NCBI GenBank assembly: GCA_025594325.1
Contig: JANHCV010000007.1
Location: forward strand, 1,860,001-1,924,000
Source: Blastocladiella emersonii ATCC 22665
Taxonomy: Eukaryota; Fungi; Blastocladiomycota
Reading direction: 5' to 3'
DNA length: 64,000 nucleotides
Within the stretch, counting starts at the first letter, position 1. Every line of letters starts with the position of its first letter. The notes under the pieces are model-generated. The model made no database searches and had not been told where the DNA came from. It saw only the letters and a list, made by a program, of their open reading frames with translations. Of this stretch, positions 1 to 64,000 are shown one piece after another. A program made the translations under genes and the position numbers.

Positions 1-1421
1 AAGTCAAGCTGGGCGCGTCCGTCAGCCCATGGCATGGCGGGCCGCTCAGGCACATCGTTGACGATCACAAGCGTGTCGAGAACAGGAACCGAGGTTGGCG
101 CAATCGAGAGGGCCGATTGCAGGCCATTGCGATGGTCGAGACTCGAGAGTGTGAGTTCGAGGCGTTGCAAACTCGGCATGAAAATGGGCATTGGGTGGAC
201 AAACCCGATCATGGATGTCGCAGGGGACCCAACAAGCGCAAGCCGCTCGAGGTGCGGGTGGAGGAAGACGAGGCGGAGCTGGTCGAAGCGGATCTGCTGC
301 CCGCGGAGTGTGAGAGATCGCAGGCGTCGATAAGCGCGGTGCCGCTGCGACCGCTGGGCAAACCGTCGACGAGTGGTCTCATCGTCATCGTCGCTGTCGC
401 TGCCCACAAACTCGTCCGCGCTGTCCTCGCTGGTCCGTTCCGGAACCGCGAACGGGCGGTGATACGGGTCGCCGACGAGGTGGTCGAGGCCGAGTTCGTG
501 CAAGCGCTCGATTTGGTACTTAGTGAGAAGAAGAGCGCTGTCGGCAGGGAGAGCATACCCGAGTTTCTCGAGCTCGCAATCAATGTCCCGGGCGCCGAGC
601 GGCACGACGCCGGCCCACGCCGTGGCGTGCTTGTTTGAGAAGCGATAGGTAGCGGCCGTCGGAAAGCGGCGAGAAAGGTGGGAAGCGAGCCGAAGGGCAC
701 TCTCGGACTCGGAACGCACTTGGAGTTTGCGAATGTGGGCTGGATCGAGGTCGGCGAGAAATGCGAGACGTTTCCAGTGACGACCGCCGACAACTGTGCG
801 GAGGTCAAAGTCCTCGGCATTGTAGTCGACGATGGTGAGCGCCGAGACGAGCGACAGAGGAAACGGGATGAGGACGATCCCGTCCGAAATTTCGCATGTT
901 GTGCAAAGCTTCGCGAGCGCAGTTCCGTCAAGAAGGAGCGACCACAACGACGCGAGGCCAGTTCGAACGCGCTCGAGCGAGTCGTCGGTGGTGGCAAGTG
1001 AAGCAAAGTAGAGTCGACCGCCGCGAATAATGAACGGGTACAGCTCGGTGATTTCGGAAAGCGCGCTGACGTGCTTGAACGTGATAGAGCCGCTCGGGTC
1101 AGCGACAGGACGCAGGTTGCCGAACGGGTGCACCTCGGCCGTTTGATCCCACGCGGGTAGCTGGTGTTTCGCAACGTCGGCACGGAACCCGAGGACTAGT
1201 TCGCGGAACAGGTACGGGCGAGTAATGGCATAGGTCGTGTGGCACAAGTTACCGAGGTGCAGCAGGTCCCAGCGCCACGCGTCGGCCGAGTCGCTTGAAC
1301 CAGCACGGCCCCGTTCCACGACAAAGTCGACGATGCGCTCCCACACGTCAACGGGTATGTAGCGATCAGAGGCCTCCGGGTGTTCCATTGCATCAAGTTT
1401 CATGTGTTCTAGTTGCTCCAT
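1..1421 (-). CDS. F-box-like / LRR-like protein, paralogue A (3' end runs off the window start)
   Basis: Manually read frame open from ATG at 1421 (MEQLEHMKLD...RYIPVDVWERIVDFV...WRWDLLHLGNLCHTTYAITRPYLFRELVLGFR) past position 1. It is absent from the ORF track, probably because there is no stop inside the window. Collinear with 10930-12408, sharing HRAYRR(L/I)RSLTLRG, HPHLERL and (D/E)TLVIVND. The N-terminal (I/L)PxxxWxxIxxF motif is F-box-like. Confidence 0.75.
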   Translation of the reverse strand, partial: MEQLEHMKLDAMEHPEASDRYIPVDVWERIVDFVVERGRAGSSDSADAWRWDLLHLGNLCHTTYAITRPYLFRELVLGFRADVAKHQLPAWDQTAEVHPFGNLRPVADPSGSITFKHVSALSEITELYPFIIRGGRLYFASLATTDDSLERVRTGLASLWSLLLDGTALAKLCTTCEISDGIVLIPFPLSLVSALTIVDYNAEDFDLRTVVGGRHWKRLAFLADLDPAHIRKLQVRSESESALRLASHLSRRFPTAATYRFSNKHATAWAGVVPLGARDIDCELEKLGYALPADSALLLTKYQIERLHELGLDHLVGDPYHRPFAVPERTSEDSADEFVGSDSDDDDETTRRRFAQRSQRHRAYRRLRSLTLRGQQIRFDQLRLVFLHPHLERLALVGSPATSMIGFVHPMPIFMPSLQRLELTLSSLDHRNGLQSALSIAPTSVPVLDTLVIVNDVPERPAMPWADGRAQLD

Positions 1422-2107
1422 GGTCGTGCGGGAAGGGTTGGCGAGGGAGAGCGAGCGGTTCCGGTGCGCCACTTCTGACCAGGGGGGGCGAGAGGAGCGA
1501 CGCGAAACCGTGCGAAGCGGCGCGACCGCTCCAAGCCAGCTGGCTGTGCAAGTCTCCAGCATACTTGCAGGCCCAATCAGCGGATACCCTGTTCAGCAAA
1601 CGTACATGTATCACATAATCGGGGTTTACGAGGTCTTGATCCAGTCGTTGGCCCTAGCGCACAAGTCGGGATCGCGCAGAAGGCCAGTCTCCCATCACGA
1701 AACCTGCCCACCGCGGATAGCCACTCGGGCCCAGATGCAGCCACTCCCCACCCGTTTGCAGGCCACTGCAGACACTCGAAGGCCCTGCAGACGCCGCAGG
1801 CCACCCCGCCAGCTTGTAGAGGCCCGCCGGCAGCATCCCCGCTCTCCCGCAGCGACCAAACTCTTCACTAAAATGTCCCCCTCGCACTTAGGGCCCGTTT
1901 GGTTCAGATCAGGTGGATCAGCTGAAAAAGTTGCCACGTTTCACCTCACCCCCGTTCATCTCAGCGGCCGTGCGAACCAAACGCCCCGCTGGATGAACGC
2001 CCCTCCCCCTCCCCGCAATAAAATCTTTCCCACCTCTTTGCAGCCGCACTTATTGCAACGAATCAACACCTAACCTCACGCATCGTGTTCTCGAGCCCTC
2101 AAACAAC

Positions 2108-3423
2108 ATGGGCAAGGGATACAACCGCAAGCTGCGCGGCCTCATGCTCGCGGCCGCCCTCGCTCTCCTGCGACGTCTCGCTGCGCGCAACGAGCGCCGC
2201 TCGTGGGAGCCTATCCGCACGTCCACGCTTTCTGGCGAGTCGTGGGTTCAAGAGCTGCTGACGTGCAACAGCGAAACGCGTTTTTCGGAAATCGCCCGTA
2301 TGCCCCGCGAGACCTTCAAGGCCATCTGCCGCCCGTTCCGCGACCGTGGCCTTCTCGCCGACGGCCGCGAGCTGTCCGTCGAGGCGCTTCATGGTTTTTC
2401 TTGTCATGGCCGGCGAGGGCAGCACCAACCGCAACCTCAGGGAGCGGTTCCAAATCTCTGGCGAGACCGCGTCCAGGGTTCTGAAGCAGGTGCTCGACGC
2501 TCTGTACCGCCTGATGCCCGAGTTCATTGTCCAGCCGTCCGATTCTACGCCCGTGCATGAGCGCATCGCCCACGACCCGAAATACGCTCCGTTCCAGAAC
2601 GCGGTCGGCGCGCTTGACGGAACGCACATCCCGTTTGTTGTGCCCGCCAAGCTTCACGACTCGTTCCGAAACCGCAAGGGGACCATCTCCTCAAATGTCC
2701 TCGCTGCCTGCGACTTTGACTTGAACTTCACCTACGTTCTCGCAGGGTGGGAGGGCAAGGCGCACGACTCGCGCGTGCTATCGGACGCCTTCGCCCGTGG
2801 GTTCAAGATCCCCGCCGGCCGCTTCTACCTCGCCGACGGCGGCTACGCAAACCGCACGTCCATCATCGTGCCCTTCCGCGGTACCCGCTATCATCTTCGC
2901 GAGTTTGCCCGCGGCAAGGATGGGTACGTTCTCACTGCCATGACCATCACGTTGGGGCCATCTCATCCGCTTCATCAACGTACGTAGAGTTAAGAACCGC
3001 GAGGAGCTTTTCAATCTGCGTCACGCGTCGCTCCGCAACTCTGTTGAGCGTATCTTTGGCGTGCTCAAGAAGCGGTTCCGCGTCCTCTCGATTGGCGCGG
3101 CCTACCCAATCAAGACTCAAGTCAAGCTTGTGTACGCGCTCTGCACGCTGCACAACATGATCAACAAGTGGAACCAAGGCGGCGACGCCTTCTTTCGCGA
3201 CGCCGAGACGGAGCTCCGGCGCGCGCGGGACGCGGCGCGTGAGGCGCGTGTGTGTGGGCGCGAGCCCCTGAACGACGAGAACGAGGAGGACGACGAGGCC
3301 GCTGTCCTCGAGGCCTCGCTGGAAGGAGCTCGTCAGCGCGGTATCTCGCTTCGGAACCGCATCGCAAATGTTCTTTGGACCGAGTACAGGCGCGTCATGG
3401 CCGCTCGTGGGACCCATCTTTGA
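2108..3423 (+). pseudogene. Harbinger DDE transposase with a frameshift at ~2384 and an intron at 2924-2987
   Basis: Motifs GALDGTHIP, YVLAGWEGKAHDSRVL, YLADGGY and, after splicing GTACGT...TAG, FNLRHASLRNSVERIFGVLKKRF. The N-terminal part (2108-2383) and the catalytic part are in different frames (GTC GAG G CGC TTC ATG). Confidence 0.88.
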
Positions 3424-3541
3424 AGGCGCGAAATAATTGTTGTACCCGCATGCATGCTGTAATATACTGATTTGTCAAGTACTATAATGTTATATAAGCG
3501 ATTCTAGATGATTTGACGCGTCGCTGAGGTCAGAACGCATC

Positions 3542-3568
3542 GGTGGAGACGCGTCGATCAATCACGTG
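3542..3568 (+). promoter_or_regulatory. Bipartite motif inside Harbinger copy 1 (GGTGGAGACG-N8-AATCACGTG)
   Basis: Same halves and 8-nt spacer as the motif upstream of host genes. Confidence 0.4.
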
Positions 3569-3736
3569 ACGTGTGAGACACTTTGCGAACCACGCGTTTC
3601 TCAACGAGTCGCGTCATTTTCGAGCCAAGGGTAACGATTGAAGATACGATGGACACAAAGCCAGATGTATTGGACACAAATGGGCGAGAACAAGGCCAGG
3701 AAGCAACGCGAGGGGAGGGGGACATGTGCGAGTGAG

Positions 3737-4201
3737 CTACTGAATGAAAATCTCGAGGATGCGCTTGCGCTTCGATTCGGACACGGCCATGACGCGAAGC
3801 GCTTGATCCTCGGTCAGGCGGGTGGCGACGTCGATCTGGTACTCTTCATTGTCGTTGTACGCGTCCTGGACCCATTCAAGTGCGGCGGTCAGGACGGGCT
3901 TGGAGTCGGCGGTCGCGACGCTCTGGAACACCTCCTTGATGCCCATGAGGAATTCCGAGTCCGAGAGGCGACGCGAGCTGCTGTCCGAAGTGCGGCTGCG
4001 CTTGCTGGCGGGGGCCGCGTCGTCTTGACCATCGACACCTTCCACGTCACCAGACTCCTTGCCGTCCTGCTCGAGGTGCGAGTACTCGCCGGTGGTGGTC
4101 GAGCCGCCCCACGAAGGAAAACAGCGTTTATATAGGCCGGGAAGCACAGCCTGAAGGTTTCGGGGGCGAGCAGACGGGCAATTCAGCGACGAGGGTTCCA
4201 T
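3737..4201 (-). CDS. C-terminal remnant of the Harbinger accessory (Myb/SANT-like) ORF
   Basis: Convergent with the transposase inside the TIRs, as expected for PIF/Harbinger ORF2. Has a basic cluster (PASKRSR) and a helical tail (ALEWVQ...KRKRILEIF). No recognisable Myb domain before the right TIR. Confidence 0.55.
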   Translation of the reverse strand: MEPSSLNCPSARPRNLQAVLPGLYKRCFPSWGGSTTTGEYSHLEQDGKESGDVEGVDGQDDAAPASKRSRTSDSSSRRLSDSEFLMGIKEVFQSVATADSKPVLTAALEWVQDAYNDNEEYQIDVATRLTEDQALRVMAVSESKRKRILEIFIQ

Positions 4202-5759
4202 TCAGCTCATCCGGGGGTCGACCCAAACGCCGCGATGAACGCGACGGGGTGAAAATGCCACGTTTCAGCTGGGTGAACACCGGACCGTGTAAAATCGATT
4301 GATCCACCTGATTCACCCCGGAACCAAACGGGCCCTTAAATACGATGACACTCCCCGCAACCCGATGTATTACGATGCAGCGACTCGACACGGATGTTTG
4401 AGCCCGTCAGCTGGCCGTGCACCTGCGCGAAACCCAGCGAGGCGGACGGCACCGCCGTGCTAGCAACGAGTGAGCGACCTCGCGCGGGCGGCGTCGTCGA
4501 GTTGGACGCGCTCGCCCGCCAACGCAACTTCATGGATAGCACTCTGGGTGAGGCTGCCGCCGAGTCGCCCGCACCCGCGCCCCCGATCTTTGGAAGCGAG
4601 CGAGCAAGGCGTGCTGTGAAGGTGCCGGGCTGGTTGCGCCGAGTCCTGCGAGATGAGAAGCGCTCTGCTGCGGTGTAGTCGCGGCCGCGGCGGTTGAAGC
4701 GAACCCGCTGTGCCCTGCTCTTCGCCTCAAGTGTGGCCTTCGCGGGCCGCGGTGCACCTGCTCTCGAACGGCCCGTGTGAGATCACGAAGTCGCTGCTAA
4801 GTCGCATATGTCGTTGCTGACGATGCCGCAGAGGCCGTCGCGGTCGAACGCGGTCAAGGGGCCGCACTGTCGCGCGCGAGAGCGACGCGGCCGCCCGTCT
4901 TCCCACCCGGAACACGAGAACGAGCGCGGCGCAGGTCCTACGCCTGTCCGATCGGCGGGTGAGCCGCGACGGACGCAGAACGCGCGTGGGTGAAGCGGAG
5001 ACAGTCGCGGAGCGGGCGTGTGTGCGCCGCGGCGACAGCGATCAGCGGCGATCAGCGGCGGGAGGAGTTCCCGCACGGGACCGGGCGGAGAAGACGTCCT
5101 CGCAGTGCGCCAGGTCGGGTGAGTTGGGCGAGCATGGGGAGCGGCGACTGGTCGCGCGAGCGCGCCGACGCAAAGTCCAGAAAAGCACAGGGCGAGGTGC
5201 TGCTCTGAATGGCAGCCGCGTCACGTTTTGTAGCCCCCGCCTTTCGCCGATCGCGGCGGCAGGCAAGCCGCCCAGCCACCGCACAAAAAGCGATCGCCGC
5301 CGCGCCGCTCCCGCTCCACCAACTCGCTCGCAACGCTCGCCCGGTCTGCTGCTCGAACCCTACGCACCAACAACATGCCCACGAACGCTCGCAGCGCTGC
5401 CCGCCTCGCGGCCCAGCGCTAGTTGGCGCCTCGCTCCCTCGCACGCCTCCTGTACGCCGGCTCTCGCGCTCGCGCTCGCCGTGGCCGCAGCCCACCGTAC
5501 CCGCCGCCCTTCCTCGCCCACCTCTCGATCGTGTCGCCCTGCCGCCCCCGCTGCCCGAGGGATTGCTCGCAACGGTCACCTGCTCCCACCGCGCCGCTTG
5601 CGTCGCGGCGCCTCGCCGTGTCGCCAACTCAGCCTTCCCCGCGCTCCACGTCCCCTCCACACGCCCTCCCCGCTCCTCCTGATCCACTATCCGCTCCTTC
5701 ACTCGCGCGTCGTGCTCCGGCCCAGAGCGAGACATGCTGACCCGTTCGGACTCATGTAG

Positions 5760-6184
5760 TACCACGCATTCCGCGGCGCCTGCATCTCGACCGAGCGCCC
5801 TACCTCCCTCCCTCGTCGCTCGGCGTCTTCTCCATCGCGCCCTCTCGCCACACCGACTGGGCTTCGGCAAGGTTTCCGCCCCACACGGTTCGCTCTCCCC
5901 ATCATACTTGCTCGCGCAATCCAGCCGTGACTGACCTCGATCCCATTCTCCCGCTCTCCCCTCGTAGCGCTTGGGCTTCAAGTACCTCATCACCCCACCT
6001 CCCTCCTCGTTTCTCAACGTCTTCCCCACCGCGCCCTCTCGCCACATCGACTGGCCCTCGGCCAAGTTTCCGTTGTGCAGCGCCCCACGCTCACCTCGCA
6101 CGGTTCGCTCTCCCTGCCACGCTTGCTCGCTCATGTCTGCCGTCACTGACCCCTCTCCCCTTCTCCCGTTTACCCCTCGTAGGA
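5760..6184 (+). repeat. Degenerate tandem duplication (~200 bp) of an exon+intron-like unit
   Basis: Both units contain CGCGCCCTCTCGCCACA(C/T)CGACTGG, then GTTTCCG, CACGGTTCGCTCTCCC, CTGAC and CCCCTCGTAG. One frame is conserved: PPSSLGVFSIAPSRHTDWASA versus PPSSFLNVFPTAPSRHIDWPSAK. Confidence 0.6.
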
Positions 6185-6435
6185 ATCCGACTTCGAGTGC
6201 TTGATCGGCAGGACAAGCGACTCGGCCCCATGTGCGCACAATCCAGCCGTCCGGTACGCATCTTCTCTGCACTTGTCGCCCTGAGTCGCTCTCACTCACA
6301 CCTCTCTCCCCGACCCACTTGAACAGCCCGCAACTGCTTGACACGCTCCCGCGACAACCCGACCAAGAACGTGCGCATCGCTCTCGCCCATGTCGCCGTC
6401 CTGCAGCGGCGCGGCGGCGCTCACCAACTCGATCT

Positions 6436-8260
6436 TCAAGGCCACCAAGCCAAGTTCCCCGACCCTTCCCCTCCACCCTCTCCGTGGCCGTGTCTGTGAT
6501 GTGATATACCTGTTTGTTCATCTACCCATGTCTCGATCCTGATTCCGAGTGAACCTGAAGCGCGGGGATGTGGCAGCCATGAGGGTTGCGTTGCAGGCTC
6601 AGTGGCCCGTTTGCAGGCTTGACAGGCTTTGCAGGCTGCGCAGGCTGCACGCGTCTGTACAGGCACGGCCGTGTCTGCAGAGACATGCTGGGAATGCACA
6701 GACACCGATTGCCTGAAGCGCCTGAACGGCCTGCAACTGGCCCGAAAAAAAAACGTGATGCCTGTGCAATCTTCAGAAGGCTCACGCACGACCTTGAACT
6801 TGTGGTACACCGCCCACGTCGCCGGGAGAACCTGGTCGAGACACTGGGAGGACATTGTCCACGGCCGACCGCGCAGCGTCTTGATGTTGTTCGCGAGCCC
6901 GCTGCCGCTGTCAGTCCCAAATGCGTGCAGCTTGATCACCGTGGCCATCTGTAGCCCGATGCCGTTGACGCCAAAGAGCGCCGCATCGAGGGGCTCATTG
7001 GCAGGCGGTTTGGGCATGCCCGGGTACTCGAGGTCAATCAGGGTCTGCAAGCAGTCGCGGTTCTCCTGTGTGACGAGGGCCTCCCACCGCGCCGTCGCTG
7101 CGGACACGTCGCTGGGCTCCCACAGCCGCTGATACGCCGCCATGAGTTCAAGTTGAATCGCGTGCCACTCGGCCTCCGTGTACGACTCGGGGCGCAGGCG
7201 GTAGATGCTAGACAGCGGCAACCTCTTGAGAGCAGGGCTGAGGCAGATAGGGAACCGTGCGGGGACGGTCAGGATTCATTCCGTTTCCAAGCCGAGCCGG
7301 GAGGTGGCAAAGTGGTCGGAGATCGCACCGATGATCGTTGAGTGCGGCTCCCACCAGCGCGCCTGCGGCAAGACCTCGTCCACGACCGTCTTGGTCGAAT
7401 CGTTGAGGAAATCGAGGTGCTCCCTCTGGTTGAGGCGCTCACAACGTACTCGAGGAAGCCGCCAAAGTAAAAAAAATACTGCCGCGAAAGTGATCCTGCG
7501 CATTGACCAGGACAGCCAACTGAATGTGAGGTGGTTGCCGGCAGCACAACGTGGACGCCGAACATGACGCACGCCGAGTAGGACGAAGCCTGAAGCAGAG
7601 GTGCGACCTCATCGGGCGTGAAGCTGCCACGCATAACGAGGTCGAACGCGTGTTTGAACGGCGTGCCAGCAGCGTGGTGCATGTTGTGCATGTTTCGGCC
7701 GTTGCGGTTCTTCCACGTTGGGAGCGCGGCCATGGCGTTGACGGCGCGAAGCTCCAAGGCGGTCGTGTGAAGCTGTGCGTGGGAGTCTGTCAAGAACGGC
7801 GTGGCTGTGGGTCCATGTGTGAAGCATCGACCAGCGTTTGGTGTCGCCAATGTCGCGCAAAACCAAGTCGGTAGCAAGCTTTTGGAACATGTGCTTCATC
7901 GCCGCGTTACTACACGGTTGCGGAATGCGACGCTTGTGTTGGCGAGGGCCCTAGTACGGCGGAGCAACGGCTCGGAATCGACCCGCATCGCCTGCAGCAA
8001 GGGCAAAGCATCGGCCACCGGGTTTCGCCACGCCAGAGATCCGACTCGGCGATGGGACGGCAAATCGCGCGTAAGGCGGCTGCATTGCGAAGCGAGAGCC
8101 GCGAGGCGATCGGTCGGTGCAGCTCGGACGGCAGCATCAGTAGCGATGCCGGCTCAGGTTCATGAGTTTGCATCAAGTGTATTTGGTCATTCATTTCGTC
8201 GACGGCTCGTAAAGGGGAATTTGGACTTGCACTGGAGGCGTGTGATGACGGGGTGTCCAC
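6436..8260 (-). pseudogene. Fragmented F-box protein gene
   Basis: F-box motif LLMLPSELHRPIASRLSLRNAAALRAICR in ORF 7910-8260. Protein-like text continues in several different frames (7609-7899, 7276-7572, 6436-7221) without obvious canonical introns at all junctions. Confidence 0.5.
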
Positions 8261-8385
8261 GCGCCGCCACTCACGTTCTCCTTGATCACCTCGAGCATCA
8301 AGCAGTCATTCGTAGAAGAGAGAAACCGAGAAGATAATACAATTATTGGGTATCAAATCACACCGGGTATACACCAACGATCAAA

Positions 8386-9776
8386 CTACGCCAGGACGGC
8401 CGCCGGCCGGACCACGGCGGCGCACCGGCGCTTGATGGCGCCCCACCGCGATGGTGACGACGATGATGACTTGGCCTTGGAGACCGGGCACTCGGTGCCA
8501 ACGAGCGTGCGGTCCGAGCCAAAGTCGACGACCTTCTTGCTGGCGGCGAGCGGCATGGGCGCAGTCGCCGAGCTGCTGCTGCTGCTGCTGCGCTTGGTGT
8601 GGTAGCGGATCCAGCGCTTGGCCTGGGTCAGGAGCTCGCGGCACTTGCTCGGCTTGAGCGACGCGAGCGGGACCGACTCGATGCGCAGAACCGGGATGGG
8701 CTCTTCCTCGTCGTCGTCGTCGTACTGGACGGTCGATGAGGCGGCCTTGGGCTGTTGCTGAGGAACGACGAAGGCGACGGCGGGCGACGCGGACCGCTCC
8801 CGCGGCTGCTGCTGCCACGACGGCTGAACAGGAGCGGCCACGACCACGGCCGGCGCCGGCTTGGCAAAGACGGGACCCGACTCGAGCAGCTCGGGCTGCC
8901 ACCACGGCTGCCGCTTCGGGAAGATCGACTGGGTCGGGTACTCGAGTTCCGGGCCCTCGTAGTACGACCGGACGAACACACGCTGAGGCGCGGCGACATG
9001 CCACTCGGGCGCCTCGGGCTGCTGCCACGGCTGCTGCGTGTGCTGTTCCTGGTCGACCTTGGCCTGGAAACCCGACTCGAACAGCTGCGCCGGCTGCTGC
9101 TGCCACTGCGGCTGGTACTGCCGCTGCTGCTGCTGCTGGGTCGGGAAGATGGACTGTGTCGGGTACTCGAACGCGGGGCACCAGTACGGGTCGTAGTCGA
9201 GCTCGAACTGCACATGCTGAGGCGCGGCGACGTGCCACTCGCGCGCCTCGGGCTGCTGCCACGGCTGCCACTGCATGTGCTGCTGCTGGTTGACCACGGC
9301 CTGCTGGGCGGCGGCGGCGGCGGCGGCGCGCTCGCGGGCCTCCTGCTCGGCGAACCACGCGCGAATCTGGCGCGTCGCCTCGGCGGTCTCGGCGGCCGTG
9401 TACACGGGGCAGTCGGCGCCGAACAGCTCGTCGTGGTGTGCCGCAATGTACTCGGCCAGCGTCGAGTACTCGGCGGCGGCGGCCTTGGGCGCGGCGTCGG
9501 AGCCCCGCTGCTGCTGCGTCGACGCACCCGTGGTGGTGTGCCACGGGGCGTGGGCCTCGGCGAGAGCGTCAAACTGCTTGGTGAGCGTGCTGACCGAGGC
9601 GAGGGCGTTGAGTCCACCGAGGACGGCTCATCCGCCGCCGCCGCCGAGGAGGAGGGGCGGCAGAGAGCGGCGTGGTGGTGCGCACCCGCCATCGCCGCCG
9701 ACATCCCAGCGGTGTGCGTGAGGGGAGCAGCAGCGGCGACGGGGGACACGCGAGTCGAGACGATGATGGACTGCAT
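8386..9776 (-). CDS. Q/W/P-rich protein with an internal ~65-aa duplication; 5' part in another frame (intron or frameshift near 9630-9690)
   Basis: The frame of ORF 8386-9405 stays open upstream to ~9630 (GLNALASVSTLTKQF...). A candidate first exon starts MQSIIVS at 9776. The repeat QPWQQPEAxEWHVAAPQxV...EYPTQSIFP...L(F/L)ESG occurs twice. Confidence 0.6.
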
Positions 9777-10512
9777 GGTGGAAATGCTTTTGCTTCGTCT
9801 CGAGATTACTTGAGGTGATGAGCGAGAGAGGAGGGGGAGCGGGGTCAGCGGCCGCCTTTTGTAGCGGTCGGGCGAGGTTCGGACTGCACCCACCGTGGGT
9901 CGCGAGGTTATGACTGCACTCACCCGAGTCCCGTGGAAGCCCATTTGGTCACGATGCACTGAACGTCGCGTCACAATGACCCACGGCCGATAGAATTTGC
10001 GTGCGCTATGTCAAAACACGTGAGGGAGAATTCTTGCCATCCTCGAGCCATCAACGGCGCGGTCATATCCCCTTCTCCTCGCTGGTCTCGACAGGACCGG
10101 GATGAGCCTCGTGCTTTGAGGTCAACTATTTGGCGGTTCCAGCGCAGACGAGGACTGCGGTCAACAGCTTGGTGGTGCTTGAGGGCCGTGGCGGCGCTCA
10201 TGGTGTGCTTGAAAATGCCCAGCGTCGGCAGGCAACACGGACAGCCAACTTGAAACGCGACGCGTCGTTCACGATGCCGGCACTCCATACCTATCTCTTT
10301 GGCGTGCGCGCTGCCGGCTGGCGGGAATCATGATTGTTACGCTACAAGGTTGCATGCGCGCTACACTCATAGCTCTGCGAGAGCCTTGCTGGTCAAACGT
10401 GATTGATAGCGACGAGACTATGCGGGACCGCGCACCCGCGATGCAAAACCCATCAGCTCTGAACGAAAAGGCATGTACTCACACGACAGGCGAAGGTACA
10501 GGGGAGCAAAGC

Positions 10513-12408
10513 TCAGAGCACCTCTGCAACCTTGAACGACTTGAGGCCGGGGAGAGACGCGATTTGCTCGCGCACCTCGTCGCTCACGCTGTCCGCCTCG
10601 ACTCTCAGAACCTCGAGCTTTGGCCACAGCTCGGCCCCGATCTCGTCGGGCGAGCCACGGACCGTCAGCTTGTGCAGCTCGGGGAGAGTGGTACGGCCGA
10701 GGCCGCTGCAAACGGACGCCGTCACGTCCATCTCGCGCAAGCACGGGAAGATGAGCCCGCCCTCCTTGACGACGCGCATGTACGTGTACACCGTCGGAAG
10801 TATGAGCCGCTCGAGCTTTGGGCAGCGGCGTGAGAGCTGGACGAGGTCCATAGACTGGATGACGGCGCGAGCGCGATGCCCGCGGTATTCCGGCACCATG
10901 CGCAGCTCGCGGAGGGACGGAAACGCGGGTCAGTAGCGCAGGTCAAGTTCCGGAGCCACGGACGTGTACTCATTTGTGGCCCCGTCCCAGACGAGTGTTG
11001 CGCGTCGTTCGACCAACAAGTTCGCGGGTCGCTCGGACAGGTCGTTGACGATGACAAGTGTCTCAAGAACCGGTAGCGAGCCCTCCGTGATGCGCATGGC
11101 CAGCTCATCGCCACGGAGGCCGGACATGATCGACAACGTGGTTTCGAGATGGCGGAGGCAAGGCATCGAAACACTCGTCGGGACACCAGGTCCAGTCGGT
11201 GATGGTTCGGGAGTTACAAGTAGCCCGAGGCGCTCGAGGTGCGGGTGCGTGAGTGCCAGGCTGAGCTGCTCAAAGTTACTCGTGCTTCCGCGCAACGTAA
11301 GCGAGCGAATGCGGCGGTAGGCGCGGTGCCGCGGTGCTGCTCTGAGATCCCGGCTTCGCTTCGTCATAGCGTCATCGTCGCTGTCGCTGCCAGCAAGGTC
11401 GTCCGCACTGTCATCGCTCGTTCGTTCCATGAACGGGTGCGGCGATTGGTACGGGTCGCCCACGAGGTGGCCGAGTCCAAGCTCGCGGGCTCGCTCGATT
11501 TGGCGCTTAGTCAGAAGGAGGGCGCTGGTCAGAGGCACGTTGTACTCGAGGTGCTTTGCCTCATAGTCGAATTCAAGAATGCCGAGAGGGGCAGGCATAG
11601 TCCACGCGCCGCGTCTGGTATGAGAGTAGTGGAATACCGCAGCCATCGGAAAGCATCGAACGAGCCGAGACGCGAGTTGAACGGCGCTCTTGGACTCGGA
11701 GCGGAACTCGAGTTTCTGGATGCGGGCCGGATCGAGTGCAGCGAGGAAGGGAAGACGCTTCCACTTGCGACCGCCGACAATCTCGCGAAGATCAAAGCTC
11801 GTGCCGTTGTAGTCGACGATGGTGAGCGCAGAGACGAGCGATAGCGGGAACGGCGTGAGGACCAGGCCGCCTTTGATTTCGCATGCCGCGCAGAGATTCG
11901 CGAGCGCGGCTTTGTCGATAAAGGACGACCACAGGGATGCGATTCCGGCTCGGACGCGCTCGAGTGAGTCTTGAGGTGTGACGAACGAAGCCAAGTAGAG
12001 CTGACCGGTGCGGACCACGTACGGACACAGTTCGGGGATCTCGGAGAGAGGCCTGACGTGCTGCATCAAGTCCGAGGTCGTCGTGTCAACAATGCGGCGC
12101 ATGTTGGTGAGCGGGTGCACGTCGGCCGTCCGGTTCCACGCGGGCAGCCGGTGCTTCGCGACGTTGGCGCGGAACCCGAGAACCAGCTCGCGGAACAAGT
12201 AGGGGCGAGTGATGGCGTATGTTGTGCGGCATAGGTTACCGAGATGCAACAGATCCCAGCGCCACGGATCGACCGACTCGTTTGAACCAGCGCGGCCGCG
12301 CTTCACGACGAAATGAACGACGCGCTCCCACAGCTCGACGGGCAGGTGGCGGTCAGAAGCAGCCTCGGGATCAGTTGCATCAAGTTTCATGTCTTGAAAT
12401 TGCTCCAT
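10513..12408 (-). CDS. F-box-like / LRR-like protein, paralogue B, with one in-frame TGA at 10930-10932
   Basis: F-box-like RHLPVELWERVVHFV. LRR-like segments (RIRSLTLRG, HLERLGL, CLRHLET, KLERLIL, CLREMDV, ELHKLTV, KLEVLRV). The downstream ORF 10513-10899 is in the same frame, reading ELDLRY*PAFPSLRELRM. Confidence 0.7.
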
Positions 12409-12646
12409 GGTAGCGAGGGGAAGGCCTTCGAGGGAGAGCGGGTCGCGAGAGATGAGGCTTCGCCGACCAGGTCGCCGGCCGAAGCACCGCGGTCACGCCC
12501 AAGTGAACAGCGCGCCCATTCCCCGACTCGCTCCGCTTACGTAGCAAATCAATTGTGCGTGCAAAGATGAAAGTGTATGGTGTGCAAGTCTCCTCCCCCT
12601 CCTCCTCATGAAAGTGATCGTGAACATGCCCCCCTCCCTCCTCAAA

Positions 12647-15600
12647 CTATAACCGACTCAACTCGAGATCCAGCGTAAGCACGCGCGGGCCACGCATCCA
12701 CGACTCGAACCGCGCGCGCGCCTCGGTATCCGCCACGACGCCCGTGCCGCCCGCGACCGACCACGACCGCCGGTGCGACCCCGTGGCCGCCGACTCGCCG
12801 ACCCACGACGACCGCGCGGTCCCCGCCGCGTTGTTGTTGTCGCCCTCGATCAGGTCCCACAGCGGGTCGCGCGGCGCCCACCGCGGCGTGCTCGCGTTCG
12901 ACGACACGGGCGGCGCGTCGGCCATACCCAGGCTGTACGACCGGTGCCGGCCGGACTTGGCGGTGGCGGCTGCGTCGCGCGCGCGGGCAGCCGAGGCGAC
13001 AGCGATGCCGGACCCCCGGAGGTGCGTGCTCGGGGACCGCTCGGGACGCGCGGGCGCCCGCCCGCGGACCGCCGCGACGCGCGGGTTCGTGACGGCTGGT
13101 GCCGCGGGGACCTGGGTGTCGACGACCTGCAGGCGGACGCGGGCCACCTCGATGGCGACCTCGGCCGCGACGGCCGTGACCGACGTTGCCGATGCGACGG
13201 TAGCAGCGACCGAAGACGCGGACCGGCTCGCGGCCTCGATGACGGCGCGCGCGTGCGCGGTCAGGACCGCCTGCTTGGCGGACCGCGACGGCCGGTCGAC
13301 GAGATCGTGGCCGCCCGTGGTGCTCCAGAAACTCGCGTCGGGGTCCGCGGCGCCGCCCGCGCTCCCGGCGGCCGTCAGCGCGGCGATCCCGCCACCACCC
13401 GCCGCAGCCGCGCGCGGGTGGTTACGCGACGACGGTGACGACGCCGACGCGGCGCATGGACGGTGCAGGAGGACAATATCCACGACCGCCGTCTCGTTCT
13501 CCTCGATGAGCGCGGCCATATCGTCAGCGTACGGGATCCCGTGCACGCGGCCGGTGCTCGAGTCGACAGCGAGCCAGGCGGGGAGCGGCGCGCCGCGGGC
13601 CGTGCGCGCCGAGTACCGCGCCGTGGAAGGCGCGCCGGGCACGCGGCTGACGCGCGCGAGCGTCGGGTGCAGGTAGCTGAAGGGCTGACCGACGACGGCG
13701 ATGGCGCGCGGGACGGGTGGACCGGAGTCCTCGTCCGACTCGTTGAGGAGGAACATGGACGACGGCGAGATGTGGCTCGGCGTCGACAGCGTTCCGGTGC
13801 GGTGCAGCGACGCGTAGCGCCGCGAGTGGAGGGAGGGGGAGCACGTCGAGACGGTCGGCGAGCCCGACACGCAGTACAGCTCCGGGCACACGGCGCGCCA
13901 CGACTGCATCGTCATGTCGGCGGCGGCCGCGTTGTTGGTGGACGAGGCCGGCACGCCCAGGCGGGTAGGTCGTGGATCAGGGTGTCGGACTAGACGCAGG
14001 AGAAGGTCGGCATCGCTTTCCATGCATGATCAAGGCACATCACGTACTCTGATTCGGCGGCGTCGCAACCGCGATTCGGTCGAGCGACGTGTGTGCGAGC
14101 ATCTCCTTGCCGCGCTCGATGGCCGTGGTCGACGACAGCGAGAGGTCCGAATCCGTCCCATGGTTACGGTGGTGGTGCAAGATCGGTCCCGCCGCCGAAT
14201 CCACACTCTCGCGCAGCGTCGGCGGCACCACACCCTTCCCCGCGGGCCCAAGCTCGACATCGACGAGCGACCGCTTACGCATCTCGGTCCGGCGGCGGCG
14301 CACCGCGCCCACGGCCCACCCGACGAACGCGAGCGCGAGGACCGCCGCGACCACGATCCCGGAGTACTGCACGACGCGGTTGTGCGGGGCCGTCGCGAAG
14401 AAGGCGCGTGCGCTGCTCGTGTCGATATCGGCGAACATGCGCGAGATGGCCGCTGTGACGCTGCCGCTGCCGCTGCTGTTCTCGGATGCCTCGGATGCCG
14501 GGGCACCGTCGCCTGCAGCTGGCCCGCGCGCCGTATCGCCGCTGCCACCACCCGCGGTACCCGACTCGGGCGTCGGCGGCGCGGGCGGCGAAGCCCACTG
14601 GACCTGCACCCGCGCGATCCCGACAGCGCCCGCGGTATCGCGCACCGTGACCTGGACCTCGGCGGTCCCGAGCGGGACCCCGCCGACGGTCGCGTTGAGG
14701 AGCAACGGCAGCGTCGCGGGCTCAAACTCGATAGCGCCGCCGGCCGTCGCCGCGGGGAGCGGCGGGACGAGGCTCACGTCCCAGTCGGCGGCCGTGTCGT
14801 TATTCGGCGAGTCGTGGAACAGGTCCGCGAGGCGCAGGATGACGCGCTCGTCGCCGTTCTCACCGCCGCTGCGCGTCACGTTCGCGACGTAGACGGGCGT
14901 CCGCGGCCTTGGCGCGGTCCACCCGTCGACGACCACGTCGAGCGGCGCCCACGCGAGCGCGCCAGCCGGGTCGACGGCGGCGATCCACACGGTGCGGCTG
15001 GCGTGGCGCGGCGCGAGGTCGGTCAGATTCACCGCGCGCGCGGGATCGGCGGCAGCGGCGAGCTGCGCCGACGCGTTGGCCGTGAGCGCGAGCCACGGCG
15101 ATCCGGCCGCTGCGACCGCAGACGTGTTGGTGGCGGGCGGCGTGAACTTGAGCGTGCCCGTGCTCGGGTCCCACACAACGGCCGCCAAGTCGGCAGCTGC
15201 CGCGCGGTCCGTCGCCCACGGGACAGCGAGATAGCCGAGCGGGTCGCCGTCGGCATCCGTCGCGGCGGCCGGCGGAACGGTCCACGTCGCCGGGCCGGTC
15301 CCGTTGACGGCGAGCGTCCACCGGCCCGCCTCGCCGTCGACCGCCGCGAACGCCGGCGCGCGGTTCGCGGGCGGGAGCTGGAACGCGAGTGCGGCGGGCA
15401 ACGGCGCGGCCGCGGCGAGCAGGACGGGCGACCACGTCAGGTTGACGAGGACCCCGCGCTTAGCGTCGCGCGCGTCGGACAGCGACGCGTTGGGCAGCGT
15501 CCCCGAGATGACGCCGGTGCTTGCGTCGAGCGTGAGCCACCGCGGCAGCCCCGTGGCCGCGAGCAGCGGCGAGCCGAGCCCCGCGGGGACCATGCCCGTG

Positions 15601-16464
15601 CCGACGCCGAACGCGGCGGCGGCGGCCGCAGACGCGTTCCACGAGACGGACTCGCCGTAGTGAACCGCGACGACCGTCACGTTCGCGCCGTCGCTGGCGG
15701 AGAGGGGCGCGGCGTCGGCGGGGTCCACGAGACGCGTCCACGGCGTGGTCGGGAATAGCGCCGCGGCCTGCGCGACGAGCGCGGGCGCGCTGGCGTTGGT
15801 CAGGCGGAGCGACGTGGCGAGCGGGCCGGCGCGGTCGAGGTCGGTTGGGAGGAAGGTCGCGTTCACGGATGCAGGGTCCGCGAAGGGCGAGATGGACGTC
15901 ATGGTGGTGTTGTTGTTGGTGGTGTCGCCGAAACCGCGCGACGCCGACGACAATGCGGTCCCGTTGTTGTTGTTGGAGCGGTCGGTCGCGAGAATCACGA
16001 GCGTGTCTACGACTTGCCGGGTGCCGGCGAGGGCGACGAGTCCGACGGTTGATCTACTGCATTGCGAGTCACGAATCAGAGTCTGGTCAGCGAGCGAGGA
16101 GAGGGGGACGAGCGCGACGCGGTGTCGCTGGAACAAGCACGACGCGTGCGTACCTGTTCGCGTCGAGCGGGACGCGGCCGTTGAAGGTGCGGTTGCCCGG
16201 GAAGAAGGCGAGCCACGACGGCGATCCCAGGGCGAGGTAGCTCAGCGGGCCGCCGGCCGAGGCCGAGGTGAAGGTCGTCGAGTCGAACGTGAAGGAGAAC
16301 CAGTCACCGCGGATGGCGGGCGGGACCGACTGCTTTGAGAGCGGGTAGGAGAGTCTGAGCGAGGAAGCCGGGGCCGCTGCTGCGAGTCGGCAGCAGCACG
16401 CGAGGACAGCGAGGGCCGCGAGCCAGTGTATCGGCCCGAGGCGCCGAGGCCCACGGTTCCACAT
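12647..16464 (-). CDS. AXL2: Axl2/Bud10-like type I membrane protein with dystroglycan-type cadherin-like (CADG/He_PIG) repeats
   Basis: Signal peptide (MWNRG...WLAALAVLACCCRLAAAA). Axl2-type first domain (PPAIRGDWFSFTFDSTTF...PSWLAFFPGNRTFNG). Further LPRWLTLDASTGVISGT and WDPSTGTLKFTP repeats. TM segment GIVVAAVLALAFVGWAVGAV followed by RRRR. Introns near 16056-16153 and ~14000-14045. Confidence 0.75.
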
Positions 16465-16934
16465 TCTATCACTACATGGATAGCGTTGATCAACATCGAT
16501 GGTCGAACCAGCTGAAGGAAGGAGCACGCACGTCGGGAAGCAAGTCGCAAGTCAGATCTAGGCGCAGGGAGGGACCAGGGGAGGAGCGGGTTCCGTGTCG
16601 CGCGGTGGTGGTGGCGCCGTCGAACTCGACCTTCCTTTTCGAGAGAGAGCGCTCATAGTGGTGCGGGGGTTCGCCGACCGGCCGCGACTGCGAGTGGTTC
16701 TGTCTGTACAACGAACGCCATGACCGCGAACAGGCACGGTGCTTGTTACGGCTGCGCCGGTCCCTGCTGATGCTTGCTTCTTCCTCGCGTCTGCGCGAGT
16801 GGAGACGCGTTGGGAGACCCCGCGTCGTCGTCAGGGACGCGTCGCGCCACGCGTGCCTTCACGTGCGCGGCCATGACATCACTTTGTTCCGCGAAAATCT
16901 TGCCCTTGTATCATCCACGTTACACAAAACCAGT

Positions 16935-17502
16935 CTACTGCTGCTGCTGCTGCTGAACCGACAACGCAGCGCGAAGCGTGCGCGCGAGGAGCCGGAGCGT
17001 GGGGAGGTGCGGGGACCGGATAGCGCCGGCGCCAACGCCGTTGCCCGCGGCGCCGCCGAGGTTGCTGGCAGCGAGCAGGAGCTGCTGCGCGGCCTCGACC
17101 TGGTGGAGCGCCTGGGCGAGGACGCCGAACACGACGGGCGCAAACTCGTCGCCGCCGCCGGCGGCCAGGTTGGCCGCGAGCATGGCGGGCGTGAACACGG
17201 CCACCATGGCCTGCAGCCAGCGCATGCGCCCGTCAAAGTGCGGGCCGCCCGTCTCGGCCACCTCGTTGAGCCCATGCGACAGCGCCGCGGTGACCGAGAC
17301 CGTCACGGGGAGCGTCAGGTGCGCCATCACGTCCGCGGGCGGCGCCGTGCGCGCCACGAGCCAGTCGATGGCGCCCGTCGGGTCCGCGCTGTTGAGCGCG
17401 AGCCGCAGCGCCGAGTCCAGCTGCCCGGCCATGAGGAGCCGCTCGATCTGCGCGTCGAGGGGCTCGTCGGCGGCCGCGGGCATCTCGTTCGGGGCACCGT
17501 TG

Positions 17503-17548
<46 letters not shown>

Positions 17549-20500
17549 ACGGGGCAGCGGACCCGGCACCGTCGTACTCCTCGTACGAGTCCTCCTCGTG
17601 GTGGTGCTGGTGGTGGTGACCACCAAAGTCCTGCCCCTCGTGCGCGTCCTGGGCGCCGTGGCCGTGGTGGAGCACGTCGATCGCGTCCTCGTCCTCTTCG
17701 TCCGACGACGACGACGTGGCCGCGAACCCGCGCGCGCCATCGGTCGCATCGGCAAACTCCTCCTCGTCGTCCTCCTCCTCTTCCTCTTCATCCTCGTCCT
17801 CCTCGTCAGCGTCCTCGTCGTCCGACGACGCGTACACCTCGCGGGCGCCCGCCGCGACCGCGGCCGCAGCGGCGATCGCCTCCATCTTGCCAATGACCTG
17901 GCCGACGCCCGCCTCGAACGTGGCCGCGACCTGGCGGAACATTTCGGCGGTGGCGCGCTCGTACGCGGGGACGAGGGCGTCGACGACGGCCGTCTGGCAC
18001 GCCTCGGCCATGCGGGCCGTGGCGGCCTCGATGGCGGCGGACTGCGCCGCGTTCTGCTTCTTGATCTGCGCGGCCACCTCGCGCGTGACGGCGGGCACGA
18101 CCTGGGCCTTGATCTGCGCGGCAATCACCTTGTCGAGCGCGGCCGCGACGTTGGTCGTCAGCGTCTCGGCGACCACCTTGAGCAGCGCCTCCTGCCGCTC
18201 GAGCTCGGCCGCCGCGCGCTTGGCCGCGTCCGCGTCGAGCTTGCGCGTGAGCGTCGCGAGCCGGTCGTCGAGCAGCTTGGTCACCTGCGCCGCCGAGAGA
18301 CCGGCGACGCCCGCACCCGTCGTCTCCTGGTGCTGCGGCGCCGCCGCGAGCGCGGCCGCGGACACGGACCGCGGCGTGGTGCCGACCGACGGCGACGGCG
18401 GGTTCGAGTTGGGCGCGCTGGTCAGCGGCTGCGCAGCCGCCGCGTTCGCCGCGGCCGCGGTGTTGGCGGCACTCGTGCGCTTAGACCGGCCGGAGCTCGA
18501 GGCGCTCTGGACGGGCACGACGACGGCGTTGGACGTTTGCGCGCCCTGCGACGTGCGGACGGCGGCGTCGACGGCGATCGACGCGACAAACTCGGCGGCG
18601 GACCCGGTGAGCACGCCAGCGGTGGTCGTCGAGACGAGCACCGCGTCCTTACGCAGGATGTAGTCGAGGGCGGGGGTCTCGGGCGCGGGGATGGCGCGGA
18701 AGATGCGGGACGGCATCCCGGCCGAGGTCAGCGTGATCCCGAGCAGGGTCTGCTGGGCGCCGGGGGCGGGCGAGCCAGTCGACGCGCCGGAGCCCTGGGC
18801 GGCGCGGACGAGGAGGAGCCCGGCGGTGCCGCGGAGCTGCGCGAGCGTGGCCTTGGGGATGTTGACTACGGAGAGGACCGTGCACAGGCGCGTGTTGCTG
18901 CGGGAGATGGCGCAGGTGACGACCGAGTGCGGCGTGGCGACCGCGATCCGCAGCTCCGTCTCCGTGTGGTGGACCGACGTGAGCCCGACAACGTTGCCGC
19001 CCGTGATGGACGCCGGGAGCGCGAACCAGCGCGCGAGCGAGAGGCCCGACCACAGGCGGAACTCGCCCGCGGTGGTGCCCGTCCACACGTAGTACCCGAG
19101 CGTCGACGGGACGAGGTGCGCGACCTGGCCGGGGACCACGGTGGCGGTAGCGGGGTCGTCGAGGGCGGCCTCGAACACGCCGTTGGCCGAGAACGACGCG
19201 GCGGCGGCGCTCACGACGACGAGGTGGTGCACGGCGTTGCACACGGCCATGGCGACGATCTGGCCGTTCTCCTGGACGAGCAGGCGCGTGAGCTGCACGG
19301 GCGACGCGGCGGCGGCGGCCGGGTCCTTGGACGCGGTGACGCGGATCTCGCCGGTGCGGTCGACGACGCCCTCGGCGGCCGAGACGCGGTACACGGAGAT
19401 GGCGTCGTTGTGGGCGAGGGCGAGGAGCGTCGAGGCCATGGCGAGGTCGGTCACGGGCCGGGCGGGGACCGGGTCGACGAGCAGCGAGAGCGACTGCTTG
19501 GCCGCCACGTCGACGACGTGCAGCTCGCCGCCCGCCATGTACGCGGCGAGGGAGCCGTCGGCGTTAGCGGCGAGCAGGCTCGCGCCGTTCCCGTCGGCGG
19601 CGACCTCGGCGAGGCCGGGGAACGGCATGGCGGGAGCCGACCCGAGGTGGACCGTGTGGGTGACGAGGACGGGCGGGGCCGTCGGGACGCCCTTGGCGGC
19701 GGCCGAGGCCGAGGTCTTGGAAGCGGGCGGCGGCTGGAGGACAATGACGCCGTTCGGGACGGTGGCGGTGGACGTCGAGCCGACGACGGTGCGCTGCGAG
19801 GCGGCCGACTCGGAACGCGTGGGCGAGGCGGGCGGGAGGGGCCACTTGGCGGCGGCGGGCTCGGTGGTGGACGGGGTGGGCGGGGCGCGCACGCTGCGGG
19901 CGGGGCTGAGCGGGCGCACGTTGACGAGCTCCGAGGGGCTCTCCATGTCCATGAGGTCGGCGGCGCTCGGGCGGCGCGGCACGCCGGGGGTGGTGGCAGC
20001 GGCACCGGCCGTGCCCTTTGCCGGCGGGGTCGAGGCGGCGGCGGGGGTCAGCGACAGCGAGAGCGCGGCGGGGACGGCCAGCGAGGCGGGGGAGGGCCCA
20101 GCCGAGGGCGACTTCTTGCCGCCACGCTCGCCGCGCTTGCGGGCCGACTTGGCGGGGGTAGTGGTCGAGACCGCAGCGTTGCCGTTGGCGGGGGTGGCCG
20201 GCTTGGGCGGGGCGGTCTCGTCGGCGACCTGCTTTTTGACGGCAGTCGCAGTCGCAGCCGAAGAAGCGCGAGCAGTCGGCGAGGCGGGGACGGGGAGGGT
20301 GCCGTCGCCATCCGTGTTGGCGGGGACGGCAAACTCGGTGGTCTCGGCCGCTGGGCGGACGGGCGCGACGGGGGCAGCGGGCGGGGCGAGCTGCTCGAGG
20401 AGCTGGAACGGGTTGGTGTAGGTGTAGCCGGGAGCCGACGACAGGGCGGCCGACGAGGGCGGGGTGGTACGGGCCAGGGTGGCCGAGGACGGCGGGGTCG

Positions 20501-21398
20501 TCGAGCTGACGGCACCACGGCCGGCGGCGGTAGCGGGCGAGGCGTCGGGAGCCGGGGCGGTGGGAGAGACGTAGAGGTTGGCGGGCGACGGCTTGCGGGC
20601 CGAGGTCGCAGTCGACGTCGGAGTCGGGACCGGGGCAGACTGCTTGAGGGGCAGGCCGGGCGGATCAGCAGCGGCCGGGGCCGCAGACGGGAGCGAGTTG
20701 GACGAGGCATTGGCGCTGGGCGCGGGCGAGGCGTTGGCCGACGGGGTGCCGCCGAGCAGGGTCGAGAGCAGCGGGTTGGAGGCGTTGGAGGGAGCGCGGC
20801 CCTGGGTGGCAGCGTTGAGGAGGGCCTGGAGGTGGCTCTGGGCGGCGCCCGTGGCGGCGGTGGGCGATGGCGGGACGCGCGCGGCCGCGGCGGCAGCGGC
20901 GGGCGCGGTGCCGAGGTTGAAGGTGAGGCCGCCGAGCGAGAGGGCGTGTGGCTGCTGCTGCTGTTGAACCGGCGGCGGCTGCTGGGCCGGCTGGGCATGA
21001 GCGTGCTGCTGCTGCTGGGCGTGCTGGTGGAGCTGCTGCTGGTAGTGTTGCTGCTGCTGCTGCTGGTAGTGCTGCTGCTGCTGGTAGTAGGACATGTGCG
21101 GCATGAGCGGCTGCTGCGGGTACGCGTAGGCGCCGACGGCGGCGGCACCGGTGGGCGGGGCCATGGGGTAGGCGGGGTAGGCGGGCGGCTGCGGGTAGGC
21201 GGCGGGCGCGTCGGGGTACTGCAGCTGCTGCTGAGGCTGCTGGGCCTGCTGCGGGCTCGGCGAGGGGGCCGGGCGGTTGATCATGTCGAGCAGCTACCGG
21301 GGGCGCGCGAGGGTTCGCGTGTGAGCGCTCCATGGCGTGTTGGTGGTCGGGCGCGGGCGGCAGCGTACCCGCTTGGAGTGGTTCGTGTTGCTTTCCAT
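16935..21398 (-). CDS. EDC4: Enhancer of mRNA decapping protein 4 (Ge-1/VARICOSE/Pdc1-like)
   Basis: P/Q-rich N-terminus, degenerate beta-propeller, helical region (LVPAYERATAEMFRQVAATFEAG) and Ge-1 C-terminal-like domain (QLDSALRLAL...IDWLV...RMRWLQ). First exon MESNTNHSKR at 21398 is spliced via GTACGC...TAG to LLDMINR. Confidence 0.75.
17503..17546. repeat. (CTG/CAG)n microsatellite encoding ~14 Gln in EDC4
   Basis: Uninterrupted TGC/CTG run. Confidence 0.9.
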
Positions 21399-21665
21399 GG
21401 CTGCAGCGAGTTGGCGGCGGTCGTCGCGGGTGTAAGCGGCCGTCGCGGTTGGGGGAGCGGGAGCGGGAGCGGGAGTGGCGGCGCGAAACGAGCGAACGAC
21501 GCGTCGCTTCCCAAGTGGGCGACGACGGCGCCACGTGGGCGCAGATGACGCTCGACGCGCCCTGATCGACGCGTTGCCCTTGGTCGTTCCGCCGCCTTCC
21601 TTGCTACGCCCCCTGACGCCGATCCTCCCTCCCTCCCAACGACCCATGAAGTACATGAACGCACC

Positions 21666-23191
21666 ATGAGAGAGATCCTCACCGTCCAGCTCGGCTCGCA
21701 CGCCAACTACGCCGCCACCCACTTCTGGAACGCCCAGTGCGCGTACCCGGCCGACTCCGATGCCCTCGACCACGGCGTCTTCTTCCGCTCCGGCCGCACC
21801 TTCGAGGTCCGTTTAACTCGGACCCAGACCACATGAGCACAACCAGACTGACCCTCCCACCCCAACTCTAGGGCGAGGAGTCCATCACCCCGCGCACCAT
21901 CGTCGTCGACTTCCGCGACGCCATGGGCAGCGTGGCCGCGGAACCGTCCGTGGACATTGAAGCCGAGCGCGCTGCGGCTTCCTCGCGGCTGTGGGGCGGC
22001 AGCCTCGACGCCATCGTGCAGCCCGCGTCCGCGCCGTCCGAGTACCACGCCGAGCTCGAGCGCGACGGCCTTCCCCAAAACTCGGCCGAGTACCGCGCGC
22101 CCGACGGCCACCGGCTGCTCGACCCGGCGCGCGTGCGGTCGTGGGCCGACTACCTGCACTCGTACCTGCACCCGCGCTCGCTCGCCCCGCTGACGCGCCC
22201 GCTCGCCTGGGACGCGTACGACGCGGGCACCGATTTGGCGGGTTTGCCCGACTGGCTCGACGCGGTCGTCGAGTCGCAGGCCCGCTTCTTCATGGAGGAG
22301 GCCGACAGCCCGCAGGGCCTCGTGGTGCTCGCCGACGCCGACGGCGGGTGGGCCGGCGTCGCGGGCGCCCTGCTCCCGCTGCTCGCCGACGAGTACCCGA
22401 AAAAGTCGTTTCTCGTGCACACGCTGACCTCGGCCGAGCCCGCGCACCACTGGTCGCTCGCCCGCCTGACGGCCGCGCTCGCCGACTCGTTTGACGGTAC
22501 TTCGGGCTACACGCAGCACCTGGTCGGCGTCAACCCCGCTGCGCGCGCGTCGCCCGGCGCCCAGTATCTCGGCACCGCGGCTATCGGCATGGCGCTCGAC
22601 GTGCTCGCCGCCCCGCTGCGCTCGCACCACGCACCGCAAAACGCGCAGGGGTTCGGCCCCGCCCCGCGCTCGCTCGCTGACCTGACCCAGCTTTTATACG
22701 TGGGCGGCTCGTCGCGCTCGCCCTTCACCACCGCCCGCCTGTGGTCGCCGCCCGTCGCTGCGGGGTTGGCGAAGGCCGGCATGCACCCCGCCGTTGAACG
22801 GGACTGGATCTCGCTCGCGGCCCCGCTCGCCCTCGACTCTGTCACCACTCCGGACGCCGAGCTGTACATCCGCGTCGGCGCGCCCGACCCCGCCGAAGTC
22901 GACGACCCGCGCCGCGCGCCGCGCAACGCGACCGCCGCCGTCCCGCTGTGGCAGCCGCGGTGCATGGCGTCGGCCAGCTTGCGTGTCACTTCCCCGCACT
23001 TCCCGCGCGCGTTCCCGTTCCCGTACGTCGAGCCTATGGAGGACGACGAGGCGTGCGCCGTGCACTGGACCGCGTCGCGCGCGGCCGTCGCGCCGCTCGT
23101 TCGGTCCATGGCGGCCTCGGTGCGCCGCGACGACGTGGATGTGGCCGAGCAGCTGCTCGGCATGGTCGAGAACGACGAGTCGTACGACTGA
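21666..23191 (+). CDS. DML1: Misato/Dml1 tubulin-like protein
   Basis: [24 protein letters not shown] (Misato segment II). After an intron (GTCCGT...CTGAC...TAG): [20 protein letters not shown]. Also [24 protein letters not shown]. Confidence 0.9.
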
Positions 23192-23236
23192 GTAGTTTTG
23201 AATGAAATAGAATGTATTGTTGCTCTGCCGTAAACC

Positions 23237-24512
23237 TCAGACCTCGACCACGAGGTTCCCGCCGCGCAGCCCGGCCCCGGCCAGCGTCGCGTCCACGTCG
23301 CGGAACTCGCGCCGCGGGAACACGTCGACGAGGAGGAACCCGAACGGCTGCACCACGCTCTCCTCCTCATCCTCCTCCTCACTACTACTCGCCCCCGCCT
23401 CCTCCGCCTTGATCTTGGCCTCAGCCCACTCGTCCGCGTCGAGATCGTCCTCGCCGAGCGGGTCGAGCGTGCTGACGTACTCGTACAGGGCGCGCACGGG
23501 GTCGGCGTCGCGGAACGCGCGGCGCACGCGCGACCCGTTGGGCAGGCGGAACTGCAGCACCGTGCGCCCAGCGGTCGCGGTGTCGGGCTCGGCGGGGAGC
23601 GACGCGCGCGCAGCCGCGCGGCGCGATTTGCGGTCGCGGAGCTCCTGCGCCAGCTCGGTCCGGCGCGCCGACTTGGCGGCCTCGGCCGCGCGCGTGGCTT
23701 CCGCGGCGCGTTCTTGCTCGCGTTGCTACATGTCCGAGGGGGTCAGTTATACGGCGGAGGTACCGAGTCACACGAAACAACGCACCCGCTCCATGTCGCG
23801 CTGCAGCGACGCCTGGTACGCCTCGTCCTGCATCGCGCGCATACGGCGGTCCGCGTCCTGCTGCTCGCGCTGGTGGCGGACCGTGGCGAGGAACAAGCCG
23901 TGGGTCTGGATCGCGTCGCGGAGCTTGGCGACGAGCGTATCGGGTGCGACCCACCCCTCGCTGCGGAACACGACCGTGGGCTTCACGACGCCATTCACGC
24001 TCTGCAAGGTGATGAGGGCGAGGAACGGGAACGCGGTCGCGCCGAGGTGCGCGGCGATCTCGAACGGCTCGGGCTGGTCCATGGGCCCAAAGTACAGGTT
24101 GACCTTGAACTCGGCGAGCAGCGCGGCGAGGTCGGGCGCGGCCAGCGACTCGCGCGCGAACCGCAGCGTGTCGTCGTGGTCGTCGCTGTGCAGGTACACG
24201 AGCGCGAGCTCGAGCTTGGCCTTGACGTCGTCAACCAGCTGCTTGTACGACCCGCGGTAGAAGGCCGGGTGTTCGGGGGTGTACAGCCGCTCGTACCGCG
24301 CCACCGCCCGCTCGTAGCCCGCCGCGGAGCCGTCCGACAGCAGCGCGTGCCGCCGCGCCAGCTGCGGGAGGAACGGGAGGAGCGTCGCTGTTGGGACGAG
24401 GGGTCAGTGCTGGGCTCGCTCGTGGGACTGCAGCGGCGTGCGTACCCAGGATGGCGTACAGCGACGTGGCAATGTGCACGGGCAGCGCCAGGACCTTGGA
24501 CATGACTCCCAT
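23237..24512 (-). CDS. FAF2: UAS + UBX domain Cdc48/p97 adaptor (FAF2/UBXD8-like)
   Basis: UAS domain FYRGSYKQL...LVYLHSDDHDDTLRF. Coiled coil RQ...QDEAYQASLQRD. UBX domain LQFRLPNGSRVRRAF...LYEYV...FPRREF...TLAGAGL. Two introns with canonical signals. Confidence 0.88.
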
Positions 24513-24651
24513 GCTGGCTAGCGGTTGCGCTGAGTTGCTCGATGCGTTTGCTTACGTGGTGGTGTGCGGAGTGGTGCCCTCGGGAGGGTTTGGGGGGAGA
24601 GAGGGCGGAACCAACGTGGCGATGGCGACCGGCGACGTGGCGCTCACGAGT

Positions 24652-24678
24652 CACCTGTTTGCGCGACGCGTCTCACAC
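24652..24678 (-). promoter_or_regulatory. Degenerate bipartite motif upstream of FAF2 (+ strand CACCTGTTT-N8-CGTCTCACAC)
   Basis: Same spacing and orientation as the strong copies. Confidence 0.4.
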
Positions 24679-24763
24679 CTTAGACCTCGCGACCATCGCC
24701 AGAGGTACCTCTGCCATCGCGCATTGAGTAACAAACCAGTCTCTACTGCATACGACAACAACC

Positions 24764-26443
24764 TCAAACGCCACGGACCCACTCGGCCGTGCGCGCGACA
24801 CTCCACCCGCGGCGGTAACCGATCTGGACGCGCTTCTCGAACTCGCCCGCCGACAGCCGCGTCGTGTGGTTGCCGAGCGCGTCGAACACGTCGGCGCTGT
24901 ACTCGAGCGGCGAGTACAGGTCCTCGATCTTGGGCTTGACGTCCTCGCGCTCGTCGTCGCTCGACATGGTCAGGTCCACCACCTCGATCACCTTGCCCGA
25001 CGCCACCTGGTTCGGATGCTGCTGCTGCGGCAGAGTCGGCGCCGGCGGTGCCGCGGCGGGCTCATTGGGAGCCAAACGGGGTGGTGTCGGGGGCGGGGAT
25101 GGCGAGGGATCCCTGGACGCGGAAACGATGCGGCGCTGAGGAGCCACGGTGCCGGTCGTCCGCCTCGCCGTGTGCCGCGACTTGCGGCGCGGCTTGGGGG
25201 GCGCGGCAAGCACTTCCGAGTCAAAGTCCTGCTCGAAGCTGTACACCGGCGTGGGAGCAGTAAACCGGCGCCGCGGCGCGACTGGTTCGAAAGCGGGTAG
25301 CGGGGGCTCCTCGACCGGTGCCGCGGCAGCAGATGCGGCAGCCGCAGCAGCCACTGCAGCCGAGGGACGGCGACCGCGCGGGACCGAATCGGCCGGTGCG
25401 TTGCGGCGCTGCCGCTTGGCCGCGCGGCCGGCGACAAACGGCTCCTCGTCGACCGGGTTCGGCGCGCCGCGGGGCCGCTTGGCCGCCATAGCGCGCGGCG
25501 TGCGGAACTTGATGAGCTCGTTGAGCGCCTCCTCGTCGGAGCCGTCCGTCATATCGGCGGCGATCCGTGCCACGTCGACGTTGTTCCCGTCAAACAGCAG
25601 CACCGCGTTCATCGTGTCGGGGGCGGCGCGGACCGTGCACTCGGCGGGGATCTGGAACGCGCCGGGCGGGCGCAAGCCCGCGCACAGGCCAATGTACTCG
25701 AGGATGCGCTTCTCGAGCGCGCGCTTGAACGCGCCGCCCGCCTCGAGCCCGAACCCGAGCTCCGGCTCAATATAGTTAACCGGGTTGAACCACGCCAGAC
25801 GCAGCACGCCCGGGTGGTCGACGCGCACCGTGTACAGCCGGACTAAGACTTCTTGCTTGGCGAAAAGCTTCATGACCGCGTCGGCGAGCAGCGCCAGTGC
25901 ATCGCGCCGCGGAATCTCGGCCGGCGCTGCGTGCTTCTTGAGGTGCTGCCACAGCGCGATCCGGACCAGTGTGCAGAGGTTGAGCTGCTCGAGCGTCTCG
26001 CACCGGTGAATCTTGGGCTTGCGGCCAGGCTGGTGCGCATCGTCATCTTCATCGGATTCGGACCCGGATGCATCGGAATCGGACCCCCACGGAGGCGACG
26101 GGGACGACGAGCGAGAGCGGGGCGGCGTGTCGACCGACGAAAGCGGAGACGCGGGCGACTGCGGCGAAGGAGGGCCCGAGCGAAAGTCTTGCGAGCTCGA
26201 ATCCGCAGCCGCACTCGGCGAAGGCAATGCTGACGTAGTAGCGAGCGCGGCGAGCGCGGCAAGGGCTGCGCTGGCACTGGCCGACGAAGAGCGACGGCGC
26301 CGCTGCTCCTGCGGTTCGTCAATCGAAGCAGGCGAGCCGTCGTCGGTATCGCTCGGGATTGTATGCACAAGGGGCGAGGCGGGAATCTCGCTGCTGCGCG
26401 AGGACGAGCGTTTGGTGCGAGTTGCAGTGGGTCGTCCGCTCAT
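24764..26443 (-). CDS. Tandem-array family member 1 (unassigned central domain, SIM, C-terminal GW module)
   Basis: MSGRPTATRT; CETLEQLNLC; AFQIPAECTVRAAP; VIEVVDLTMSSDDERE; YSADVFDALG...YRRGWSVARTAEWVRGV. Central domain is ~30 aa shorter than in its siblings. Confidence 0.8.
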   Translation of the reverse strand: MSGRPTATRTKRSSSRSSEIPASPLVHTIPSDTDDGSPASIDEPQEQRRRRSSSASASAALAALAALATTSALPSPSAAADSSSQDFRSGPPSPQSPASPLSSVDTPPRSRSSSPSPPWGSDSDASGSESDEDDDAHQPGRKPKIHRCETLEQLNLCTLVRIALWQHLKKHAAPAEIPRRDALALLADAVMKLFAKQEVLVRLYTVRVDHPGVLRLAWFNPVNYIEPELGFGLEAGGAFKRALEKRILEYIGLCAGLRPPGAFQIPAECTVRAAPDTMNAVLLFDGNNVDVARIAADMTDGSDEEALNELIKFRTPRAMAAKRPRGAPNPVDEEPFVAGRAAKRQRRNAPADSVPRGRRPSAAVAAAAAASAAAAPVEEPPLPAFEPVAPRRRFTAPTPVYSFEQDFDSEVLAAPPKPRRKSRHTARRTTGTVAPQRRIVSASRDPSPSPPPTPPRLAPNEPAAAPPAPTLPQQQHPNQVASGKVIEVVDLTMSSDDEREDVKPKIEDLYSPLEYSADVFDALGNHTTRLSAGEFEKRVQIGYRRGWSVARTAEWVRGV

Positions 26444-26577
26444 GGTTGCTGCTGCGATTGCATTCGATTCACATTCATGGAGAGCTGAGGAAGTCAGCGG
26501 GGCCCGGCCGGTCAACAAGCAATTTCAGGGGTTCCCAGTGAGCAAGGCCGGTGCCACACATGCGCACCGCAACACAT

Positions 26578-26604
26578 CACATGATAATGCGTCGCGTCTC
26601 GCAC
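26578..26604 (-). promoter_or_regulatory. Bipartite motif upstream of member 1 (+ strand CACATGATA-N8-CGTCTCGCAC)
   Basis: One mismatch to the consensus, 8-nt spacer, ~135 bp upstream of the ATG. Confidence 0.6.
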
Positions 26605-27326
26605 CCTCGGTTGCCGCGCGATGCATGCTCGCACTACTCGAAATGTCTATGCAATGGTCTCCACTATGATAGAACTGACTTTAAGTATCGTCTCAAGCTT
26701 GTGTGCTGCAGGCCGGCACAGTCGACGGCGTGATCTCTGTCCAAGGAAAACTCTTTCGTCGGCTTGATGACAGTTCGTGACAGTTCTCTTCCTGTGATAT
26801 GATGGCAGTTCAGGACTGTCGTCGTCCTGCGAGACGCCGCAGTGACTTCAGTGGGCGTGCCACAGCGGCCACGAGCAACAGTCATTGTGACTGTAAAACT
26901 CATGGAAGCTTACCTGAAAGGGCCTTTTTCATCAACGAAGCATCTATTTTCTTTGTCCGCTCTGTGATTCCAGTAAGTACGTGCCGGTTGATGGGCGGGT
27001 GATGGTCGTCGTGACACGCTGGTCGCAACACGGGTCGGCTGCCTTTTGACTTGGATATCTCACGATTTCCTGGACTCCTTTCAAATTTACTATGACTATG
27101 AGGTTCAATGACCTCGAATCTCGGCTCAGGACATTACGGAAAGCTGGTATTCTTCGAGTTCGCTTGCATTCGCTGTGTCGCGCTCCGCGACGCGTCGATG
27201 GAGCAGCTTCACCCTCTCCGACCGACCTCTCGCTACCATGACCGCCGATAAGCTCAAAAAGTCCGCCTAGAGTGGTTGGTATCAGAAAAGGAATAAATTA
27301 ATACATCTCGGTTGTGGTACACGAGC

Positions 27327-29033
27327 TCAAACTCCGCGGATCCACTCGGCCGTCCGCTCGACACTCCATCCGCGTCGGAACGCAATCTGGATACGCTTCT
27401 CGAAATCGCCCGTCGACAGCCGCGTCGTGTGGTTCCCGAGCGCATCGAACACGTCGGCGCTGAACTCGAGCGCCGCGTCCGCGCCCTCGACCTTGACCTT
27501 GACGACGACGGGCGGCGGGGCGTCGCTGCTGCTGTCCGTGAACTGGTTGGGTTCTGGGCTGTACTGCTGGTACGATGGTACCGTTTCCGGTGCAGCGGAC
27601 GACGCGCGCGAGGTGGATGCCGACTGCGGTCGCGGGCGCGGGCGCGGAGGTACTGGCGCTGCTGCACGCGTGGACGACGAGGCGACCGTACGCGGCGCTG
27701 GCACCTCGACTGGACGCCGAGACGCACGGCGTGGTGGCGGAGGAGCAGCAGCAGCGAAATCGGAAGAGTCGAGGTCGAAGATGGACTCGGGCGCGGCGGA
27801 CCGGCGTCGGCGCCGCTTGGTCGCGGGCGGCAGCGGCGGGCGGCCGGGGCGAAAGTCGGGGTCGTTGTCGTCGTCAATGACGTACGCGGCCGCCACAGCG
27901 CAGACGCGGGAGCGTTCCTCGGCGGTCAGCGCAGCATAGACGGGGAGCTCCTCCTTGACGCGGACTGGGCGGGCATCGCGGGCGTCGTCAGCGGCAGCGT
28001 CCTCGTAGTAGTAGCGCTTGCGCGACGCCTGGACCTTGAGCAGCTCGCCGACCGTGTCGCCGTCGGTCTCGTCGAGCACGGCGGGCTTGACGCGCAGGGC
28101 GTCGAGCTCGCAGCTGTACTCGAAGACGCCGAGCACGCTCTCGGGCGCGTTGCGGACCGTCAGGTCGGCGGGGATGTGGAAGATGCACGGCTCGAACATC
28201 TCGGCGCACGCGTGGATGTAGTGGTCGATCTTGGCGTCGAGGGCGGCGGCAAACTGGGCCGCGCGCCAGCGCAGGACGCCGAGCGTGGACTCGAGGAACT
28301 TTTCCGGCATGCGCCACTTGAGCTGCAGCGTGCCCGGGTAGTCGACGCGCGTCGTGTACATTTTCACCTGCACGCCGGGCAGCTCGAGGAGCGCCGTGAC
28401 CGCGTCGCTCAGCAGCCGGCGCGCGCGGTTGTAGTCGACGGGCGAGCGCAGGCCCCAGTACTTGCCGTCCACGTCCTGCACGGGGAACGACGCCTCGCGG
28501 TACGCCTTGTCGGCGTCGGGCCCCTTCTCGCGCAGCGCACGCAGGTGGTGCCACACGGCGACGCGGAGCAGCGTGTAGAAGTTGAGGTCCTCGACCGTCT
28601 CGCAGCACAGCCCGTCGTACGACGTCTCGGGCGACTCGTCGTCCTCCTCGTTGGGCGACCCGGGTTCGGCGGGCGCGTCTGCTCTTGACTCGGGTCTCGA
28701 GTCCGAGTCGGGCGAGGAAGTGCGGCCGTTCGGCGGCGTGCTGATTGACGACAGCGACGAAGCCGGCGAAGCCGATTCGGGCGAGGCGGGCACCGTCGCG
28801 GGCGCCGAGGTGGTGCGCGAGGTATCCGGCGGCGTCGGGGGCGACACCGTCGTTGCGAGGGCAGCGGGTACAGACGACGCGCGAAGCGGCTCCATGTTCA
28901 GGGAGAGGCCGCGGCCGAGGCCGTCGGGCGTGCGGGACCGCGGGCGGGTGGAGTCAAGGCCGGCGCTGTTGCGGGAAGCGGGACGAGGTGCGTGGCGGAG
29001 TTTGGTCCGCGTTGCAATAGGTCGCTCGACCAT
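27327..29033 (-). CDS. Tandem-array family member 2
   Basis: 568 aa; MVERPIATRT; CETVEDLNF; LRVKPAVLDETDG; FSADVFDALG...FRRGWSVERTAEWIRGV; no VIDLT SIM. Confidence 0.85.
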   Translation of the reverse strand: MVERPIATRTKLRHAPRPASRNSAGLDSTRPRSRTPDGLGRGLSLNMEPLRASSVPAALATTVSPPTPPDTSRTTSAPATVPASPESASPASSLSSISTPPNGRTSSPDSDSRPESRADAPAEPGSPNEEDDESPETSYDGLCCETVEDLNFYTLLRVAVWHHLRALREKGPDADKAYREASFPVQDVDGKYWGLRSPVDYNRARRLLSDAVTALLELPGVQVKMYTTRVDYPGTLQLKWRMPEKFLESTLGVLRWRAAQFAAALDAKIDHYIHACAEMFEPCIFHIPADLTVRNAPESVLGVFEYSCELDALRVKPAVLDETDGDTVGELLKVQASRKRYYYEDAAADDARDARPVRVKEELPVYAALTAEERSRVCAVAAAYVIDDDNDPDFRPGRPPLPPATKRRRRRSAAPESIFDLDSSDFAAAAPPPPRRASRRPVEVPAPRTVASSSTRAAAPVPPRPRPRPQSASTSRASSAAPETVPSYQQYSPEPNQFTDSSSDAPPPVVVKVKVEGADAALEFSADVFDALGNHTTRLSTGDFEKRIQIAFRRGWSVERTAEWIRGV

Positions 29034-29147
29034 GATTCATGAGCTGCGTAGGATGGGGTGTGCGGGAAGGGAGGGAGAGCGCGCCCCGGTTGCCAAGTCA
29101 AGTCGCGCACGCGCGCGCTGGCTGAAACGCGGGCCCGGCCGTCGAGT

Positions 29148-29174
29148 CACGCCTTTTCGCGACGCGTCTCGCGC
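29148..29174 (-). promoter_or_regulatory. Degenerate bipartite motif upstream of member 2 (+ strand CACGCCTTT-N8-CGTCTCGCGC)
   Basis: Spacing is conserved; the E-box half is degenerate. Confidence 0.35.
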
Positions 29175-29239
29175 GCTCTCCTCCCCGTCGGCAATCAACC
29201 TTGCCCGGGAGAGAAACAGCTTCCAACCAGAATATAGCC

Positions 29240-29352
29240 GGATCGGATCTCGCCTAGCCGCTCGGCCGTCCGCGACGCGATCCTGCCGCGGTAGCAGTCC
29301 GCGACGCGATCCTGCCGCGGTAGCGCGATCCGGACGCGCTCCTCGAACTTAC
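29240..29352 (-). pseudogene. Isolated relic of the family C-terminal module, with a 28-bp tandem duplication (29268-29295, 29297-29324)
   Basis: Minus strand reads KFEERVRIA...YRGRIASRTAERL, compared with consensus EFEKRVRIAYRRGWSVARTAEW. Confidence 0.5.
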
Positions 29353-29425
29353 ACTTTGGTACTCGCGTCGCGGCGGCACGGCTGCGACAGGATCAGACAG
29401 GGAAACGGGAGAGGAAACAGTTGCA

Positions 29426-30856
29426 TCAATCGAAAGGGACGCACTCACGTGAGAGAAGACCGCTCGTGCATGCGGATCCACTTGGCCGTCCGCGCCGCGC
29501 TCCATCCGCGGCGGCCGTCTTGACGTGGGTCACAAATTCGCCATCCGGGACCCGCTGCGCGTGCTCGCCGAGCGCGTCAAACACGTCTGCACTGAACTCC
29601 TTCTCGGGGTCCAGGCCCTGGAGCACTTCGAGCTTGGGCTTGATGTCCTCGTCGTCGTCCGACATGGTCAGGTCGATGATCTCGGTCTGCTTGGCCTGTT
29701 GCGGACGCGCCTCGGGCTTCTTGATCCCACCAAGCGGTTCGTAGCCCGCGGCGCGGGACGGTCCCGAGTTGAGCTGCTGTGGCCGTGGTACCAATGGTGT
29801 CGCGGATCGCGGCCCGGGACTCGAACGTGAGGGCGAGTGTACGTCCTCGCGCGGGCCTTCTGCACCTGGTGTGCGCCGTGGCCGAAGTCGCTGGGGCATG
29901 AGTTCGGCCTCGGAATCGGATCCGTCGTCCACGTCCCGGCGATTCCGTTTCCGGGGCACGTTGGTCTGCAAGGGCTTGACGATGGATTCCGCGACCGTGT
30001 CGTCCTCGATATCCCCGTCGAGCGCGGCGGGCGCGACACGCAGCAAATGGGGATCGCCGCTGACCTCAAAGAGGGCCAAAATGTGGTCAGGAGCTTTGCG
30101 CACTCGGTTGATTGCTGGGATGCGGAAGACAGCGGGCTCGGCCATGTTGCAGCAAGCGCGGATGTACCAGTTTAGCTTGAAGTCAAGCACGGACGCGAAC
30201 TCGTTGGCCCGCCAGTCGCCACGGATTTTGAGAGTCTCGCTCATCTTCTCGTTGAGTTTCCGCATCACGGCCATGAGCACAGCGCTCTGGCTCTTGGAAT
30301 TTGCATTGACGTAAAGCTTGACGAGGGCACCCGATTCCTTGGGGAGCGCCATGATAGCATCACGGAGCAGCTTGCGCGCGCGAGCCAAGTCGGCGGGATC
30401 TGCCAGAACCCGCTGCCCGTCGTCGTCGACCTTGGTGGCGAACGACACCTCGCGGTACGCGCGGTCGGCGTCGGGGTCGCTCCTGAGTTGCTCCCCCACG
30501 GCGATGCGGAGTAAGCGACAAAAATTGGAGTCGTCGACCGTCCTGCAACGCTGGCCCGCCTTGGCGGTCCCGAGCAAGCCCAGGTCGGGGAGCGTGCGCT
30601 CCGCTTCCGATTCAGACCCGGAGCTCGGCTTGGAAGCGGGCGGGGGCACGGAGCGCTCGATGGGGGAGGAGGGCAAGGAGCGCTCGGTGAGCGAGGAGGG
30701 CTGCGGTGGCGAGTCCGGGCTTCCGTCGCCGCCGCCGCCGGGGGAGCTCGGCGCAGCGGCACCGAGTTCGCTGCCAGCGTCGTCGTCGCTGGGCACGGCG
30801 GGCCCGGCGCTCAAGCGCCTAGTACGAGTTGCAGTAGGTTTCCCGGACGTTTTCAT
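29426..30856 (-). CDS. Tandem-array family member 3, frameshifted in the last helix
   Basis: MKTSGKPTATRT; central domain close to member 4; EIIDLTMSDDDED. About 4 bp are missing near 29512, which moves RRGWSAARTAKWIRM out of frame. Confidence 0.8.
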   Translation of the reverse strand: MKTSGKPTATRTRRLSAGPAVPSDDDAGSELGAAAPSSPGGGGDGSPDSPPQPSSLTERSLPSSPIERSVPPPASKPSSGSESEAERTLPDLGLLGTAKAGQRCRTVDDSNFCRLLRIAVGEQLRSDPDADRAYREVSFATKVDDDGQRVLADPADLARARKLLRDAIMALPKESGALVKLYVNANSKSQSAVLMAVMRKLNEKMSETLKIRGDWRANEFASVLDFKLNWYIRACCNMAEPAVFRIPAINRVRKAPDHILALFEVSGDPHLLRVAPAALDGDIEDDTVAESIVKPLQTNVPRKRNRRDVDDGSDSEAELMPQRLRPRRTPGAEGPREDVHSPSRSSPGPRSATPLVPRPQQLNSGPSRAAGYEPLGGIKKPEARPQQAKQTEIIDLTMSDDDEDIKPKLEVLQGLDPEKEFSADVFDALGEHAQRVPDGEFVTHVKTAAADGARRGRPSGSACTSGLLSRECVPFD

Positions 30857-30933
30857 ATGTTGCATACGCAAAGGTGAGGCGACGGGAGGAGCGAGGCCGA
30901 GCGCAGGGTGAGACAAACGAATTATGGCCGACC

Positions 30934-30960
30934 CACGTGATAAATCAACGCGTCTCGCAC
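30934..30960 (-). promoter_or_regulatory. Bipartite motif upstream of member 3 (+ strand CACGTGATA-N8-CGTCTCGCAC)
   Basis: Perfect match, ~80 bp upstream of the ATG. Confidence 0.65.
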
Positions 30961-31250
30961 TGTATCCGCAACGCGCCTCACACGCGAGTCTACTCTATCG
31001 AGAGCGACTTGCTCCAAAAATGATTCCGGATTGAAGGAACTATACATTTCGTAGGCGCGAACGCGGATGCTCTACTCGCAACGAAATGCGGCGTGGACGC
31101 TCCCTCAGTGCTCGTGACGATCCCACGCACCGACGCAAACACGAGGCACGATTAATGGAGTGCTCGAGAGAGTTACTTTCAGGAGGACTCGTGTTCGGAA
31201 ACAGTTGCGTGTATTAACAAGTACATTCATGCGCGACAGAACCGCTCGGC

Positions 31251-32546
31251 TCAGAGCATGCGGATCCACTCGGCCGTCCGAGCCTTGTCCCAGCCTCGGC
31301 GGAACGCCGTCTTGATGCGCTTCCCGAGCTCGCCCGGCGGGACCCGCTTCCGATCCTCGCCAAGCTCTTCAAACACGTCGGCGCTGAACTCGGTCTCGGG
31401 ATCAAGGCCGGGGAGCTTCTCGACCTCTGGCTTGACGTCCTCGTCGTCTGACGTGGTCAGATCAACGACCTCGGTCGCCTTGGTCTGCTGTGCATGCGTG
31501 CCGGGCCCCTCGGCCCCGCTGGTCGGCGTGCGGCGCACGGAACGGGATGGTCCCGCATCGAGCTGCTGCGGCCGCGGTGCTGCGAGTCGCGAACTGGGTG
31601 TAGAGCGAGAGGAAGCGGGCTGGCCAGCGCCCGGACCTGGGCCTGCACGTGCCGCGTGCCGGGGCCGGAGGCGCCGTGTCACCGAGTCGGCCTCGGCACC
31701 GTCCTTGGGCTCGTCGCTCGTGTCCTGGCGCGTCCGTTTCCGTTTCCCGGACACACCCTTTTGCTGGGCCTTGACGAGATCGGCGACCACGTCTTCATCG
31801 TCCCCGTCAAGGACAGCGGGCGCGACGCGCAGCGAGTGGAGGTCGTCGCTGGTGACCTCGAAGACGCCAAGAATCTGCTCCGGCGCCTGACGCACCCGAT
31901 GATGCGCGGGGATGCGGAACGCGCAAGGCTCGGCCATGGTGCAGCAAGCGCGGATGTACCAGTCGAGCTTGGAATCAAGCACTGCCGCAGACTCGTCGGC
32001 CAGCCAGTCGCCGCACACGTTGAGAATCTGGCCCATCTTTTCGCCGAACTTCATCTTCACGAGAAGAAGCGTCGAGTGGCGGTTCGGATTGCCCTCGGCG
32101 TACATTCTGACATGTCCTGCACCAATTTCCTCGACGAGCGCCATGAGAGCATCACGGAGCAGCTGGCGCGCGCGAGCCAAGTCGGCGGGATCTGCGAGCA
32201 CGCGCTGCCCGTTCTCGTCGACCTTGGTGGCGAATGACGCCTCGCGGAACACGCGGTCGGCGTCGGGGTCGTTTTCGAGTTGATGCCACGCTGCGACTCG
32301 GAGCACGAGAGAAAAATTGATATCCTCGAGTGTCGCACAGGCCTGGTTCCCGGCCCCGATCTCGCGCGAGCCCAAGTCGGGCAGATCGCGCGCCGTCTCG
32401 GATCCAGGCTCGGATTTCGGCGGCAAGTCGAGGTCAGGTGCGTCGCCTTCGTCGCTCGGCGAGGTCAGCGCGGCGCCGTCGTCGCGCGGGTCGGTGGGGA
32501 CGGCGCTCACGCGCCTAGTGCGAGTTGCGGTAGGTTTCGTGGACAT
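31251..32546 (-). CDS. Tandem-array family member 4
   Basis: 431 aa; MSTKPTATRT; GKRKRTR; EVVDLTTSDDEDVKPE; AFRRGWDKARTAEWIRML. Confidence 0.85.
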   Translation of the reverse strand: MSTKPTATRTRRVSAVPTDPRDDGAALTSPSDEGDAPDLDLPPKSEPGSETARDLPDLGSREIGAGNQACATLEDINFSLVLRVAAWHQLENDPDADRVFREASFATKVDENGQRVLADPADLARARQLLRDALMALVEEIGAGHVRMYAEGNPNRHSTLLLVKMKFGEKMGQILNVCGDWLADESAAVLDSKLDWYIRACCTMAEPCAFRIPAHHRVRQAPEQILGVFEVTSDDLHSLRVAPAVLDGDDEDVVADLVKAQQKGVSGKRKRTRQDTSDEPKDGAEADSVTRRLRPRHAARAGPGPGAGQPASSRSTPSSRLAAPRPQQLDAGPSRSVRRTPTSGAEGPGTHAQQTKATEVVDLTTSDDEDVKPEVEKLPGLDPETEFSADVFEELGEDRKRVPPGELGKRIKTAFRRGWDKARTAEWIRML

Positions 32547-32674
32547 TTTTCATACGATTCATGCGCTAAAGTGGGGCGGCAGGGAGGGGGAGAGGCAAAA
32601 CGCTCGCTTGGGCGGCGGTGCCGCGGCGACGCCACAAGCGCAGGGCGTGACAACATGAACTCCTGAACTCGGTT

Positions 32675-32701
32675 CACGTGATAAACTGATGCGTCTCGCA
32701 C
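32675..32701 (-). promoter_or_regulatory. Bipartite motif upstream of member 4
   Basis: Perfect CACGTGATA-N8-CGTCTCGCAC on the + strand, ~130 bp upstream of the ATG. Confidence 0.65.
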
Positions 32702-32843
32702 TGCTTCGGCGTCGAGCCCGAAGCCTGTGGCCGCCCTGCGAGTACCGCTCGCACCCGATTCACTCACCAATGCCGCCGAGCAGTTTGTTAGCAAAACAAG
32801 CGTGTATAGAAGCGCAACATCAAGGCAACAAACTCTTGCCCAC

Positions 32844-34409
32844 TCACATGCGGCGAAGCCACTCGGCCGTGCGCGCGACGGTCCACCCGCGGCGGAACGC
32901 GGTCTGGATGCTCTCGTAGAACTCGCCCGACGGCAGTCTGGGCTTGTGCGTGCCGAGCGCCTCGAACACGTCGGCGTTGAACTCGACGTTTGACGCGCGC
33001 CGCTCGATCTTGATCTTGACGTCCTTGGGCTCGTCGTCGTCGCTCGACATGGTCAAGTCGATGACCGCCGTCGGGCGCTCGTTCGGCGCCGAGCGAGCGG
33101 CGACGCGCGGAACGGGCAGCACCGCGGCCGCGGCTTGGTCAACGAGCGCCGCGGGCTGGGTCGAGGCCGGGCGAGGGGACGGCGAGCGAGGGCGAGGAGT
33201 TGGTGGTTCTAGGCGAGGGGATGGTGGCTGAGGGGGAGGGGATGGTGACCGAGGGCGAGGAGCTGGTGGTTGAAGGCGAGGAGCCGGCGGTTGCGGGGGA
33301 GGAAACGGTGGCTGCGTGCGTGGAGCCGGTGGTTGAAGGCTTGGCGACGGTGGTTGCGGGCGAGGAGACGGCGGTCGAGCCGGCAAGCGCGAGGGCGTGA
33401 GCACACGCGAAGCGCTGGGCGATTCGGAAAGCGAGATCGATGAGTCCGCGCGCGGCGCTGCGCCAATCGAACGCCGGATGCGGCGCACAGGCGGCGGCGG
33501 CGGCGGTGTGCTCTCCGCAACCTCTGGGGCAGGCTCGTCCATCTCGTCGTAGTTGCGCTTGATCGACGTGTGCTGCTTCGTAATCAAGTCGGCGATCGTC
33601 GCGCCGTCCTCCTCGTCCAAGACGGCGGGAGCGACGCGCAGCGCGGCGGATGCGGGGCAGTACTCGAAGACGCCGAAAAAGAGCTCGGGAGCGCTGCGCA
33701 CCGACATGCCGGCGGGGATGCGAAAGAGGCTGGGCGCGTCCATGTTGAGGCACGCGTCGACGTACTGATCGAGCGTCTGCTTGAGCGCCGTGGCAAAGAG
33801 AGACGAGCGCAGGTGCTGCAGGCCAATGAGCTTCGCCATGTTGGTATGCGGAAGCATCGGAATGAGCTGCAGCATCGACGGGGTCACGCTGCGATTTATG
33901 TAAAGCTTGATGTGCTGGCCCATGTTAAGGATCAGCGGCATGAGAGCGTCGCTGAGGAGCTGCCGAGCGCGAGCAGCATCGGCGGGATGCGTGAACGATC
34001 GCTTGTTGTTCTCGCCGGTCTGGACGGGGAACGCGGCGTCGTAGTACGCGCGCTCGTCGTCGACGCTGTCCGCGCGCAGAGTCCGAAGGTGGCTGAACAC
34101 GGCGACGCGGACCAGGAGACAAAAATTAAGATTGTCGACCGACTCGCAGCGCACGCCGTTCTGCGGGGTCGCGCCGGGCGCCGGCGGCAACGACCTTGGT
34201 AGCGAAGTTGATCTAGGCGAGTAGGACGAGTGGGTCGACGACGGAGAGGCGGAATCCGAGGCGTTTCCTGGCGGCGAGATCGACTGCGAATTGGCAGCAG
34301 AGCGACCAAGCGTGGAGGTGCTGCGGCCGCGGCCGCGGCCGCGGCCAGAGGACCCAGATTGCGTGGTGCTGCGTGTTCGTGTCCGCATCGCGATTGGTTC
34401 CTCGGGCAT
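32844..34409 (-). CDS. Tandem-array family member 5, with ~10 heptad Pro/Ser repeats
   Basis: 521 aa; CESVDNLNF; LRVAPAVLDEEDG; PPSPRPQ-type repeats; AVIDLTMSSDDDE; VKIKIE; AFRRGWTVARTAEWLRRM. Confidence 0.85.
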   Translation of the reverse strand: MPEEPIAMRTRTRSTTQSGSSGRGRGRGRSTSTLGRSAANSQSISPPGNASDSASPSSTHSSYSPRSTSLPRSLPPAPGATPQNGVRCESVDNLNFCLLVRVAVFSHLRTLRADSVDDERAYYDAAFPVQTGENNKRSFTHPADAARARQLLSDALMPLILNMGQHIKLYINRSVTPSMLQLIPMLPHTNMAKLIGLQHLRSSLFATALKQTLDQYVDACLNMDAPSLFRIPAGMSVRSAPELFFGVFEYCPASAALRVAPAVLDEEDGATIADLITKQHTSIKRNYDEMDEPAPEVAESTPPPPPPVRRIRRSIGAAPRADSSISLSESPSASRVLTPSRLPARPPSPRPQPPSPSLQPPAPRTQPPFPPPQPPAPRLQPPAPRPRSPSPPPQPPSPRLEPPTPRPRSPSPRPASTQPAALVDQAAAAVLPVPRVAARSAPNERPTAVIDLTMSSDDDEPKDVKIKIERRASNVEFNADVFEALGTHKPRLPSGEFYESIQTAFRRGWTVARTAEWLRRM

Positions 34410-34561
34410 GTTACATTAGCTCCGTTGCGTATAGAGTGCCTGAAGCGAGAGCGCGGAGGGGAGGAGGGGCCCGGCGAGCGTTTGCGTTGGTCGAGAGGGT
34501 CCCGAACTCGTGCGCGTCGCGCTCTCCGCCCGTGGGAGCGGCGCCCACGTGTCGCATGAGG

Positions 34562-35530
34562 TCATTTCGGCTCATTTAAACGGAGCCCCGTGGGCCTGCT
34601 GTTAGCTTTGGGCAACCCGGACAGCGTGGCGTGTGAGAGCGGCGGCCAACACGAAGAAACTCGACGTGGGCGGAGACTGGCCACATGTAAAACCCGCTCA
34701 CGTGATATCGCAACACGTCTCGCACTGTCTCGCGCCCCGCGAGTCGCCGATCGCGCGACGACCCCACGCTCAAAAGGCAAACACAGCGCGTTGATATACA
34801 CAATGTTGATACAAAACAGCCCAATTCCCGCGCGACGCTCCACCCGCGGAATGCACTTGAAGAACTTGCCGGCGGGGAGCCCGGTCGCGTGCGACCCGAG
34901 CGCGTCGAACACGTCGGCGTTGAAATCGGCCATCGTAGCGAGCTCGTTGATCTTGGGCTTGACGTCCTTGGGCTCATCGTCGTCGCTGGACATGGTCAGG
35001 TCGATGACGGGGGTCTTGATGGTCGACTGCGGCGCTGGCGTCGGCGGCGGCGGACGCGGAACTCGCGGAGGCGGTGGTTGCAGCTGCTGGACCGGCGCCG
35101 TCTCGGACTCCGTCTCGTTGGGCGTCGAGCGAGTAGGCATCGCTGCGAGCAGCGAGTTCGGGACCGCGGGCTGCTCGGCACCAGTCGTGTTTGGGGCAGG
35201 AAAGCGCGGTGGTACCCCTGTTTGCAGACGCGACGGCAAGGGCAAGGGCGAGGCTGCAAGGCGAGGTGCAGGCGAAGCGGGAAGCAAGGGCGAGGGCGGC
35301 GGGGGCGAAGCCGCGCGCAAGGGTTGCGGCGGTGAAGCCGCGAGTAAATGTCGGGGTGGCGAAACCGCGAGGAACGGTGGCGGCGGCGATGTCGCGAGCA
35401 AGGGTCGGGGCGGCGAAGCTGCAGCCGCAGCCGCACCCAACGGCCGAAGCGGCGGTCGCGGAGCGAACGTGTTTAGTAAAACGTGCCTATCATGGTAGAG
35501 CCGTTTTGAACGGCGGAGCTCGTCACTCAA
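34562..35530 (-). pseudogene. Tandem-array family member 6: no central domain, 9-aa repeats, SIM kept, C-terminal module frameshifted
   Basis: PVIDLTMSDDDEPKDVKPK and FNADVFDALGSH...GKFFK, after which AFRGWSVAR lies in another frame. Confidence 0.65.
34699..34725 (-). promoter_or_regulatory. Bipartite motif upstream of member 5
   Basis: Perfect CACGTGATA-N8-CGTCTCGCAC on the + strand, ~290 bp upstream of the member 5 ATG and inside the out-of-frame tail of member 6. Confidence 0.6.
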
Positions 35531-35903
35531 CAGAACGCGAGCGGCGGGGCGAGAGCGGCCGCAGTCGACGAGGTGCGTGGCGGCTGCGGCGAGGGGGTGT
35601 CGAACAGCTCAGGTTCGACCTTACGCCGGATCCGGCGCGCAGGCGCGGGTGCGCGTCGCGATTGGTTCGTAATACATGGTTCAGAAGCAAGCTGCATGGC
35701 GGGCGAGGTCGGGGGAGCGAGCGTTGGAGCGGGGTGGAGCGGAAAGCGCGAGCGCCTGCCAAAACCAACGCGTGGGTCGACCGTGGGCCCGCCCGCCGGT
35801 CGCGTTTGCCGCGCTCCCGCCGCGCCCTCGCCGCTGCCTGATGCTTCTGCTGATCCCATGAATCTCAATGGACATATAACCCAACGCTCTCATCACTGCG
35901 GCC

Positions 35904-37661
35904 TCACACCCCGCGGATCCACGCGGCCGCGTGCGACACCGTCCACGCGCGGCCGAACGCGACCCGGACGCGCCGCTCGAACTCGCCCGGCGGCAGCCGC
36001 CCCGCGTGGTAGCCGACCTCGTCGAACACGCTGGCGCTGTACTGGAGCATCAGGTCCTCGACCACCTCCGGGGGCTTGACGTCCTCAGGCTCGTCGTCGG
36101 ACTTGGTCAGGTCGACGACGGTGGCCTGCTTCTTGGGCTGCTGCGGCCCCGTCGCCGTCGCCTCGTGCTCGTTGGGCACCGAGCGGGGCACATCGTGTGC
36201 GGCGAGGACCGGCGGCGGGATGACTTCGGGCAGCTCAGCACCGGGCACAGGTGGGACAGGAAGCGGCGAGAACGACGTGGTGGGCGTGGACACGGGCGGG
36301 CTGGATCGCGTGGGCAACGGGGAGGGAGACGGTGATGGCGAGCGAGTGCGAGGCTGTGCCACGTGCAGGTTCCAGTTGGTCTTGACGAGGACCTGACTCA
36401 CACGCAGCGTCGACGGGCGGGTCTTGAGGTCCACGCCGGCCTGGTCCGTGGCCTTGGCGCGGGTGCACTCGCGCGGGGCAGGCTCCTGCTCGACCGTGCT
36501 CGCGAGCTCGCCGTCCTCGGCCTCGGTGCGGCTCCGCTTGCGCGAGGCGTGCTCCTGCTCGACCGCGTTGGCGATCTCGCGGTCCTCAGGGGCCAGGTTG
36601 GACTCGTCGCGGCTCCGCTCGGGCGAGGCGTGCTCCTCGGTGCGGCTCCGCTTACGCGACGCGCGCTGCTGCGCGACCGCATCGGCGAGCTCGTGGTCCT
36701 TTGAGTCCACGCCGGCCTCGTCGCCGCACCGCTTCTTCCGCGACGACGGCGCGTGGCCCAGATCGACCATGCCAGCGAGCCGTGTGCTGTCGGACTCGTC
36801 GAGCACGCCGGGCGCGACGCGCAGCGCGGTGCCGTCGGCGGTGCGCTCGAAGACGCCGCGGACATGGGCGGGCGCGCCGCGCACCTCGAACCCGTCGGGG
36901 ATGCGGAACATGCACGGCGCGAGCGCGCTGGTGCACGCCGCGAGGTACCGGTCGAGCTTGGCCTTGAGCGCCGGCATGAACTTGGCGTCGCGCCAGTCGC
37001 GCACACCTACGAGCCACCGGAGTTGGTTCCACGGCGACATGAAACCGAGCTGCAGCAGCGGCAGATGGTGGTCGGCGCGCTTCGCGTACATCTTGACGCG
37101 CAGCGGTGGGCCGGCGAGAAGCGCCATCACGGCGTCGATCAGCAGCTGGCGCGCGCGCGGCTGGTCGGCGAGGTGCCCGTCGTCCTGGATCGTGAACGAC
37201 GCGGCGCGGTACTCGCGGTCGCCGTCGCGGTCGTTGCGCTCGCGCAGCGCCGCGAGGTGCCGCCACACGGCGACGCGGAGCAGCACGCAGAAGTTGAGCT
37301 CGTCGACCGACGCGCACGCCACGCCCTTGGGCGCCGCGACGTCGGGATCGAGCTGCGGACCGTGGTCGGGCGCAGGAGACGGCACCGACGAGAGCTCCGA
37401 GTCGGATGGGTCGGGCTCCAGCGACGTGTAGCCGGGCGGGCGCTTGGAGCGCGGGCACGCGCCCGAGCGTCGGCGCGGCGGCTTACTGGCGGGCGGCTCG
37501 GGCGAGATGGGCGGGGTGGGGACTGCGGTAGGATGCGCCGGCGTTGGGGTTGAGGGCACCGCGGTCGGCGCTGGTCCAGCGGGGCCGCCGCCGCTGTCGA
37601 GCGAGGCGCGGCGCGAGGATCGGCGCAGTTTGGTGCGAGTCGCGGTGGGTTGATCGGGCAT
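35904..37661 (-). CDS. Tandem-array family member 7
   Basis: 585 aa; MPDQPTATRT; CASVDELNF; LRVAPGVLDESD; repeated ASRKRSRTE; TVVDLTKSDDE; AFGRAWTVSHAAAWIRGV. Confidence 0.85.
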   Translation of the reverse strand: MPDQPTATRTKLRRSSRRASLDSGGGPAGPAPTAVPSTPTPAHPTAVPTPPISPEPPASKPPRRRSGACPRSKRPPGYTSLEPDPSDSELSSVPSPAPDHGPQLDPDVAAPKGVACASVDELNFCVLLRVAVWRHLAALRERNDRDGDREYRAASFTIQDDGHLADQPRARQLLIDAVMALLAGPPLRVKMYAKRADHHLPLLQLGFMSPWNQLRWLVGVRDWRDAKFMPALKAKLDRYLAACTSALAPCMFRIPDGFEVRGAPAHVRGVFERTADGTALRVAPGVLDESDSTRLAGMVDLGHAPSSRKKRCGDEAGVDSKDHELADAVAQQRASRKRSRTEEHASPERSRDESNLAPEDREIANAVEQEHASRKRSRTEAEDGELASTVEQEPAPRECTRAKATDQAGVDLKTRPSTLRVSQVLVKTNWNLHVAQPRTRSPSPSPSPLPTRSSPPVSTPTTSFSPLPVPPVPGAELPEVIPPPVLAAHDVPRSVPNEHEATATGPQQPKKQATVVDLTKSDDEPEDVKPPEVVEDLMLQYSASVFDEVGYHAGRLPPGEFERRVRVAFGRAWTVSHAAAWIRGV

Positions 37662-37865
37662 GGTTCATGCGAGCCGGAGGGTCGAGAGGTCATTGAGAAG
37701 GGGAGGGAGGAAGCGAGTCCCTCGAGCTGGCCGTGTTCGCGTTCCCCCGTGGGAGCAGCCAACGCGTCAAACGCGTCCGATCACCGACCGCCACCGCGCC
37801 CTGATGGCTGCCCTGATCCCAACCGTTCATGATGAGATGGTATATACAGTAATGGTACAAAGGCC

Positions 37866-39476
37866 TCACATACCGCCCATCCACGCGACCGTGCGCTCCA
37901 CGGTCCACCCGCGTCGGTACGCGATCACGATGCGCTTGTCGAACTCGCCCGCCGACAGCCGCGCCGTGTGCGGGCCGAGCGCCTCGAACACGTCGGCGCT
38001 GAACTCGAGCGCCGCGTCCGAGTCGTCGACCTTGGGCTGGACGTTCTCGCGCTTGTTGGCCGCAGCCGAGGCGAACGCGACGATGGCGTTGGACTGCACG
38101 GGGCGCTGCGGCGGCGGCGGCGCCCTGGTCTCGTTGGGCACCGAGCGAGGAGCACCGCGCGGGGCCGCCTCAGTCGACACCAAACCCGAACCATGACGGA
38201 GCGGCAGCGGCGGAGGGAGCGGCGGGAGGGGCGGCAGGATCGGCAGCGTCACGACGGGCGTACGCGTGGACGGCGGCGGCGTCGGGACGACATGCATCGC
38301 GACCGCAGCCCTGCGCCGAACCGGACGCGCGGGCACCGGGGTGAACTCGCCCTCGTCGCCGTTCTCGTCGTCGGACGCCGCGTCCACCGTCGCGGTGCGC
38401 TTGCGCTTGTGCACGATGCGCTTGCAGAGCATCGACCCGACCACGCCGGCGTCGGTCTCGGCAAGGACGGCGGGCGCAACGCGCAGGATGCCGCGTTCGC
38501 GGTCGATGTCAAACACGCCGTGGATGCCGCCCGGCGCGGCGTGCACCTCGCAGTCGAAGGGGATGTGGAAGATGCACGGCGGGTCCATGCCGGCGCACGC
38601 GCGGACGTACTCGTCGAGCTTACGGTCGAGCGCCGCGGCGAGGTGGTGCGAGGCCGCGTCGCGGACGCCGACGAGCTTGGCGAGGTTGCTGCCGGGCAGC
38701 ATGCGGTGGAGCGACAGCATGCCCCCGTGGTCGGACCGCATCGTGTACAGCCGCACGCGCGCCTCCGGGTCGCCGATGAAGGCCATGATCGCGTCACCGA
38801 GCAGCTTGCGCGCGCGAGCCGCGTCGACGGGATCGGCCACGACGCGGCGGTTGGCCTCGTCGAGGTGGACGGGGAACGCCGCGTCGCGGTACGCGCGGTA
38901 CGCGCGCTCGGCGTCGGCGCCGCGCTCGCGCAGCGACCGCAGATGGCGTAGCACCGCGATGCGGACCATCACGCAGAAGTTGAGGTCGTCGTGCGACGCG
39001 CAGTGCACCGTGTTGGGCGCCGACTCCTCCTCGGGCTGCTCGGCCTCGTGCGATTGCTCCAACTCCTGCCCTCGCTCTGACGCCTCTGCCTGATCCGATC
39101 CCTGCACAGGCTCGGGCTCCTGCTCCGGCTCCAGCTCCGCCTCGAGCTCCGGTTCCGCCTCGGGCGCAAACTGAAGCGACGGGTGGATGGGCGAAGCGGG
39201 GAACGTCGGCTGCGGGAGCATGGGCGCGCCGAAGAGGGAGTGGGCCGACGCGGGCGGCGAGGCGAGGAAGGCGGCAACGGCCGCGCCGTCGTCGAACTGC
39301 GGCCACGGGAGCGAGGGCGTCATGGACGTCGAGCTCTTCTGCGTGTTCGGGGCGAGGCCGGGCGCGGGGGCGGGTAGCGGCCGGGGAGGACCGAGCGCGT
39401 CGCGGATCGTCGAGTGATGGACGGGGACCACGTCAGGGAGCGACGCTGCGCGTGCTGCGAGCGGGCGGTCGGCCAT
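37866..39476 (-). CDS. Tandem-array family member 8
   Basis: Likely start MADRPLAAR at 39476; CASHDDLNF; HKRKR; FSADVFEALG...YRRGWTVERTVAWM; no SIM. Confidence 0.82.
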   Translation of the reverse strand: MADRPLAARAASLPDVVPVHHSTIRDALGPPRPLPAPAPGLAPNTQKSSTSMTPSLPWPQFDDGAAVAAFLASPPASAHSLFGAPMLPQPTFPASPIHPSLQFAPEAEPELEAELEPEQEPEPVQGSDQAEASERGQELEQSHEAEQPEEESAPNTVHCASHDDLNFCVMVRIAVLRHLRSLRERGADAERAYRAYRDAAFPVHLDEANRRVVADPVDAARARKLLGDAIMAFIGDPEARVRLYTMRSDHGGMLSLHRMLPGSNLAKLVGVRDAASHHLAAALDRKLDEYVRACAGMDPPCIFHIPFDCEVHAAPGGIHGVFDIDRERGILRVAPAVLAETDAGVVGSMLCKRIVHKRKRTATVDAASDDENGDEGEFTPVPARPVRRRAAVAMHVVPTPPPSTRTPVVTLPILPPLPPLPPPLPLRHGSGLVSTEAAPRGAPRSVPNETRAPPPPQRPVQSNAIVAFASAAANKRENVQPKVDDSDAALEFSADVFEALGPHTARLSAGEFDKRIVIAYRRGWTVERTVAWMGGM

Positions 39477-39716
39477 GATGCATGGGGTGGGGTTGGGTGC
39501 TGGGTGCGAAGAGGTGGGGGAGGGGAGATGAAGTGGCCGAGCGCGGGAGCGGCGGCGCCGGTTGGGGGGAACGCGGAAAACCACGCACCCACGTGGGAAA
39601 AGCAACGCGTCGATCGCGCGTTGGGCGGGGGGCCGATGCATCGACCGACGAAAGCTTTGAGGTTCAACCAACGAGCGATTAATTATACATACACGTAAAA
39701 CTTTCTCCTCATTGCT

Positions 39717-41066
39717 CTACGTGCCGCCGAGCCACTCGACCGTCCGCGACACGGTCCACCCGCGGCGGAAAGCGATCTGCACGCGTTTCTCAAACTCGCC
39801 CGCCGACAGCCGCGCCGACTGCGTGCCGAGCGCCTCGAACACGTCGGCACTGAACTCGAGGGCCGCGTTTGCATCGTCAATCGCCCGACTCTGCAGCGGG
39901 ACCTGCGCTGCCATGGACTCGTTGGGCAATGCACGAGGATCCCCGCGCGAGTCGGCGATCGACTGACCCACGCGCGACACCGAAGTGACCGCAGGGCGGG
40001 TAGGTGATGAAAGCGGCGGCCGAGTCGGCGTGGGCGACGGCGGAAGCCGCTGAACCACGCGCGGCGGGTCGGCGTCGACCTTGCGCCGGACCTGGCGAGC
40101 AGGCGACGGCCCGTCGTCGCCGTCACCGCCTTCGTCCTCAGACCTCGCACCCGCCTCGTCGCGGTCCCGCTTCCGCGGTACGTGCACGCGCAGCAGGTTG
40201 CCCATGACGTCGCCGTCGGCCTCGTCCAGCACAGCGGGCGCGACGCGCAGCACCTTGAGGTCCGGGCAGTACGCGAACACGTGCTGAATAGCGCGCGGCG
40301 ATGAAAAGAGCGCGTTCTCGGCGGGGATGCGGAACTGCGACGGCCCATCGACGTTGGCACACGCGTCGACGTACTCGGCGAGCTTACGGTCGAGCGCGGC
40401 CGCGAGTCCCGCGGACCGCAGGTCGCGCACGCCGGCCAGCTTGGCGACCTGCTTGCCCGGCGTCATGCGGCGCAGCGTCAGCAGCGACGGCCGGTCGACG
40501 CGCGTCGTGCACAGCAGGATGCGCGCCGCCGGGTCGTGCGCGAGCGCCAGGACCGCGTCGCTGAGCAGCCGGCACGCGCGGTTGCGGTCGCCGGCGCTCG
40601 ACAGGATGCGCTGGTTGCCCGCGACGCGGAGCACCGGGAACGAGGCGTCGCGGTACGCGCGATCGGCATCGCCGTCACGAGCGCGGAGCAAGCGCAGGTG
40701 GCGCAGCACCGCGACGCGGATCAGGATGGTGAAGTTGGTCTCGTCAACGGGCACCGCGTTGGGGACCGCGGTCTCTGGCTGAGGCTGCCGGAGCTCGAAC
40801 TGACGCGAGGTCCACGGAACCGGAGGCAAGTCCGGCGGCGGCGAGGCAACGGACGAGAGCGACGACACGGGCGACGCGAGCGCCGTCGTAGTCGCAGTCA
40901 CCGGTCTCGGAGATGCGGGCGCCGTGGACGGGCCGGGCTGCGTGGCCGGGGTGAGACCGTGTTCAGGCGCGGCAGAGTCGGGCGCGTCGATGGCGTCGCG
41001 GGGACGAGGTGCGGAAGGGGCAGCTTGGCGCGGCCGTGAGCGTGTCGCTGTCGGCCGTTCAGACAT
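39717..41066 (-). CDS. Tandem-array family member 9
   Basis: 449 aa; MSERPTATRS; LRVAPAVLDEADG; PRKRDR; AFRRGWTVSRTVEWL; no SIM. Confidence 0.85.
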   Translation of the reverse strand: MSERPTATRSRPRQAAPSAPRPRDAIDAPDSAAPEHGLTPATQPGPSTAPASPRPVTATTTALASPVSSLSSVASPPPDLPPVPWTSRQFELRQPQPETAVPNAVPVDETNFTILIRVAVLRHLRLLRARDGDADRAYRDASFPVLRVAGNQRILSSAGDRNRACRLLSDAVLALAHDPAARILLCTTRVDRPSLLTLRRMTPGKQVAKLAGVRDLRSAGLAAALDRKLAEYVDACANVDGPSQFRIPAENALFSSPRAIQHVFAYCPDLKVLRVAPAVLDEADGDVMGNLLRVHVPRKRDRDEAGARSEDEGGDGDDGPSPARQVRRKVDADPPRVVQRLPPSPTPTRPPLSSPTRPAVTSVSRVGQSIADSRGDPRALPNESMAAQVPLQSRAIDDANAALEFSADVFEALGTQSARLSAGEFEKRVQIAFRRGWTVSRTVEWLGGT

Positions 41067-41266
41067 GTTTCATGAGATAGTGAGCAGGACAGCGGGGAGG
41101 GAGAGCGGGAGTGCTTCGACGAAAGACGGTCTTGAAGCCTCAGCGACCACGGTCGCGGCCCACATGGCCGACCAGCACCATGAGAGTGACTCCAGGGCGC
41201 ACGCGGGAACGGGGGTATACCGGCCGTATATGAATGATATCTCTAGCGTACACAATCAGCCGCGCA

Positions 41267-43035
41267 TCACTCGATCCCGGCCATGACGCGCGTGAACGCG
41301 ACAATCTCGTCGAGCGACCACCCGTCCTGCAGGCCGGCCTTGACGCAGTCCTTGATGTGCGGCAGGACGCGAGGGTCGCGGCCGAGCGCGCTCCACACGC
41401 GCGCCGCCGTCGCCGTGTGCGCCGCGCTGAGACCCGACGGCGTGGTCGCACGCGACGACGTGTCGCGAGCGGGGGCGGGCGAGTGGAACGCGGAGGGAAG
41501 CGCGGGCGAGCTCGACGCCGAACGTGGCCGCGTCTCCTCGGCAGCGAGGGCGGCGGCACGAGCGCTTGCCCTCGAGTCGGGCCGCGGCCGCTTGGCGACG
41601 TGGTCGGCATCGCCCGCTGCCGCCGGGGCCAGGTGCACGTCAACCTCCGCCGGGGTGTGCGGCCGCTTGTGCGGCGAGCTGCGCGGCGGCGCTTCCATCT
41701 CGAGGTTGGCGTCGAGCTCGCCCACCTCCTCGACCGCTGCCGCTTGGCCCACACCAGCGTCCACCGCCATCTCCGCGTCAGCGTCCATCTCCTCGGCATA
41801 GGCAGCCTCCTCGTCCGACTCGGCGTGCTGCGCCGACGTGGACGAGCTCGAGTCGTCGGTCGAGGACGACTCTATGGTGCTGGACCGTAGCTGCGGCGGC
41901 GCGGGTAGCGGCAGCGGGACCGAGCGCTGGGTGAGCGGGATCGAGATGAGAATGTCCTTGGCGCGGCGAGGCTGCGTCTGCGCCTGCGACGATGCGGGTG
42001 CCGGTGCGGGAGGTGCCGCAGCCGCATCCGAGGTGCGCGAACCGCGAGACGCAGCGACGGGGAAGGGGTCGGTGAGGGCGAGCTGGTCGAGCGGGAAGAA
42101 CTTGAGCGCGTCGCCGTCGCGCACAAGGGCGGGCGGGACGAAGGCGGGCGCGTTGACGGTGCGCAGGCCGTTGGCGAGGCGGAACCCGTCGCCGCCATTG
42201 CCGAGCGCGATGCACTCGGTCAGGTACTCATCGATCTGGTCGTCGAGCTGGCTCCCCCAGTCCCAGTGCGACGTCTTGACGCCGAGCGCCTGCTCGAGGA
42301 CCGTGCGCGGTGGGCGCGTGGTCAGCCGCGTGCTCAGGTCCTTGTTCGGGCCGGCGTACAGCGACACGCTCAGCTCCATGATCGCGTCGACGGACCGCCG
42401 CAGCAGCGAGCGCAGCATCACGCGGTCCTCGGGTGAGAGATCGAGCGCGCCGCCGTCGCCGTCGCCATCGACCTTGCGCACGAGCGGGTACGCGTGGACC
42501 ATCTGGTCCTTGAGGGCGCGGTCGCTCGGGCGCGCCGGCACCGTCAGCCGCTTGTGCCGGACCGCGGTGAGCACGACCGCCTTGAAGTTGAGGTCGTACA
42601 GCGTCTGCCGCGCGCGGTCGGCCTCGGGGGTGCCGCCGGCCTGCGAGGCGGACGGCGGCGAGAGCTGCTGGTGCTGCGTGCTCGAGACGGGCAGCTGCGA
42701 GTTGGACGGCGTGGTGCGGTTGCTGGGCGGCATCACGAGGAAGGAGGCCTGCATCGTGGCCTGGTGGAGCCGCTGGCCTCGTTCGCCGCCGTGGCCGCGG
42801 GGCGCTTCGAGGGGCCGGGAGCGGCGGCAGCGAGCGGAACGGGGGCAGGCGCCGTGCCGGGGCCGTCGAGCAGGTCGTCGGACGCCTTTCGCGCGAAGAG
42901 GGCGGCGTGCGGGGTCGGGGACACGACGGGGGTGGCGAGGCCGCCGGAGCCAAACGCGTGGGCGCGGGCCGGCTGGGCGAGCGGGTAGAGCGGGACGCGC
43001 GGCGTCGATTGCGGCCGGTTCTTTTGGCTTTGCAT
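41267..43035 (-). CDS. Highly divergent family member 10; probable 1-bp frameshift near 42775 joining MQSQKN... (43035) to ...LHQATMQASF
   Basis: Remote matches to the family: TLYDLNFKAVVLTAV, LLRRSVDAIM, LEQALGV, LDDQIDEYLTEC, GFRLA...VNAP, and C-terminal VWSALG...AGLQDGWSLDEIVAF. Confidence 0.6.
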
Positions 43036-43242
43036 GGGATTTATCGGGCGGCGGCGCGGACTCAAGGGCATCCGCGGCCGCCGTCGCGCTTGCCGGGCCG
43101 GGCCGCGGGCCGCGGACGCGCTCAGGGGCGTGAAAGTGTGAGTCGACGCTGCTCGCCACCGCGCGCACGGTTTCACCTGTCGCGTCTCGGATCGATCTCG
43201 CACGCTCGCACTGATACGGATACTGTACACATGTATACGATG

Positions 43243-45339
43243 CTATGAGCTCGCTCGACTCGTTGCAGTCGAGAGTGGTAGGGGCGGTGGTGGTGGGTCT
43301 GCGTCCGACTCGGCGTCTGTCGGGTCGGCGTCTGTCGGGTCGGCGTCCGTGTCGTCCCCGTCGACTACGGCGCGCCACTCGTTGTACGAGTCGTCGTCGT
43401 CATCATCTTCCCCTTCCCCTGCTTCTCGTGGCCTTGCGATCTCGCCAGCATCGGCGGCGGGCTGCGACTCGCCCGACTCGGTCCCGCTGCTGCGGTCGAC
43501 CGTGCCGCTCGACCTGTCACGTTCGGCGTCCGCGCTTGAGTTGAGGCTCGGGTCCGACACCGTGCACGTCGTAGCCGTTGCCGTGACCGTGACCGTGAGC
43601 CCCGAGGCGGCGGTCGCCACGCCCGTCGTCGTACTCTGCTGCGGCAGTACGACCGTCGTCGTCGTCCCCGCCGCGTGCGCCGCACCCCCTCGCGTGCTGA
43701 AGAAGGGCAGGCGCACGCGGCGGTTCCGCGCGCCGAGCGTCGATGCGCGCAGCCGCACGAGGACCTTGAACCCGGCCTCGAGCGCGAGCGACGAGATGGC
43801 GAGCAGGTTGGACAGGACCATGCGCGTGAACGGGGCGATGGGCACCGCGCGGAACTGGAGCACGAGGTACAGGACCCACCCGAGCAGCGAGAAGACGTTG
43901 AGCAGGTGCAGCACCGACGACACGGCGAGGTACACGGGCGTCGTCGCCGGGCTCGTGCGCGGGTGCTGCTGCGTCGAGACCGTCGACTGCGCGTGGCTCC
44001 CGCTCGCCGCGTTGGTCGCGACCGACTTGCTGCTCGTCGCGCGCGGGAGGAACGCCGCGGGCTGGACCGTCCCGTTCGGGGTGCCGGCGGGCAGCGCGAT
44101 CCGCAGGTGCGCCGGGTGCCGCGTGCTGCTGATCGCGCCGCCGTTGTGCCCGCTCGACGCGAGGCTGCTGACGGACCGGCCTGCCGTTGGGAGCGACCGC
44201 GGCGCCGTGTCGGCGTTGGCAGACCGGCTCGTCGTTGTCGCTGCGCCACCACCACCGCTCCGCGCCCGCTCGGCGGTCTCCTTTTGCGTCTGCCACTTGC
44301 GCAGCCGGCGCTCGGCGCGTTTCCGTTTCCGTCGCCGGTGGTGCGCCGCGAACTCGGCCTGCAGCGCGTACAGCGTGACGAGCGTGACCGCGACGGGAAA
44401 CACGCCCGTGAGCCCGAGCAGCCACGCGGGCGGGAGAAAGTGGTCCCACGCGTTGGCGGCCTCGGTCTCAACGGACACAATGAGCATGGTGATGATGCTG
44501 CACGGCACGAGGACCAGAACGATGGCACGAACGATCGACCAGAGCAGTCGGCGCGCCGCGCGCGACTTGAAGCACAGGATGCGAACGCGCAGGCTCATGA
44601 TCAGGTCCAGTAGTCCCGCGATCGGCATGAAGAGGACCGTGCGGATGAGGTAGTACGGGTGCATCGACACCCAGGGAAACTCGTGCGTGAGCGTGAGCAG
44701 CACCGCGTTGGTGCTCTCGGCCGCGAGAAGCGTCGCGGTGATGAGGAGCAGCGTGGTGCGGTTCTCGAGCGTCCACGTCTTCTTGGACAGGTGCTCCTTG
44801 AGCCGCCGCGCGTTCTGGATGAAGACCGAATCGGCGATCCAGTCCGAGACGTGCCACCAGCGGCGCAACGTTGGAGCGGGCGCGGCGGTATCGAGGACGT
44901 CCGTCGACTGGAGGTACATGGCCGAGGCGGAGGTGTGCGGGAGCGTGCCACTTCGCGCGAGCGTCGCGGCAGCGGCCTCGGCAGCGTCCGAGGGGTGGTT
45001 CCTCGACCATCGGCGAATGGTCTCATTCCGCTCCATCGTGTTGCCCGCCGGAACCAGCAGCGCGGAGCTCGTGTTGAGGCCGCCGGCGGCGCTGCTGCCC
45101 TGGGTCAGCGCGACGTGGCTGCGGGCAAGAGTCGCGCTCGAAGCGGCGTTGATGGTCGTCCGCGACGGCAAGTGCGCGACGTAGACGGCGCGGTGCAGGT
45201 TCCCGCCGACCTTGGTCCATTGGGTGAAAAAAGACGTGTATAGCAAGAAGAAGAGCAGGCCGTAGCTGAACACGCAGGACGCGATGGCGAGCCAGCGCAC
45301 GTATTCGGCCTCGACCGGCGAGAGCGAGTGGCCGCCCAT
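43243..45339 (-). CDS. Putative 7-transmembrane protein with very long first and third intracellular loops
   Basis: 698 aa; seven hydrophobic stretches judged by eye; basic RRRKRKR after the fifth; acidic tail. Confidence 0.6.
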   Translation of the reverse strand: MGGHSLSPVEAEYVRWLAIASCVFSYGLLFFLLYTSFFTQWTKVGGNLHRAVYVAHLPSRTTINAASSATLARSHVALTQGSSAAGGLNTSSALLVPAGNTMERNETIRRWSRNHPSDAAEAAAATLARSGTLPHTSASAMYLQSTDVLDTAAPAPTLRRWWHVSDWIADSVFIQNARRLKEHLSKKTWTLENRTTLLLITATLLAAESTNAVLLTLTHEFPWVSMHPYYLIRTVLFMPIAGLLDLIMSLRVRILCFKSRAARRLLWSIVRAIVLVLVPCSIITMLIVSVETEAANAWDHFLPPAWLLGLTGVFPVAVTLVTLYALQAEFAAHHRRRKRKRAERRLRKWQTQKETAERARSGGGGAATTTSRSANADTAPRSLPTAGRSVSSLASSGHNGGAISSTRHPAHLRIALPAGTPNGTVQPAAFLPRATSSKSVATNAASGSHAQSTVSTQQHPRTSPATTPVYLAVSSVLHLLNVFSLLGWVLYLVLQFRAVPIAPFTRMVLSNLLAISSLALEAGFKVLVRLRASTLGARNRRVRLPFFSTRGGAAHAAGTTTTVVLPQQSTTTGVATAASGLTVTVTATATTCTVSDPSLNSSADAERDRSSGTVDRSSGTESGESQPAADAGEIARPREAGEGEDDDDDDSYNEWRAVVDGDDTDADPTDADPTDAESDADPPPPPLPLSTATSRASS

Positions 45340-45759
45340 GGTTTGCGTTGCGTTGAGTTACATGGATGCACACGCGCAGGGAGCGATCATTGCAGCCGAG
45401 CGGCTGTGCATGCGCTCGACGGTCGGCGAAATCGGTGTGCTCGGATTTGGACGCGGGACACAACGCGTAGCGAGGGCGGGCGGCGCCGGGTGTGAGACAC
45501 TCGACGCGAGACATTGGTCACGTGCTTGTGATCAGCGCGTGATGGCCCAGGTGATCACCCAGAGGACAGTTGGGACAGTTTGCGGCGTGCTTGTTCGGGG
45601 CGCTTCTCCGCTCGCCGCGCCACGTTTACGTTCCACGGCGTCGAGCGCTCGTCCAGCTGCTCGCCGCCCTTCAAAAGGCACCGCTCCCCCCGCCTCGCTC
45701 TCTCGCTCTCTCTGTGAGCTACCTGCCCTCTTCCCCCCGAACACCGCCCTCCAAACACC

Positions 45760-46680
45760 ATGACCGACGCCAAGACCACGACCGCCGAGCGCCGTCCACT
45801 TCTCGATGCCCTTGAGCTGATCCGCACGACGCTCGGAATCAAGATCTCCGTCGTCAAGGACGGCCTGCGTGTCGAGTCGGGGGACGGCGTCGCCACCTAC
45901 GCCTACAAGGCCGGGCAGCCCGTGTTCGTCGAGTTCGGCCCCAAGCCCCGCCCGGGTTCCTCGTCGGCCGACGCTCCCTCGTCGTCGGGCACCGCGCCGC
46001 GCGATACGCCGTCGGTCGGCGCCAAGAGCGTCGTCAAGCTCGGCGTCAAGCTCGGCGTCAAGGACAAGGGCAAGGCGTCGGTGACGACGGCTGGTGTGGC
46101 ATCGTCGTCCGCCCAGGCCGCCACCGCCCCCGTCACTAACACGTCGACGCGTGGCGCCCCCGAGTCGGCCATGTCGTCCAAGGGTCAGCCCCAGGTCGCG
46201 ATCCAGAACACGCCCCGCGGCGCCGCCGTCCCGTCGCCGATCCAGCCGCCGCGTCCGACCGGCGCCGGCACCGGGCTTCCTGCCGCCGTCACCAAGCTGC
46301 AGACTGGGCAGGTCGAGGACACGGAGGGCCGCGAGCGCTGGTACCGCGTGTGGGCGGGCGAGTTCAGCATCGACCTGCACCAGCAGCTCGTGTCCGGCCG
46401 CGTCATGTACTGCGCGTCGGCGCTCGTGCGCATCCACCACAACAACCAGTACAAGGACGATACTGCGCGTGACATCGCCAGCAAGATTCTCAAGAAGGCC
46501 GGCGGCGACAGCCTCGACGGCGTCTACAAGCCGCGCGGGAACCTGACGCTCATCACGATCGAGGCCTTTGACCGCCACGTCCGCCCCGCGCTCATGGCGC
46601 GCAAGAAGGGCATGTACAAGTGCGTCGCCCCGGGCACCCTGACCAAGGCCGAGTTTGACGCGATCCTCCGCAACGCCTGA
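45760..46680 (+). CDS. Hypothetical protein with an unassigned C-terminal domain shared with 49075-50457
   Basis: 306 aa with GC3-biased codons. Domain reads GRVMYCASALVRIHHNNQYK...ARDIASKILK...LITIEAFDRHV. Confidence 0.75.
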   Translation: MTDAKTTTAERRPLLDALELIRTTLGIKISVVKDGLRVESGDGVATYAYKAGQPVFVEFGPKPRPGSSSADAPSSSGTAPRDTPSVGAKSVVKLGVKLGVKDKGKASVTTAGVASSSAQAATAPVTNTSTRGAPESAMSSKGQPQVAIQNTPRGAAVPSPIQPPRPTGAGTGLPAAVTKLQTGQVEDTEGRERWYRVWAGEFSIDLHQQLVSGRVMYCASALVRIHHNNQYKDDTARDIASKILKKAGGDSLDGVYKPRGNLTLITIEAFDRHVRPALMARKKGMYKCVAPGTLTKAEFDAILRNA

Positions 46681-46852
46681 AGCAATGGCTGCACCATGTG
46701 CCCCTGCTTCGCCGTGCTGAGGTGATCGACGCTCATGATTCTGCTGTTGTTGTCCCTGATTGTGTTTTTGTCCCTGCTCCTCAATGAATTCACCATGAGT
46801 CTCCTTCGGCCTCGTCTGCAACCGAACTCCAAAACTGAGCGTGTATTCCGAT

Positions 46853-48859
46853 CTACGACTTGCGGCGGCTCACCACGAGCCCGTTCCACCACCGCGCGAG
46901 CGCGACGTGTCGGTCCCACCGCAGTCCGCCCGCGAGATCCCACTGGTCCATGACGGCGGCCGCCGCGGCACTCGAGACGCCGCCGCGGTCCGCGACCATG
47001 GCCTCGATCCGGCCCAGGACCGCGGGGACCGCGCTGAGATGGACTGCGTTAGCGAGGACGCACAGCGCGACGAGCGCGTCGTCCCCATCCCCGCCGTCCG
47101 CCGCTGAAACGAGGTCCGCGAGCCACTCGGTCCCGTCGCCCTCCTCGACCACCGCGGCGACGGCCGCAACGGCGCGCCACCGGACCGAGCGCGCGAGATC
47201 GTCGAGCGGCGCGCGCGGGCTGACACGACCAGCCGTGTACCAGTGCGCGGCGTACCACACGGCGAGATCCGCAGACGTGGCGGGGTTGGCGTCGAGCGCG
47301 ACGACGACGAGCCAGTGCACGGCCTCCCACGCGACGGAGCCCGAGTCGAGGTGGTCGAGGTGCGCGGCGAGATCCGCCAAAGTCGCGGCAGACACGCGCG
47401 GGACGAGGCGCGGGTCGGCGGCGATCCAGTTGGCCGCGAACGCGAGGGCGTGCGGCTGCGAGGTCTGGGCGAGCGAGTCGGTCGCGGCGTCGAGCACGTC
47501 GGCGTCGAGCAGCGCCTGAGTCAACTCGGCGAGGTGGTCGGCGTACGACGGGAACGGGGTCGCGCCGAGGTGGTTGTCGGTGACGCGCAGGGTGATGGCG
47601 TGGACGTGCTGCAGGTGGGCGAGGACGGCGACGAGCGCGGACGCGGGGAGGGGAGAGGTCGCGTGGCGAGCGACCACGTCCTGGCCGAACATGACGACGA
47701 GGAACAGCACGCGTTGGGCGACAGTGAGATCGACTTTGGTGAAATCGGTGTCGGGGGCAGCAAGCGTGCGCGAGACGGAATCGACGGCGCCGAAGACCAG
47801 CGGGAGCGGGACGCGCGGGGAAGTGATGAAGCGGCCGACGAGGTGGCCGAGCGGGCCCAGGACGGGCGGCCAGACGCGGTCAGCGGGCCCAAGCTGAGCC
47901 GCTGGAGGTAGGGCCCACACGCGCAGGACGTGCCGCGAGGTTGCGAAAAAGGCAGCGAGATGTGCGAGCAACTCCGGACACGCGGTGGGGAGGTCCCACT
48001 TAGTTTGAGTCGAGATGAGGAGCAGCGCAAACGTGACGGCCTCGACTGCGACGGGCGGAAGCGGGTCGGCGGCAACGGCGCGGAGCAGCTTCAGCATGGG
48101 TTTAGGCGGCGCCAGCTGCTTGGTGTGCGGGCTAAAGAGCGAGACGCTGACGGTGGCGAGCAGGAGAAGCGCGCGAGAGGCCGGCGTGGTTGCAGGGGCG
48201 GCAAAAAGCGCAGCGAGGACGGCATCGCGCGAGCGACGCTGAACGAGCGGAACGCCCTTGCCTGCAGCATTCGCGCCCTGCGGCACGGGGGAGAGGCGGT
48301 CGCGGCTCAGAGCCTGCCAAAAGTAGAGCCACTGCAGGGCGCGGAACGGCGCGTCAAAGAAGGCGGGCGCAGTAAAGAGATGAGGTGCGGCACGCGCAAG
48401 CGGGTGCGCCTTGGGATCTTTTGCGGGAGGCGCGGTCGCGACCGACATGAGCGCCGCGTAGAAGAGCGGGAGGGCGTCGGCGCCCGCGTCGATCCAGCCG
48501 GCAAGCGCAGTTCCCGGCGACACGGGTCCGAGAGAAGCTGTGGCCGACGCGGGAAGCAGGTGCAGCAAGAGTGCGGCCGTGACACACCGCGCCCGTGCAT
48601 GCGTCGTGTCCGAGCGGACCGCGAGCTGGGCGGCGCGCGGCCAGTGGTCGGACAGGAGCATCTCGGCGGCGAGGTCCATGGTGCGGGCGGCCTGGGCGGT
48701 CACGGCAAGGAAGGCGAGGGAGAAGGCCGCGTCGTCGCATGGTTGGTCAGCGGCGGCGGCGGACAGCAGCGCCGTGGCGCGGTCGACGGGCGGCAGCGCG
48801 GCGTGGACCGTGTCCGCGGGAGCGGGCGGACTCGTTGCGGGCAGTTTCGGTTCATTCAT
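46853..48859 (-). CDS. Hypothetical alpha-helical (HEAT/ARM-like) protein
   Basis: Long Leu/Ala-rich amphipathic ORF; likely start MNEPKLP at 48859; no recognised motif. Confidence 0.6.
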   Translation of the reverse strand: MNEPKLPATSPPAPADTVHAALPPVDRATALLSAAAADQPCDDAAFSLAFLAVTAQAARTMDLAAEMLLSDHWPRAAQLAVRSDTTHARARCVTAALLLHLLPASATASLGPVSPGTALAGWIDAGADALPLFYAALMSVATAPPAKDPKAHPLARAAPHLFTAPAFFDAPFRALQWLYFWQALSRDRLSPVPQGANAAGKGVPLVQRRSRDAVLAALFAAPATTPASRALLLLATVSVSLFSPHTKQLAPPKPMLKLLRAVAADPLPPVAVEAVTFALLLISTQTKWDLPTACPELLAHLAAFFATSRHVLRVWALPPAAQLGPADRVWPPVLGPLGHLVGRFITSPRVPLPLVFGAVDSVSRTLAAPDTDFTKVDLTVAQRVLFLVVMFGQDVVARHATSPLPASALVAVLAHLQHVHAITLRVTDNHLGATPFPSYADHLAELTQALLDADVLDAATDSLAQTSQPHALAFAANWIAADPRLVPRVSAATLADLAAHLDHLDSGSVAWEAVHWLVVVALDANPATSADLAVWYAAHWYTAGRVSPRAPLDDLARSVRWRAVAAVAAVVEEGDGTEWLADLVSAADGGDGDDALVALCVLANAVHLSAVPAVLGRIEAMVADRGGVSSAAAAAVMDQWDLAGGLRWDRHVALARWWNGLVVSRRKS

Positions 48860-49074
48860 TTGCGATCCATGGAGCGGCGTGCGGTGAGGTGATCGCTGCG
48901 GAGCGGACAGCGGAGAAAGGCGTCGTCGCGGCGCGGAGAACAGAAGAACTGTCCAAGGCACACGTGGCGTTCCGCCCTTGGTCGCCGTCGACTCCCCCGT
49001 GCGGTCGCGGCCCACACTGTCCGCGCCCGACTCGGGCCCGACGCTTAAAAGCCGGCAGGGCACCTGCGCCCTCC

Positions 49075-50457
49075 ATGTACTCGATGCAACCATCTCCTGT
49101 GACCACCATGCACGCCTTCCCGACCCTCCCCGGCCACCGCGCTGCCGCCGCCGTGCGCGCATCGACGTCGTCGGTCGCGTCCACCGACTCGTGGCCGACG
49201 GCCGCCTCGGACCGCACCCCGCACCCGAACCAGGGCCCGAACCCCAACGTCGTGCAGATCGTCAAGAAGAAGAAGGTGCCGGCGCCCGCGACCGAGGCGG
49301 ACGAGGCCCTCAGGCGGCTGCGCGACCGGCTCGACCGCGAGAAGCGCGAGTACATTGACGCGGCGCGCGCCGCGCTCAAGGCCGAGGTCAAGGCGCTCGA
49401 GCGCAAGGTCGAGGCGTCGGAGCTCAAGGCCGAGGTCGCCAAGCTGCGCCTCAAGCAGCTCAAGGTCGCCGCGACGGCCGTGGCGGCGGGCGACGACACG
49501 GACGACACCGACGCCGAGTCGGACGCGGGCACCACCATGGTCGACGATCTCGGCGCCATTGTGGACCCAAAGTACTCGCCGCGCATCGAAGCCACGCTCG
49601 CGGCTCTCGACGGCGCCGAGCAGTCGCTCGCGACGGCCAAGGCCGAGCAGCGCGCGGCCGATGCGGCGGCCCGCAGCGCGAAACGCGCGCTCGACATGGT
49701 GCGCGCCGAGTACGCGGCGGCCGCGGCGAAACGCAAGCAGCAGCAGCACGAGGCCGAGATCGCGGCCGCCGTCGAGGCGGCAACCGCTGCTGCCACGGCG
49801 GCGGCGACCGAGGCGGCGGAGGCAGCGGCGGCAGCCAAGCGGCGAGCGGAACCGCCCGTCACCGTCACGCCGCGCGCCGCGCCGTCGCCGTGGTCGCACA
49901 GCGGGTCCAGCACGGGACCCACCACCACCACGTCGGGCTACTCGAGCGACGATTACCTGCTCAGCGAGTCGCGCTTCACCGCGGGCGACCGCAGCCGCAG
50001 CACCAGCGGCGGCCTGACGAGCGACGACGACGGGCTGTCCAAGCAGCGGTACTCGGCCCCCGCCTTTGCCAGCAACAGCAGTAGCAGCAGCGGCGGCAGC
50101 AACGCCAAGCAGTCGGCGGCGTACGTGCCCAACCTCGGGCGGCACCGGTACGTGGCGGCCATGGCGCGCGAGCGCGGGGTGCAGGTGCCGTGGTACCGCG
50201 ACCCGGAGCTCGGGATCCTGTACCAGGCGGGCCTGCTCAGCTCGCTGCACGGCAACTACAAGTCGCTCAAGACGGCGTTTGACTGCGCGTCGCGGTCGAT
50301 CCGCACCTACGGGTACGCCAACGGCAAGCCGGCGCGCGGGCTGGTCCTCAAGCACTCGTGGTTCGCCACCATCGAGGCGTTTGACGAGTACATTCTCTCG
50401 CACATCCGCGGCGGTGTACCGCAGACGCTCGACGACGGCGGCACGCTCTTCGACTAG
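49075..50457 (+). CDS. Coiled-coil protein with an unassigned C-terminal domain shared with 45760-46680
   Basis: Likely start MYSMQP at 49075. Long A/E/K/R heptad region. Domain reads GILYQAGLLSSLHGNYKSLKTAFDCASRSIR...FATIEAFDEYI. Confidence 0.75.
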   Translation: MYSMQPSPVTTMHAFPTLPGHRAAAAVRASTSSVASTDSWPTAASDRTPHPNQGPNPNVVQIVKKKKVPAPATEADEALRRLRDRLDREKREYIDAARAALKAEVKALERKVEASELKAEVAKLRLKQLKVAATAVAAGDDTDDTDAESDAGTTMVDDLGAIVDPKYSPRIEATLAALDGAEQSLATAKAEQRAADAAARSAKRALDMVRAEYAAAAAKRKQQQHEAEIAAAVEAATAAATAAATEAAEAAAAAKRRAEPPVTVTPRAAPSPWSHSGSSTGPTTTTSGYSSDDYLLSESRFTAGDRSRSTSGGLTSDDDGLSKQRYSAPAFASNSSSSSGGSNAKQSAAYVPNLGRHRYVAAMARERGVQVPWYRDPELGILYQAGLLSSLHGNYKSLKTAFDCASRSIRTYGYANGKPARGLVLKHSWFATIEAFDEYILSHIRGGVPQTLDDGGTLFD

Positions 50458-50818
50458 GGCGGGCGTGTCGCTCGCTCCTGATGGAGGATCACGCGCCGTG
50501 TCAGGCCCGGATCCTCCCATATCACTGCTTGAATACATGCGCTTTTTTCTCGTCTGAGAATCGAATTCGGTGACTGAGCAGCCAGAGAGCGTGACGCCGA
50601 GGCCGAACTCGCGGACCAAGGCCGGCGGAAGCAGGTCGCAGCAGGCGGGCCGCCTGGCGCCGCCATCCGCCGCCGCGACCGATCTGTGCATGCGTCCCGT
50701 CTCCGTCTCCGTCTCCGTCCCCGCTGCCGGGACGATAAATACAGCGACGCTCCCCCCGCACATCTCGGCCCGCTCCCACTCGGTGCACTCGCATTGCACG
50801 CCCGCAACCCACCACGCC

Positions 50819-52333
50819 ATGTCAGACAAGCGGCCCATGGACCCGCCCGCCTACGACGACGGCTCGCCCGCCTCGTCAACCACGGCCCTCCTCCCGCCTT
50901 CCTCTCCCCACAGCGCCCCGCCGCCGCCGTGGTCGCCGTCCGATGAGGCCCGCCCGCTGCTCGTCGGCCCGCCGCCCGTCCCGGCCGCCGCCGCCGCCCA
51001 GCACCACCATCGCTACTACCCGCCAGCACACGATGCGGCGCCCGTCCCACCATCGTTCGTCGCCTCGGCCGTCCTCCGCCTCAAGCACGCCGTCACGCGC
51101 GTCCTCGTCTTCATGGGCAGCGCCATTGCCGTGTGCTGCGGGATTGCCTGCCTCACCGTGATCCTCGCTCTCGTCACCGCGGGGTCCATGTTCCGCGGCG
51201 GCGGCAGCAGCGGCTGGGCCGGCGACGATGGCGACTCGCACCACGTCGACGGCGTGGCGTGGTCGTGCGCCGCGCTCCAGCCCATCACCGCGTTTCGCGC
51301 TTCGTGGCGCATCGACGCCACGGCGGCTGAAATCGACAAGAGCGACGCGGTCGTCCGCGGCTTCGACCTCCAGGTCAAGGGCATCGCCGACGGCATGACC
51401 CGCTTCCGCGGCCTCGACCTCGACCTGCCCGACGGCGCCGTCGCCGACATTGCCCTGTCGGTCCACGTCTCGCACGCCGCCCTGCGCGACCTCGTCTTCG
51501 TTGACGCGAGCGCCCTCGACGACGGCACGTGGAAGCTCGTTGCGCAGACCCCCGAGCGCCGTGACGTGGCCGGCATCATCCGCTCCGGCCCAGTCTGCGT
51601 CGCCGCCTCGCTCAACGTCACCCTCGTCCCGCCGCCATCGTCGTCGCGCCACGGCGCCGTCCCCGCCCAGGCTGCTGCCGCGCCCTTCATCCACTCCATG
51701 GTCGTCCACACCGTGAACGGCGACCAGGTCCTCGAGCCCGCGACCGGCCGCGCCCCACGCGCCATCGGCGCCGTCGGCAACCTCACCCTCGCCACCACCA
51801 ACGGCGCCATCTCGCTCGCCGCCCCGCACCCGTGGACCGTGCCCGGCCGCCTCGACGTCGAGTCGACCAACGGCAAGGTCACCGTCGACGGCCCGCTCCG
51901 CGTGGGCGCGCGCGCCGCCGCCCAGACGTCCAACGGCGCCGTCTCCATGACCGCCGAGCCCATTTCCCCAGGATCCGTGCTCGGCGTCGCCACCACCAAC
52001 GGCCACGCACATCTCCGCATCCCCGGCGCGCGCCCCGGCACCGTCGCCCGCGCGTCCTCGACCAACGGCGACGCCGCGGTCACGCTCGTCCCCGCGCGCG
52101 ACCTCGACCTCATCGAGGCCAAGGCGTCCACCACCATGGGCTCCGCCAAGGTCATGTCCGCCGCCCAGGGATGGCCGCGCCGCACTACGCGTGGGTCCCG
52201 CTGGATCGGCGGCACCGCGCGCGATAACTTTGAGCGCCGGCTGCCCTCGAGTGATGGCGACTCGGCGCCCGCGCGGATCACCGTCGACACGACCCACGGC
52301 AGCGCGATCGCGTCGATTGCGGATGCCGTCTGA
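50819..52333 (+). CDS. Type II membrane protein with DUF4097/putative-adhesin-like beta-strand repeats
   Basis: N-terminal PPAY motif; TM segment near VLVFMGSAIAVCCGIACLTVILALV; repeats TVNGD, TTNGA, STNGK, TSNGA, TTNGH, STNGD, TTMGS, TTHGS. Confidence 0.75.
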   Translation: MSDKRPMDPPAYDDGSPASSTTALLPPSSPHSAPPPPWSPSDEARPLLVGPPPVPAAAAAQHHHRYYPPAHDAAPVPPSFVASAVLRLKHAVTRVLVFMGSAIAVCCGIACLTVILALVTAGSMFRGGGSSGWAGDDGDSHHVDGVAWSCAALQPITAFRASWRIDATAAEIDKSDAVVRGFDLQVKGIADGMTRFRGLDLDLPDGAVADIALSVHVSHAALRDLVFVDASALDDGTWKLVAQTPERRDVAGIIRSGPVCVAASLNVTLVPPPSSSRHGAVPAQAAAAPFIHSMVVHTVNGDQVLEPATGRAPRAIGAVGNLTLATTNGAISLAAPHPWTVPGRLDVESTNGKVTVDGPLRVGARAAAQTSNGAVSMTAEPISPGSVLGVATTNGHAHLRIPGARPGTVARASSTNGDAAVTLVPARDLDLIEAKASTTMGSAKVMSAAQGWPRRTTRGSRWIGGTARDNFERRLPSSDGDSAPARITVDTTHGSAIASIADAV

Positions 52334-52882
52334 GCTGATCGGATCGACCGTTGAGGCGAGGCGGCCCAAGGGCCGCGATGTTCATTGAAAGTCATTTTGT
52401 GTGTGCAGTACATCCACATTCCCGCTGTAACGAAAGTGTTTCCCGCGCGCGCGTACGAGCTCGATCGCGACTTGGGCACTGTGTCTCCCTACGCTCGTCC
52501 CTGCGCTCGCCGAGAGATCGCGGGCGGACTCGAATAGCTCACGCCTCCGCCAGCTTAAACGAATCCAGGAAACCATGAATCACGCTGGCCGACAGCAAGT
52601 CGCAGTTCGGATCGGCGGGCCAGCTCGAGATTCCGCGGCTCGGGTTCTTGGCGTCTGTCGCACCGGGTCTTGGACTGGGGCTGGCAACCAACGGGCTACG
52701 ATCACACTCGGCTTCCGCCACGACGACGGCCCACAACTCGGACTCGGGACTCGTGTTCCCGCCGCCGCTGTCGCCCTTGATGCGGCCGCCGCCAGTCAGA
52801 TGGATTACGAGGCCGGGCGACGCGCCGTCCGAATGATAGAGTCAAGCTGATCGGTTGAGCTGACTGCCGTGTGCTCGCGTCG

Positions 52883-53744
52883 TAGCTACGGCGAGGGCCT
52901 CAAGCTGTCGATTGCCGCGCTGACGTACCTCCGCGTCGTGCGCAACAGGCACCTCAAGCTCGGTCGATTCGAGTGGCGGCTTCACGCTGGCATCTCGGTC
53001 ACCATGGGATCCGTGATCTTGATCGGCCTCTGGCTGAACTCATTTGGCTTCTCGGGCTACTGGTACGTTCTCAAGATACTGTGGAGGACGGGTTCCGGGA
53101 CTATCGAGTACCCTTCACGCATAGGTCAATGACGACGCCAAGAACAGTCGGCAGGCTTGCCATGAACATCGGTGGCCGAAATCTTCGGGACCCTGTTCTC
53201 TTTCGTCTCTATCGTGCGCACCATCAACGCGCAGTCGAACGAGGTGATGCGCGCTACGACCGGGATCCAGGGCCTCATCAAGGCCACCGGCCGCGTCTCC
53301 ACGTTTGGCAACCGGAGCGCCGGAGCGAACAGCTCGACGAGCGGGACCAGCAGCGCGCTGGCGTCCAGCAGCGCGCTGAGCAACGGGCGCACGTTCTCGG
53401 TCCGAACATCGAGCTCAGCCCTCGTTTCGCCTCAACAGCTCGCCGTCGCGCAGTACTTGACCACGTCCATCTTTCTGAACCTCGTCCTGTACCTGCCCTT
53501 TCTTGCGGCGTGGACGGTTCACAACGTGTACTTGTTCCAAGGAACTGTCGAACCGGTTTCAGCGCTGTGGTGTTCTTTCGTCGTTAACTTGTGCGGAACC
53601 TCCAATTGCGGCGTGTTCCTGTACAACCGCATGCTGTGGAGGCGAGCAGCCGAGCAAAAGGCCGAGGAGAAAAACGAGCTTGTGGACGCGAGCCCAAGCT
53701 TTATCAAGGCGTTGACCACGCCGCGCCAGTTGAGGCCACAATAG
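52883..53744 (+). pseudogene. 5'-truncated, frameshifted GPCR-like paralogue 1
   Basis: Homology to the next gene starts only at YGE(G/C)LK. Same intron position (53063-53124). A deletion and frameshift near 53170 removes the FTVLFTI segment. Confidence 0.75.
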
Positions 53745-53803
53745 ATATTCATTACAGTAGAACTATGCGTGTGACCCGAAAAAAACGAGGCGAACGCGTT
53801 GCG

Positions 53804-53830
53804 GTGCGAGACGCGCCGGGATATCACGTG
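53804..53830 (+). promoter_or_regulatory. Bipartite motif upstream of GPCR-like paralogue 2 (GTGCGAGACG-N8-TATCACGTG)
   Basis: Perfect match, ~140 bp upstream of ATG 53969, same orientation relative to the gene as in the array. Confidence 0.65.
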
Positions 53831-53968
53831 AGGTGAGACATCTTTGTTTCGGCCGCGAGACGCGCCTCGCGATCGGGCCCGGCATTTGTGCTTCGGCTGC
53901 TCCTGTTCCGCTTCGAGCACTAATGGAACTTAGGATCGATGATGCTGATCACATGAAGACTACCCGCA

Positions 53969-55227
53969 ATGTTTGAAAGCTTCCCCGTCTTACAGCTGCT
54001 GCCCGAGATGTCCAACTCGATGGGTGGCGGCCAGGACGCGCTGACTTTTCACATCGTGCGAAGTGCCGCAATCTTTTTCTACACAATATCCGCCATTGGA
54101 TCCTTTTACGTTATCCTGTCGGTGCTTTGGTCCGGGAACAAGTTCTCGCTTGCCAATCTTGAGCGAGCCGACCTCGCAGACCGCTTTGGGACCTACATCG
54201 CGATCAGCGACCTTTTTCGATCACTCGTTCGCTCGGGCGATGACTTCTACGCGTTCTCTACCCGCCGCATACCGCCGGACCAGGTCGCTGCCGCCCTGGG
54301 CGCACCGTTCTTGTTCTGTATCTGCTACGGCGAGTGCTTGAAGTTCTCGGTGGCCGCGTTCACGTACATCCGCGTCGTGAAGAACCGGCAGCTCAAGCTC
54401 GGGCGCTTCGAGTGGTTGATGCACGCTGTGATCACGGGCATGTTGGGGTTCGTCATGGTCGTCGGAGTCTGGTTTCAGTCATTTGGCTTCGCTGGATACT
54501 GGTACGACGGGGACCAAGCATTCAAGTTTGATCGCTAACGTCAAAGCTCTGGTTCCGTAGGTCAATGACAACTCCGAGGACGGTCGGAGGGCTTGCCATG
54601 AACATATTCACGGTGCTCTTCACAATCTCCGAGTTCATTGGGATGACCTTCTTCTACTCCCGCATCGTACGGATCATGAACGCGCAGTCCGAGGAGGTTA
54701 ATCGGGCGACTTCGGGCATGCATTCGCTAATTCGGACTTCTGTCCGGCTTTCGTCCTTCGGCAAACGCAGCCCGGTGGCCACCATGGCCGGGAGCGGGAC
54801 TGTCGGAGTCCAAACTCTCAGCAGCACGGCCAGCGCTTCGCAGGATAGCCGACTCAACCTCTCGCTCCGCCAGTCCAGCTCGGTACTCATCAGCCCCCAG
54901 CAGCTTGCCGTGACGCGCTATCTCGTCTCGTCCATCTACCTAAACTTGATTCTCTATGTCCCATTCATCGTTGGCTGGACCGCTCACAACGTGTTCCTTC
55001 TCGCTTCGCCGTCGGTGGTTGAACCGTTCTCCGCGCTGGTCTCGACGATCTTCGTCAATATTTGTGGCGCGTCGAACTGCGGCGTATTCCTCTACAATCG
55101 GATGCTCCGACGGCGCGCGGCCGACGAGCTGGCGCGGAGCAAAACTGCGCTCGTTAGTGCCAGTCTCAGCTTTATCGCGTCTCCGGTAAGTAATCCGGTA
55201 AGCAAAGCCCCTGTGGCTCGACAGTAA
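53969..55227 (+). CDS. Git3/cAMP-receptor-like 7TM protein, paralogue 2; intron 54502-54560; last codons and stop supplied by the Merlin TIR
   Basis: DRFGTYIAISDLF, TYIRVV...LGRFEW, FGFAGYW, YVPFIVGW and NCGVFLYNR. The stop TAA at 55225-55227 lies inside the TIR starting at 55215. Confidence 0.75.
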
Positions 55228-55522
55228 ACGGTCCCCACCAGCGATGACGTCACTCCCGAACGCGTCGAAACGCGTCAAAAAAATCCACCCCGCTTAGTGA
55301 ACTAAGGGCCCGTTTGGTTCAGATCAGGTGGAGCAGCTGAAAAAGTTGCCACGTTTCACCTCACCCCCGTTCATCTCAGCGGCCGTGCGAACCAAACGCC
55401 CCGCTGGATGAACGCCCCTCCCCCTCCCCGCAATAAAATCTTTCCCACCTCTTTGCAGCCGCACTTATTGCAACGAATCAACACCTAACCTCACGCATCG
55501 TGTTCTCGAGCCCTCAAACAAC

Positions 55523-56838
55523 ATGGGCAAGGGATACAACCGCAAGCTGCGCGGCCTCATGCTCGCGGCCGCCCTCGCTCTCCTGCGACGTCTCGCTGCG
55601 CGCAACGAGCGCCGCTCGTGGGAGCCTATCCGCACGTCCACGCTTTCTGGCGAGTCGTGGGTTCAAGAGCTGCTGACGTGCAACAGCGAAACGCGTTTTT
55701 CGGAAATCGCCCGTATGCCCCGCGAGACCTTCAAGGCCATCTGCCGCCCGTTCCGCGACCGTGGCCTTCTCGCCGACGGCCGCGAGCTGTCCGTCGAGGC
55801 GCTTCATGGTTTTTCTTGTCATGGCCGGCGAGGGCAGCACCAACCGCAACCTCAGGGAGCGGTTCCAAATCTCTGGCGAGACCGCGTCCAGGGTTCTGAA
55901 GCAGGTGCTCGACGCTCTGTACCGCCTGATGCCCGAGTTCATTGTCCAGCCGTCCGATTCTACGCCCGTGCATGAGCGCATCGCCCACGACCCGAAATAC
56001 GCTCCGTTCCAGAACGCGGTCGGCGCGCTTGACGGAACGCACATCCCGTTTGTTGTGCCCGCCAAGCTTCACGACTCGTTCCGAAACCGCAAGGGGACCA
56101 TCTCCTCAAATGTCCTCGCTGCCTGCGACTTTGACTTGAACTTCACCTACGTTCTCGCAGGGTGGGAGGGCAAGGCGCACGACTCGCGCGTGCTCTCGGA
56201 CGCCTTCGCCCGTGGGTTCAAGATCCCCGCCGGCCGCTTCTACCTCGCCGACGGCGGCTACGCAAACCGCACGTCCATCATCGTGCCCTTCCGCGGTACC
56301 CGCTATCATCTTCGCGAGTTTGCCCGCGGCAAGGATGGGTACGTTCTCACTGCCATGACCATCACGTTGGGGCCATCTCATCCGCTTCATCAACGTACGT
56401 AGAGTTAAGAACCGCGAGGAGCTTTTCAATCTGCGTCACGCGTCGCTCCGCAACTCTGTTGAGCGTATCTTTGGCGTGCTCAAGAAGCGGTTCCGCGTCC
56501 TCTCGATTGGCGCGGCCTACCCAATCAAGACTCAAGTCAAGCTTGTGTACGCGCTCTGCACGCTGCACAACATGATCAACAAGTGGAACCAAGGCGGCGA
56601 CGCCTTCTTTCGCGACGCCGAGACGGAGCTCCGGCGCGCGCGGGACGCGGCGCGTGAGGCGCGTGTGTGTGGGCGCGAGCCCCTGAACGACGAGAACGAG
56701 GAGGACGACGAGGCCGCTGTCCTCGAGGCCTCGCTGGAAGGAGCTCGTCAGCGCGGTATCTCGCTTCGGAACCGCATCGCAAATGTTCTTTGGACCGAGT
56801 ACAGGCGCGTCATGGCCGCTCGTGGGACCCATCTTTGA
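55523..56838 (+). pseudogene. Harbinger transposase, copy 2 (same frameshift at ~55799, same intron)
   Basis: Same translation products as copy 1. Confidence 0.88.
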
Positions 56839-56956
56839 AGGCGCGAAATAATTGTTGTACCCGCATGCATGCTGTAATATACTGATTTGTCAAGTACTAT
56901 AATGTTATATAAGCGATTCTAGATGATTTGACGCGTCGCTGAGGTCAGAACGCATC

Positions 56957-56983
56957 GGTGGAGACGCGTCGATCAATCACGTG
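56957..56983 (+). promoter_or_regulatory. Bipartite motif inside Harbinger copy 2
   Basis: Identical to 3542-3568. Confidence 0.4.
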
Positions 56984-57151
56984 ACGTGTGAGACACTTTG
57001 CGAACCACGCGTTTCTCAACGAGTCGCGTCATTTTCGAGCCAAGGGTAACGATTGAAGATACGATGGACACAAAGCCAGATGTATTGGACACAAATGGGC
57101 GAGAACAAGGCCAGGAAGCAACGCGAGGGGAGGGGGACATGTGCGAGTGAG

Positions 57152-57616
57152 CTACTGAATGAAAATCTCGAGGATGCGCTTGCGCTTCGATTCGGACACG
57201 GCCATGACGCGAAGCGCTTGATCCTCGGTCAGGCGGGTGGCGACGTCGATCTGGTACTCTTCATTGTCGTTGTACGCGTCCTGGACCCATTCAAGTGCGG
57301 CGGTCAGGACGGGCTTGGAGTCGGCGGTCGCGACGCTCTGGAACACCTCCTTGATGCCCATGAGGAATTCCGAGTCCGAGAGGCGACGCGAGCTGCTGTC
57401 CGAAGTGCGGCTGCGCTTGCTGGCGGGGGCCGCGTCGTCTTGACCATCGACACCTTCCACGTCACCAGACTCCTTGCCGTCCTGCTCGAGGTGCGAGTAC
57501 TCGCCGGTGGTGGTCGAGCCGCCCCACGAAGGAAAACAGCGTTTATATAGGCCGGGAAGCACAGCCTGAAGGTTTCGGGGGCGAGCAGACGGGCAATTCA
57601 GCGACGAGGGTTCCAT
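57152..57616 (-). CDS. Harbinger accessory ORF remnant, copy 2
   Basis: Identical to 3737-4201. Confidence 0.55.
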   Translation of the reverse strand: MEPSSLNCPSARPRNLQAVLPGLYKRCFPSWGGSTTTGEYSHLEQDGKESGDVEGVDGQDDAAPASKRSRTSDSSSRRLSDSEFLMGIKEVFQSVATADSKPVLTAALEWVQDAYNDNEEYQIDVATRLTEDQALRVMAVSESKRKRILEIFIQ

Positions 57617-57828
57617 TCAGCTCATCCGGGGGTCGACCCAAACGCCGCGATGAACGCGACGGGGTGAAAATGCCACGTTTCAGCTGGGTGAACACCGGAC
57701 CGTGTAAAATCGATTGATCCACCTGATTCACCCCGGAACCAAACGGGCCCTAAATTGAAGTCCCGCGTTCCCACCACCGCCAAACAATTAATCTGGCTTT
57801 CCTGAGGGACCCAGACCCTCTTAACTCC

Positions 57829-59110
57829 ATGCAACGTGCTCAATTCCGCGATCTGCCGCCAGAGGTGCAGGAGCGCTTGCGCGAAATTTATGCGGCTCGC
57901 AGGGCGGCCCGTCTTGAGCATGACCGTGGCGAGAAGGCGTTCGTCCGCGAGCGCCTCAAGACCGCCGTGGCCACCAACCGCATCATGACGCTCAAGACGC
58001 TCTTCCAGCGGACCTCTTCGCGAACCGCGGCCGTGGACCTTGCGCATGAAGTTGGCCTATTGCACATGAATCCCGCTCACGCTCCTCTCTGCCACAAGTG
58101 CCAGCAGCCCATGGAGCTTCAGACCGACAACCGTGAGCGCGGTCACGGCCGTAAATGGCGGTGTAACCGCAGGCTTGGCTGTGTCAAGTGCTCCGCGGAG
58201 CGCTCTATCATGAACGGCACATGGATGGAGCGGTTCCAGCTCACCATGGCCTCGATGCTGCTGATCATCTTCTACTGGGCCGCCAAAATCCCGGTCTCGA
58301 CGGCCGCGCACCCACAGTGGTCAGATGTCAGCGAGAAGACCATCGGAAAGCTGTATATGAAGCTGCGCGAGGTCTGCTTCCACCTGTACGCGGCGCAGGA
58401 GCCACTCGGCGGTCCTGGCCGCGAGGTTGAGCTCGACGAAGCACATTTTGGCCATCCCAAGAACCAGGTCGGCAGCCGCCAAGGTCGCTCAGACATCTGG
58501 GTGTTTGGCGGCATCCAGCGGCAGCTCGATCATGGTGACCCGCCGCGTTTCTTTGCGTTTATTGTGGGCGACCGGAAGCGTGCAACGCTTCTTCCTATCA
58601 TCAAGGCCATGGTCGCGCCGGGTACCACCATCCACACGGACCGCTGGCGCGCGTACGACACGCTCGGCGAGCACGGCTACACCCACGTTTCCGTGAACCA
58701 CAGCGAACTTTGTCGATCCCGAGTCAGGCTCCTGTACGAACAAGGTCGAGGCCCGCTGGCGCACGCTCAAGCACCACGCGCTTCCGCGCGGCTGCACGCG
58801 CAAGAAGTACAAGCACTACTACTTTGCCGAGCACTGGTTCCGACTGCAGCACCGCGGCGAGGACACTTTCTACGCCATCTGCAACGCGATCCGCGACCTT
58901 TGGGCGAACGGGCGTCCCGCTGATCCAGTCTTCCCCTTCCCGTTTGACGTTGCAGACGGAGTTCCAGGAAACCCCGACCTCGCTGACGTCTCGCTCTCGG
59001 ACGACGAGGACGAGGACCCGCTGCGGGCGCAAGATCGCGAGCTCTCGTACGACAGCGAGCCCGAGGCTGGTACAATCGAGATTGACAGCGATGAGGAATA
59101 CCTGCCGTGA
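57829..59110 (+). pseudogene. Merlin/ISXO2-like DDE transposase with a frameshift at ~58705
   Basis: Zn-ribbon CHKC...WRC...C; VELDEAHFG; WVFGGI; IHTDRWRAY; VNHS. In the next frame: NFVDPESGSCTNKVEARWRTLK...to TGA at 59108-59110. Confidence 0.9.
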
Positions 59111-59397
59111 GTCTCTAGTTTGTCTATATTTATTGTTTAATATCTGCTCTCTATTGATCCGCCTTTCTTATTGATCTCTTTTGCCGTTCATTAATTGTTT
59201 GGCGGTGGTGGGAACGCGGGACTTCAATTTAGTTCACTAAGCGGGGTGGATTTTTTTTGACGCGTTTCGACGCGTTCGGGAGTGACGTCATCGCTGGTGG
59301 GGACCGTTTACTGTCGAGCCGCGCCGGTAACTCCTCAATAGACTGTGATTCGATCTCAGCAAAGTGATTGAGGGGTTGACGGACCTGCGCTGCCGCG

Positions 59398-59424
59398 ACC
59401 GTGGACGCGTTTTGATATCACGTG
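59398..59424 (+). promoter_or_regulatory. Partial bipartite motif upstream of GPCR-like paralogue 3 (GACG-N8-TATCACGTG, followed by GTGAGACA as at 53833)
   Basis: Spacing is conserved, and the downstream flank is shared with the paralogue 2 promoter. Confidence 0.45.
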
Positions 59425-59531
59425 ATGTGAGACACGCGTGCGAGACATGACCGCGAGCAGCCAATTTCGGGCGGTGCTCGCTCCCACTCTCCGTTGAAGG
59501 GGCACAACATGTAGCATTGTTTAAAGAAACC

Positions 59532-60758
59532 ATGGATGCTTCACTTTCTGCAACACGTTCGTGGTTTGTACCCGTTGGCGAGATCCGGCCAAGCGCCTCT
59601 GCCATCGTCGGCGGCCACGTCGAGATATTTTGGTTCCTGCGCATTACGGTGGCCGTATTCACCTGGGTCTCGGCGCTCGCATCCGCCCTTGTCATCCGCA
59701 GTGTCATCCAGCGAACGGGCACAAGGACGTGGCGGAGCTTGGCGCGAGCCGACTTCTCGGTCCGATTTCCAATCCACAGCGCGGTGTGGGATCTTCTCTT
59801 TGCTTTGTCCAAGATGCCCGACGACATGTATGTGCTGAGGACGCAAACTCTGCCGCCGCACGACGTCGCCGTCTTCCACGGTGTGCTTTACACGGTGGCC
59901 ATCGGCACGCGTCAAGCGATCTACGCATTCCTCCCGATCTTGACGTACTTGGGAGTTTCCCGAGGCGTGGTAATCGACCTCGGCCCCTGGGACTGGAAGC
60001 TTCACTTGCTGAGTGTCAGCTCGGCGCTTTCCATCGTGATCCCTGTCGCGTTGCTCGATGGACTTGGAAATTCCGGCTACTGGACAGTCGCTCGGAACGA
60101 TACGACTGCCGGAAACTTCTATAATCTCTACGGCCTACTCATGGGGCTCATGACGACTGCGAGCACGGCGTACTGCTACCGCAAGGTCCTGCAGAGCGTC
60201 GCCGAGACTTCGGCGCAGGTGGGCAGCGCGATCAACACGCTCACGGCCGAGATCCTTCCTTCAAGTGCTCCCAAGAGCGATACGGCTACCTCAAGCACAG
60301 GGGGTGCGGATAGTCAAGCAAGCAACGGCAGTCGGAATTTCAAGAAACGGCCGACGCCCGCCGCCGTGACGTGCCTGTCCACGCATATCTGGTGGGCGAT
60401 GCTTCACAACTTGCCATTCACGCTCGCGTGGACGGTCCACACGCTGCTCTTGATCTTTGGCCACGTCGTCGAGCCCGCTTCGGCGGTCGTGTCGAGCTTG
60501 ACCATCAACTGCGTCGGTCTGGTCGACGCGCTCGTCCACTTTTCCACCGTGCGGATCAAGACGCGCGCCAAGGCACTCTCGACCCACGGATCTGTGACAG
60601 CATCACAGTTTGCCACGGCGTCGTTCCTCATGCCGCTCGGGTCTGGCGTCGACACATCGCTCGCGCCGGCGATGAAGGCCTCATCGTCGCTCAAGCTCAA
60701 CGAGCCATCATCCGAACACAAGGACTTGATGATCATGGCCACCGTGCGACCTCAATGA
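59532..60758 (+). CDS. Git3/cAMP-receptor-like 7TM protein, paralogue 3 (intronless)
   Basis: RFPIHSAVWDLL, IDLGPWDWKLH, GNSGYW, HNLPFTLAW and VDALVHF. Ends RPQ like paralogue 1. Confidence 0.75.
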   Translation: MDASLSATRSWFVPVGEIRPSASAIVGGHVEIFWFLRITVAVFTWVSALASALVIRSVIQRTGTRTWRSLARADFSVRFPIHSAVWDLLFALSKMPDDMYVLRTQTLPPHDVAVFHGVLYTVAIGTRQAIYAFLPILTYLGVSRGVVIDLGPWDWKLHLLSVSSALSIVIPVALLDGLGNSGYWTVARNDTTAGNFYNLYGLLMGLMTTASTAYCYRKVLQSVAETSAQVGSAINTLTAEILPSSAPKSDTATSSTGGADSQASNGSRNFKKRPTPAAVTCLSTHIWWAMLHNLPFTLAWTVHTLLLIFGHVVEPASAVVSSLTINCVGLVDALVHFSTVRIKTRAKALSTHGSVTASQFATASFLMPLGSGVDTSLAPAMKASSSLKLNEPSSEHKDLMIMATVRPQ

Positions 60759-60820
60759 AAGCTTTACCTGATCGTCGTCCAAGTGTGAAAGTGATATATA
60801 GATTGAAATGCACATCGTCG

Positions 60821-63800
60821 TCATCCCGTCGTCGTGCCCTTGAGATAGTACACCCACGAGACGCCCGAAGCGTGCGAGATGGTGAGCTTGCCAACCTTGG
60901 ACCCCGAGTTGCCCGCTGCTGCCGCGCTGGCCGCTGCAGCGGCGGCCGCGTCCTTGGCAGCGGCGGCCGCGGCGGCGGCGCGCTGGTTGAGCGAGATGGC
61001 GGACCCCTTCTCGCGCGCGAGTAGCTCGGCGCGCTCCTTGGCCGACAACTCCTTGCCGCCGGGGCCACCAGCGAGGCCGGCCGTTCCGAGCCCGCCGGCG
61101 GCACCCGACCCGTCCCCGTTGGCGCGGTACCCGACGCTGATCGTGACCGTCTTCTTGGGGCCAATGGTCTCGGTGGCCTTGACGGTGAAGTTCGGGTTGT
61201 CGACCGACATGTTGAACGTGGAAGACGCGTTGAACACGTTCTTGAACGGGATCGTGGCCGACGCGCCGCTGCGCACCGTGATGGGGCCCTGCGGCCGAGG
61301 CGCCGCGCAGTACCCGTGCAGCGGGAACATGTAGTCGCCGCCTGTCGGAGACGTGACCAGCAGCGTGGTGTGGGTGTCGCCGAGCTTGCTCGGCTCGTAG
61401 GCCACGTCAATTTGGACGTCGCCACCCACGCCCGCGCCCGACAGGGCGTTGCTGCTGCCGGCCGACGCGGTACCGAGCGGGACAGGCGCGACCGTGATGG
61501 ACTTGTCGACGGTAAAGTCTGGGTGCTCGAGCTTGCACACGAACTCGGTCTTGGCGCGGCAGTAGTGCGTGAAGCGGATCGTCTGCGTGTGCTGGTTGCC
61601 GAGCGTGGCCTTGAAGTGCGTCGTCTTCTCCGGGTTGGCCGTCGTCGCCGTCAGGAACAGGTCGTAGACGAAGGTGCCGAGCTCGGGCGAGTTGAGGACG
61701 AGCTTCGCGGCCACGTTCTCGCGCGGGAGCAGCGGCAGGTACTCGAAGGCAAAGTCGCCGTCCGACTGCGGCGCGAGGCTGACCATGTGCGGCAGGTTGA
61801 CTTCGGGGACGCTGCAGTGCGCCGTGAGCGTGGCGGGGACCGCGAGCGGGTTGTTGAGGCGCATCTGCTTGACGAGCGACTGCCGCACGCTCGTCTGCAG
61901 CGCGAGCGTGCCCATGATCCCGGCCGGCGTCACCTTGATCGTCACGACGTAGAACTGGTACTCGCCCGTGGCCTCGTTGCGGAACGTGACGCGCAGGTTG
62001 ACGGTCGCCTCCTTGAACGAGTAGAAGTGCAGCTTGAACTCGCGCGTGCTCAGCCCCGGCACGTCCACGTACTCGTGGCCCTTGAGCAGCACGAACGGCT
62101 CGGGCTTGAGCTGCTCCAGCTGCACGCGGAACCGCTGCGACCGCTTGAGCCAGTTGCCGACCGTGAGCGACTCGACGTGGTTCTTCTTGCACATGACGTC
62201 GCGCGTGATGGTGGCGAGCGGCAGCGGCTTCTCGGCCGTCCCACTGAGCTTGTACAGCAGGCCGGACCCGTCCGAGAGCGGGAAGAACACGGACCCGGCG
62301 TACTCGGCCGTCGACTCGAGCGGCAGGAACGTAAGCTCGTAGCCAGTGCTCGACCCGGGCTCGACGGTCACGACCTCGGGCCCCGTCCAGCTCGCGTGGT
62401 CGATGACGGGCCGGATCACCCACCGCACCGTCGATTTGTTGGTCAGCGTGATGGTGCGCGTCTCGGGCGTGCGCACGGGCGTGCTGAACTTGAGGTGGTC
62501 GTTGTGGCTCGGCTGCGGGATGCAGATACCGCTCAGCGTCAGGCAGATGGGCGCCTTGACGCCCTCGACGCGGCACTCGAGTGCCTCCTTGCGGATGTCC
62601 GGGTTCACGGCGACGGGCTGGAACGTCACCTCGAATGGCACGTCCATGCCGGGCGCAATGTACCCCTCGGCCGGCGAGATGCTGAAGTCGGGGTAAAAGG
62701 CCTGCTTGTCCCACTTGAACGCGACACCGAGGTCACCCGTGTTGGTCATGGTCAGCTTCTTCGTGGTCGAGCTGCCGAGCGCCACGGGGCCGAACGGCAC
62801 CATCTCGCTCTCAAGCCGCACGTCGACGCCCAGCGCGGCACCCGACACAATACACAGCGGGAGGACCTGGCCGGCGTACTCCATGAACACCTCCTCGGAG
62901 AAGGGCGCGACGCGGTGCGGCGGGTCAAAGTCAAACTGGAGCGCCTGCACCTGCTTGGCCTCGAGGACAAACTGCGTGGGGGAAACCGTGATGCCGCGCT
63001 TGGCGAGCGCCTCGAGGACCGCGGGCGAGCCGACGGCGAGACTCGCCGCGACAGGGCTGCGATTGATGACGCGGATCGAGCGGCCGAGCGCCTGGCCGGG
63101 CCGCAGCGACCCAAAGTTGACGTGACGGTGCTCTGGGCGGAGCAGCTGTACGCGCAGGTCGCACCCGCTGCCCGACAGCGGGACCTTGATCTTGCTCACG
63201 CCGTTCACTTCGACGAGCAGGTGCTCGTTGTAGTCGGCCACCTCGCGCGGGTAGAAGGTGACGCCGACCTGCATCGTCTCGCGCGGCGACAGCGTCTTGA
63301 TGGTCGTCTCGCTGAGCTGGAACACGGAGCTGCTGCTCGACGTGACGTCCAGCGAGAGTGCCTGCACGTCGTTGTTTTTTAACGCGATGGTGCGCGCGAT
63401 CGGATTCGCCTGGTTGACTCCGGGCCGCCACAGGAAACACGGGCCAAAGTCGAGTGCGGACGGCGTCACGGCGACGAGCGGGAACTGCGACTCGCCGTTG
63501 AGGTGCAGCACGAACGTCGGCCCGTTGGTCACAGTGCACGTCAGCGGGACGCCGTGCAGCGACGTTGGATTCGGGCTGCTAAACGTGAGCGAGAACTCGA
63601 CCTTCTCGCCGGGCGGCACCGTGCCGAGCTCGGGCGAGATGGTGATGGCCTTGTCCGCGAACTTCCAGTTGAAATCGAAGAGGTAGCGGCCGTGGTTGTG
63701 CAGCCACAGCTTCTTGGTCTTCTTCTCGCCGACCTGGATGCGGCCGAGCTCAATCACGTTGGCGAGCATGGCCGCGCCAGCCGCCGAGTTGGGCCCAGTC

Positions 63801-64000
63801 GACGACGACGAGGCGAGGACGACAGGTGCCGCCGACGCAGGTCCGCCGGTACCGCCGCTGCCCGCCGGGATCGCGGCGAGTGGCGACTGCGCGGATCCGC
63901 CAGCGTTCCAGCGCGGCATCGCAGCACCGCCCGTGATGAGCCGGCGCTCAGCCATGCGCGCGCGCGGATTGGTCGCGGGCGCAGCCGGAATCGTGCCGTT
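60821..64000 (-). CDS. HYDIN: Hydin, C-terminal ASH/MSP Ig-like repeats (5' part outside the window)
   Basis: Serial Ig-like repeats (ISPELGTVPPGEK, FSISPAEGYIAPGMDVPF, GDTHTTLLVTSPTGGDYMFPLHG, PRPQGPITV) and terminal WVYYLKG. The frame stays open to the window end. Confidence 0.9.
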   Translation of the reverse strand, partial: NGTIPAAPATNPRARMAERRLITGGAAMPRWNAGGSAQSPLAAIPAGSGGTGGPASAAPVVLASSSSTGPNSAAGAAMLANVIELGRIQVGEKKTKKLWLHNHGRYLFDFNWKFADKAITISPELGTVPPGEKVEFSLTFSSPNPTSLHGVPLTCTVTNGPTFVLHLNGESQFPLVAVTPSALDFGPCFLWRPGVNQANPIARTIALKNNDVQALSLDVTSSSSSVFQLSETTIKTLSPRETMQVGVTFYPREVADYNEHLLVEVNGVSKIKVPLSGSGCDLRVQLLRPEHRHVNFGSLRPGQALGRSIRVINRSPVAASLAVGSPAVLEALAKRGITVSPTQFVLEAKQVQALQFDFDPPHRVAPFSEEVFMEYAGQVLPLCIVSGAALGVDVRLESEMVPFGPVALGSSTTKKLTMTNTGDLGVAFKWDKQAFYPDFSISPAEGYIAPGMDVPFEVTFQPVAVNPDIRKEALECRVEGVKAPICLTLSGICIPQPSHNDHLKFSTPVRTPETRTITLTNKSTVRWVIRPVIDHASWTGPEVVTVEPGSSTGYELTFLPLESTAEYAGSVFFPLSDGSGLLYKLSGTAEKPLPLATITRDVMCKKNHVESLTVGNWLKRSQRFRVQLEQLKPEPFVLLKGHEYVDVPGLSTREFKLHFYSFKEATVNLRVTFRNEATGEYQFYVVTIKVTPAGIMGTLALQTSVRQSLVKQMRLNNPLAVPATLTAHCSVPEVNLPHMVSLAPQSDGDFAFEYLPLLPRENVAAKLVLNSPELGTFVYDLFLTATTANPEKTTHFKATLGNQHTQTIRFTHYCRAKTEFVCKLEHPDFTVDKSITVAPVPLGTASAGSSNALSGAGVGGDVQIDVAYEPSKLGDTHTTLLVTSPTGGDYMFPLHGYCAAPRPQGPITVRSGASATIPFKNVFNASSTFNMSVDNPNFTVKATETIGPKKTVTISVGYRANGDGSGAAGGLGTAGLAGGPGGKELSAKERAELLAREKGSAISLNQRAAAAAAAAKDAAAAAAASAAAAGNSGSKVGKLTISHASGVSWVYYLKGTTTG

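Follow-up and report, generated by a model that had tools for sequence, protein, structure and literature searches.

A species-restricted tandem array of ten intron-free paralogues with PIAS-type SIMs and a candidate new fold in Blastocladiella emersonii

Introduction

What are the ten related genes that stand in a row in Blastocladiella emersonii ATCC 22665, are they functional, and what might their products do? The window analysed here, meaning the whole 64-kb stretch of DNA, carries ten minus-strand, intron-free paralogues and one relic at positions 24764–43378. An earlier note on this DNA had described a head-to-tail array of about ten paralogues belonging to a lineage-specific, fast-evolving family with a central domain that it could not match to any known family, and had raised the possibility of a retro/viral origin.

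Results

All ten ORFs were recovered on the minus strand at the positions first described, and their shared architecture aligns. In a six-frame HMM scan of the window the central domain (~200 amino acids) occurred exactly nine times, in copies 1–5 and 7–10, and the C-terminal module (~50 amino acids) was intact in eight copies; repeat families defined at the DNA level followed the same registers as the copies defined at the protein level. Seven copies look intact (copy 1 with an internal domain loss); of the other three, one is damaged at its C-terminus, another is dead and the last is highly divergent, and there is a relic besides. The earlier count of eight full or near-full copies holds in that all are present, but copy 1 has lost part of its domain and copy 3 is frameshifted. 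The breaks in copies 3 and 6 were reproduced in raw-read contigs from three DNA runs, without differences in the case of copy 3; these runs, which contain the gene and are probably from the source sample, were used for sequence verification only. Among the runs listed none was of RNA, and the text of the genome paper that was searched (PMC9730499) mentions neither RNA-seq nor a transcriptome. The family grew through tandem duplication, and its birth-and-death evolution is seen in the frameshift, loss and relic found by the domain and module scan, with the breaks confirmed in the contigs of the three runs.

The encoded proteins are predicted to be mostly disordered, with two folded parts: an alpha/beta domain of ~200 amino acids and a three-helix bundle of ~50 amino acids at the extreme C-terminus. 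These are accompanied by an N-terminal (R/K)PxATRT motif, by an NLS-like basic cluster directly after the domain in intact copies, and by RSxPNE in the linker. The domain motifs originally quoted (DLNF, ARAR.LL.DA, LD.KLD.Y..AC, F.IP...VR.AP and LRVAPAVLDE.DG) are present in the consensus of the domain alignment.

The genes and protein features given below all lie on the minus strand. Copy 1 (24764..26443, 559 amino acids, identical to NCBI model P0004) has the N-motif RPTATRT (26414–26434), a central domain (25475–26008) without profile positions 27–54, an internal loss of 28 residues, the SIM VVDLTMSSDDE (24950–24982) and a C-terminal module (24767–24916). Copy 2 (27327..29033, 568 amino acids) has an N-motif (29004–29024), central domain (28014–28613) and C-terminal module (27330–27479); the SIM is absent and VKVKVE is retained. 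The relic, which had been reported at 29240, is a C-terminal-module fragment covering profile positions 18–36, found by the HMM scan at 29315..29371 (E 0.013), immediately downstream of copy 3 and beside a perfect tandem repeat of two 29-bp units (29268–29324).

Copy 3 (29426..30856, 476 amino acids) carries an N-motif (30821–30841), a central domain (29945–30556), the SIM IIDLTMSDDDE (29648–29680) and a C-terminal module split by a frameshift, with positions 2–37 at 29501–29608 and positions 35–49, which hold the last helix, in a different frame at 29469–29513. Its start codon is the ATG that in sister copies is an out-of-frame upstream ATG. Copy 4 (31251..32546, 431 amino acids), the sister of copy 3 and the shortest complete member, has its central domain at 31734–32348, the SIM VVDLTTSDDE at 31440–31469, followed by VKPE, and its C-terminal module at 31254–31403. 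Copy 5 (32844..34409, 521 amino acids) has a central domain (33555–34157), the SIM VIDLTMSSDDDE (33030–33065) followed by IKIE, a C-terminal module (32847–32996) and, in its linker, ten 21-bp repeat units (33169–33379).

Copy 6 (34562..35668) had been called a domain-less copy; there is indeed no central domain, the DNA contigs agree, and the copy is further a pseudogene in which an N-motif relic, EPIATRT (35648–35668, within MYYEPIATRTR), is followed by stop codons. It retains the proline-rich repeat, STPNE and the SIM (34973–35008), and its C-terminal module ends after profile position 30. Copy 7 (35904..37661, 585 amino acids) has a central domain (36729–37325), the SIM VVDLTKSDDE (36090–36119) and a C-terminal module (35907–36056), and its RKRSRTE basic clusters are encoded by duplicated 69/114-bp units. 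Copies 8 (37866..39476, 536 amino acids) and 9 (39717..41066, 449 amino acids, identical to NCBI model P0003) have no SIM; the N-motif is RPLAARA, a degenerate form, in the former and RPTATRS in the latter, the central domains lie at 38403–39008 and 40167–40754, and the C-terminal modules at 37869–38018 and 39720–39869 respectively.

Copy 10, the terminal member, is given here as the stretch colinear with NCBI model P0005 (41267..42772), and its true start is uncertain. That it is divergent, as originally described, is borne out by its central domain (42038–42619), which is 24–31% identical to those of the other copies and was recognised at E 4e-5 by a profile built without copy 10. Its C-terminal 52 amino acids (41270–41425) were not recognised by a profile built in the same way and resemble the module at pattern level only; no N-motif, NLS cluster or SIM was found in this copy.

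In public databases the array is represented by six models, and six of the ten copies are fused or truncated there: P0001 (786 amino acids) joins copy 2 to part of copy 3, P0002 (1063 amino acids) fuses copies 7 and 8, and the NCBI model of copy 4 is shortened to 265 amino acids.

Shared promoter-proximal blocks (DNA repeat families D15, D17 and D18; span 26444..41156, minus strand) stand one before each start codon. A CT-rich CTCCCTCCC tract is found ~30–50 nt upstream of array start codons, and CATGAAnC directly 5' of the ATG contains, in copies 2, 4, 5, 7, 8 and 9, an upstream ATG at -7 that is out of frame. CACGTG occurs 80–290 nt upstream of copies 3, 4, 5 and 8. No RNA family was matched in Rfam between positions 20000 and 48000 of the window.

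Could these ORFs nevertheless be non-functional, decaying duplicated DNA in which long frames survive only because a GC content of 70% makes stop codons rare? Many ORFs of 150–450 amino acids overlapping them in the other reading frames, the two broken copies and a Nei-Gojobori dN/dS near 1 would all fit such decay. We attribute that ratio to the bias at third codon positions and rejected it as a measure here, since GC at codon positions 1/2/3 is 0.70/0.44/0.89, a strongly frame-specific composition which itself speaks for coding. A codon model with position-specific frequencies (GY+F3X4) was used instead and put omega at 0.24 in the domain and at 0.19 in the C-terminal module, values that are imprecise because a tree length of ~12 substitutions per codon is near saturation; an omega fixed at 1 was strongly rejected, lnL falling by 110 units in the domain and by 28 in the module. 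The dN/dS analysis proposed in the earlier note thus returned about 0.2 for the folded parts rather than a value near 1. Between copies 3 and 4, the closest pair, the linker had a pN/pS of 0.93, against 0.52 in the domain and 0.45 in the SIM surroundings; constraint falls mainly on the two folded parts and the SIM, and the linkers drift. The conservation of the start-proximal blocks and a domain predicted to fold at pLDDT 92 also argue against non-functional ORFs, which we regard as extremely unlikely. The array is a family of real protein-coding genes whose folded parts are under purifying selection. The description of the family as fast-evolving is nonetheless apt in that neighbouring copies are 24–61% identical in amino acids, linkers cannot be aligned and genes have decayed, all alongside the constrained folded parts.

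No relative outside the array appeared in any sequence or fold search that was run, in agreement with the proposed lineage-specificity of the family. Searches of Pfam matched no family with eight full proteins (E up to 1) and gave nothing usable with eight C-terminal modules, and PDB sequence profiles gave nothing for either folded part. An exhaustive hmmsearch of 1.84e9 representatives returned only the six public models of the array and P0007 (E 2e-4), which we consider spurious, the match covering 50 residues of a repetitive, bacterial-type protein of 1,757 amino acids. Whether queried with the whole protein, its C-terminal region or its domain region, the word-index protein searches found the array's own models only, and a single-protein query of metagenome contigs gave 76 pattern matches and no relatives. 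ESM Atlas feature matches (best scores 0.55 and 0.37), among them influenza nucleoprotein and GCR1_C rows, were discarded as noise. These results support a species-restricted family, found nowhere else in the public data searched. The genes neighbouring the array are likewise without Pfam domains. For the N-motif, we considered a histone H3 tail mimic, a D-box and a kinase-docking site, and dropped all three for want of a consistent match.

The full-length model is ordered only at residues 67–260 and 383–430. Modelled alone, with the nine paralogues as input, the central domain reached a pLDDT of 92.3 and a pTM of 0.89. Foldseek searches against PDB, AFDB clusters, Swiss-Prot, BFVD and the Atlas gave only matches with E > 0.09 and TM < 0.4, and three VIA-align runs gave no significant fold match; the inability to assign the domain to a known family therefore persists after alignment, HMM and Foldseek checks. 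Since the model is confident (pLDDT 92) yet has no structural or sequence match, the domain is a candidate new fold, as predicted from nine paralogues only.

The weak best structural matches of the central domain were winged-helix/kite proteins, MukE among them, and their domains are also ~200 amino acids long. MAGE genes form an intronless, clustered and fast-diverging expansion, and the array resembles them in all three respects. One might imagine a very divergent family of winged-helix or 'kite' type, comparable to MukE, ScpB or Nse3-MAGE, that binds an SMC/kleisin complex or an E3 ligase and was expanded in tandem as mammalian MAGE has been. We hold this to be very unlikely. Tandem winged helices gave no significant fold match, and in neither Pfam nor PDB sequences did the proteins match MukE families or the MAGE homology domain.

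A mobile-element or viral origin, domesticated or selfish, would explain both the absent introns and the absent cellular homologues, and mobile DNA is active nearby, as the window also holds a young PIF/Harbinger-type transposon twice (1886–4341 and 55301–57755), its two copies being 99.8% identical. The absence of introns first described is confirmed, each complete architecture being a single uninterrupted ORF, but this is not unusual in a genome in which 2,438 of 10,031 genes (~24%) are single-exon (PMC9730499), and with a quarter of the genes intronless it lends a retro origin no support. Nor did Pfam reveal any reverse transcriptase, integrase, transposase or capsid domain; predicted viral structures gave no match; the units are not flanked by terminal inverted repeats or by long direct repeats; in GC content and codon bias the array is like its surroundings; and the family profiles found nothing similar in the Harbinger ORFs. 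The suggestion of a retro/viral origin is thus not upheld, and we regard such an origin as most improbable.

A PIAS-type SUMO-interacting motif (SIM), [VI][VI]DLT followed by a Ser/Asp/Glu tract, is found at the same relative place in copies 1, 3, 4, 5, 6 and 7. When the window is translated in six frames (122,000 residues), the pattern [VIL][VIL]DLT turns up six times, each time at this place in an array member. Ser/acidic tracts (MSSDDDE, MSDDDED, TSDDED, KSDDE) stand directly after the core, and lysines in the pattern [VI]K.K/E.E come after the SIM. VIDLT is the SIM of PIAS1, and PIAS2 residues 467-VDVIDLTIESS-477 are a SUMO-binding peptide (PMC4907222; PMC9071424); the hydrophobic core in the array is identical to that of PIAS1/PIAS2 and has the same kind of acidic CK2-type tail. 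The motif alone is common, and unlike PIAS proteins the array has no SAP, PINIT or SP-RING domain in Pfam. Such short-motif matches suggest SUMO binding by the array proteins, and the NLS-like clusters together with the SIM point to a nuclear location. As four members, among them the apparently intact copies 2, 8 and 9, have no SIM, SUMO binding cannot be a universal function of the family.

With a mean column identity of 62%, the C-terminal module is better conserved than any other part of the protein. In the full-length model its helices span residues 383–401, 406–416 and 421–430 (pLDDT 82–90), H1 of 19 and H2 of 11 amino acids being followed by a 4-residue Gly-containing turn and H3 of 10. 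This arrangement, the high conservation and the NLS-like clusters would suit lineage-specific DNA-binding regulators, a private transcription-factor family in which the module is an HTH, the central domain binds a partner or ligand in a regulatory role and the SIM is accessory. A further lead, rather than a test, is the module pattern IAFRRGWSVERTAEWIR, whose Ala, turn Gly and hydrophobic/Ser/Thr spacing we take to be those of classical HTH motifs. For the HTH class, then, a short Gly-containing turn is present and the geometry is compatible, but there was neither a match to a family HMM nor a basic surface for recognition: Pfam gave no HTH, Myb or homeodomain match even at E 10, and PDB sequences gave no match of the module. 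The near-neutral bundle (pI 5.6–8.6, acidic and basic residues equal in number, net charge ~0) argues against strong DNA binding. Structure matches were generic three-helix bundles (Z ≤ 5.4), including CUE, UBA-like, KRAB and DNA-binding chains. The modelled module is like UBA/CUE domains a three-helix bundle of ~45 amino acids, and unlike these and HTH bundles it has no family HMM match; because these matches cannot be told apart from those to unrelated bundles, no UBA, CUE or HTH assignment is possible. On this evidence we consider the DNA-binding regulators unlikely.

Discussion

The reading that we prefer, although we judge it evenly poised between right and wrong, is of a species-restricted birth-and-death family whose products may act as nuclear SUMO-binding adaptors. 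The array proteins would be imported into the nucleus, where the conserved C-terminal bundle would anchor all members to one common partner, protein or DNA, and the SIM cassette would dock its bearers onto SUMOylated assemblies. The diversifying central domain, the pI of which ranges from 5.4 to 10.2 across paralogues, would recognise different targets in each paralogue; a division of labour between anchor and recognition may in this way have arisen between bundle and domain.

A bolder extension of the adaptor reading, which we think improbable, would have the previously unseen fold serve as the diversifying recognition part of a SUMO-dependent system for nuclear surveillance or silencing. The targets would be viruses or transposons, the young Harbinger copies in the window being an example of the latter, and the system would be held in an arms race through the birth and death of tandem copies. 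The array might then be likened to intrinsic defence of the PML-body or Smc5/6-MAGE type, as a fungal analogue. Sp100/Sp110/Sp140 nuclear-body gene clusters also combine clustered paralogues, SIM and NLS, long disorder, rapid divergence and gene loss; unlike them, the array has no HSR/CARD, SAND, PHD or bromodomain in Pfam, and the analogy is speculative.

Orphan families are numerous in poorly sampled phyla, and the present one should be seen in that light. In practical terms, the public gene models of six of the ten copies can now be corrected. Its confident model, together with the lack of a match in PDB, AlphaFold DB clusters, Swiss-Prot, viral models or the ESM Atlas, commends the central domain for structure determination. 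Blastocladiella is under development as a cell-biology model, and a private family of ten genes with SUMO-pathway and nuclear motifs may offer an entry to the lineage-specific nuclear biology of an early-diverging fungus.

Organization of the array

The window, from Blastocladiella emersonii ATCC 22665, occupies about 1.860–1.924 Mb of the 2.017-Mb contig JANHCV010000007.1 (GCA_025594325.1); its GC content ranges from 59 to 75% and the array is not compositionally distinct from the rest. Listing and translation of ORFs showed ten in succession on the minus strand between 24764 and 43378, numbered here as copies 1–10 by rising position (24764, 27327, 29426, 31251, 32844, 34562, 35904, 37866, 39717 and 41267). 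Translation and alignment of the copies bore out the ten minus-strand paralogues and the architecture described in the earlier note: an N-terminal M-x-x-(R/K/Q/E)-P-x-A-T-R-T motif (N-motif), an unalignable stretch rich in Ser and Pro, a conserved central block (domain) of ~200 amino acids, a basic cluster, a variable linker and a C-terminal block (module) of ~50 amino acids. Profiles of the two blocks were run against the whole 64 kb translated in six frames; the central block occurred nine times, all within the array and nowhere else in the window, and the C-terminal block had eight intact occurrences. DNA-level repeat families fall in these same registers.

Public gene models fuse copies 8 and 7 (1,063 amino acids), 3 and 2 (786 amino acids) and 6 and 5 (379 amino acids) via predicted introns, and truncate copy 4 to 265 amino acids, these annotation errors spanning 27327–39476. 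Every repeat of the complete architecture brings an N-motif, a stop codon and a start-proximal block of its own, which favours separate single-exon genes.

Coding status and selective constraint

Many long ORFs were also present in other frames of the same DNA and, at a GC content of 70%, long ORFs are little evidence alone. The array genes have GC contents of 0.70, 0.44 and 0.89 at codon positions 1, 2 and 3 respectively. Nei-Gojobori ratios were near 1 and were set aside because the method fails at a GC3 of 0.89. With a GY94 codon model (F3x4 frequencies), the domain had an omega of 0.24 and the C-terminal module one of 0.19, on a tree near saturation (about 12 substitutions per codon); fixing omega at 1 lowered lnL by 110 and 28 units respectively. 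A dN/dS near 1, which in combination with a lack of expression the earlier note had counted against its reading, was therefore not recovered by the codon model. Copies 3 and 4 form the youngest pair (bootstrap 100%); between them, pN/pS was lowest around the putative SUMO-interacting motif (SIM; 0.45), followed by the domain (0.52) and the C-terminal module (0.61), and reached 0.93 in the linker, which locates the constraint at the folded parts and motifs. AlphaFold2 modelled the domain from the nine paralogues only with a pLDDT of 92.3 and a pTM of 0.89; when copy 4 was modelled at full length, just two regions were ordered, residues 67–260 and a three-helix bundle at 383–430. No RNA was found among the listed sequencing runs, and the genome paper (PMC9730499) was searched for RNA-seq or a transcriptome without any mention turning up. 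Codon-position GC, omega, the copy 3/4 comparison and foldability together indicate real coding sequence, and we regard it as very improbable that the array consists of dead ORFs.

Decayed and divergent copies

The profile scan revealed a frameshift that splits the C-terminal block of copy 3, a truncated C-terminal block in copy 6 and a relic of this block at 29315–29371; the central block of copy 1 lacks profile positions 27–54. Copy 6 carries an N-motif relic (MYYEPIATRTR, 35648–35668) followed by stops and has no central block, with the linker motifs retained, and is thus considered a pseudogene. Independent assembly of three DNA runs, probably of the source sample, gave contigs that covered 29300–35250 with zero differences, indicating that neither the copy 3 frameshift nor the state of copy 6 is an assembly error. 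Copy 10 is a divergent member, its central block being matched at E 4e-5 by a profile built without it; its C-terminal 52 residues had no match to the module profile built in the same way, the likeness being one of pattern only.

The C-terminal modules of the adjacent copies 7 and 8 (35907–36056 versus 37869–38018) have a synonymous divergence (pS) of 0.11, compared with the much higher 0.31 for their central domains; over a sample of only 50 codons, this could reflect local gene conversion. Tandem repeats were found in copy 5 (33169–33379, 21 bp x10, encoding PPSPRPQ-like heptads), copy 7 (36450–36733, 69/114-bp units duplicating RKRSRTE clusters) and copy 6 (35293–35419, 27 bp x4.7), and a perfect 29 bp x2 repeat adjoins the relic (29268–29324).

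Search for relatives

Pfam gave no family match to the array proteins or C-terminal modules, and a profile search of PDB sequences gave no match. Exhaustive hmmsearch of 1.84 billion cluster representatives with the domain profile returned the array's six public gene models and one other, a repetitive 1,757-amino-acid protein aligned over 50 residues and rejected as spurious. The whole protein, domain and C-terminal module, used in word-based searches against 5.8 billion clusters, recovered array members only; a metagenome scan found no relative and ESM Atlas feature searches scored at noise level. Foldseek found nothing in PDB, AFDB clusters, Swiss-Prot AFDB, BFVD or ESM Atlas (E > 0.09, TM < 0.4). 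The match to a characterised family that would have contradicted the earlier note thus failed to appear in sequence and fold searches. We are highly confident that the array encodes a genuine, lineage-restricted protein family under constraint, with a predicted fold that has no match; that it is a very divergent kite/winged-helix family seems improbable. An origin from a mobile element or virus, for which positive evidence was sought and none found, we judge similarly improbable.

Protein motifs and domain residues

Copies 1, 3, 4, 5, 6 and 7 contain [VI][VI]DLT followed by Ser/Asp/Glu, the putative PIAS-type SIM cassette, and [VIL][VIL]DLT occurs nowhere else when the window is translated in six frames (about 122,000 residues). 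The SIM of PIAS1 is VIDLT and the SUMO-binding peptide of PIAS2 is VDVIDLTIESS (PMC4907222; PMC9071424). Downstream of the SIM position is a [VI]K.K/E.E pattern, which copies 2, 4 and 5 show as a strict psi-K-x-E; in copies 1–5 and 7–9, the domain is followed by a basic K/R cluster. The otherwise unalignable linkers share R-[SA]-x-P-N-E in copies 1, 5, 6, 7, 8 and 9 (33078–33092, 35114–35128, 36168–36182, 38130–38144 and 39918–39932 in copies 5–9). On this motif content the family may be nuclear and SUMO-linked, a reading to which we give slightly less than even weight.

The invariant residues of the domain (N11, A19, L67, L68, D70, A71, L125, Y132, C136, F145 and P157) look structural rather than catalytic. 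Across the copies, the domain has pI values of 5.4 to 10.2, which indicates diversifying surfaces.

Start-proximal region

A CT-rich CTCCCTCCC tract is common to the 90 nt 5' of the copies' starts (span 26444–41156). CATGAAnC abuts the ATG; in copies 2, 4, 5, 7, 8 and 9 it contributes an out-of-frame ATG at position -7, which opens upstream ORFs of 1–61 codons, and in copy 3, a 1-nt loss turned this upstream ATG into the start codon. This element may serve in translational control or act as an initiator. The E-box-like palindrome CACGTG lies 80–290 nt upstream of copies 3, 4, 5 and 8 (sites at 30934, 32675, 34546, 34699 and 39590), in three cases inside a conserved 44-nt block of one DNA-level repeat family, D18. 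The sharing of start-proximal blocks suggests a duplication unit that took in the promoter, with possible co-regulation of the copies.

Genomic neighbourhood

Upstream of the array (43243–53000; 703–9793 of L002, a slice carrying NCBI gene models) are five annotated genes, none with a Pfam family on record, encoding a 698-amino-acid multi-pass membrane protein and then proteins of 306, 668, 449 and 504 amino acids; the downstream neighbours (UBX, Misato/Tubulin_3) are conserved. A 2,456-bp element is present as two direct copies that share 99.8% identity, are separated by 53 kb and flank the array region (1886–4341 and 55301–57755). Its ORF at 2346–2987(+) matches DDE_Tnp_4 (E 1.5e-12) and, weakly, HTH_Tnp_4, and the element is a young PIF/Harbinger-type DNA transposon.

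A model for the family

The array might instead represent a private family of HTH-type transcription factors, which we consider unlikely. Our overall reading, which we give an even chance of being correct, is that the copies encode nuclear adaptor proteins, their family being confined to this species and evolving by birth and death. In such adaptors, the conserved C-terminal bundle would be the anchor common to members, the SIM cassette would tie many of them to SUMOylated assemblies, and the orphan domain would act as a diversifying recognition module.

What the first reader, a model, noticed from the sequence alone, without database searches (positions are those of the whole stretch)
24940..36130. 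PIAS-type SUMO-interacting motif, SUMO-acceptor-like lysines and NLS-like clusters, present in some copies and absent in others
Seen: VIEVVDLTMSSDDERE (copy 1), EIIDLTMSDDDED (3), EVVDLTTSDDED (4), AVIDLTMSSDDDE (5), PVIDLTMSDDDE (6) and TVVDLTKSDDE (7), each followed by a D(V/I)K motif (DVKP, DIKP, DVKI). Copies 2, 8, 9 and 10 lack it. psi-K-x-E sites occur in copies 2 (VKVE, VKEE), 4 (VKPE) and 5 (IKIE). Basic clusters (GKRKRTR, HKRKR, PRKRNRR, PRKRDR) follow the central domain. Established: (V/I)(I/V)DLT plus an acidic/Ser tract is the classical SIM of PIAS E3 ligases. Inference: nuclear SUMO-binding proteins, with paralogues diversified by keeping or losing the SIM. The motif is conserved while the surrounding linker is unalignable, which implies selection.
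Basis: partly seen in the sequence, partly recalled or inferred. Interest (0 to 1): 0.72.

Follow-up and report, generated by a model that had tools for sequence, protein, structure and literature searches.

The report
SUMO-binding motif in fungal gene array
Ten neighbouring copies of a gene family found only in the water fungus Blastocladiella emersonii encode proteins of unknown function, and six of them carry a textbook docking site for the protein tag SUMO that the other four have lost or never had; binding has not been tested.

Summary
[VI][VI]DLT followed by Ser and an acidic run occurs in copies 1, 3, 4, 5, 6 and 7. These are the only six hits in the six-frame translation of the window; 0.012 are expected in the family. 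Each copy has one such site. It lies in a predicted disordered stretch, 21-23 residues before a 45-residue three-helix C-terminal domain, and is followed by a D[VI]K box. It is the best-conserved 10-mer of otherwise unalignable linkers.

The genome is Blastocladiella emersonii ATCC 22665. The family is an orphan: Pfam, PDB sequences, word searches and a full HMMER scan of 1.84 billion representatives return only the array's own gene models. The central 200-residue domain folds confidently (pLDDT 86) but matches no known fold. Winged-helix domains are a weak lead.

- These are not PIAS proteins; only the motif is shared.
- Copy 3 has a 4-bp frameshift and copy 6 is a decayed fragment, so there are four independent SIM lineages.
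- Relics in copies 2 and 8 point to loss rather than gain.
- Strict psi-K-x-E sites are not above chance (P = 0.09).
- SUMO binding, nuclear location and expression remain untested; no RNA run was listed.

The scan had already noted this same stretch. It had also noted SIM-like tails on other tandem families of this genome.

The parts
24764..26443 (-). copy 1 (559 aa from the ATG at 26443), SIM-bearing. Its central domain is the most divergent and lacks a segment.
   Evidence: equals gene model P0001
27327..29033 (-). copy 2 (568 aa), no SIM core. It keeps the relic FTDSSSD..VVVKVKVE at the SIM position.
29426..30859 (-). copy 3, SIM-bearing. A 4-bp deletion relative to copy 4 shifts the frame inside the C-terminal domain, and the normal stop is lost.
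31251..32546 (-). copy 4 (431 aa), SIM-bearing and intact; sister of copy 3
   Evidence: support 96/94
32844..34409 (-). copy 5 (521 aa), SIM-bearing and intact
34562..35530 (-). copy 6, a decayed fragment. It keeps the SIM but has no central domain, and its C-terminal domain is frameshifted. A relic of the N-terminal motif, followed by stops, lies upstream at about 35.6-35.8 kb.
35904..37661 (-). copy 7 (585 aa), SIM-bearing and intact
37866..39476 (-). copy 8 (536 aa from the ATG at 39476), SIM degenerated to AIVAFASAA
39717..41066 (-). copy 9 (449 aa), SIM segment deleted
   Evidence: equals P0002
41267..42754 (-). copy 10, the divergent end member (22% identity to copy 9 in the central domain), with no SIM. 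The ORF extends to 43378. The GenBank model P0005 has a different 5' end.
24950..24982 (-). SIM plus Ser/acidic tail of copy 1, VVDLTMSSDDE
29645..29680 (-). SIM plus tail of copy 3, IIDLTMSDDDED
31437..31469 (-). SIM plus tail of copy 4, VVDLTTSDDED
33030..33065 (-). SIM plus tail of copy 5, VIDLTMSSDDDE
   Evidence: pLDDT below 50 in model m9a82b55e8042
34973..35008 (-). SIM plus tail of copy 6, VIDLTMSSDDDE
36090..36119 (-). SIM plus tail of copy 7, VVDLTKSDDE
32847..32981 (-). 45-residue C-terminal three-helix domain, copy 5 as example. It has the same length in c1, c2, c4, c5, c7, c8 and c9: 24767-24901, 27330-27464, 31254-31388, 35907-36041, 37869-38003, 39720-39854.
40152..40754 (-). 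central alpha/beta domain of about 200 residues, copy 9 as example. In the others: c1 25460-26008, c2 28002-28616, c3 29930-30559, c4 31719-32351, c5 33540-34157, c7 36714-37325, c8 38388-39008, c10 42047-42616.
   Evidence: pLDDT 86.4, pTM 0.84
31728..31748 (-). NLS-like basic cluster GKRKRTR at the conserved site after the central domain, copy 4. In the others: c3 29936-29956, c8 38397-38411, c9 40161-40178, c1 25469-25480, c7 36729-36740.
33009..33023 (-). D[VI]K lysine box after the SIM (DVKIK in copy 5). In the others: c1 24929-24943, c3 29633-29647, c4 31425-31439, c7 36069-36083. Relics: c2 27492-27506, c8 38031-38045.

Best explanation
What it is: a head-to-tail array of ten paralogues of a protein family known only from Blastocladiella emersonii. 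Eight copies look intact, one is frameshifted and one is a fragment.

Each protein is modular:
- a conserved N-terminal P-T-A-T-R-T-[KR] motif;
- a disordered stretch;
- an alpha/beta domain of about 200 residues with no recognised fold;
- a basic, NLS-like K-R cluster;
- a Pro/Ser-rich disordered linker;
- a C-terminal module: a single SUMO-interacting motif of the psi-psi-DLT class with a Ser/acidic tail, a D-V-K-P-K lysine box, and, 21-23 residues after the SIM, a 45-residue three-helix bundle.

Inferred mechanism:
- The four hydrophobic/DLT residues add a beta-strand in the groove between strand beta-2 and the helix of SUMO.
- The acidic residues, and the serines once phosphorylated by a CK2-type kinase, contact the basic rim of that groove.
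- This tethers the SIM-bearing paralogues non-covalently to SUMO-modified, probably nuclear, partners.
- It may also favour SUMO conjugation to the neighbouring lysines.

The SIM was present in the common ancestor of copies 1-9. It was later destroyed in copy 2 (core deleted), copy 8 (substituted) and copy 9 (deleted), giving paralogues uncoupled from SUMO.

Shown: the motif, its position, its conservation, the domain layout and the absence of relatives. Inferred: SUMO binding, phospho-regulation, nuclear location and the role of the SIM-less copies.
For: - The motif is exact and unique in the window: 6 hits against 0.012 expected.
- Each copy has one SIM and no other canonical SIM.
- It is the top conserved 10-mer of the linkers in the four independent lineages c1, c3/c4, c5/c6 and c7, with synonymous codon differences.
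- Spacing to the C-terminal domain is fixed at 21-23 residues, and every copy has CK2-type serines.
- The SIM stretch has pLDDT below 50, while the following three helices reach 70-80.
- Relics in c2 and c8 show loss from a SIM-bearing ancestor.
- The K-R cluster is invariant after the central domain; K[KR]x[KR] or RKKR occurs at that site in six of eight copies.
- Lysines are concentrated after the SIM in a lysine-poor protein: 3 of copy 5's 10 lysines fall within 30 residues.
- Literature: the PIAS1 SIM is VIDLT and (I/V)DLT peptides bind SUMO (PMC4907222). KVDVIDLTIE is used as a SIM competitor peptide, and SIMs are a hydrophobic core plus acidic residues (PMC3526273). Serine phosphorylation next to a SIM raises SUMO affinity (PMC4276917).
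- The genes are real. The domains stay in frame across eight copies although the linkers range from 99 to 224 residues. The central-domain model is confident with only 9 sequences.
Against: - There is no experimental or structural test of SUMO binding. Short hydrophobic motifs can serve other partners.
- No RNA run was listed, so expression is unknown. The public annotation appears to be ab initio.
- Two SIM copies are broken genes.
- Strict psi-K-x-E sites are not above chance.
- NG86 dN/dS in the central domain is 0.5-1.5. This could mean weak constraint, although GC3 of 0.76-0.98 makes dS unreliable.
- The paralogue tree does not resolve the number of losses.
- Nuclear location rests only on short basic clusters, which are common in Arg-rich proteins (9.6% Arg).
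Confidence: 0.55

Rival explanations
1. The conserved psi-psi-DLT/acidic block is a functional linear motif that does not bind SUMO. It could be a beta-strand that docks onto the family's own central domain or onto a paralogue (auto-regulation or oligomerisation). It could also bind some other partner, with the D-V-K-P-K box and the three-helix bundle forming one binding module.
For: - Spacing to the C-terminal domain is fixed at 21-23 residues, and the neighbouring D[VI]K box is conserved too. This suggests a larger composite module rather than a free-standing SIM.
- The D[VI]K box survives in copies 2 and 8 without the core.
- Nothing in the data tests SUMO directly.
Against: - The motif matches the most specific SIM class letter for letter, including the Ser/acidic tail.
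- In the model of the C-terminal 90 residues the strand does not dock on the helices; it stays unstructured with pLDDT 42-44.
Confidence: 0.25
2. The motif has no present function. It persists by shared descent, or by gene conversion between neighbouring copies, in a fast-evolving and partly decaying family. Its absence in some copies is ordinary drift.
For: - NG86 dN/dS is near 1 in the central domain.
- Two copies are broken.
- c5 and c6 have an identical SIM block, consistent with recent duplication.
- c1 and c2 are 82% identical in the C-terminal domain but only 40% identical over their full length, which suggests local conversion.
Against: - Among lineages whose linkers are otherwise unalignable, the SIM block is the single best-conserved 10-mer.
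- The codons differ synonymously: GTG/GTC/ATC, GAC/GAT, CTG/TTG, TCG/TCA/TCC. The copies are therefore not recent conversion products.
- c2, the closest C-terminal relative of c1, lacks the core. Conversion has not homogenised this spot.
- dS is deflated by GC3 up to 0.98.
Confidence: 0.12
3. The block is a CtBP-type PxDLS co-repressor motif rather than a SIM.
For: The D-L-[ST] core resembles PxDL[ST] motifs. This comparison is from my own knowledge of the motif class.
Against: The defining first position (Pro, or Gly) is Val or Ile in all six copies. CtBP co-repressors are, to my knowledge, not a fungal system.
Confidence: 0.02
4. The ORFs are not genes but chance open frames of a DNA that is about 70% G+C.
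For: Many long spurious ORFs overlap the region on other frames and on the other strand. No RNA evidence was available.
Against: - The domain-wise conservation pattern holds across ten copies.
- All linker length changes are in frame.
- The AlphaFold model is confident (pLDDT 86.4) from nine sequences.
- N-terminal and C-terminal ends are conserved and sit exactly at the ORF ends.
Confidence: 0.01

Closest known systems
SIM of PIAS-family SUMO E3 ligases (PIAS1 VIDLT; peptide KVDVIDLTIE), a phospho-regulated SIM
   Same: Identical core [VI][VI]DLT, followed directly by Ser and an acidic run with CK2-type sites. It lies in a disordered region and occurs once per protein.
   Different: The rest of the protein is unrelated: no SAP, PINIT or SP-RING domain. 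Here the SIM sits 21-23 residues before a small three-helix C-terminal domain and is followed by a conserved D-V-K-P-K box.
SUMO-targeted ubiquitin ligases (RNF4, Slx5-Slx8) and other multi-SIM readers
   Same: They use psi-psi-DLT-type SIMs; RNF4 has IVDLT and VVDLT by my recollection. The SIM and STUbL concept is described in PMC3526273.
   Different: There is only one SIM per protein and no RING or other catalytic domain. This would be a mono-SUMO reader or adaptor, not a poly-SUMO ligase.
Other SIM-tailed tandem families noted by this scan in the same genome (DUF7918 array, s1-276129; s1-248153)
   Same: Tandem paralogue arrays of B. emersonii with disordered tails that carry SIM-like, SUMO-acceptor-like and NLS-like motifs. 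These are scan notes that I did not check.
   Different: It is a different protein family. None of the eight copies scanned (c1-c8) matches any Pfam model at E up to 1, and an exhaustive profile search finds no relatives outside the array.
Winged-helix domains of replication initiators and silencers (Orc1/Cdc6/Sir3 WHD, plasmid RepA WH1)
   Same: These are the best, though weak, structural neighbours of the central domain: Sir3 wH at Z 3.9, several Orc1 and Cdc6 WHDs at Z 3.0-3.7, RepA WH1 at Z 2.7. A language-model feature search independently gives 26 of 30 hits in Rep3_N/WH1 clusters at score 0.91.
   Different: All scores are below the tools' own noise levels: Z under 4 against a typical best Z of 7-8, and 148-162 shared features where true family members usually share 170 or more. 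There is no sequence similarity. The domain is about twice the size of one WHD.

Membership tests
SUMO-interacting motif, psi-psi-DLT class (linear motif) | Hydrophobic core [VILM][VILM]-D-L-T | tested here: met
   Six copies. Absent from c2, c8, c9 and c10.
SUMO-interacting motif, psi-psi-DLT class (linear motif) | Flanking acidic and/or phosphorylatable Ser/Thr residues | tested here: met
   All six have S/T-x-x-[DE] sites and 3-5 Asp/Glu within 8 residues.
SUMO-interacting motif, psi-psi-DLT class (linear motif) | Located in an accessible, disordered segment | tested here: met
   pLDDT is 42-44 and no secondary structure is predicted over the SIM stretch of copy 5. Only that copy was modelled.
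SUMO-interacting motif, psi-psi-DLT class (linear motif) | Non-covalent binding to SUMO that is abolished by mutating the core | not testable with these tools
   Needs pull-down, ITC or NMR, or at least a complex prediction.
PIAS/Siz SP-RING SUMO E3 ligases | SP-RING (zf-MIZ) domain with PINIT and SAP domains | tested here: not met
   No Pfam family at E up to 1 in the eight copies scanned, c1-c8. The profile search of PDB sequences is blank.
SUMO-targeted ubiquitin ligases | Several SIMs plus a RING domain | tested here: not met
   One SIM per copy and no RING.
SUMO acceptor consensus psi-K-x-E | Large hydrophobic residue, Lys, any residue, Glu | tested here: inconclusive
   Strict sites occur only in c2, c4 and c5: 4 against 1.8 expected, P = 0.09. 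A conserved Lys pair with a downstream acidic residue follows the SIM in c1-c8.
Classical monopartite nuclear localisation signal | K-[KR]-x-[KR] or four consecutive basic residues in an exposed segment | tested here: met
   Met at the conserved post-domain site in c1, c3, c4, c7, c8 and c9. Not met there in c2 and c5; c2 has one elsewhere (KRRRRR), c5 has none (RRIRR does not fit the pattern). The segment has pLDDT below 50. Actual nuclear import is not testable here.
CtBP-binding PxDLS motif | Pro (or Gly) two residues before D-L-[ST] | tested here: not met
   That position is Val or Ile in all six copies.
Winged-helix domain (Orc1/Cdc6/Sir3 WHD, RepA WH1) | Significant structural or profile similarity to a WH fold | tested here: inconclusive
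   VIA best Z is 3.9. Foldseek finds nothing against PDB or BFVD. Atlas shape search gives TM at most 0.35. Atlas feature search scores 0.91 for Rep3_N.
DUF7918 (the other SIM-tailed array of this genome) | Match to the Pfam model | tested here: not met
   No Pfam match at E up to 1. I did not confirm that DUF7918 is in the Pfam copy searched.

The most novel reading that the evidence does not exclude
The C-terminal module (SIM, lysine box and three-helix bundle) is a dedicated reader of SUMO, or of mixed SUMO/ubiquitin signals if the bundle is UBA/CUE-like.

It sits on an orphan domain, possibly winged-helix-like, that may bind chromatin. The array may have diversified together with the unusually expanded and divergent SUMO-like genes that this scan noted elsewhere in the B. 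emersonii genome.

On this reading, SIM-bearing and SIM-less paralogues would act as alternative or decoy subunits. This would be a lineage-specific SUMO-signalling branch in an early-diverging fungus, built on a fold not yet seen in solved structures.
Probability: 0.12. Interest if true: 0.7.

Novelty: new member of a known kind. Interest (0 to 1): 0.4.

Why it matters
If the motif binds SUMO, the array is a natural series of related proteins with intact, degenerate and deleted SIMs. That is a ready-made comparison for asking what SUMO docking adds to a protein.

It occurs in an early-diverging fungus whose SUMO-like genes were themselves noted by this scan as expanded (not checked by me). 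The family is also a clean example of a lineage-restricted gene family. Its well-folded central domain has no detectable relatives among 1.84 billion representative proteins and no match among solved structures, which makes it a reasonable target for structure determination.

By itself, a textbook SIM in an uncharacterised protein is not surprising.

Tried and rejected
- Pfam on the first eight copies and on copy 10: no family.
- Word-index protein searches with the full alignment, the central domain and the C-terminal domain: only the array's own models.
- Exhaustive HMMER profile search with the central domain: six self hits plus two spurious bacterial repeat proteins, P0007 and P0008, matched on short low-complexity stretches.
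- PDB sequence profile searches: blank.
- Atlas search with whole copy 9: no usable hit.
- Fold searches of the central domain. Foldseek against PDB, Foldseek against BFVD and the Atlas shape search gave nothing. VIA-wide gave a best Z of 3.9.
- Fold search of the C-terminal module: only generic three-helix bundles at Z up to 5.2. They include UBA, CUE and RuvA-III domains at about Z 4, which is not specific.
- Expression: no RNA run was listed.
- Mapping SIM loss on a tree. Only c3+c4 (96/94) and c8+c9 (87/86) are supported. A single SIM clade is not rejected (AU p = 0.089).
- dN/dS by NG86: uninformative because GC3 is 0.76-0.98.
- Rejected readings:
  - PIAS or STUbL membership: no domains.
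  - CtBP PxDLS motif: wrong first position.
  - Viral or mobile origin: no BFVD match, base composition like the flanks, ordinary eukaryotic neighbours such as Misato-like Tubulin_3 and UBX genes.
  - Spurious ORFs.

Full report
**Source and context.** The window is part of contig JANHCV010000007.1 (2.02 Mb) of assembly GCA_025594325.1. This accession series belongs to the Blastocladiella emersonii genome paper. One gene model is named 'hypothetical protein H9P43_006557 [Blastocladiella emersonii ATCC 22665]'. G+C is 0.59-0.75 throughout. Many long overlapping ORFs on other frames are therefore composition artefacts. The neighbours are ordinary eukaryotic genes: a Misato-like Tubulin_3 protein, a UBX-domain gene and a Cep192/hydin-like ASH-domain protein.

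**The array.** Ten paralogues lie head to tail on the minus strand between 24.7 and 43.4 kb.
- c1 24764-26443
- c2 27327-29033
- c3 29426-30859
- c4 31251-32546
- c5 32844-34409
- c6 34562-35530
- c7 35904-37661
- c8 37866-39476
- c9 39717-41066
- c10 41267-42754 (its ORF runs on to 43378)

**Protein layout.** The alignment shows a fixed order of elements:
- an N-terminal motif, M-x-x-[RK]-P-T-A-T-R-T-[KR];
- a variable Ser/Pro-rich stretch;
- a central domain of about 200 residues;
- an invariant K-R inside a basic cluster;
- a Pro-rich linker of 99-224 residues that does not align between lineages;
- a P-N-[EQ] box;
- the motif under study;
- a D[VI]K lysine box;
- a C-terminal domain of exactly 45 residues in all seven intact copies.

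**Check of the observation.** [VI][VI]DLT occurs six times in the six-frame translation of the whole window. All six are at the same position of this family. The expectation for the family's 4,943 residues is 0.012.

Each SIM-bearing copy has exactly one such site and no other canonical SIM. The SIM-less copies have none. All six sites are followed by Ser/Thr with Asp/Glu at +3 and by 3-5 acidic residues. They lie 21-23 residues before the C-terminal domain.

As a class they are not enriched: 4 against 1.8, P = 0.09. What is conserved is a lysine pair after the SIM in a lysine-poor protein.

**Is the motif under selection?** I used c1, c5 or c7 as reference and scored every 10-mer of its linker against the linkers of the other independent lineages. 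The SIM block is the top hit each time, followed by the adjacent acidic/D-V-K-P block. The codons differ synonymously between copies: GTG/GTC/ATC, GAC/GAT, CTG/TTG, TCG/TCA/TCC. So the blocks are old and retained, not recently copied.

The exception is c5/c6, which share an identical SIM block and are probably a recent pair. Counting c3/c4 (sisters, support 96/94) and c5/c6 as one lineage each, the motif has been retained in four lineages.

**State of the copies.** c3 carries a 4-bp deletion relative to c4 inside the C-terminal domain, and its normal stop is lost. The conserved ending RRGWSAARTAKWIRM is readable in another frame.

c6 has no central domain, and its C-terminal domain is frameshifted. 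A relic of the N-terminal motif (EPIATRTR) followed by stops lies upstream. It is a decayed copy.

The GenBank models fuse neighbours: P0003 joins c8 and c7, and P0004 joins part of c3 with c2. The paper describes annotation with funannotate, and my term search of it found no mention of transcriptome data. The conserved N-terminal motif at each ATG argues for separate genes.

**Loss or gain?** c8 aligns AIVAFASAAANKRENVQPKVDD against the SIM blocks, for example ATVVDLTKSDDEPEDVKPPEV of c7. c2 aligns FTDSSSD..VVVKVKVE. c9 has a clean deletion. These relics indicate that the ancestor of c1-c9 had the motif.

The trees are poorly resolved. Only c3+c4 and c8+c9 (87/86) are supported. The ML tree needs three changes, and a single SIM clade is not rejected (AU p = 0.089). 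The number of losses is therefore between one and three. c10 is very divergent (22% identity to c9 in the central domain) and shows no trace of the motif.

**What the family is.**
- No Pfam family matches.
- Three word-index searches return only the array's own models.
- A full HMMER profile scan of 1.84 billion representatives with the central domain returns six self hits and two spurious bacterial repeat proteins.
- Profile searches of PDB sequences are blank.

The family is thus an orphan of B. emersonii as far as predicted proteins go. Unannotated genomes of relatives could not be searched.

The central domain nevertheless gives a confident AlphaFold model from nine sequences: pLDDT 86.4 and pTM 0.84, a mixed alpha/beta fold.
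- Foldseek finds nothing in the PDB or among viral models.
- The Atlas shape search stays at TM 0.35 or below.
- An exhaustive VIA alignment has a best Z of 3.9.

The top VIA rows are mostly winged-helix domains: Sir3, Orc1, Cdc6, Polycomblike, MukF/JetA and RepA WH1. A language-model feature search on the c2 domain independently returns Rep3_N/WH1 clusters in 26 of 30 hits, at score 0.91. Both signals are below the tools' stated noise levels, so winged-helix is a lead, not a finding.

The C-terminal 45 residues model as three helices (pLDDT 70-80). The preceding 40 residues, which include the SIM, are unstructured (pLDDT 42-44). The structural neighbours are generic three-helix bundles, with UBA/CUE domains among many others at about Z 4.

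**Selection on the domains.** NG86 dN/dS in the central domain is 0.46-1.5. GC3 is 0.76-0.98, which deflates dS, so the ratio cannot be read as neutrality. Three things argue that these are genes under constraint: every linker length change is in frame, the hydrophobic core is conserved, and the model is confident. The family does, however, evolve fast.

**Interpretation.** The motif is letter for letter the psi-psi-DLT type of SIM.
- The PIAS1 SIM is VIDLT, and (I/V)DLT peptides bind SUMO (PMC4907222).
- KVDVIDLTIE is used as a competing SIM peptide, and SIMs are defined as a hydrophobic core flanked by acidic residues (PMC3526273).
- Phosphorylated serines next to a SIM raise SUMO affinity (PMC4276917, which cites Stehmeier and Muller 2009).

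The most likely reading (about 0.55) is that the motif is a working, probably phospho-regulated, SIM. It would tether the SIM-bearing paralogues to SUMO-modified partners, and the basic cluster suggests a nuclear location.

The proteins are not PIAS or STUbL family members: they have no SP-RING or RING domain and only a single SIM. The main rival (about 0.25) is a conserved strand motif with another partner, including the family's own domains. Non-functional persistence (about 0.12) fits the fast evolution and the broken copies, but not the motif's rank in the linkers.

**Context from the scan (unchecked leads).** Earlier notes describe this same array (s1-265219, s1-265507, s1-265933, s1-265703, s1-265594). 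They also describe, elsewhere in this genome, other tandem families with SIM-like tails (s1-276129, s1-248153) and arrays of divergent SUMO-like genes (s1-076266, s1-292497). I used the SUMO-like gene notes only to frame the speculative 'novel case'.

**Limits.**
- No RNA run was listed, so expression is untested and read laying was not used.

Noticed in passing
window 26411-26431, 29001-29021, 30818-30838, 32514-32534, 34377-34397, 37629-37649, 39444-39464, 41034-41054 (minus strand): Copies 1-5 and 7-9 begin with a conserved N-terminal motif, M-x-x-[RKEQ]-P-[TIL]-A-[TMA]-R-[TAS]-[KR]. P, A and R are invariant. The motif is degenerate in copy 8. Its function is unknown, and it marks each copy as a separate gene.
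   Followed up: partly
window about 35600-35800 (minus strand), upstream of copy 6: A relic of the N-terminal motif (MYYEPIATRTR) is followed by stop codons. Copy 6 is therefore a full copy that lost its central domain, not a short gene.
   Followed up: partly
window 29426-29033 and 37866-37661 junctions; proteins P0003, P0004: The public gene models join neighbouring paralogues through predicted introns: c8+c7 as a 1063-aa protein, and part of c3 plus c2 as a 786-aa protein. These are probably annotation artefacts.
   Followed up: partly
window about 36500-36760 (minus strand), linker of copy 7: The linker holds two and a half tandem repeats of about 38 residues, E[LI]A[DN]AV[AE]Q[QE].ASRKRSRTE. 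Each carries a strong NLS-like RKRSR.
   Followed up: no
window 57829-58923 (+): An ORF matches the ISXO2/IS1595-like DDE transposase domain (Pfam E 1e-17). It lies in a lower-G+C block (0.59) at 52-60 kb and is probably a eukaryotic DNA transposon of that superfamily.
   Followed up: no
copies 1, 2, 5, 7, 8, 9; 10-25 residues upstream of the SIM position: A conserved P-N-[EQ] box (for example RSVPNE, ALPNES) lies in the otherwise unalignable linker. The Pro is invariant in the eight-copy alignment.
   Followed up: no
central domains of all copies (for example window 40152-40754): NG86 dN/dS between paralogues is 0.46-1.5, with GC3 of 0.76-0.98. The family evolves fast, and extreme codon bias makes dS unusable here.
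   Followed up: partly
window 24767-24901 compared with 27330-27464: The C-terminal domains of adjacent copies 1 and 2 are 82% identical, against 40% identity over their full length. This suggests local gene conversion that stopped short of the SIM, which copy 2 lacks.
   Followed up: no
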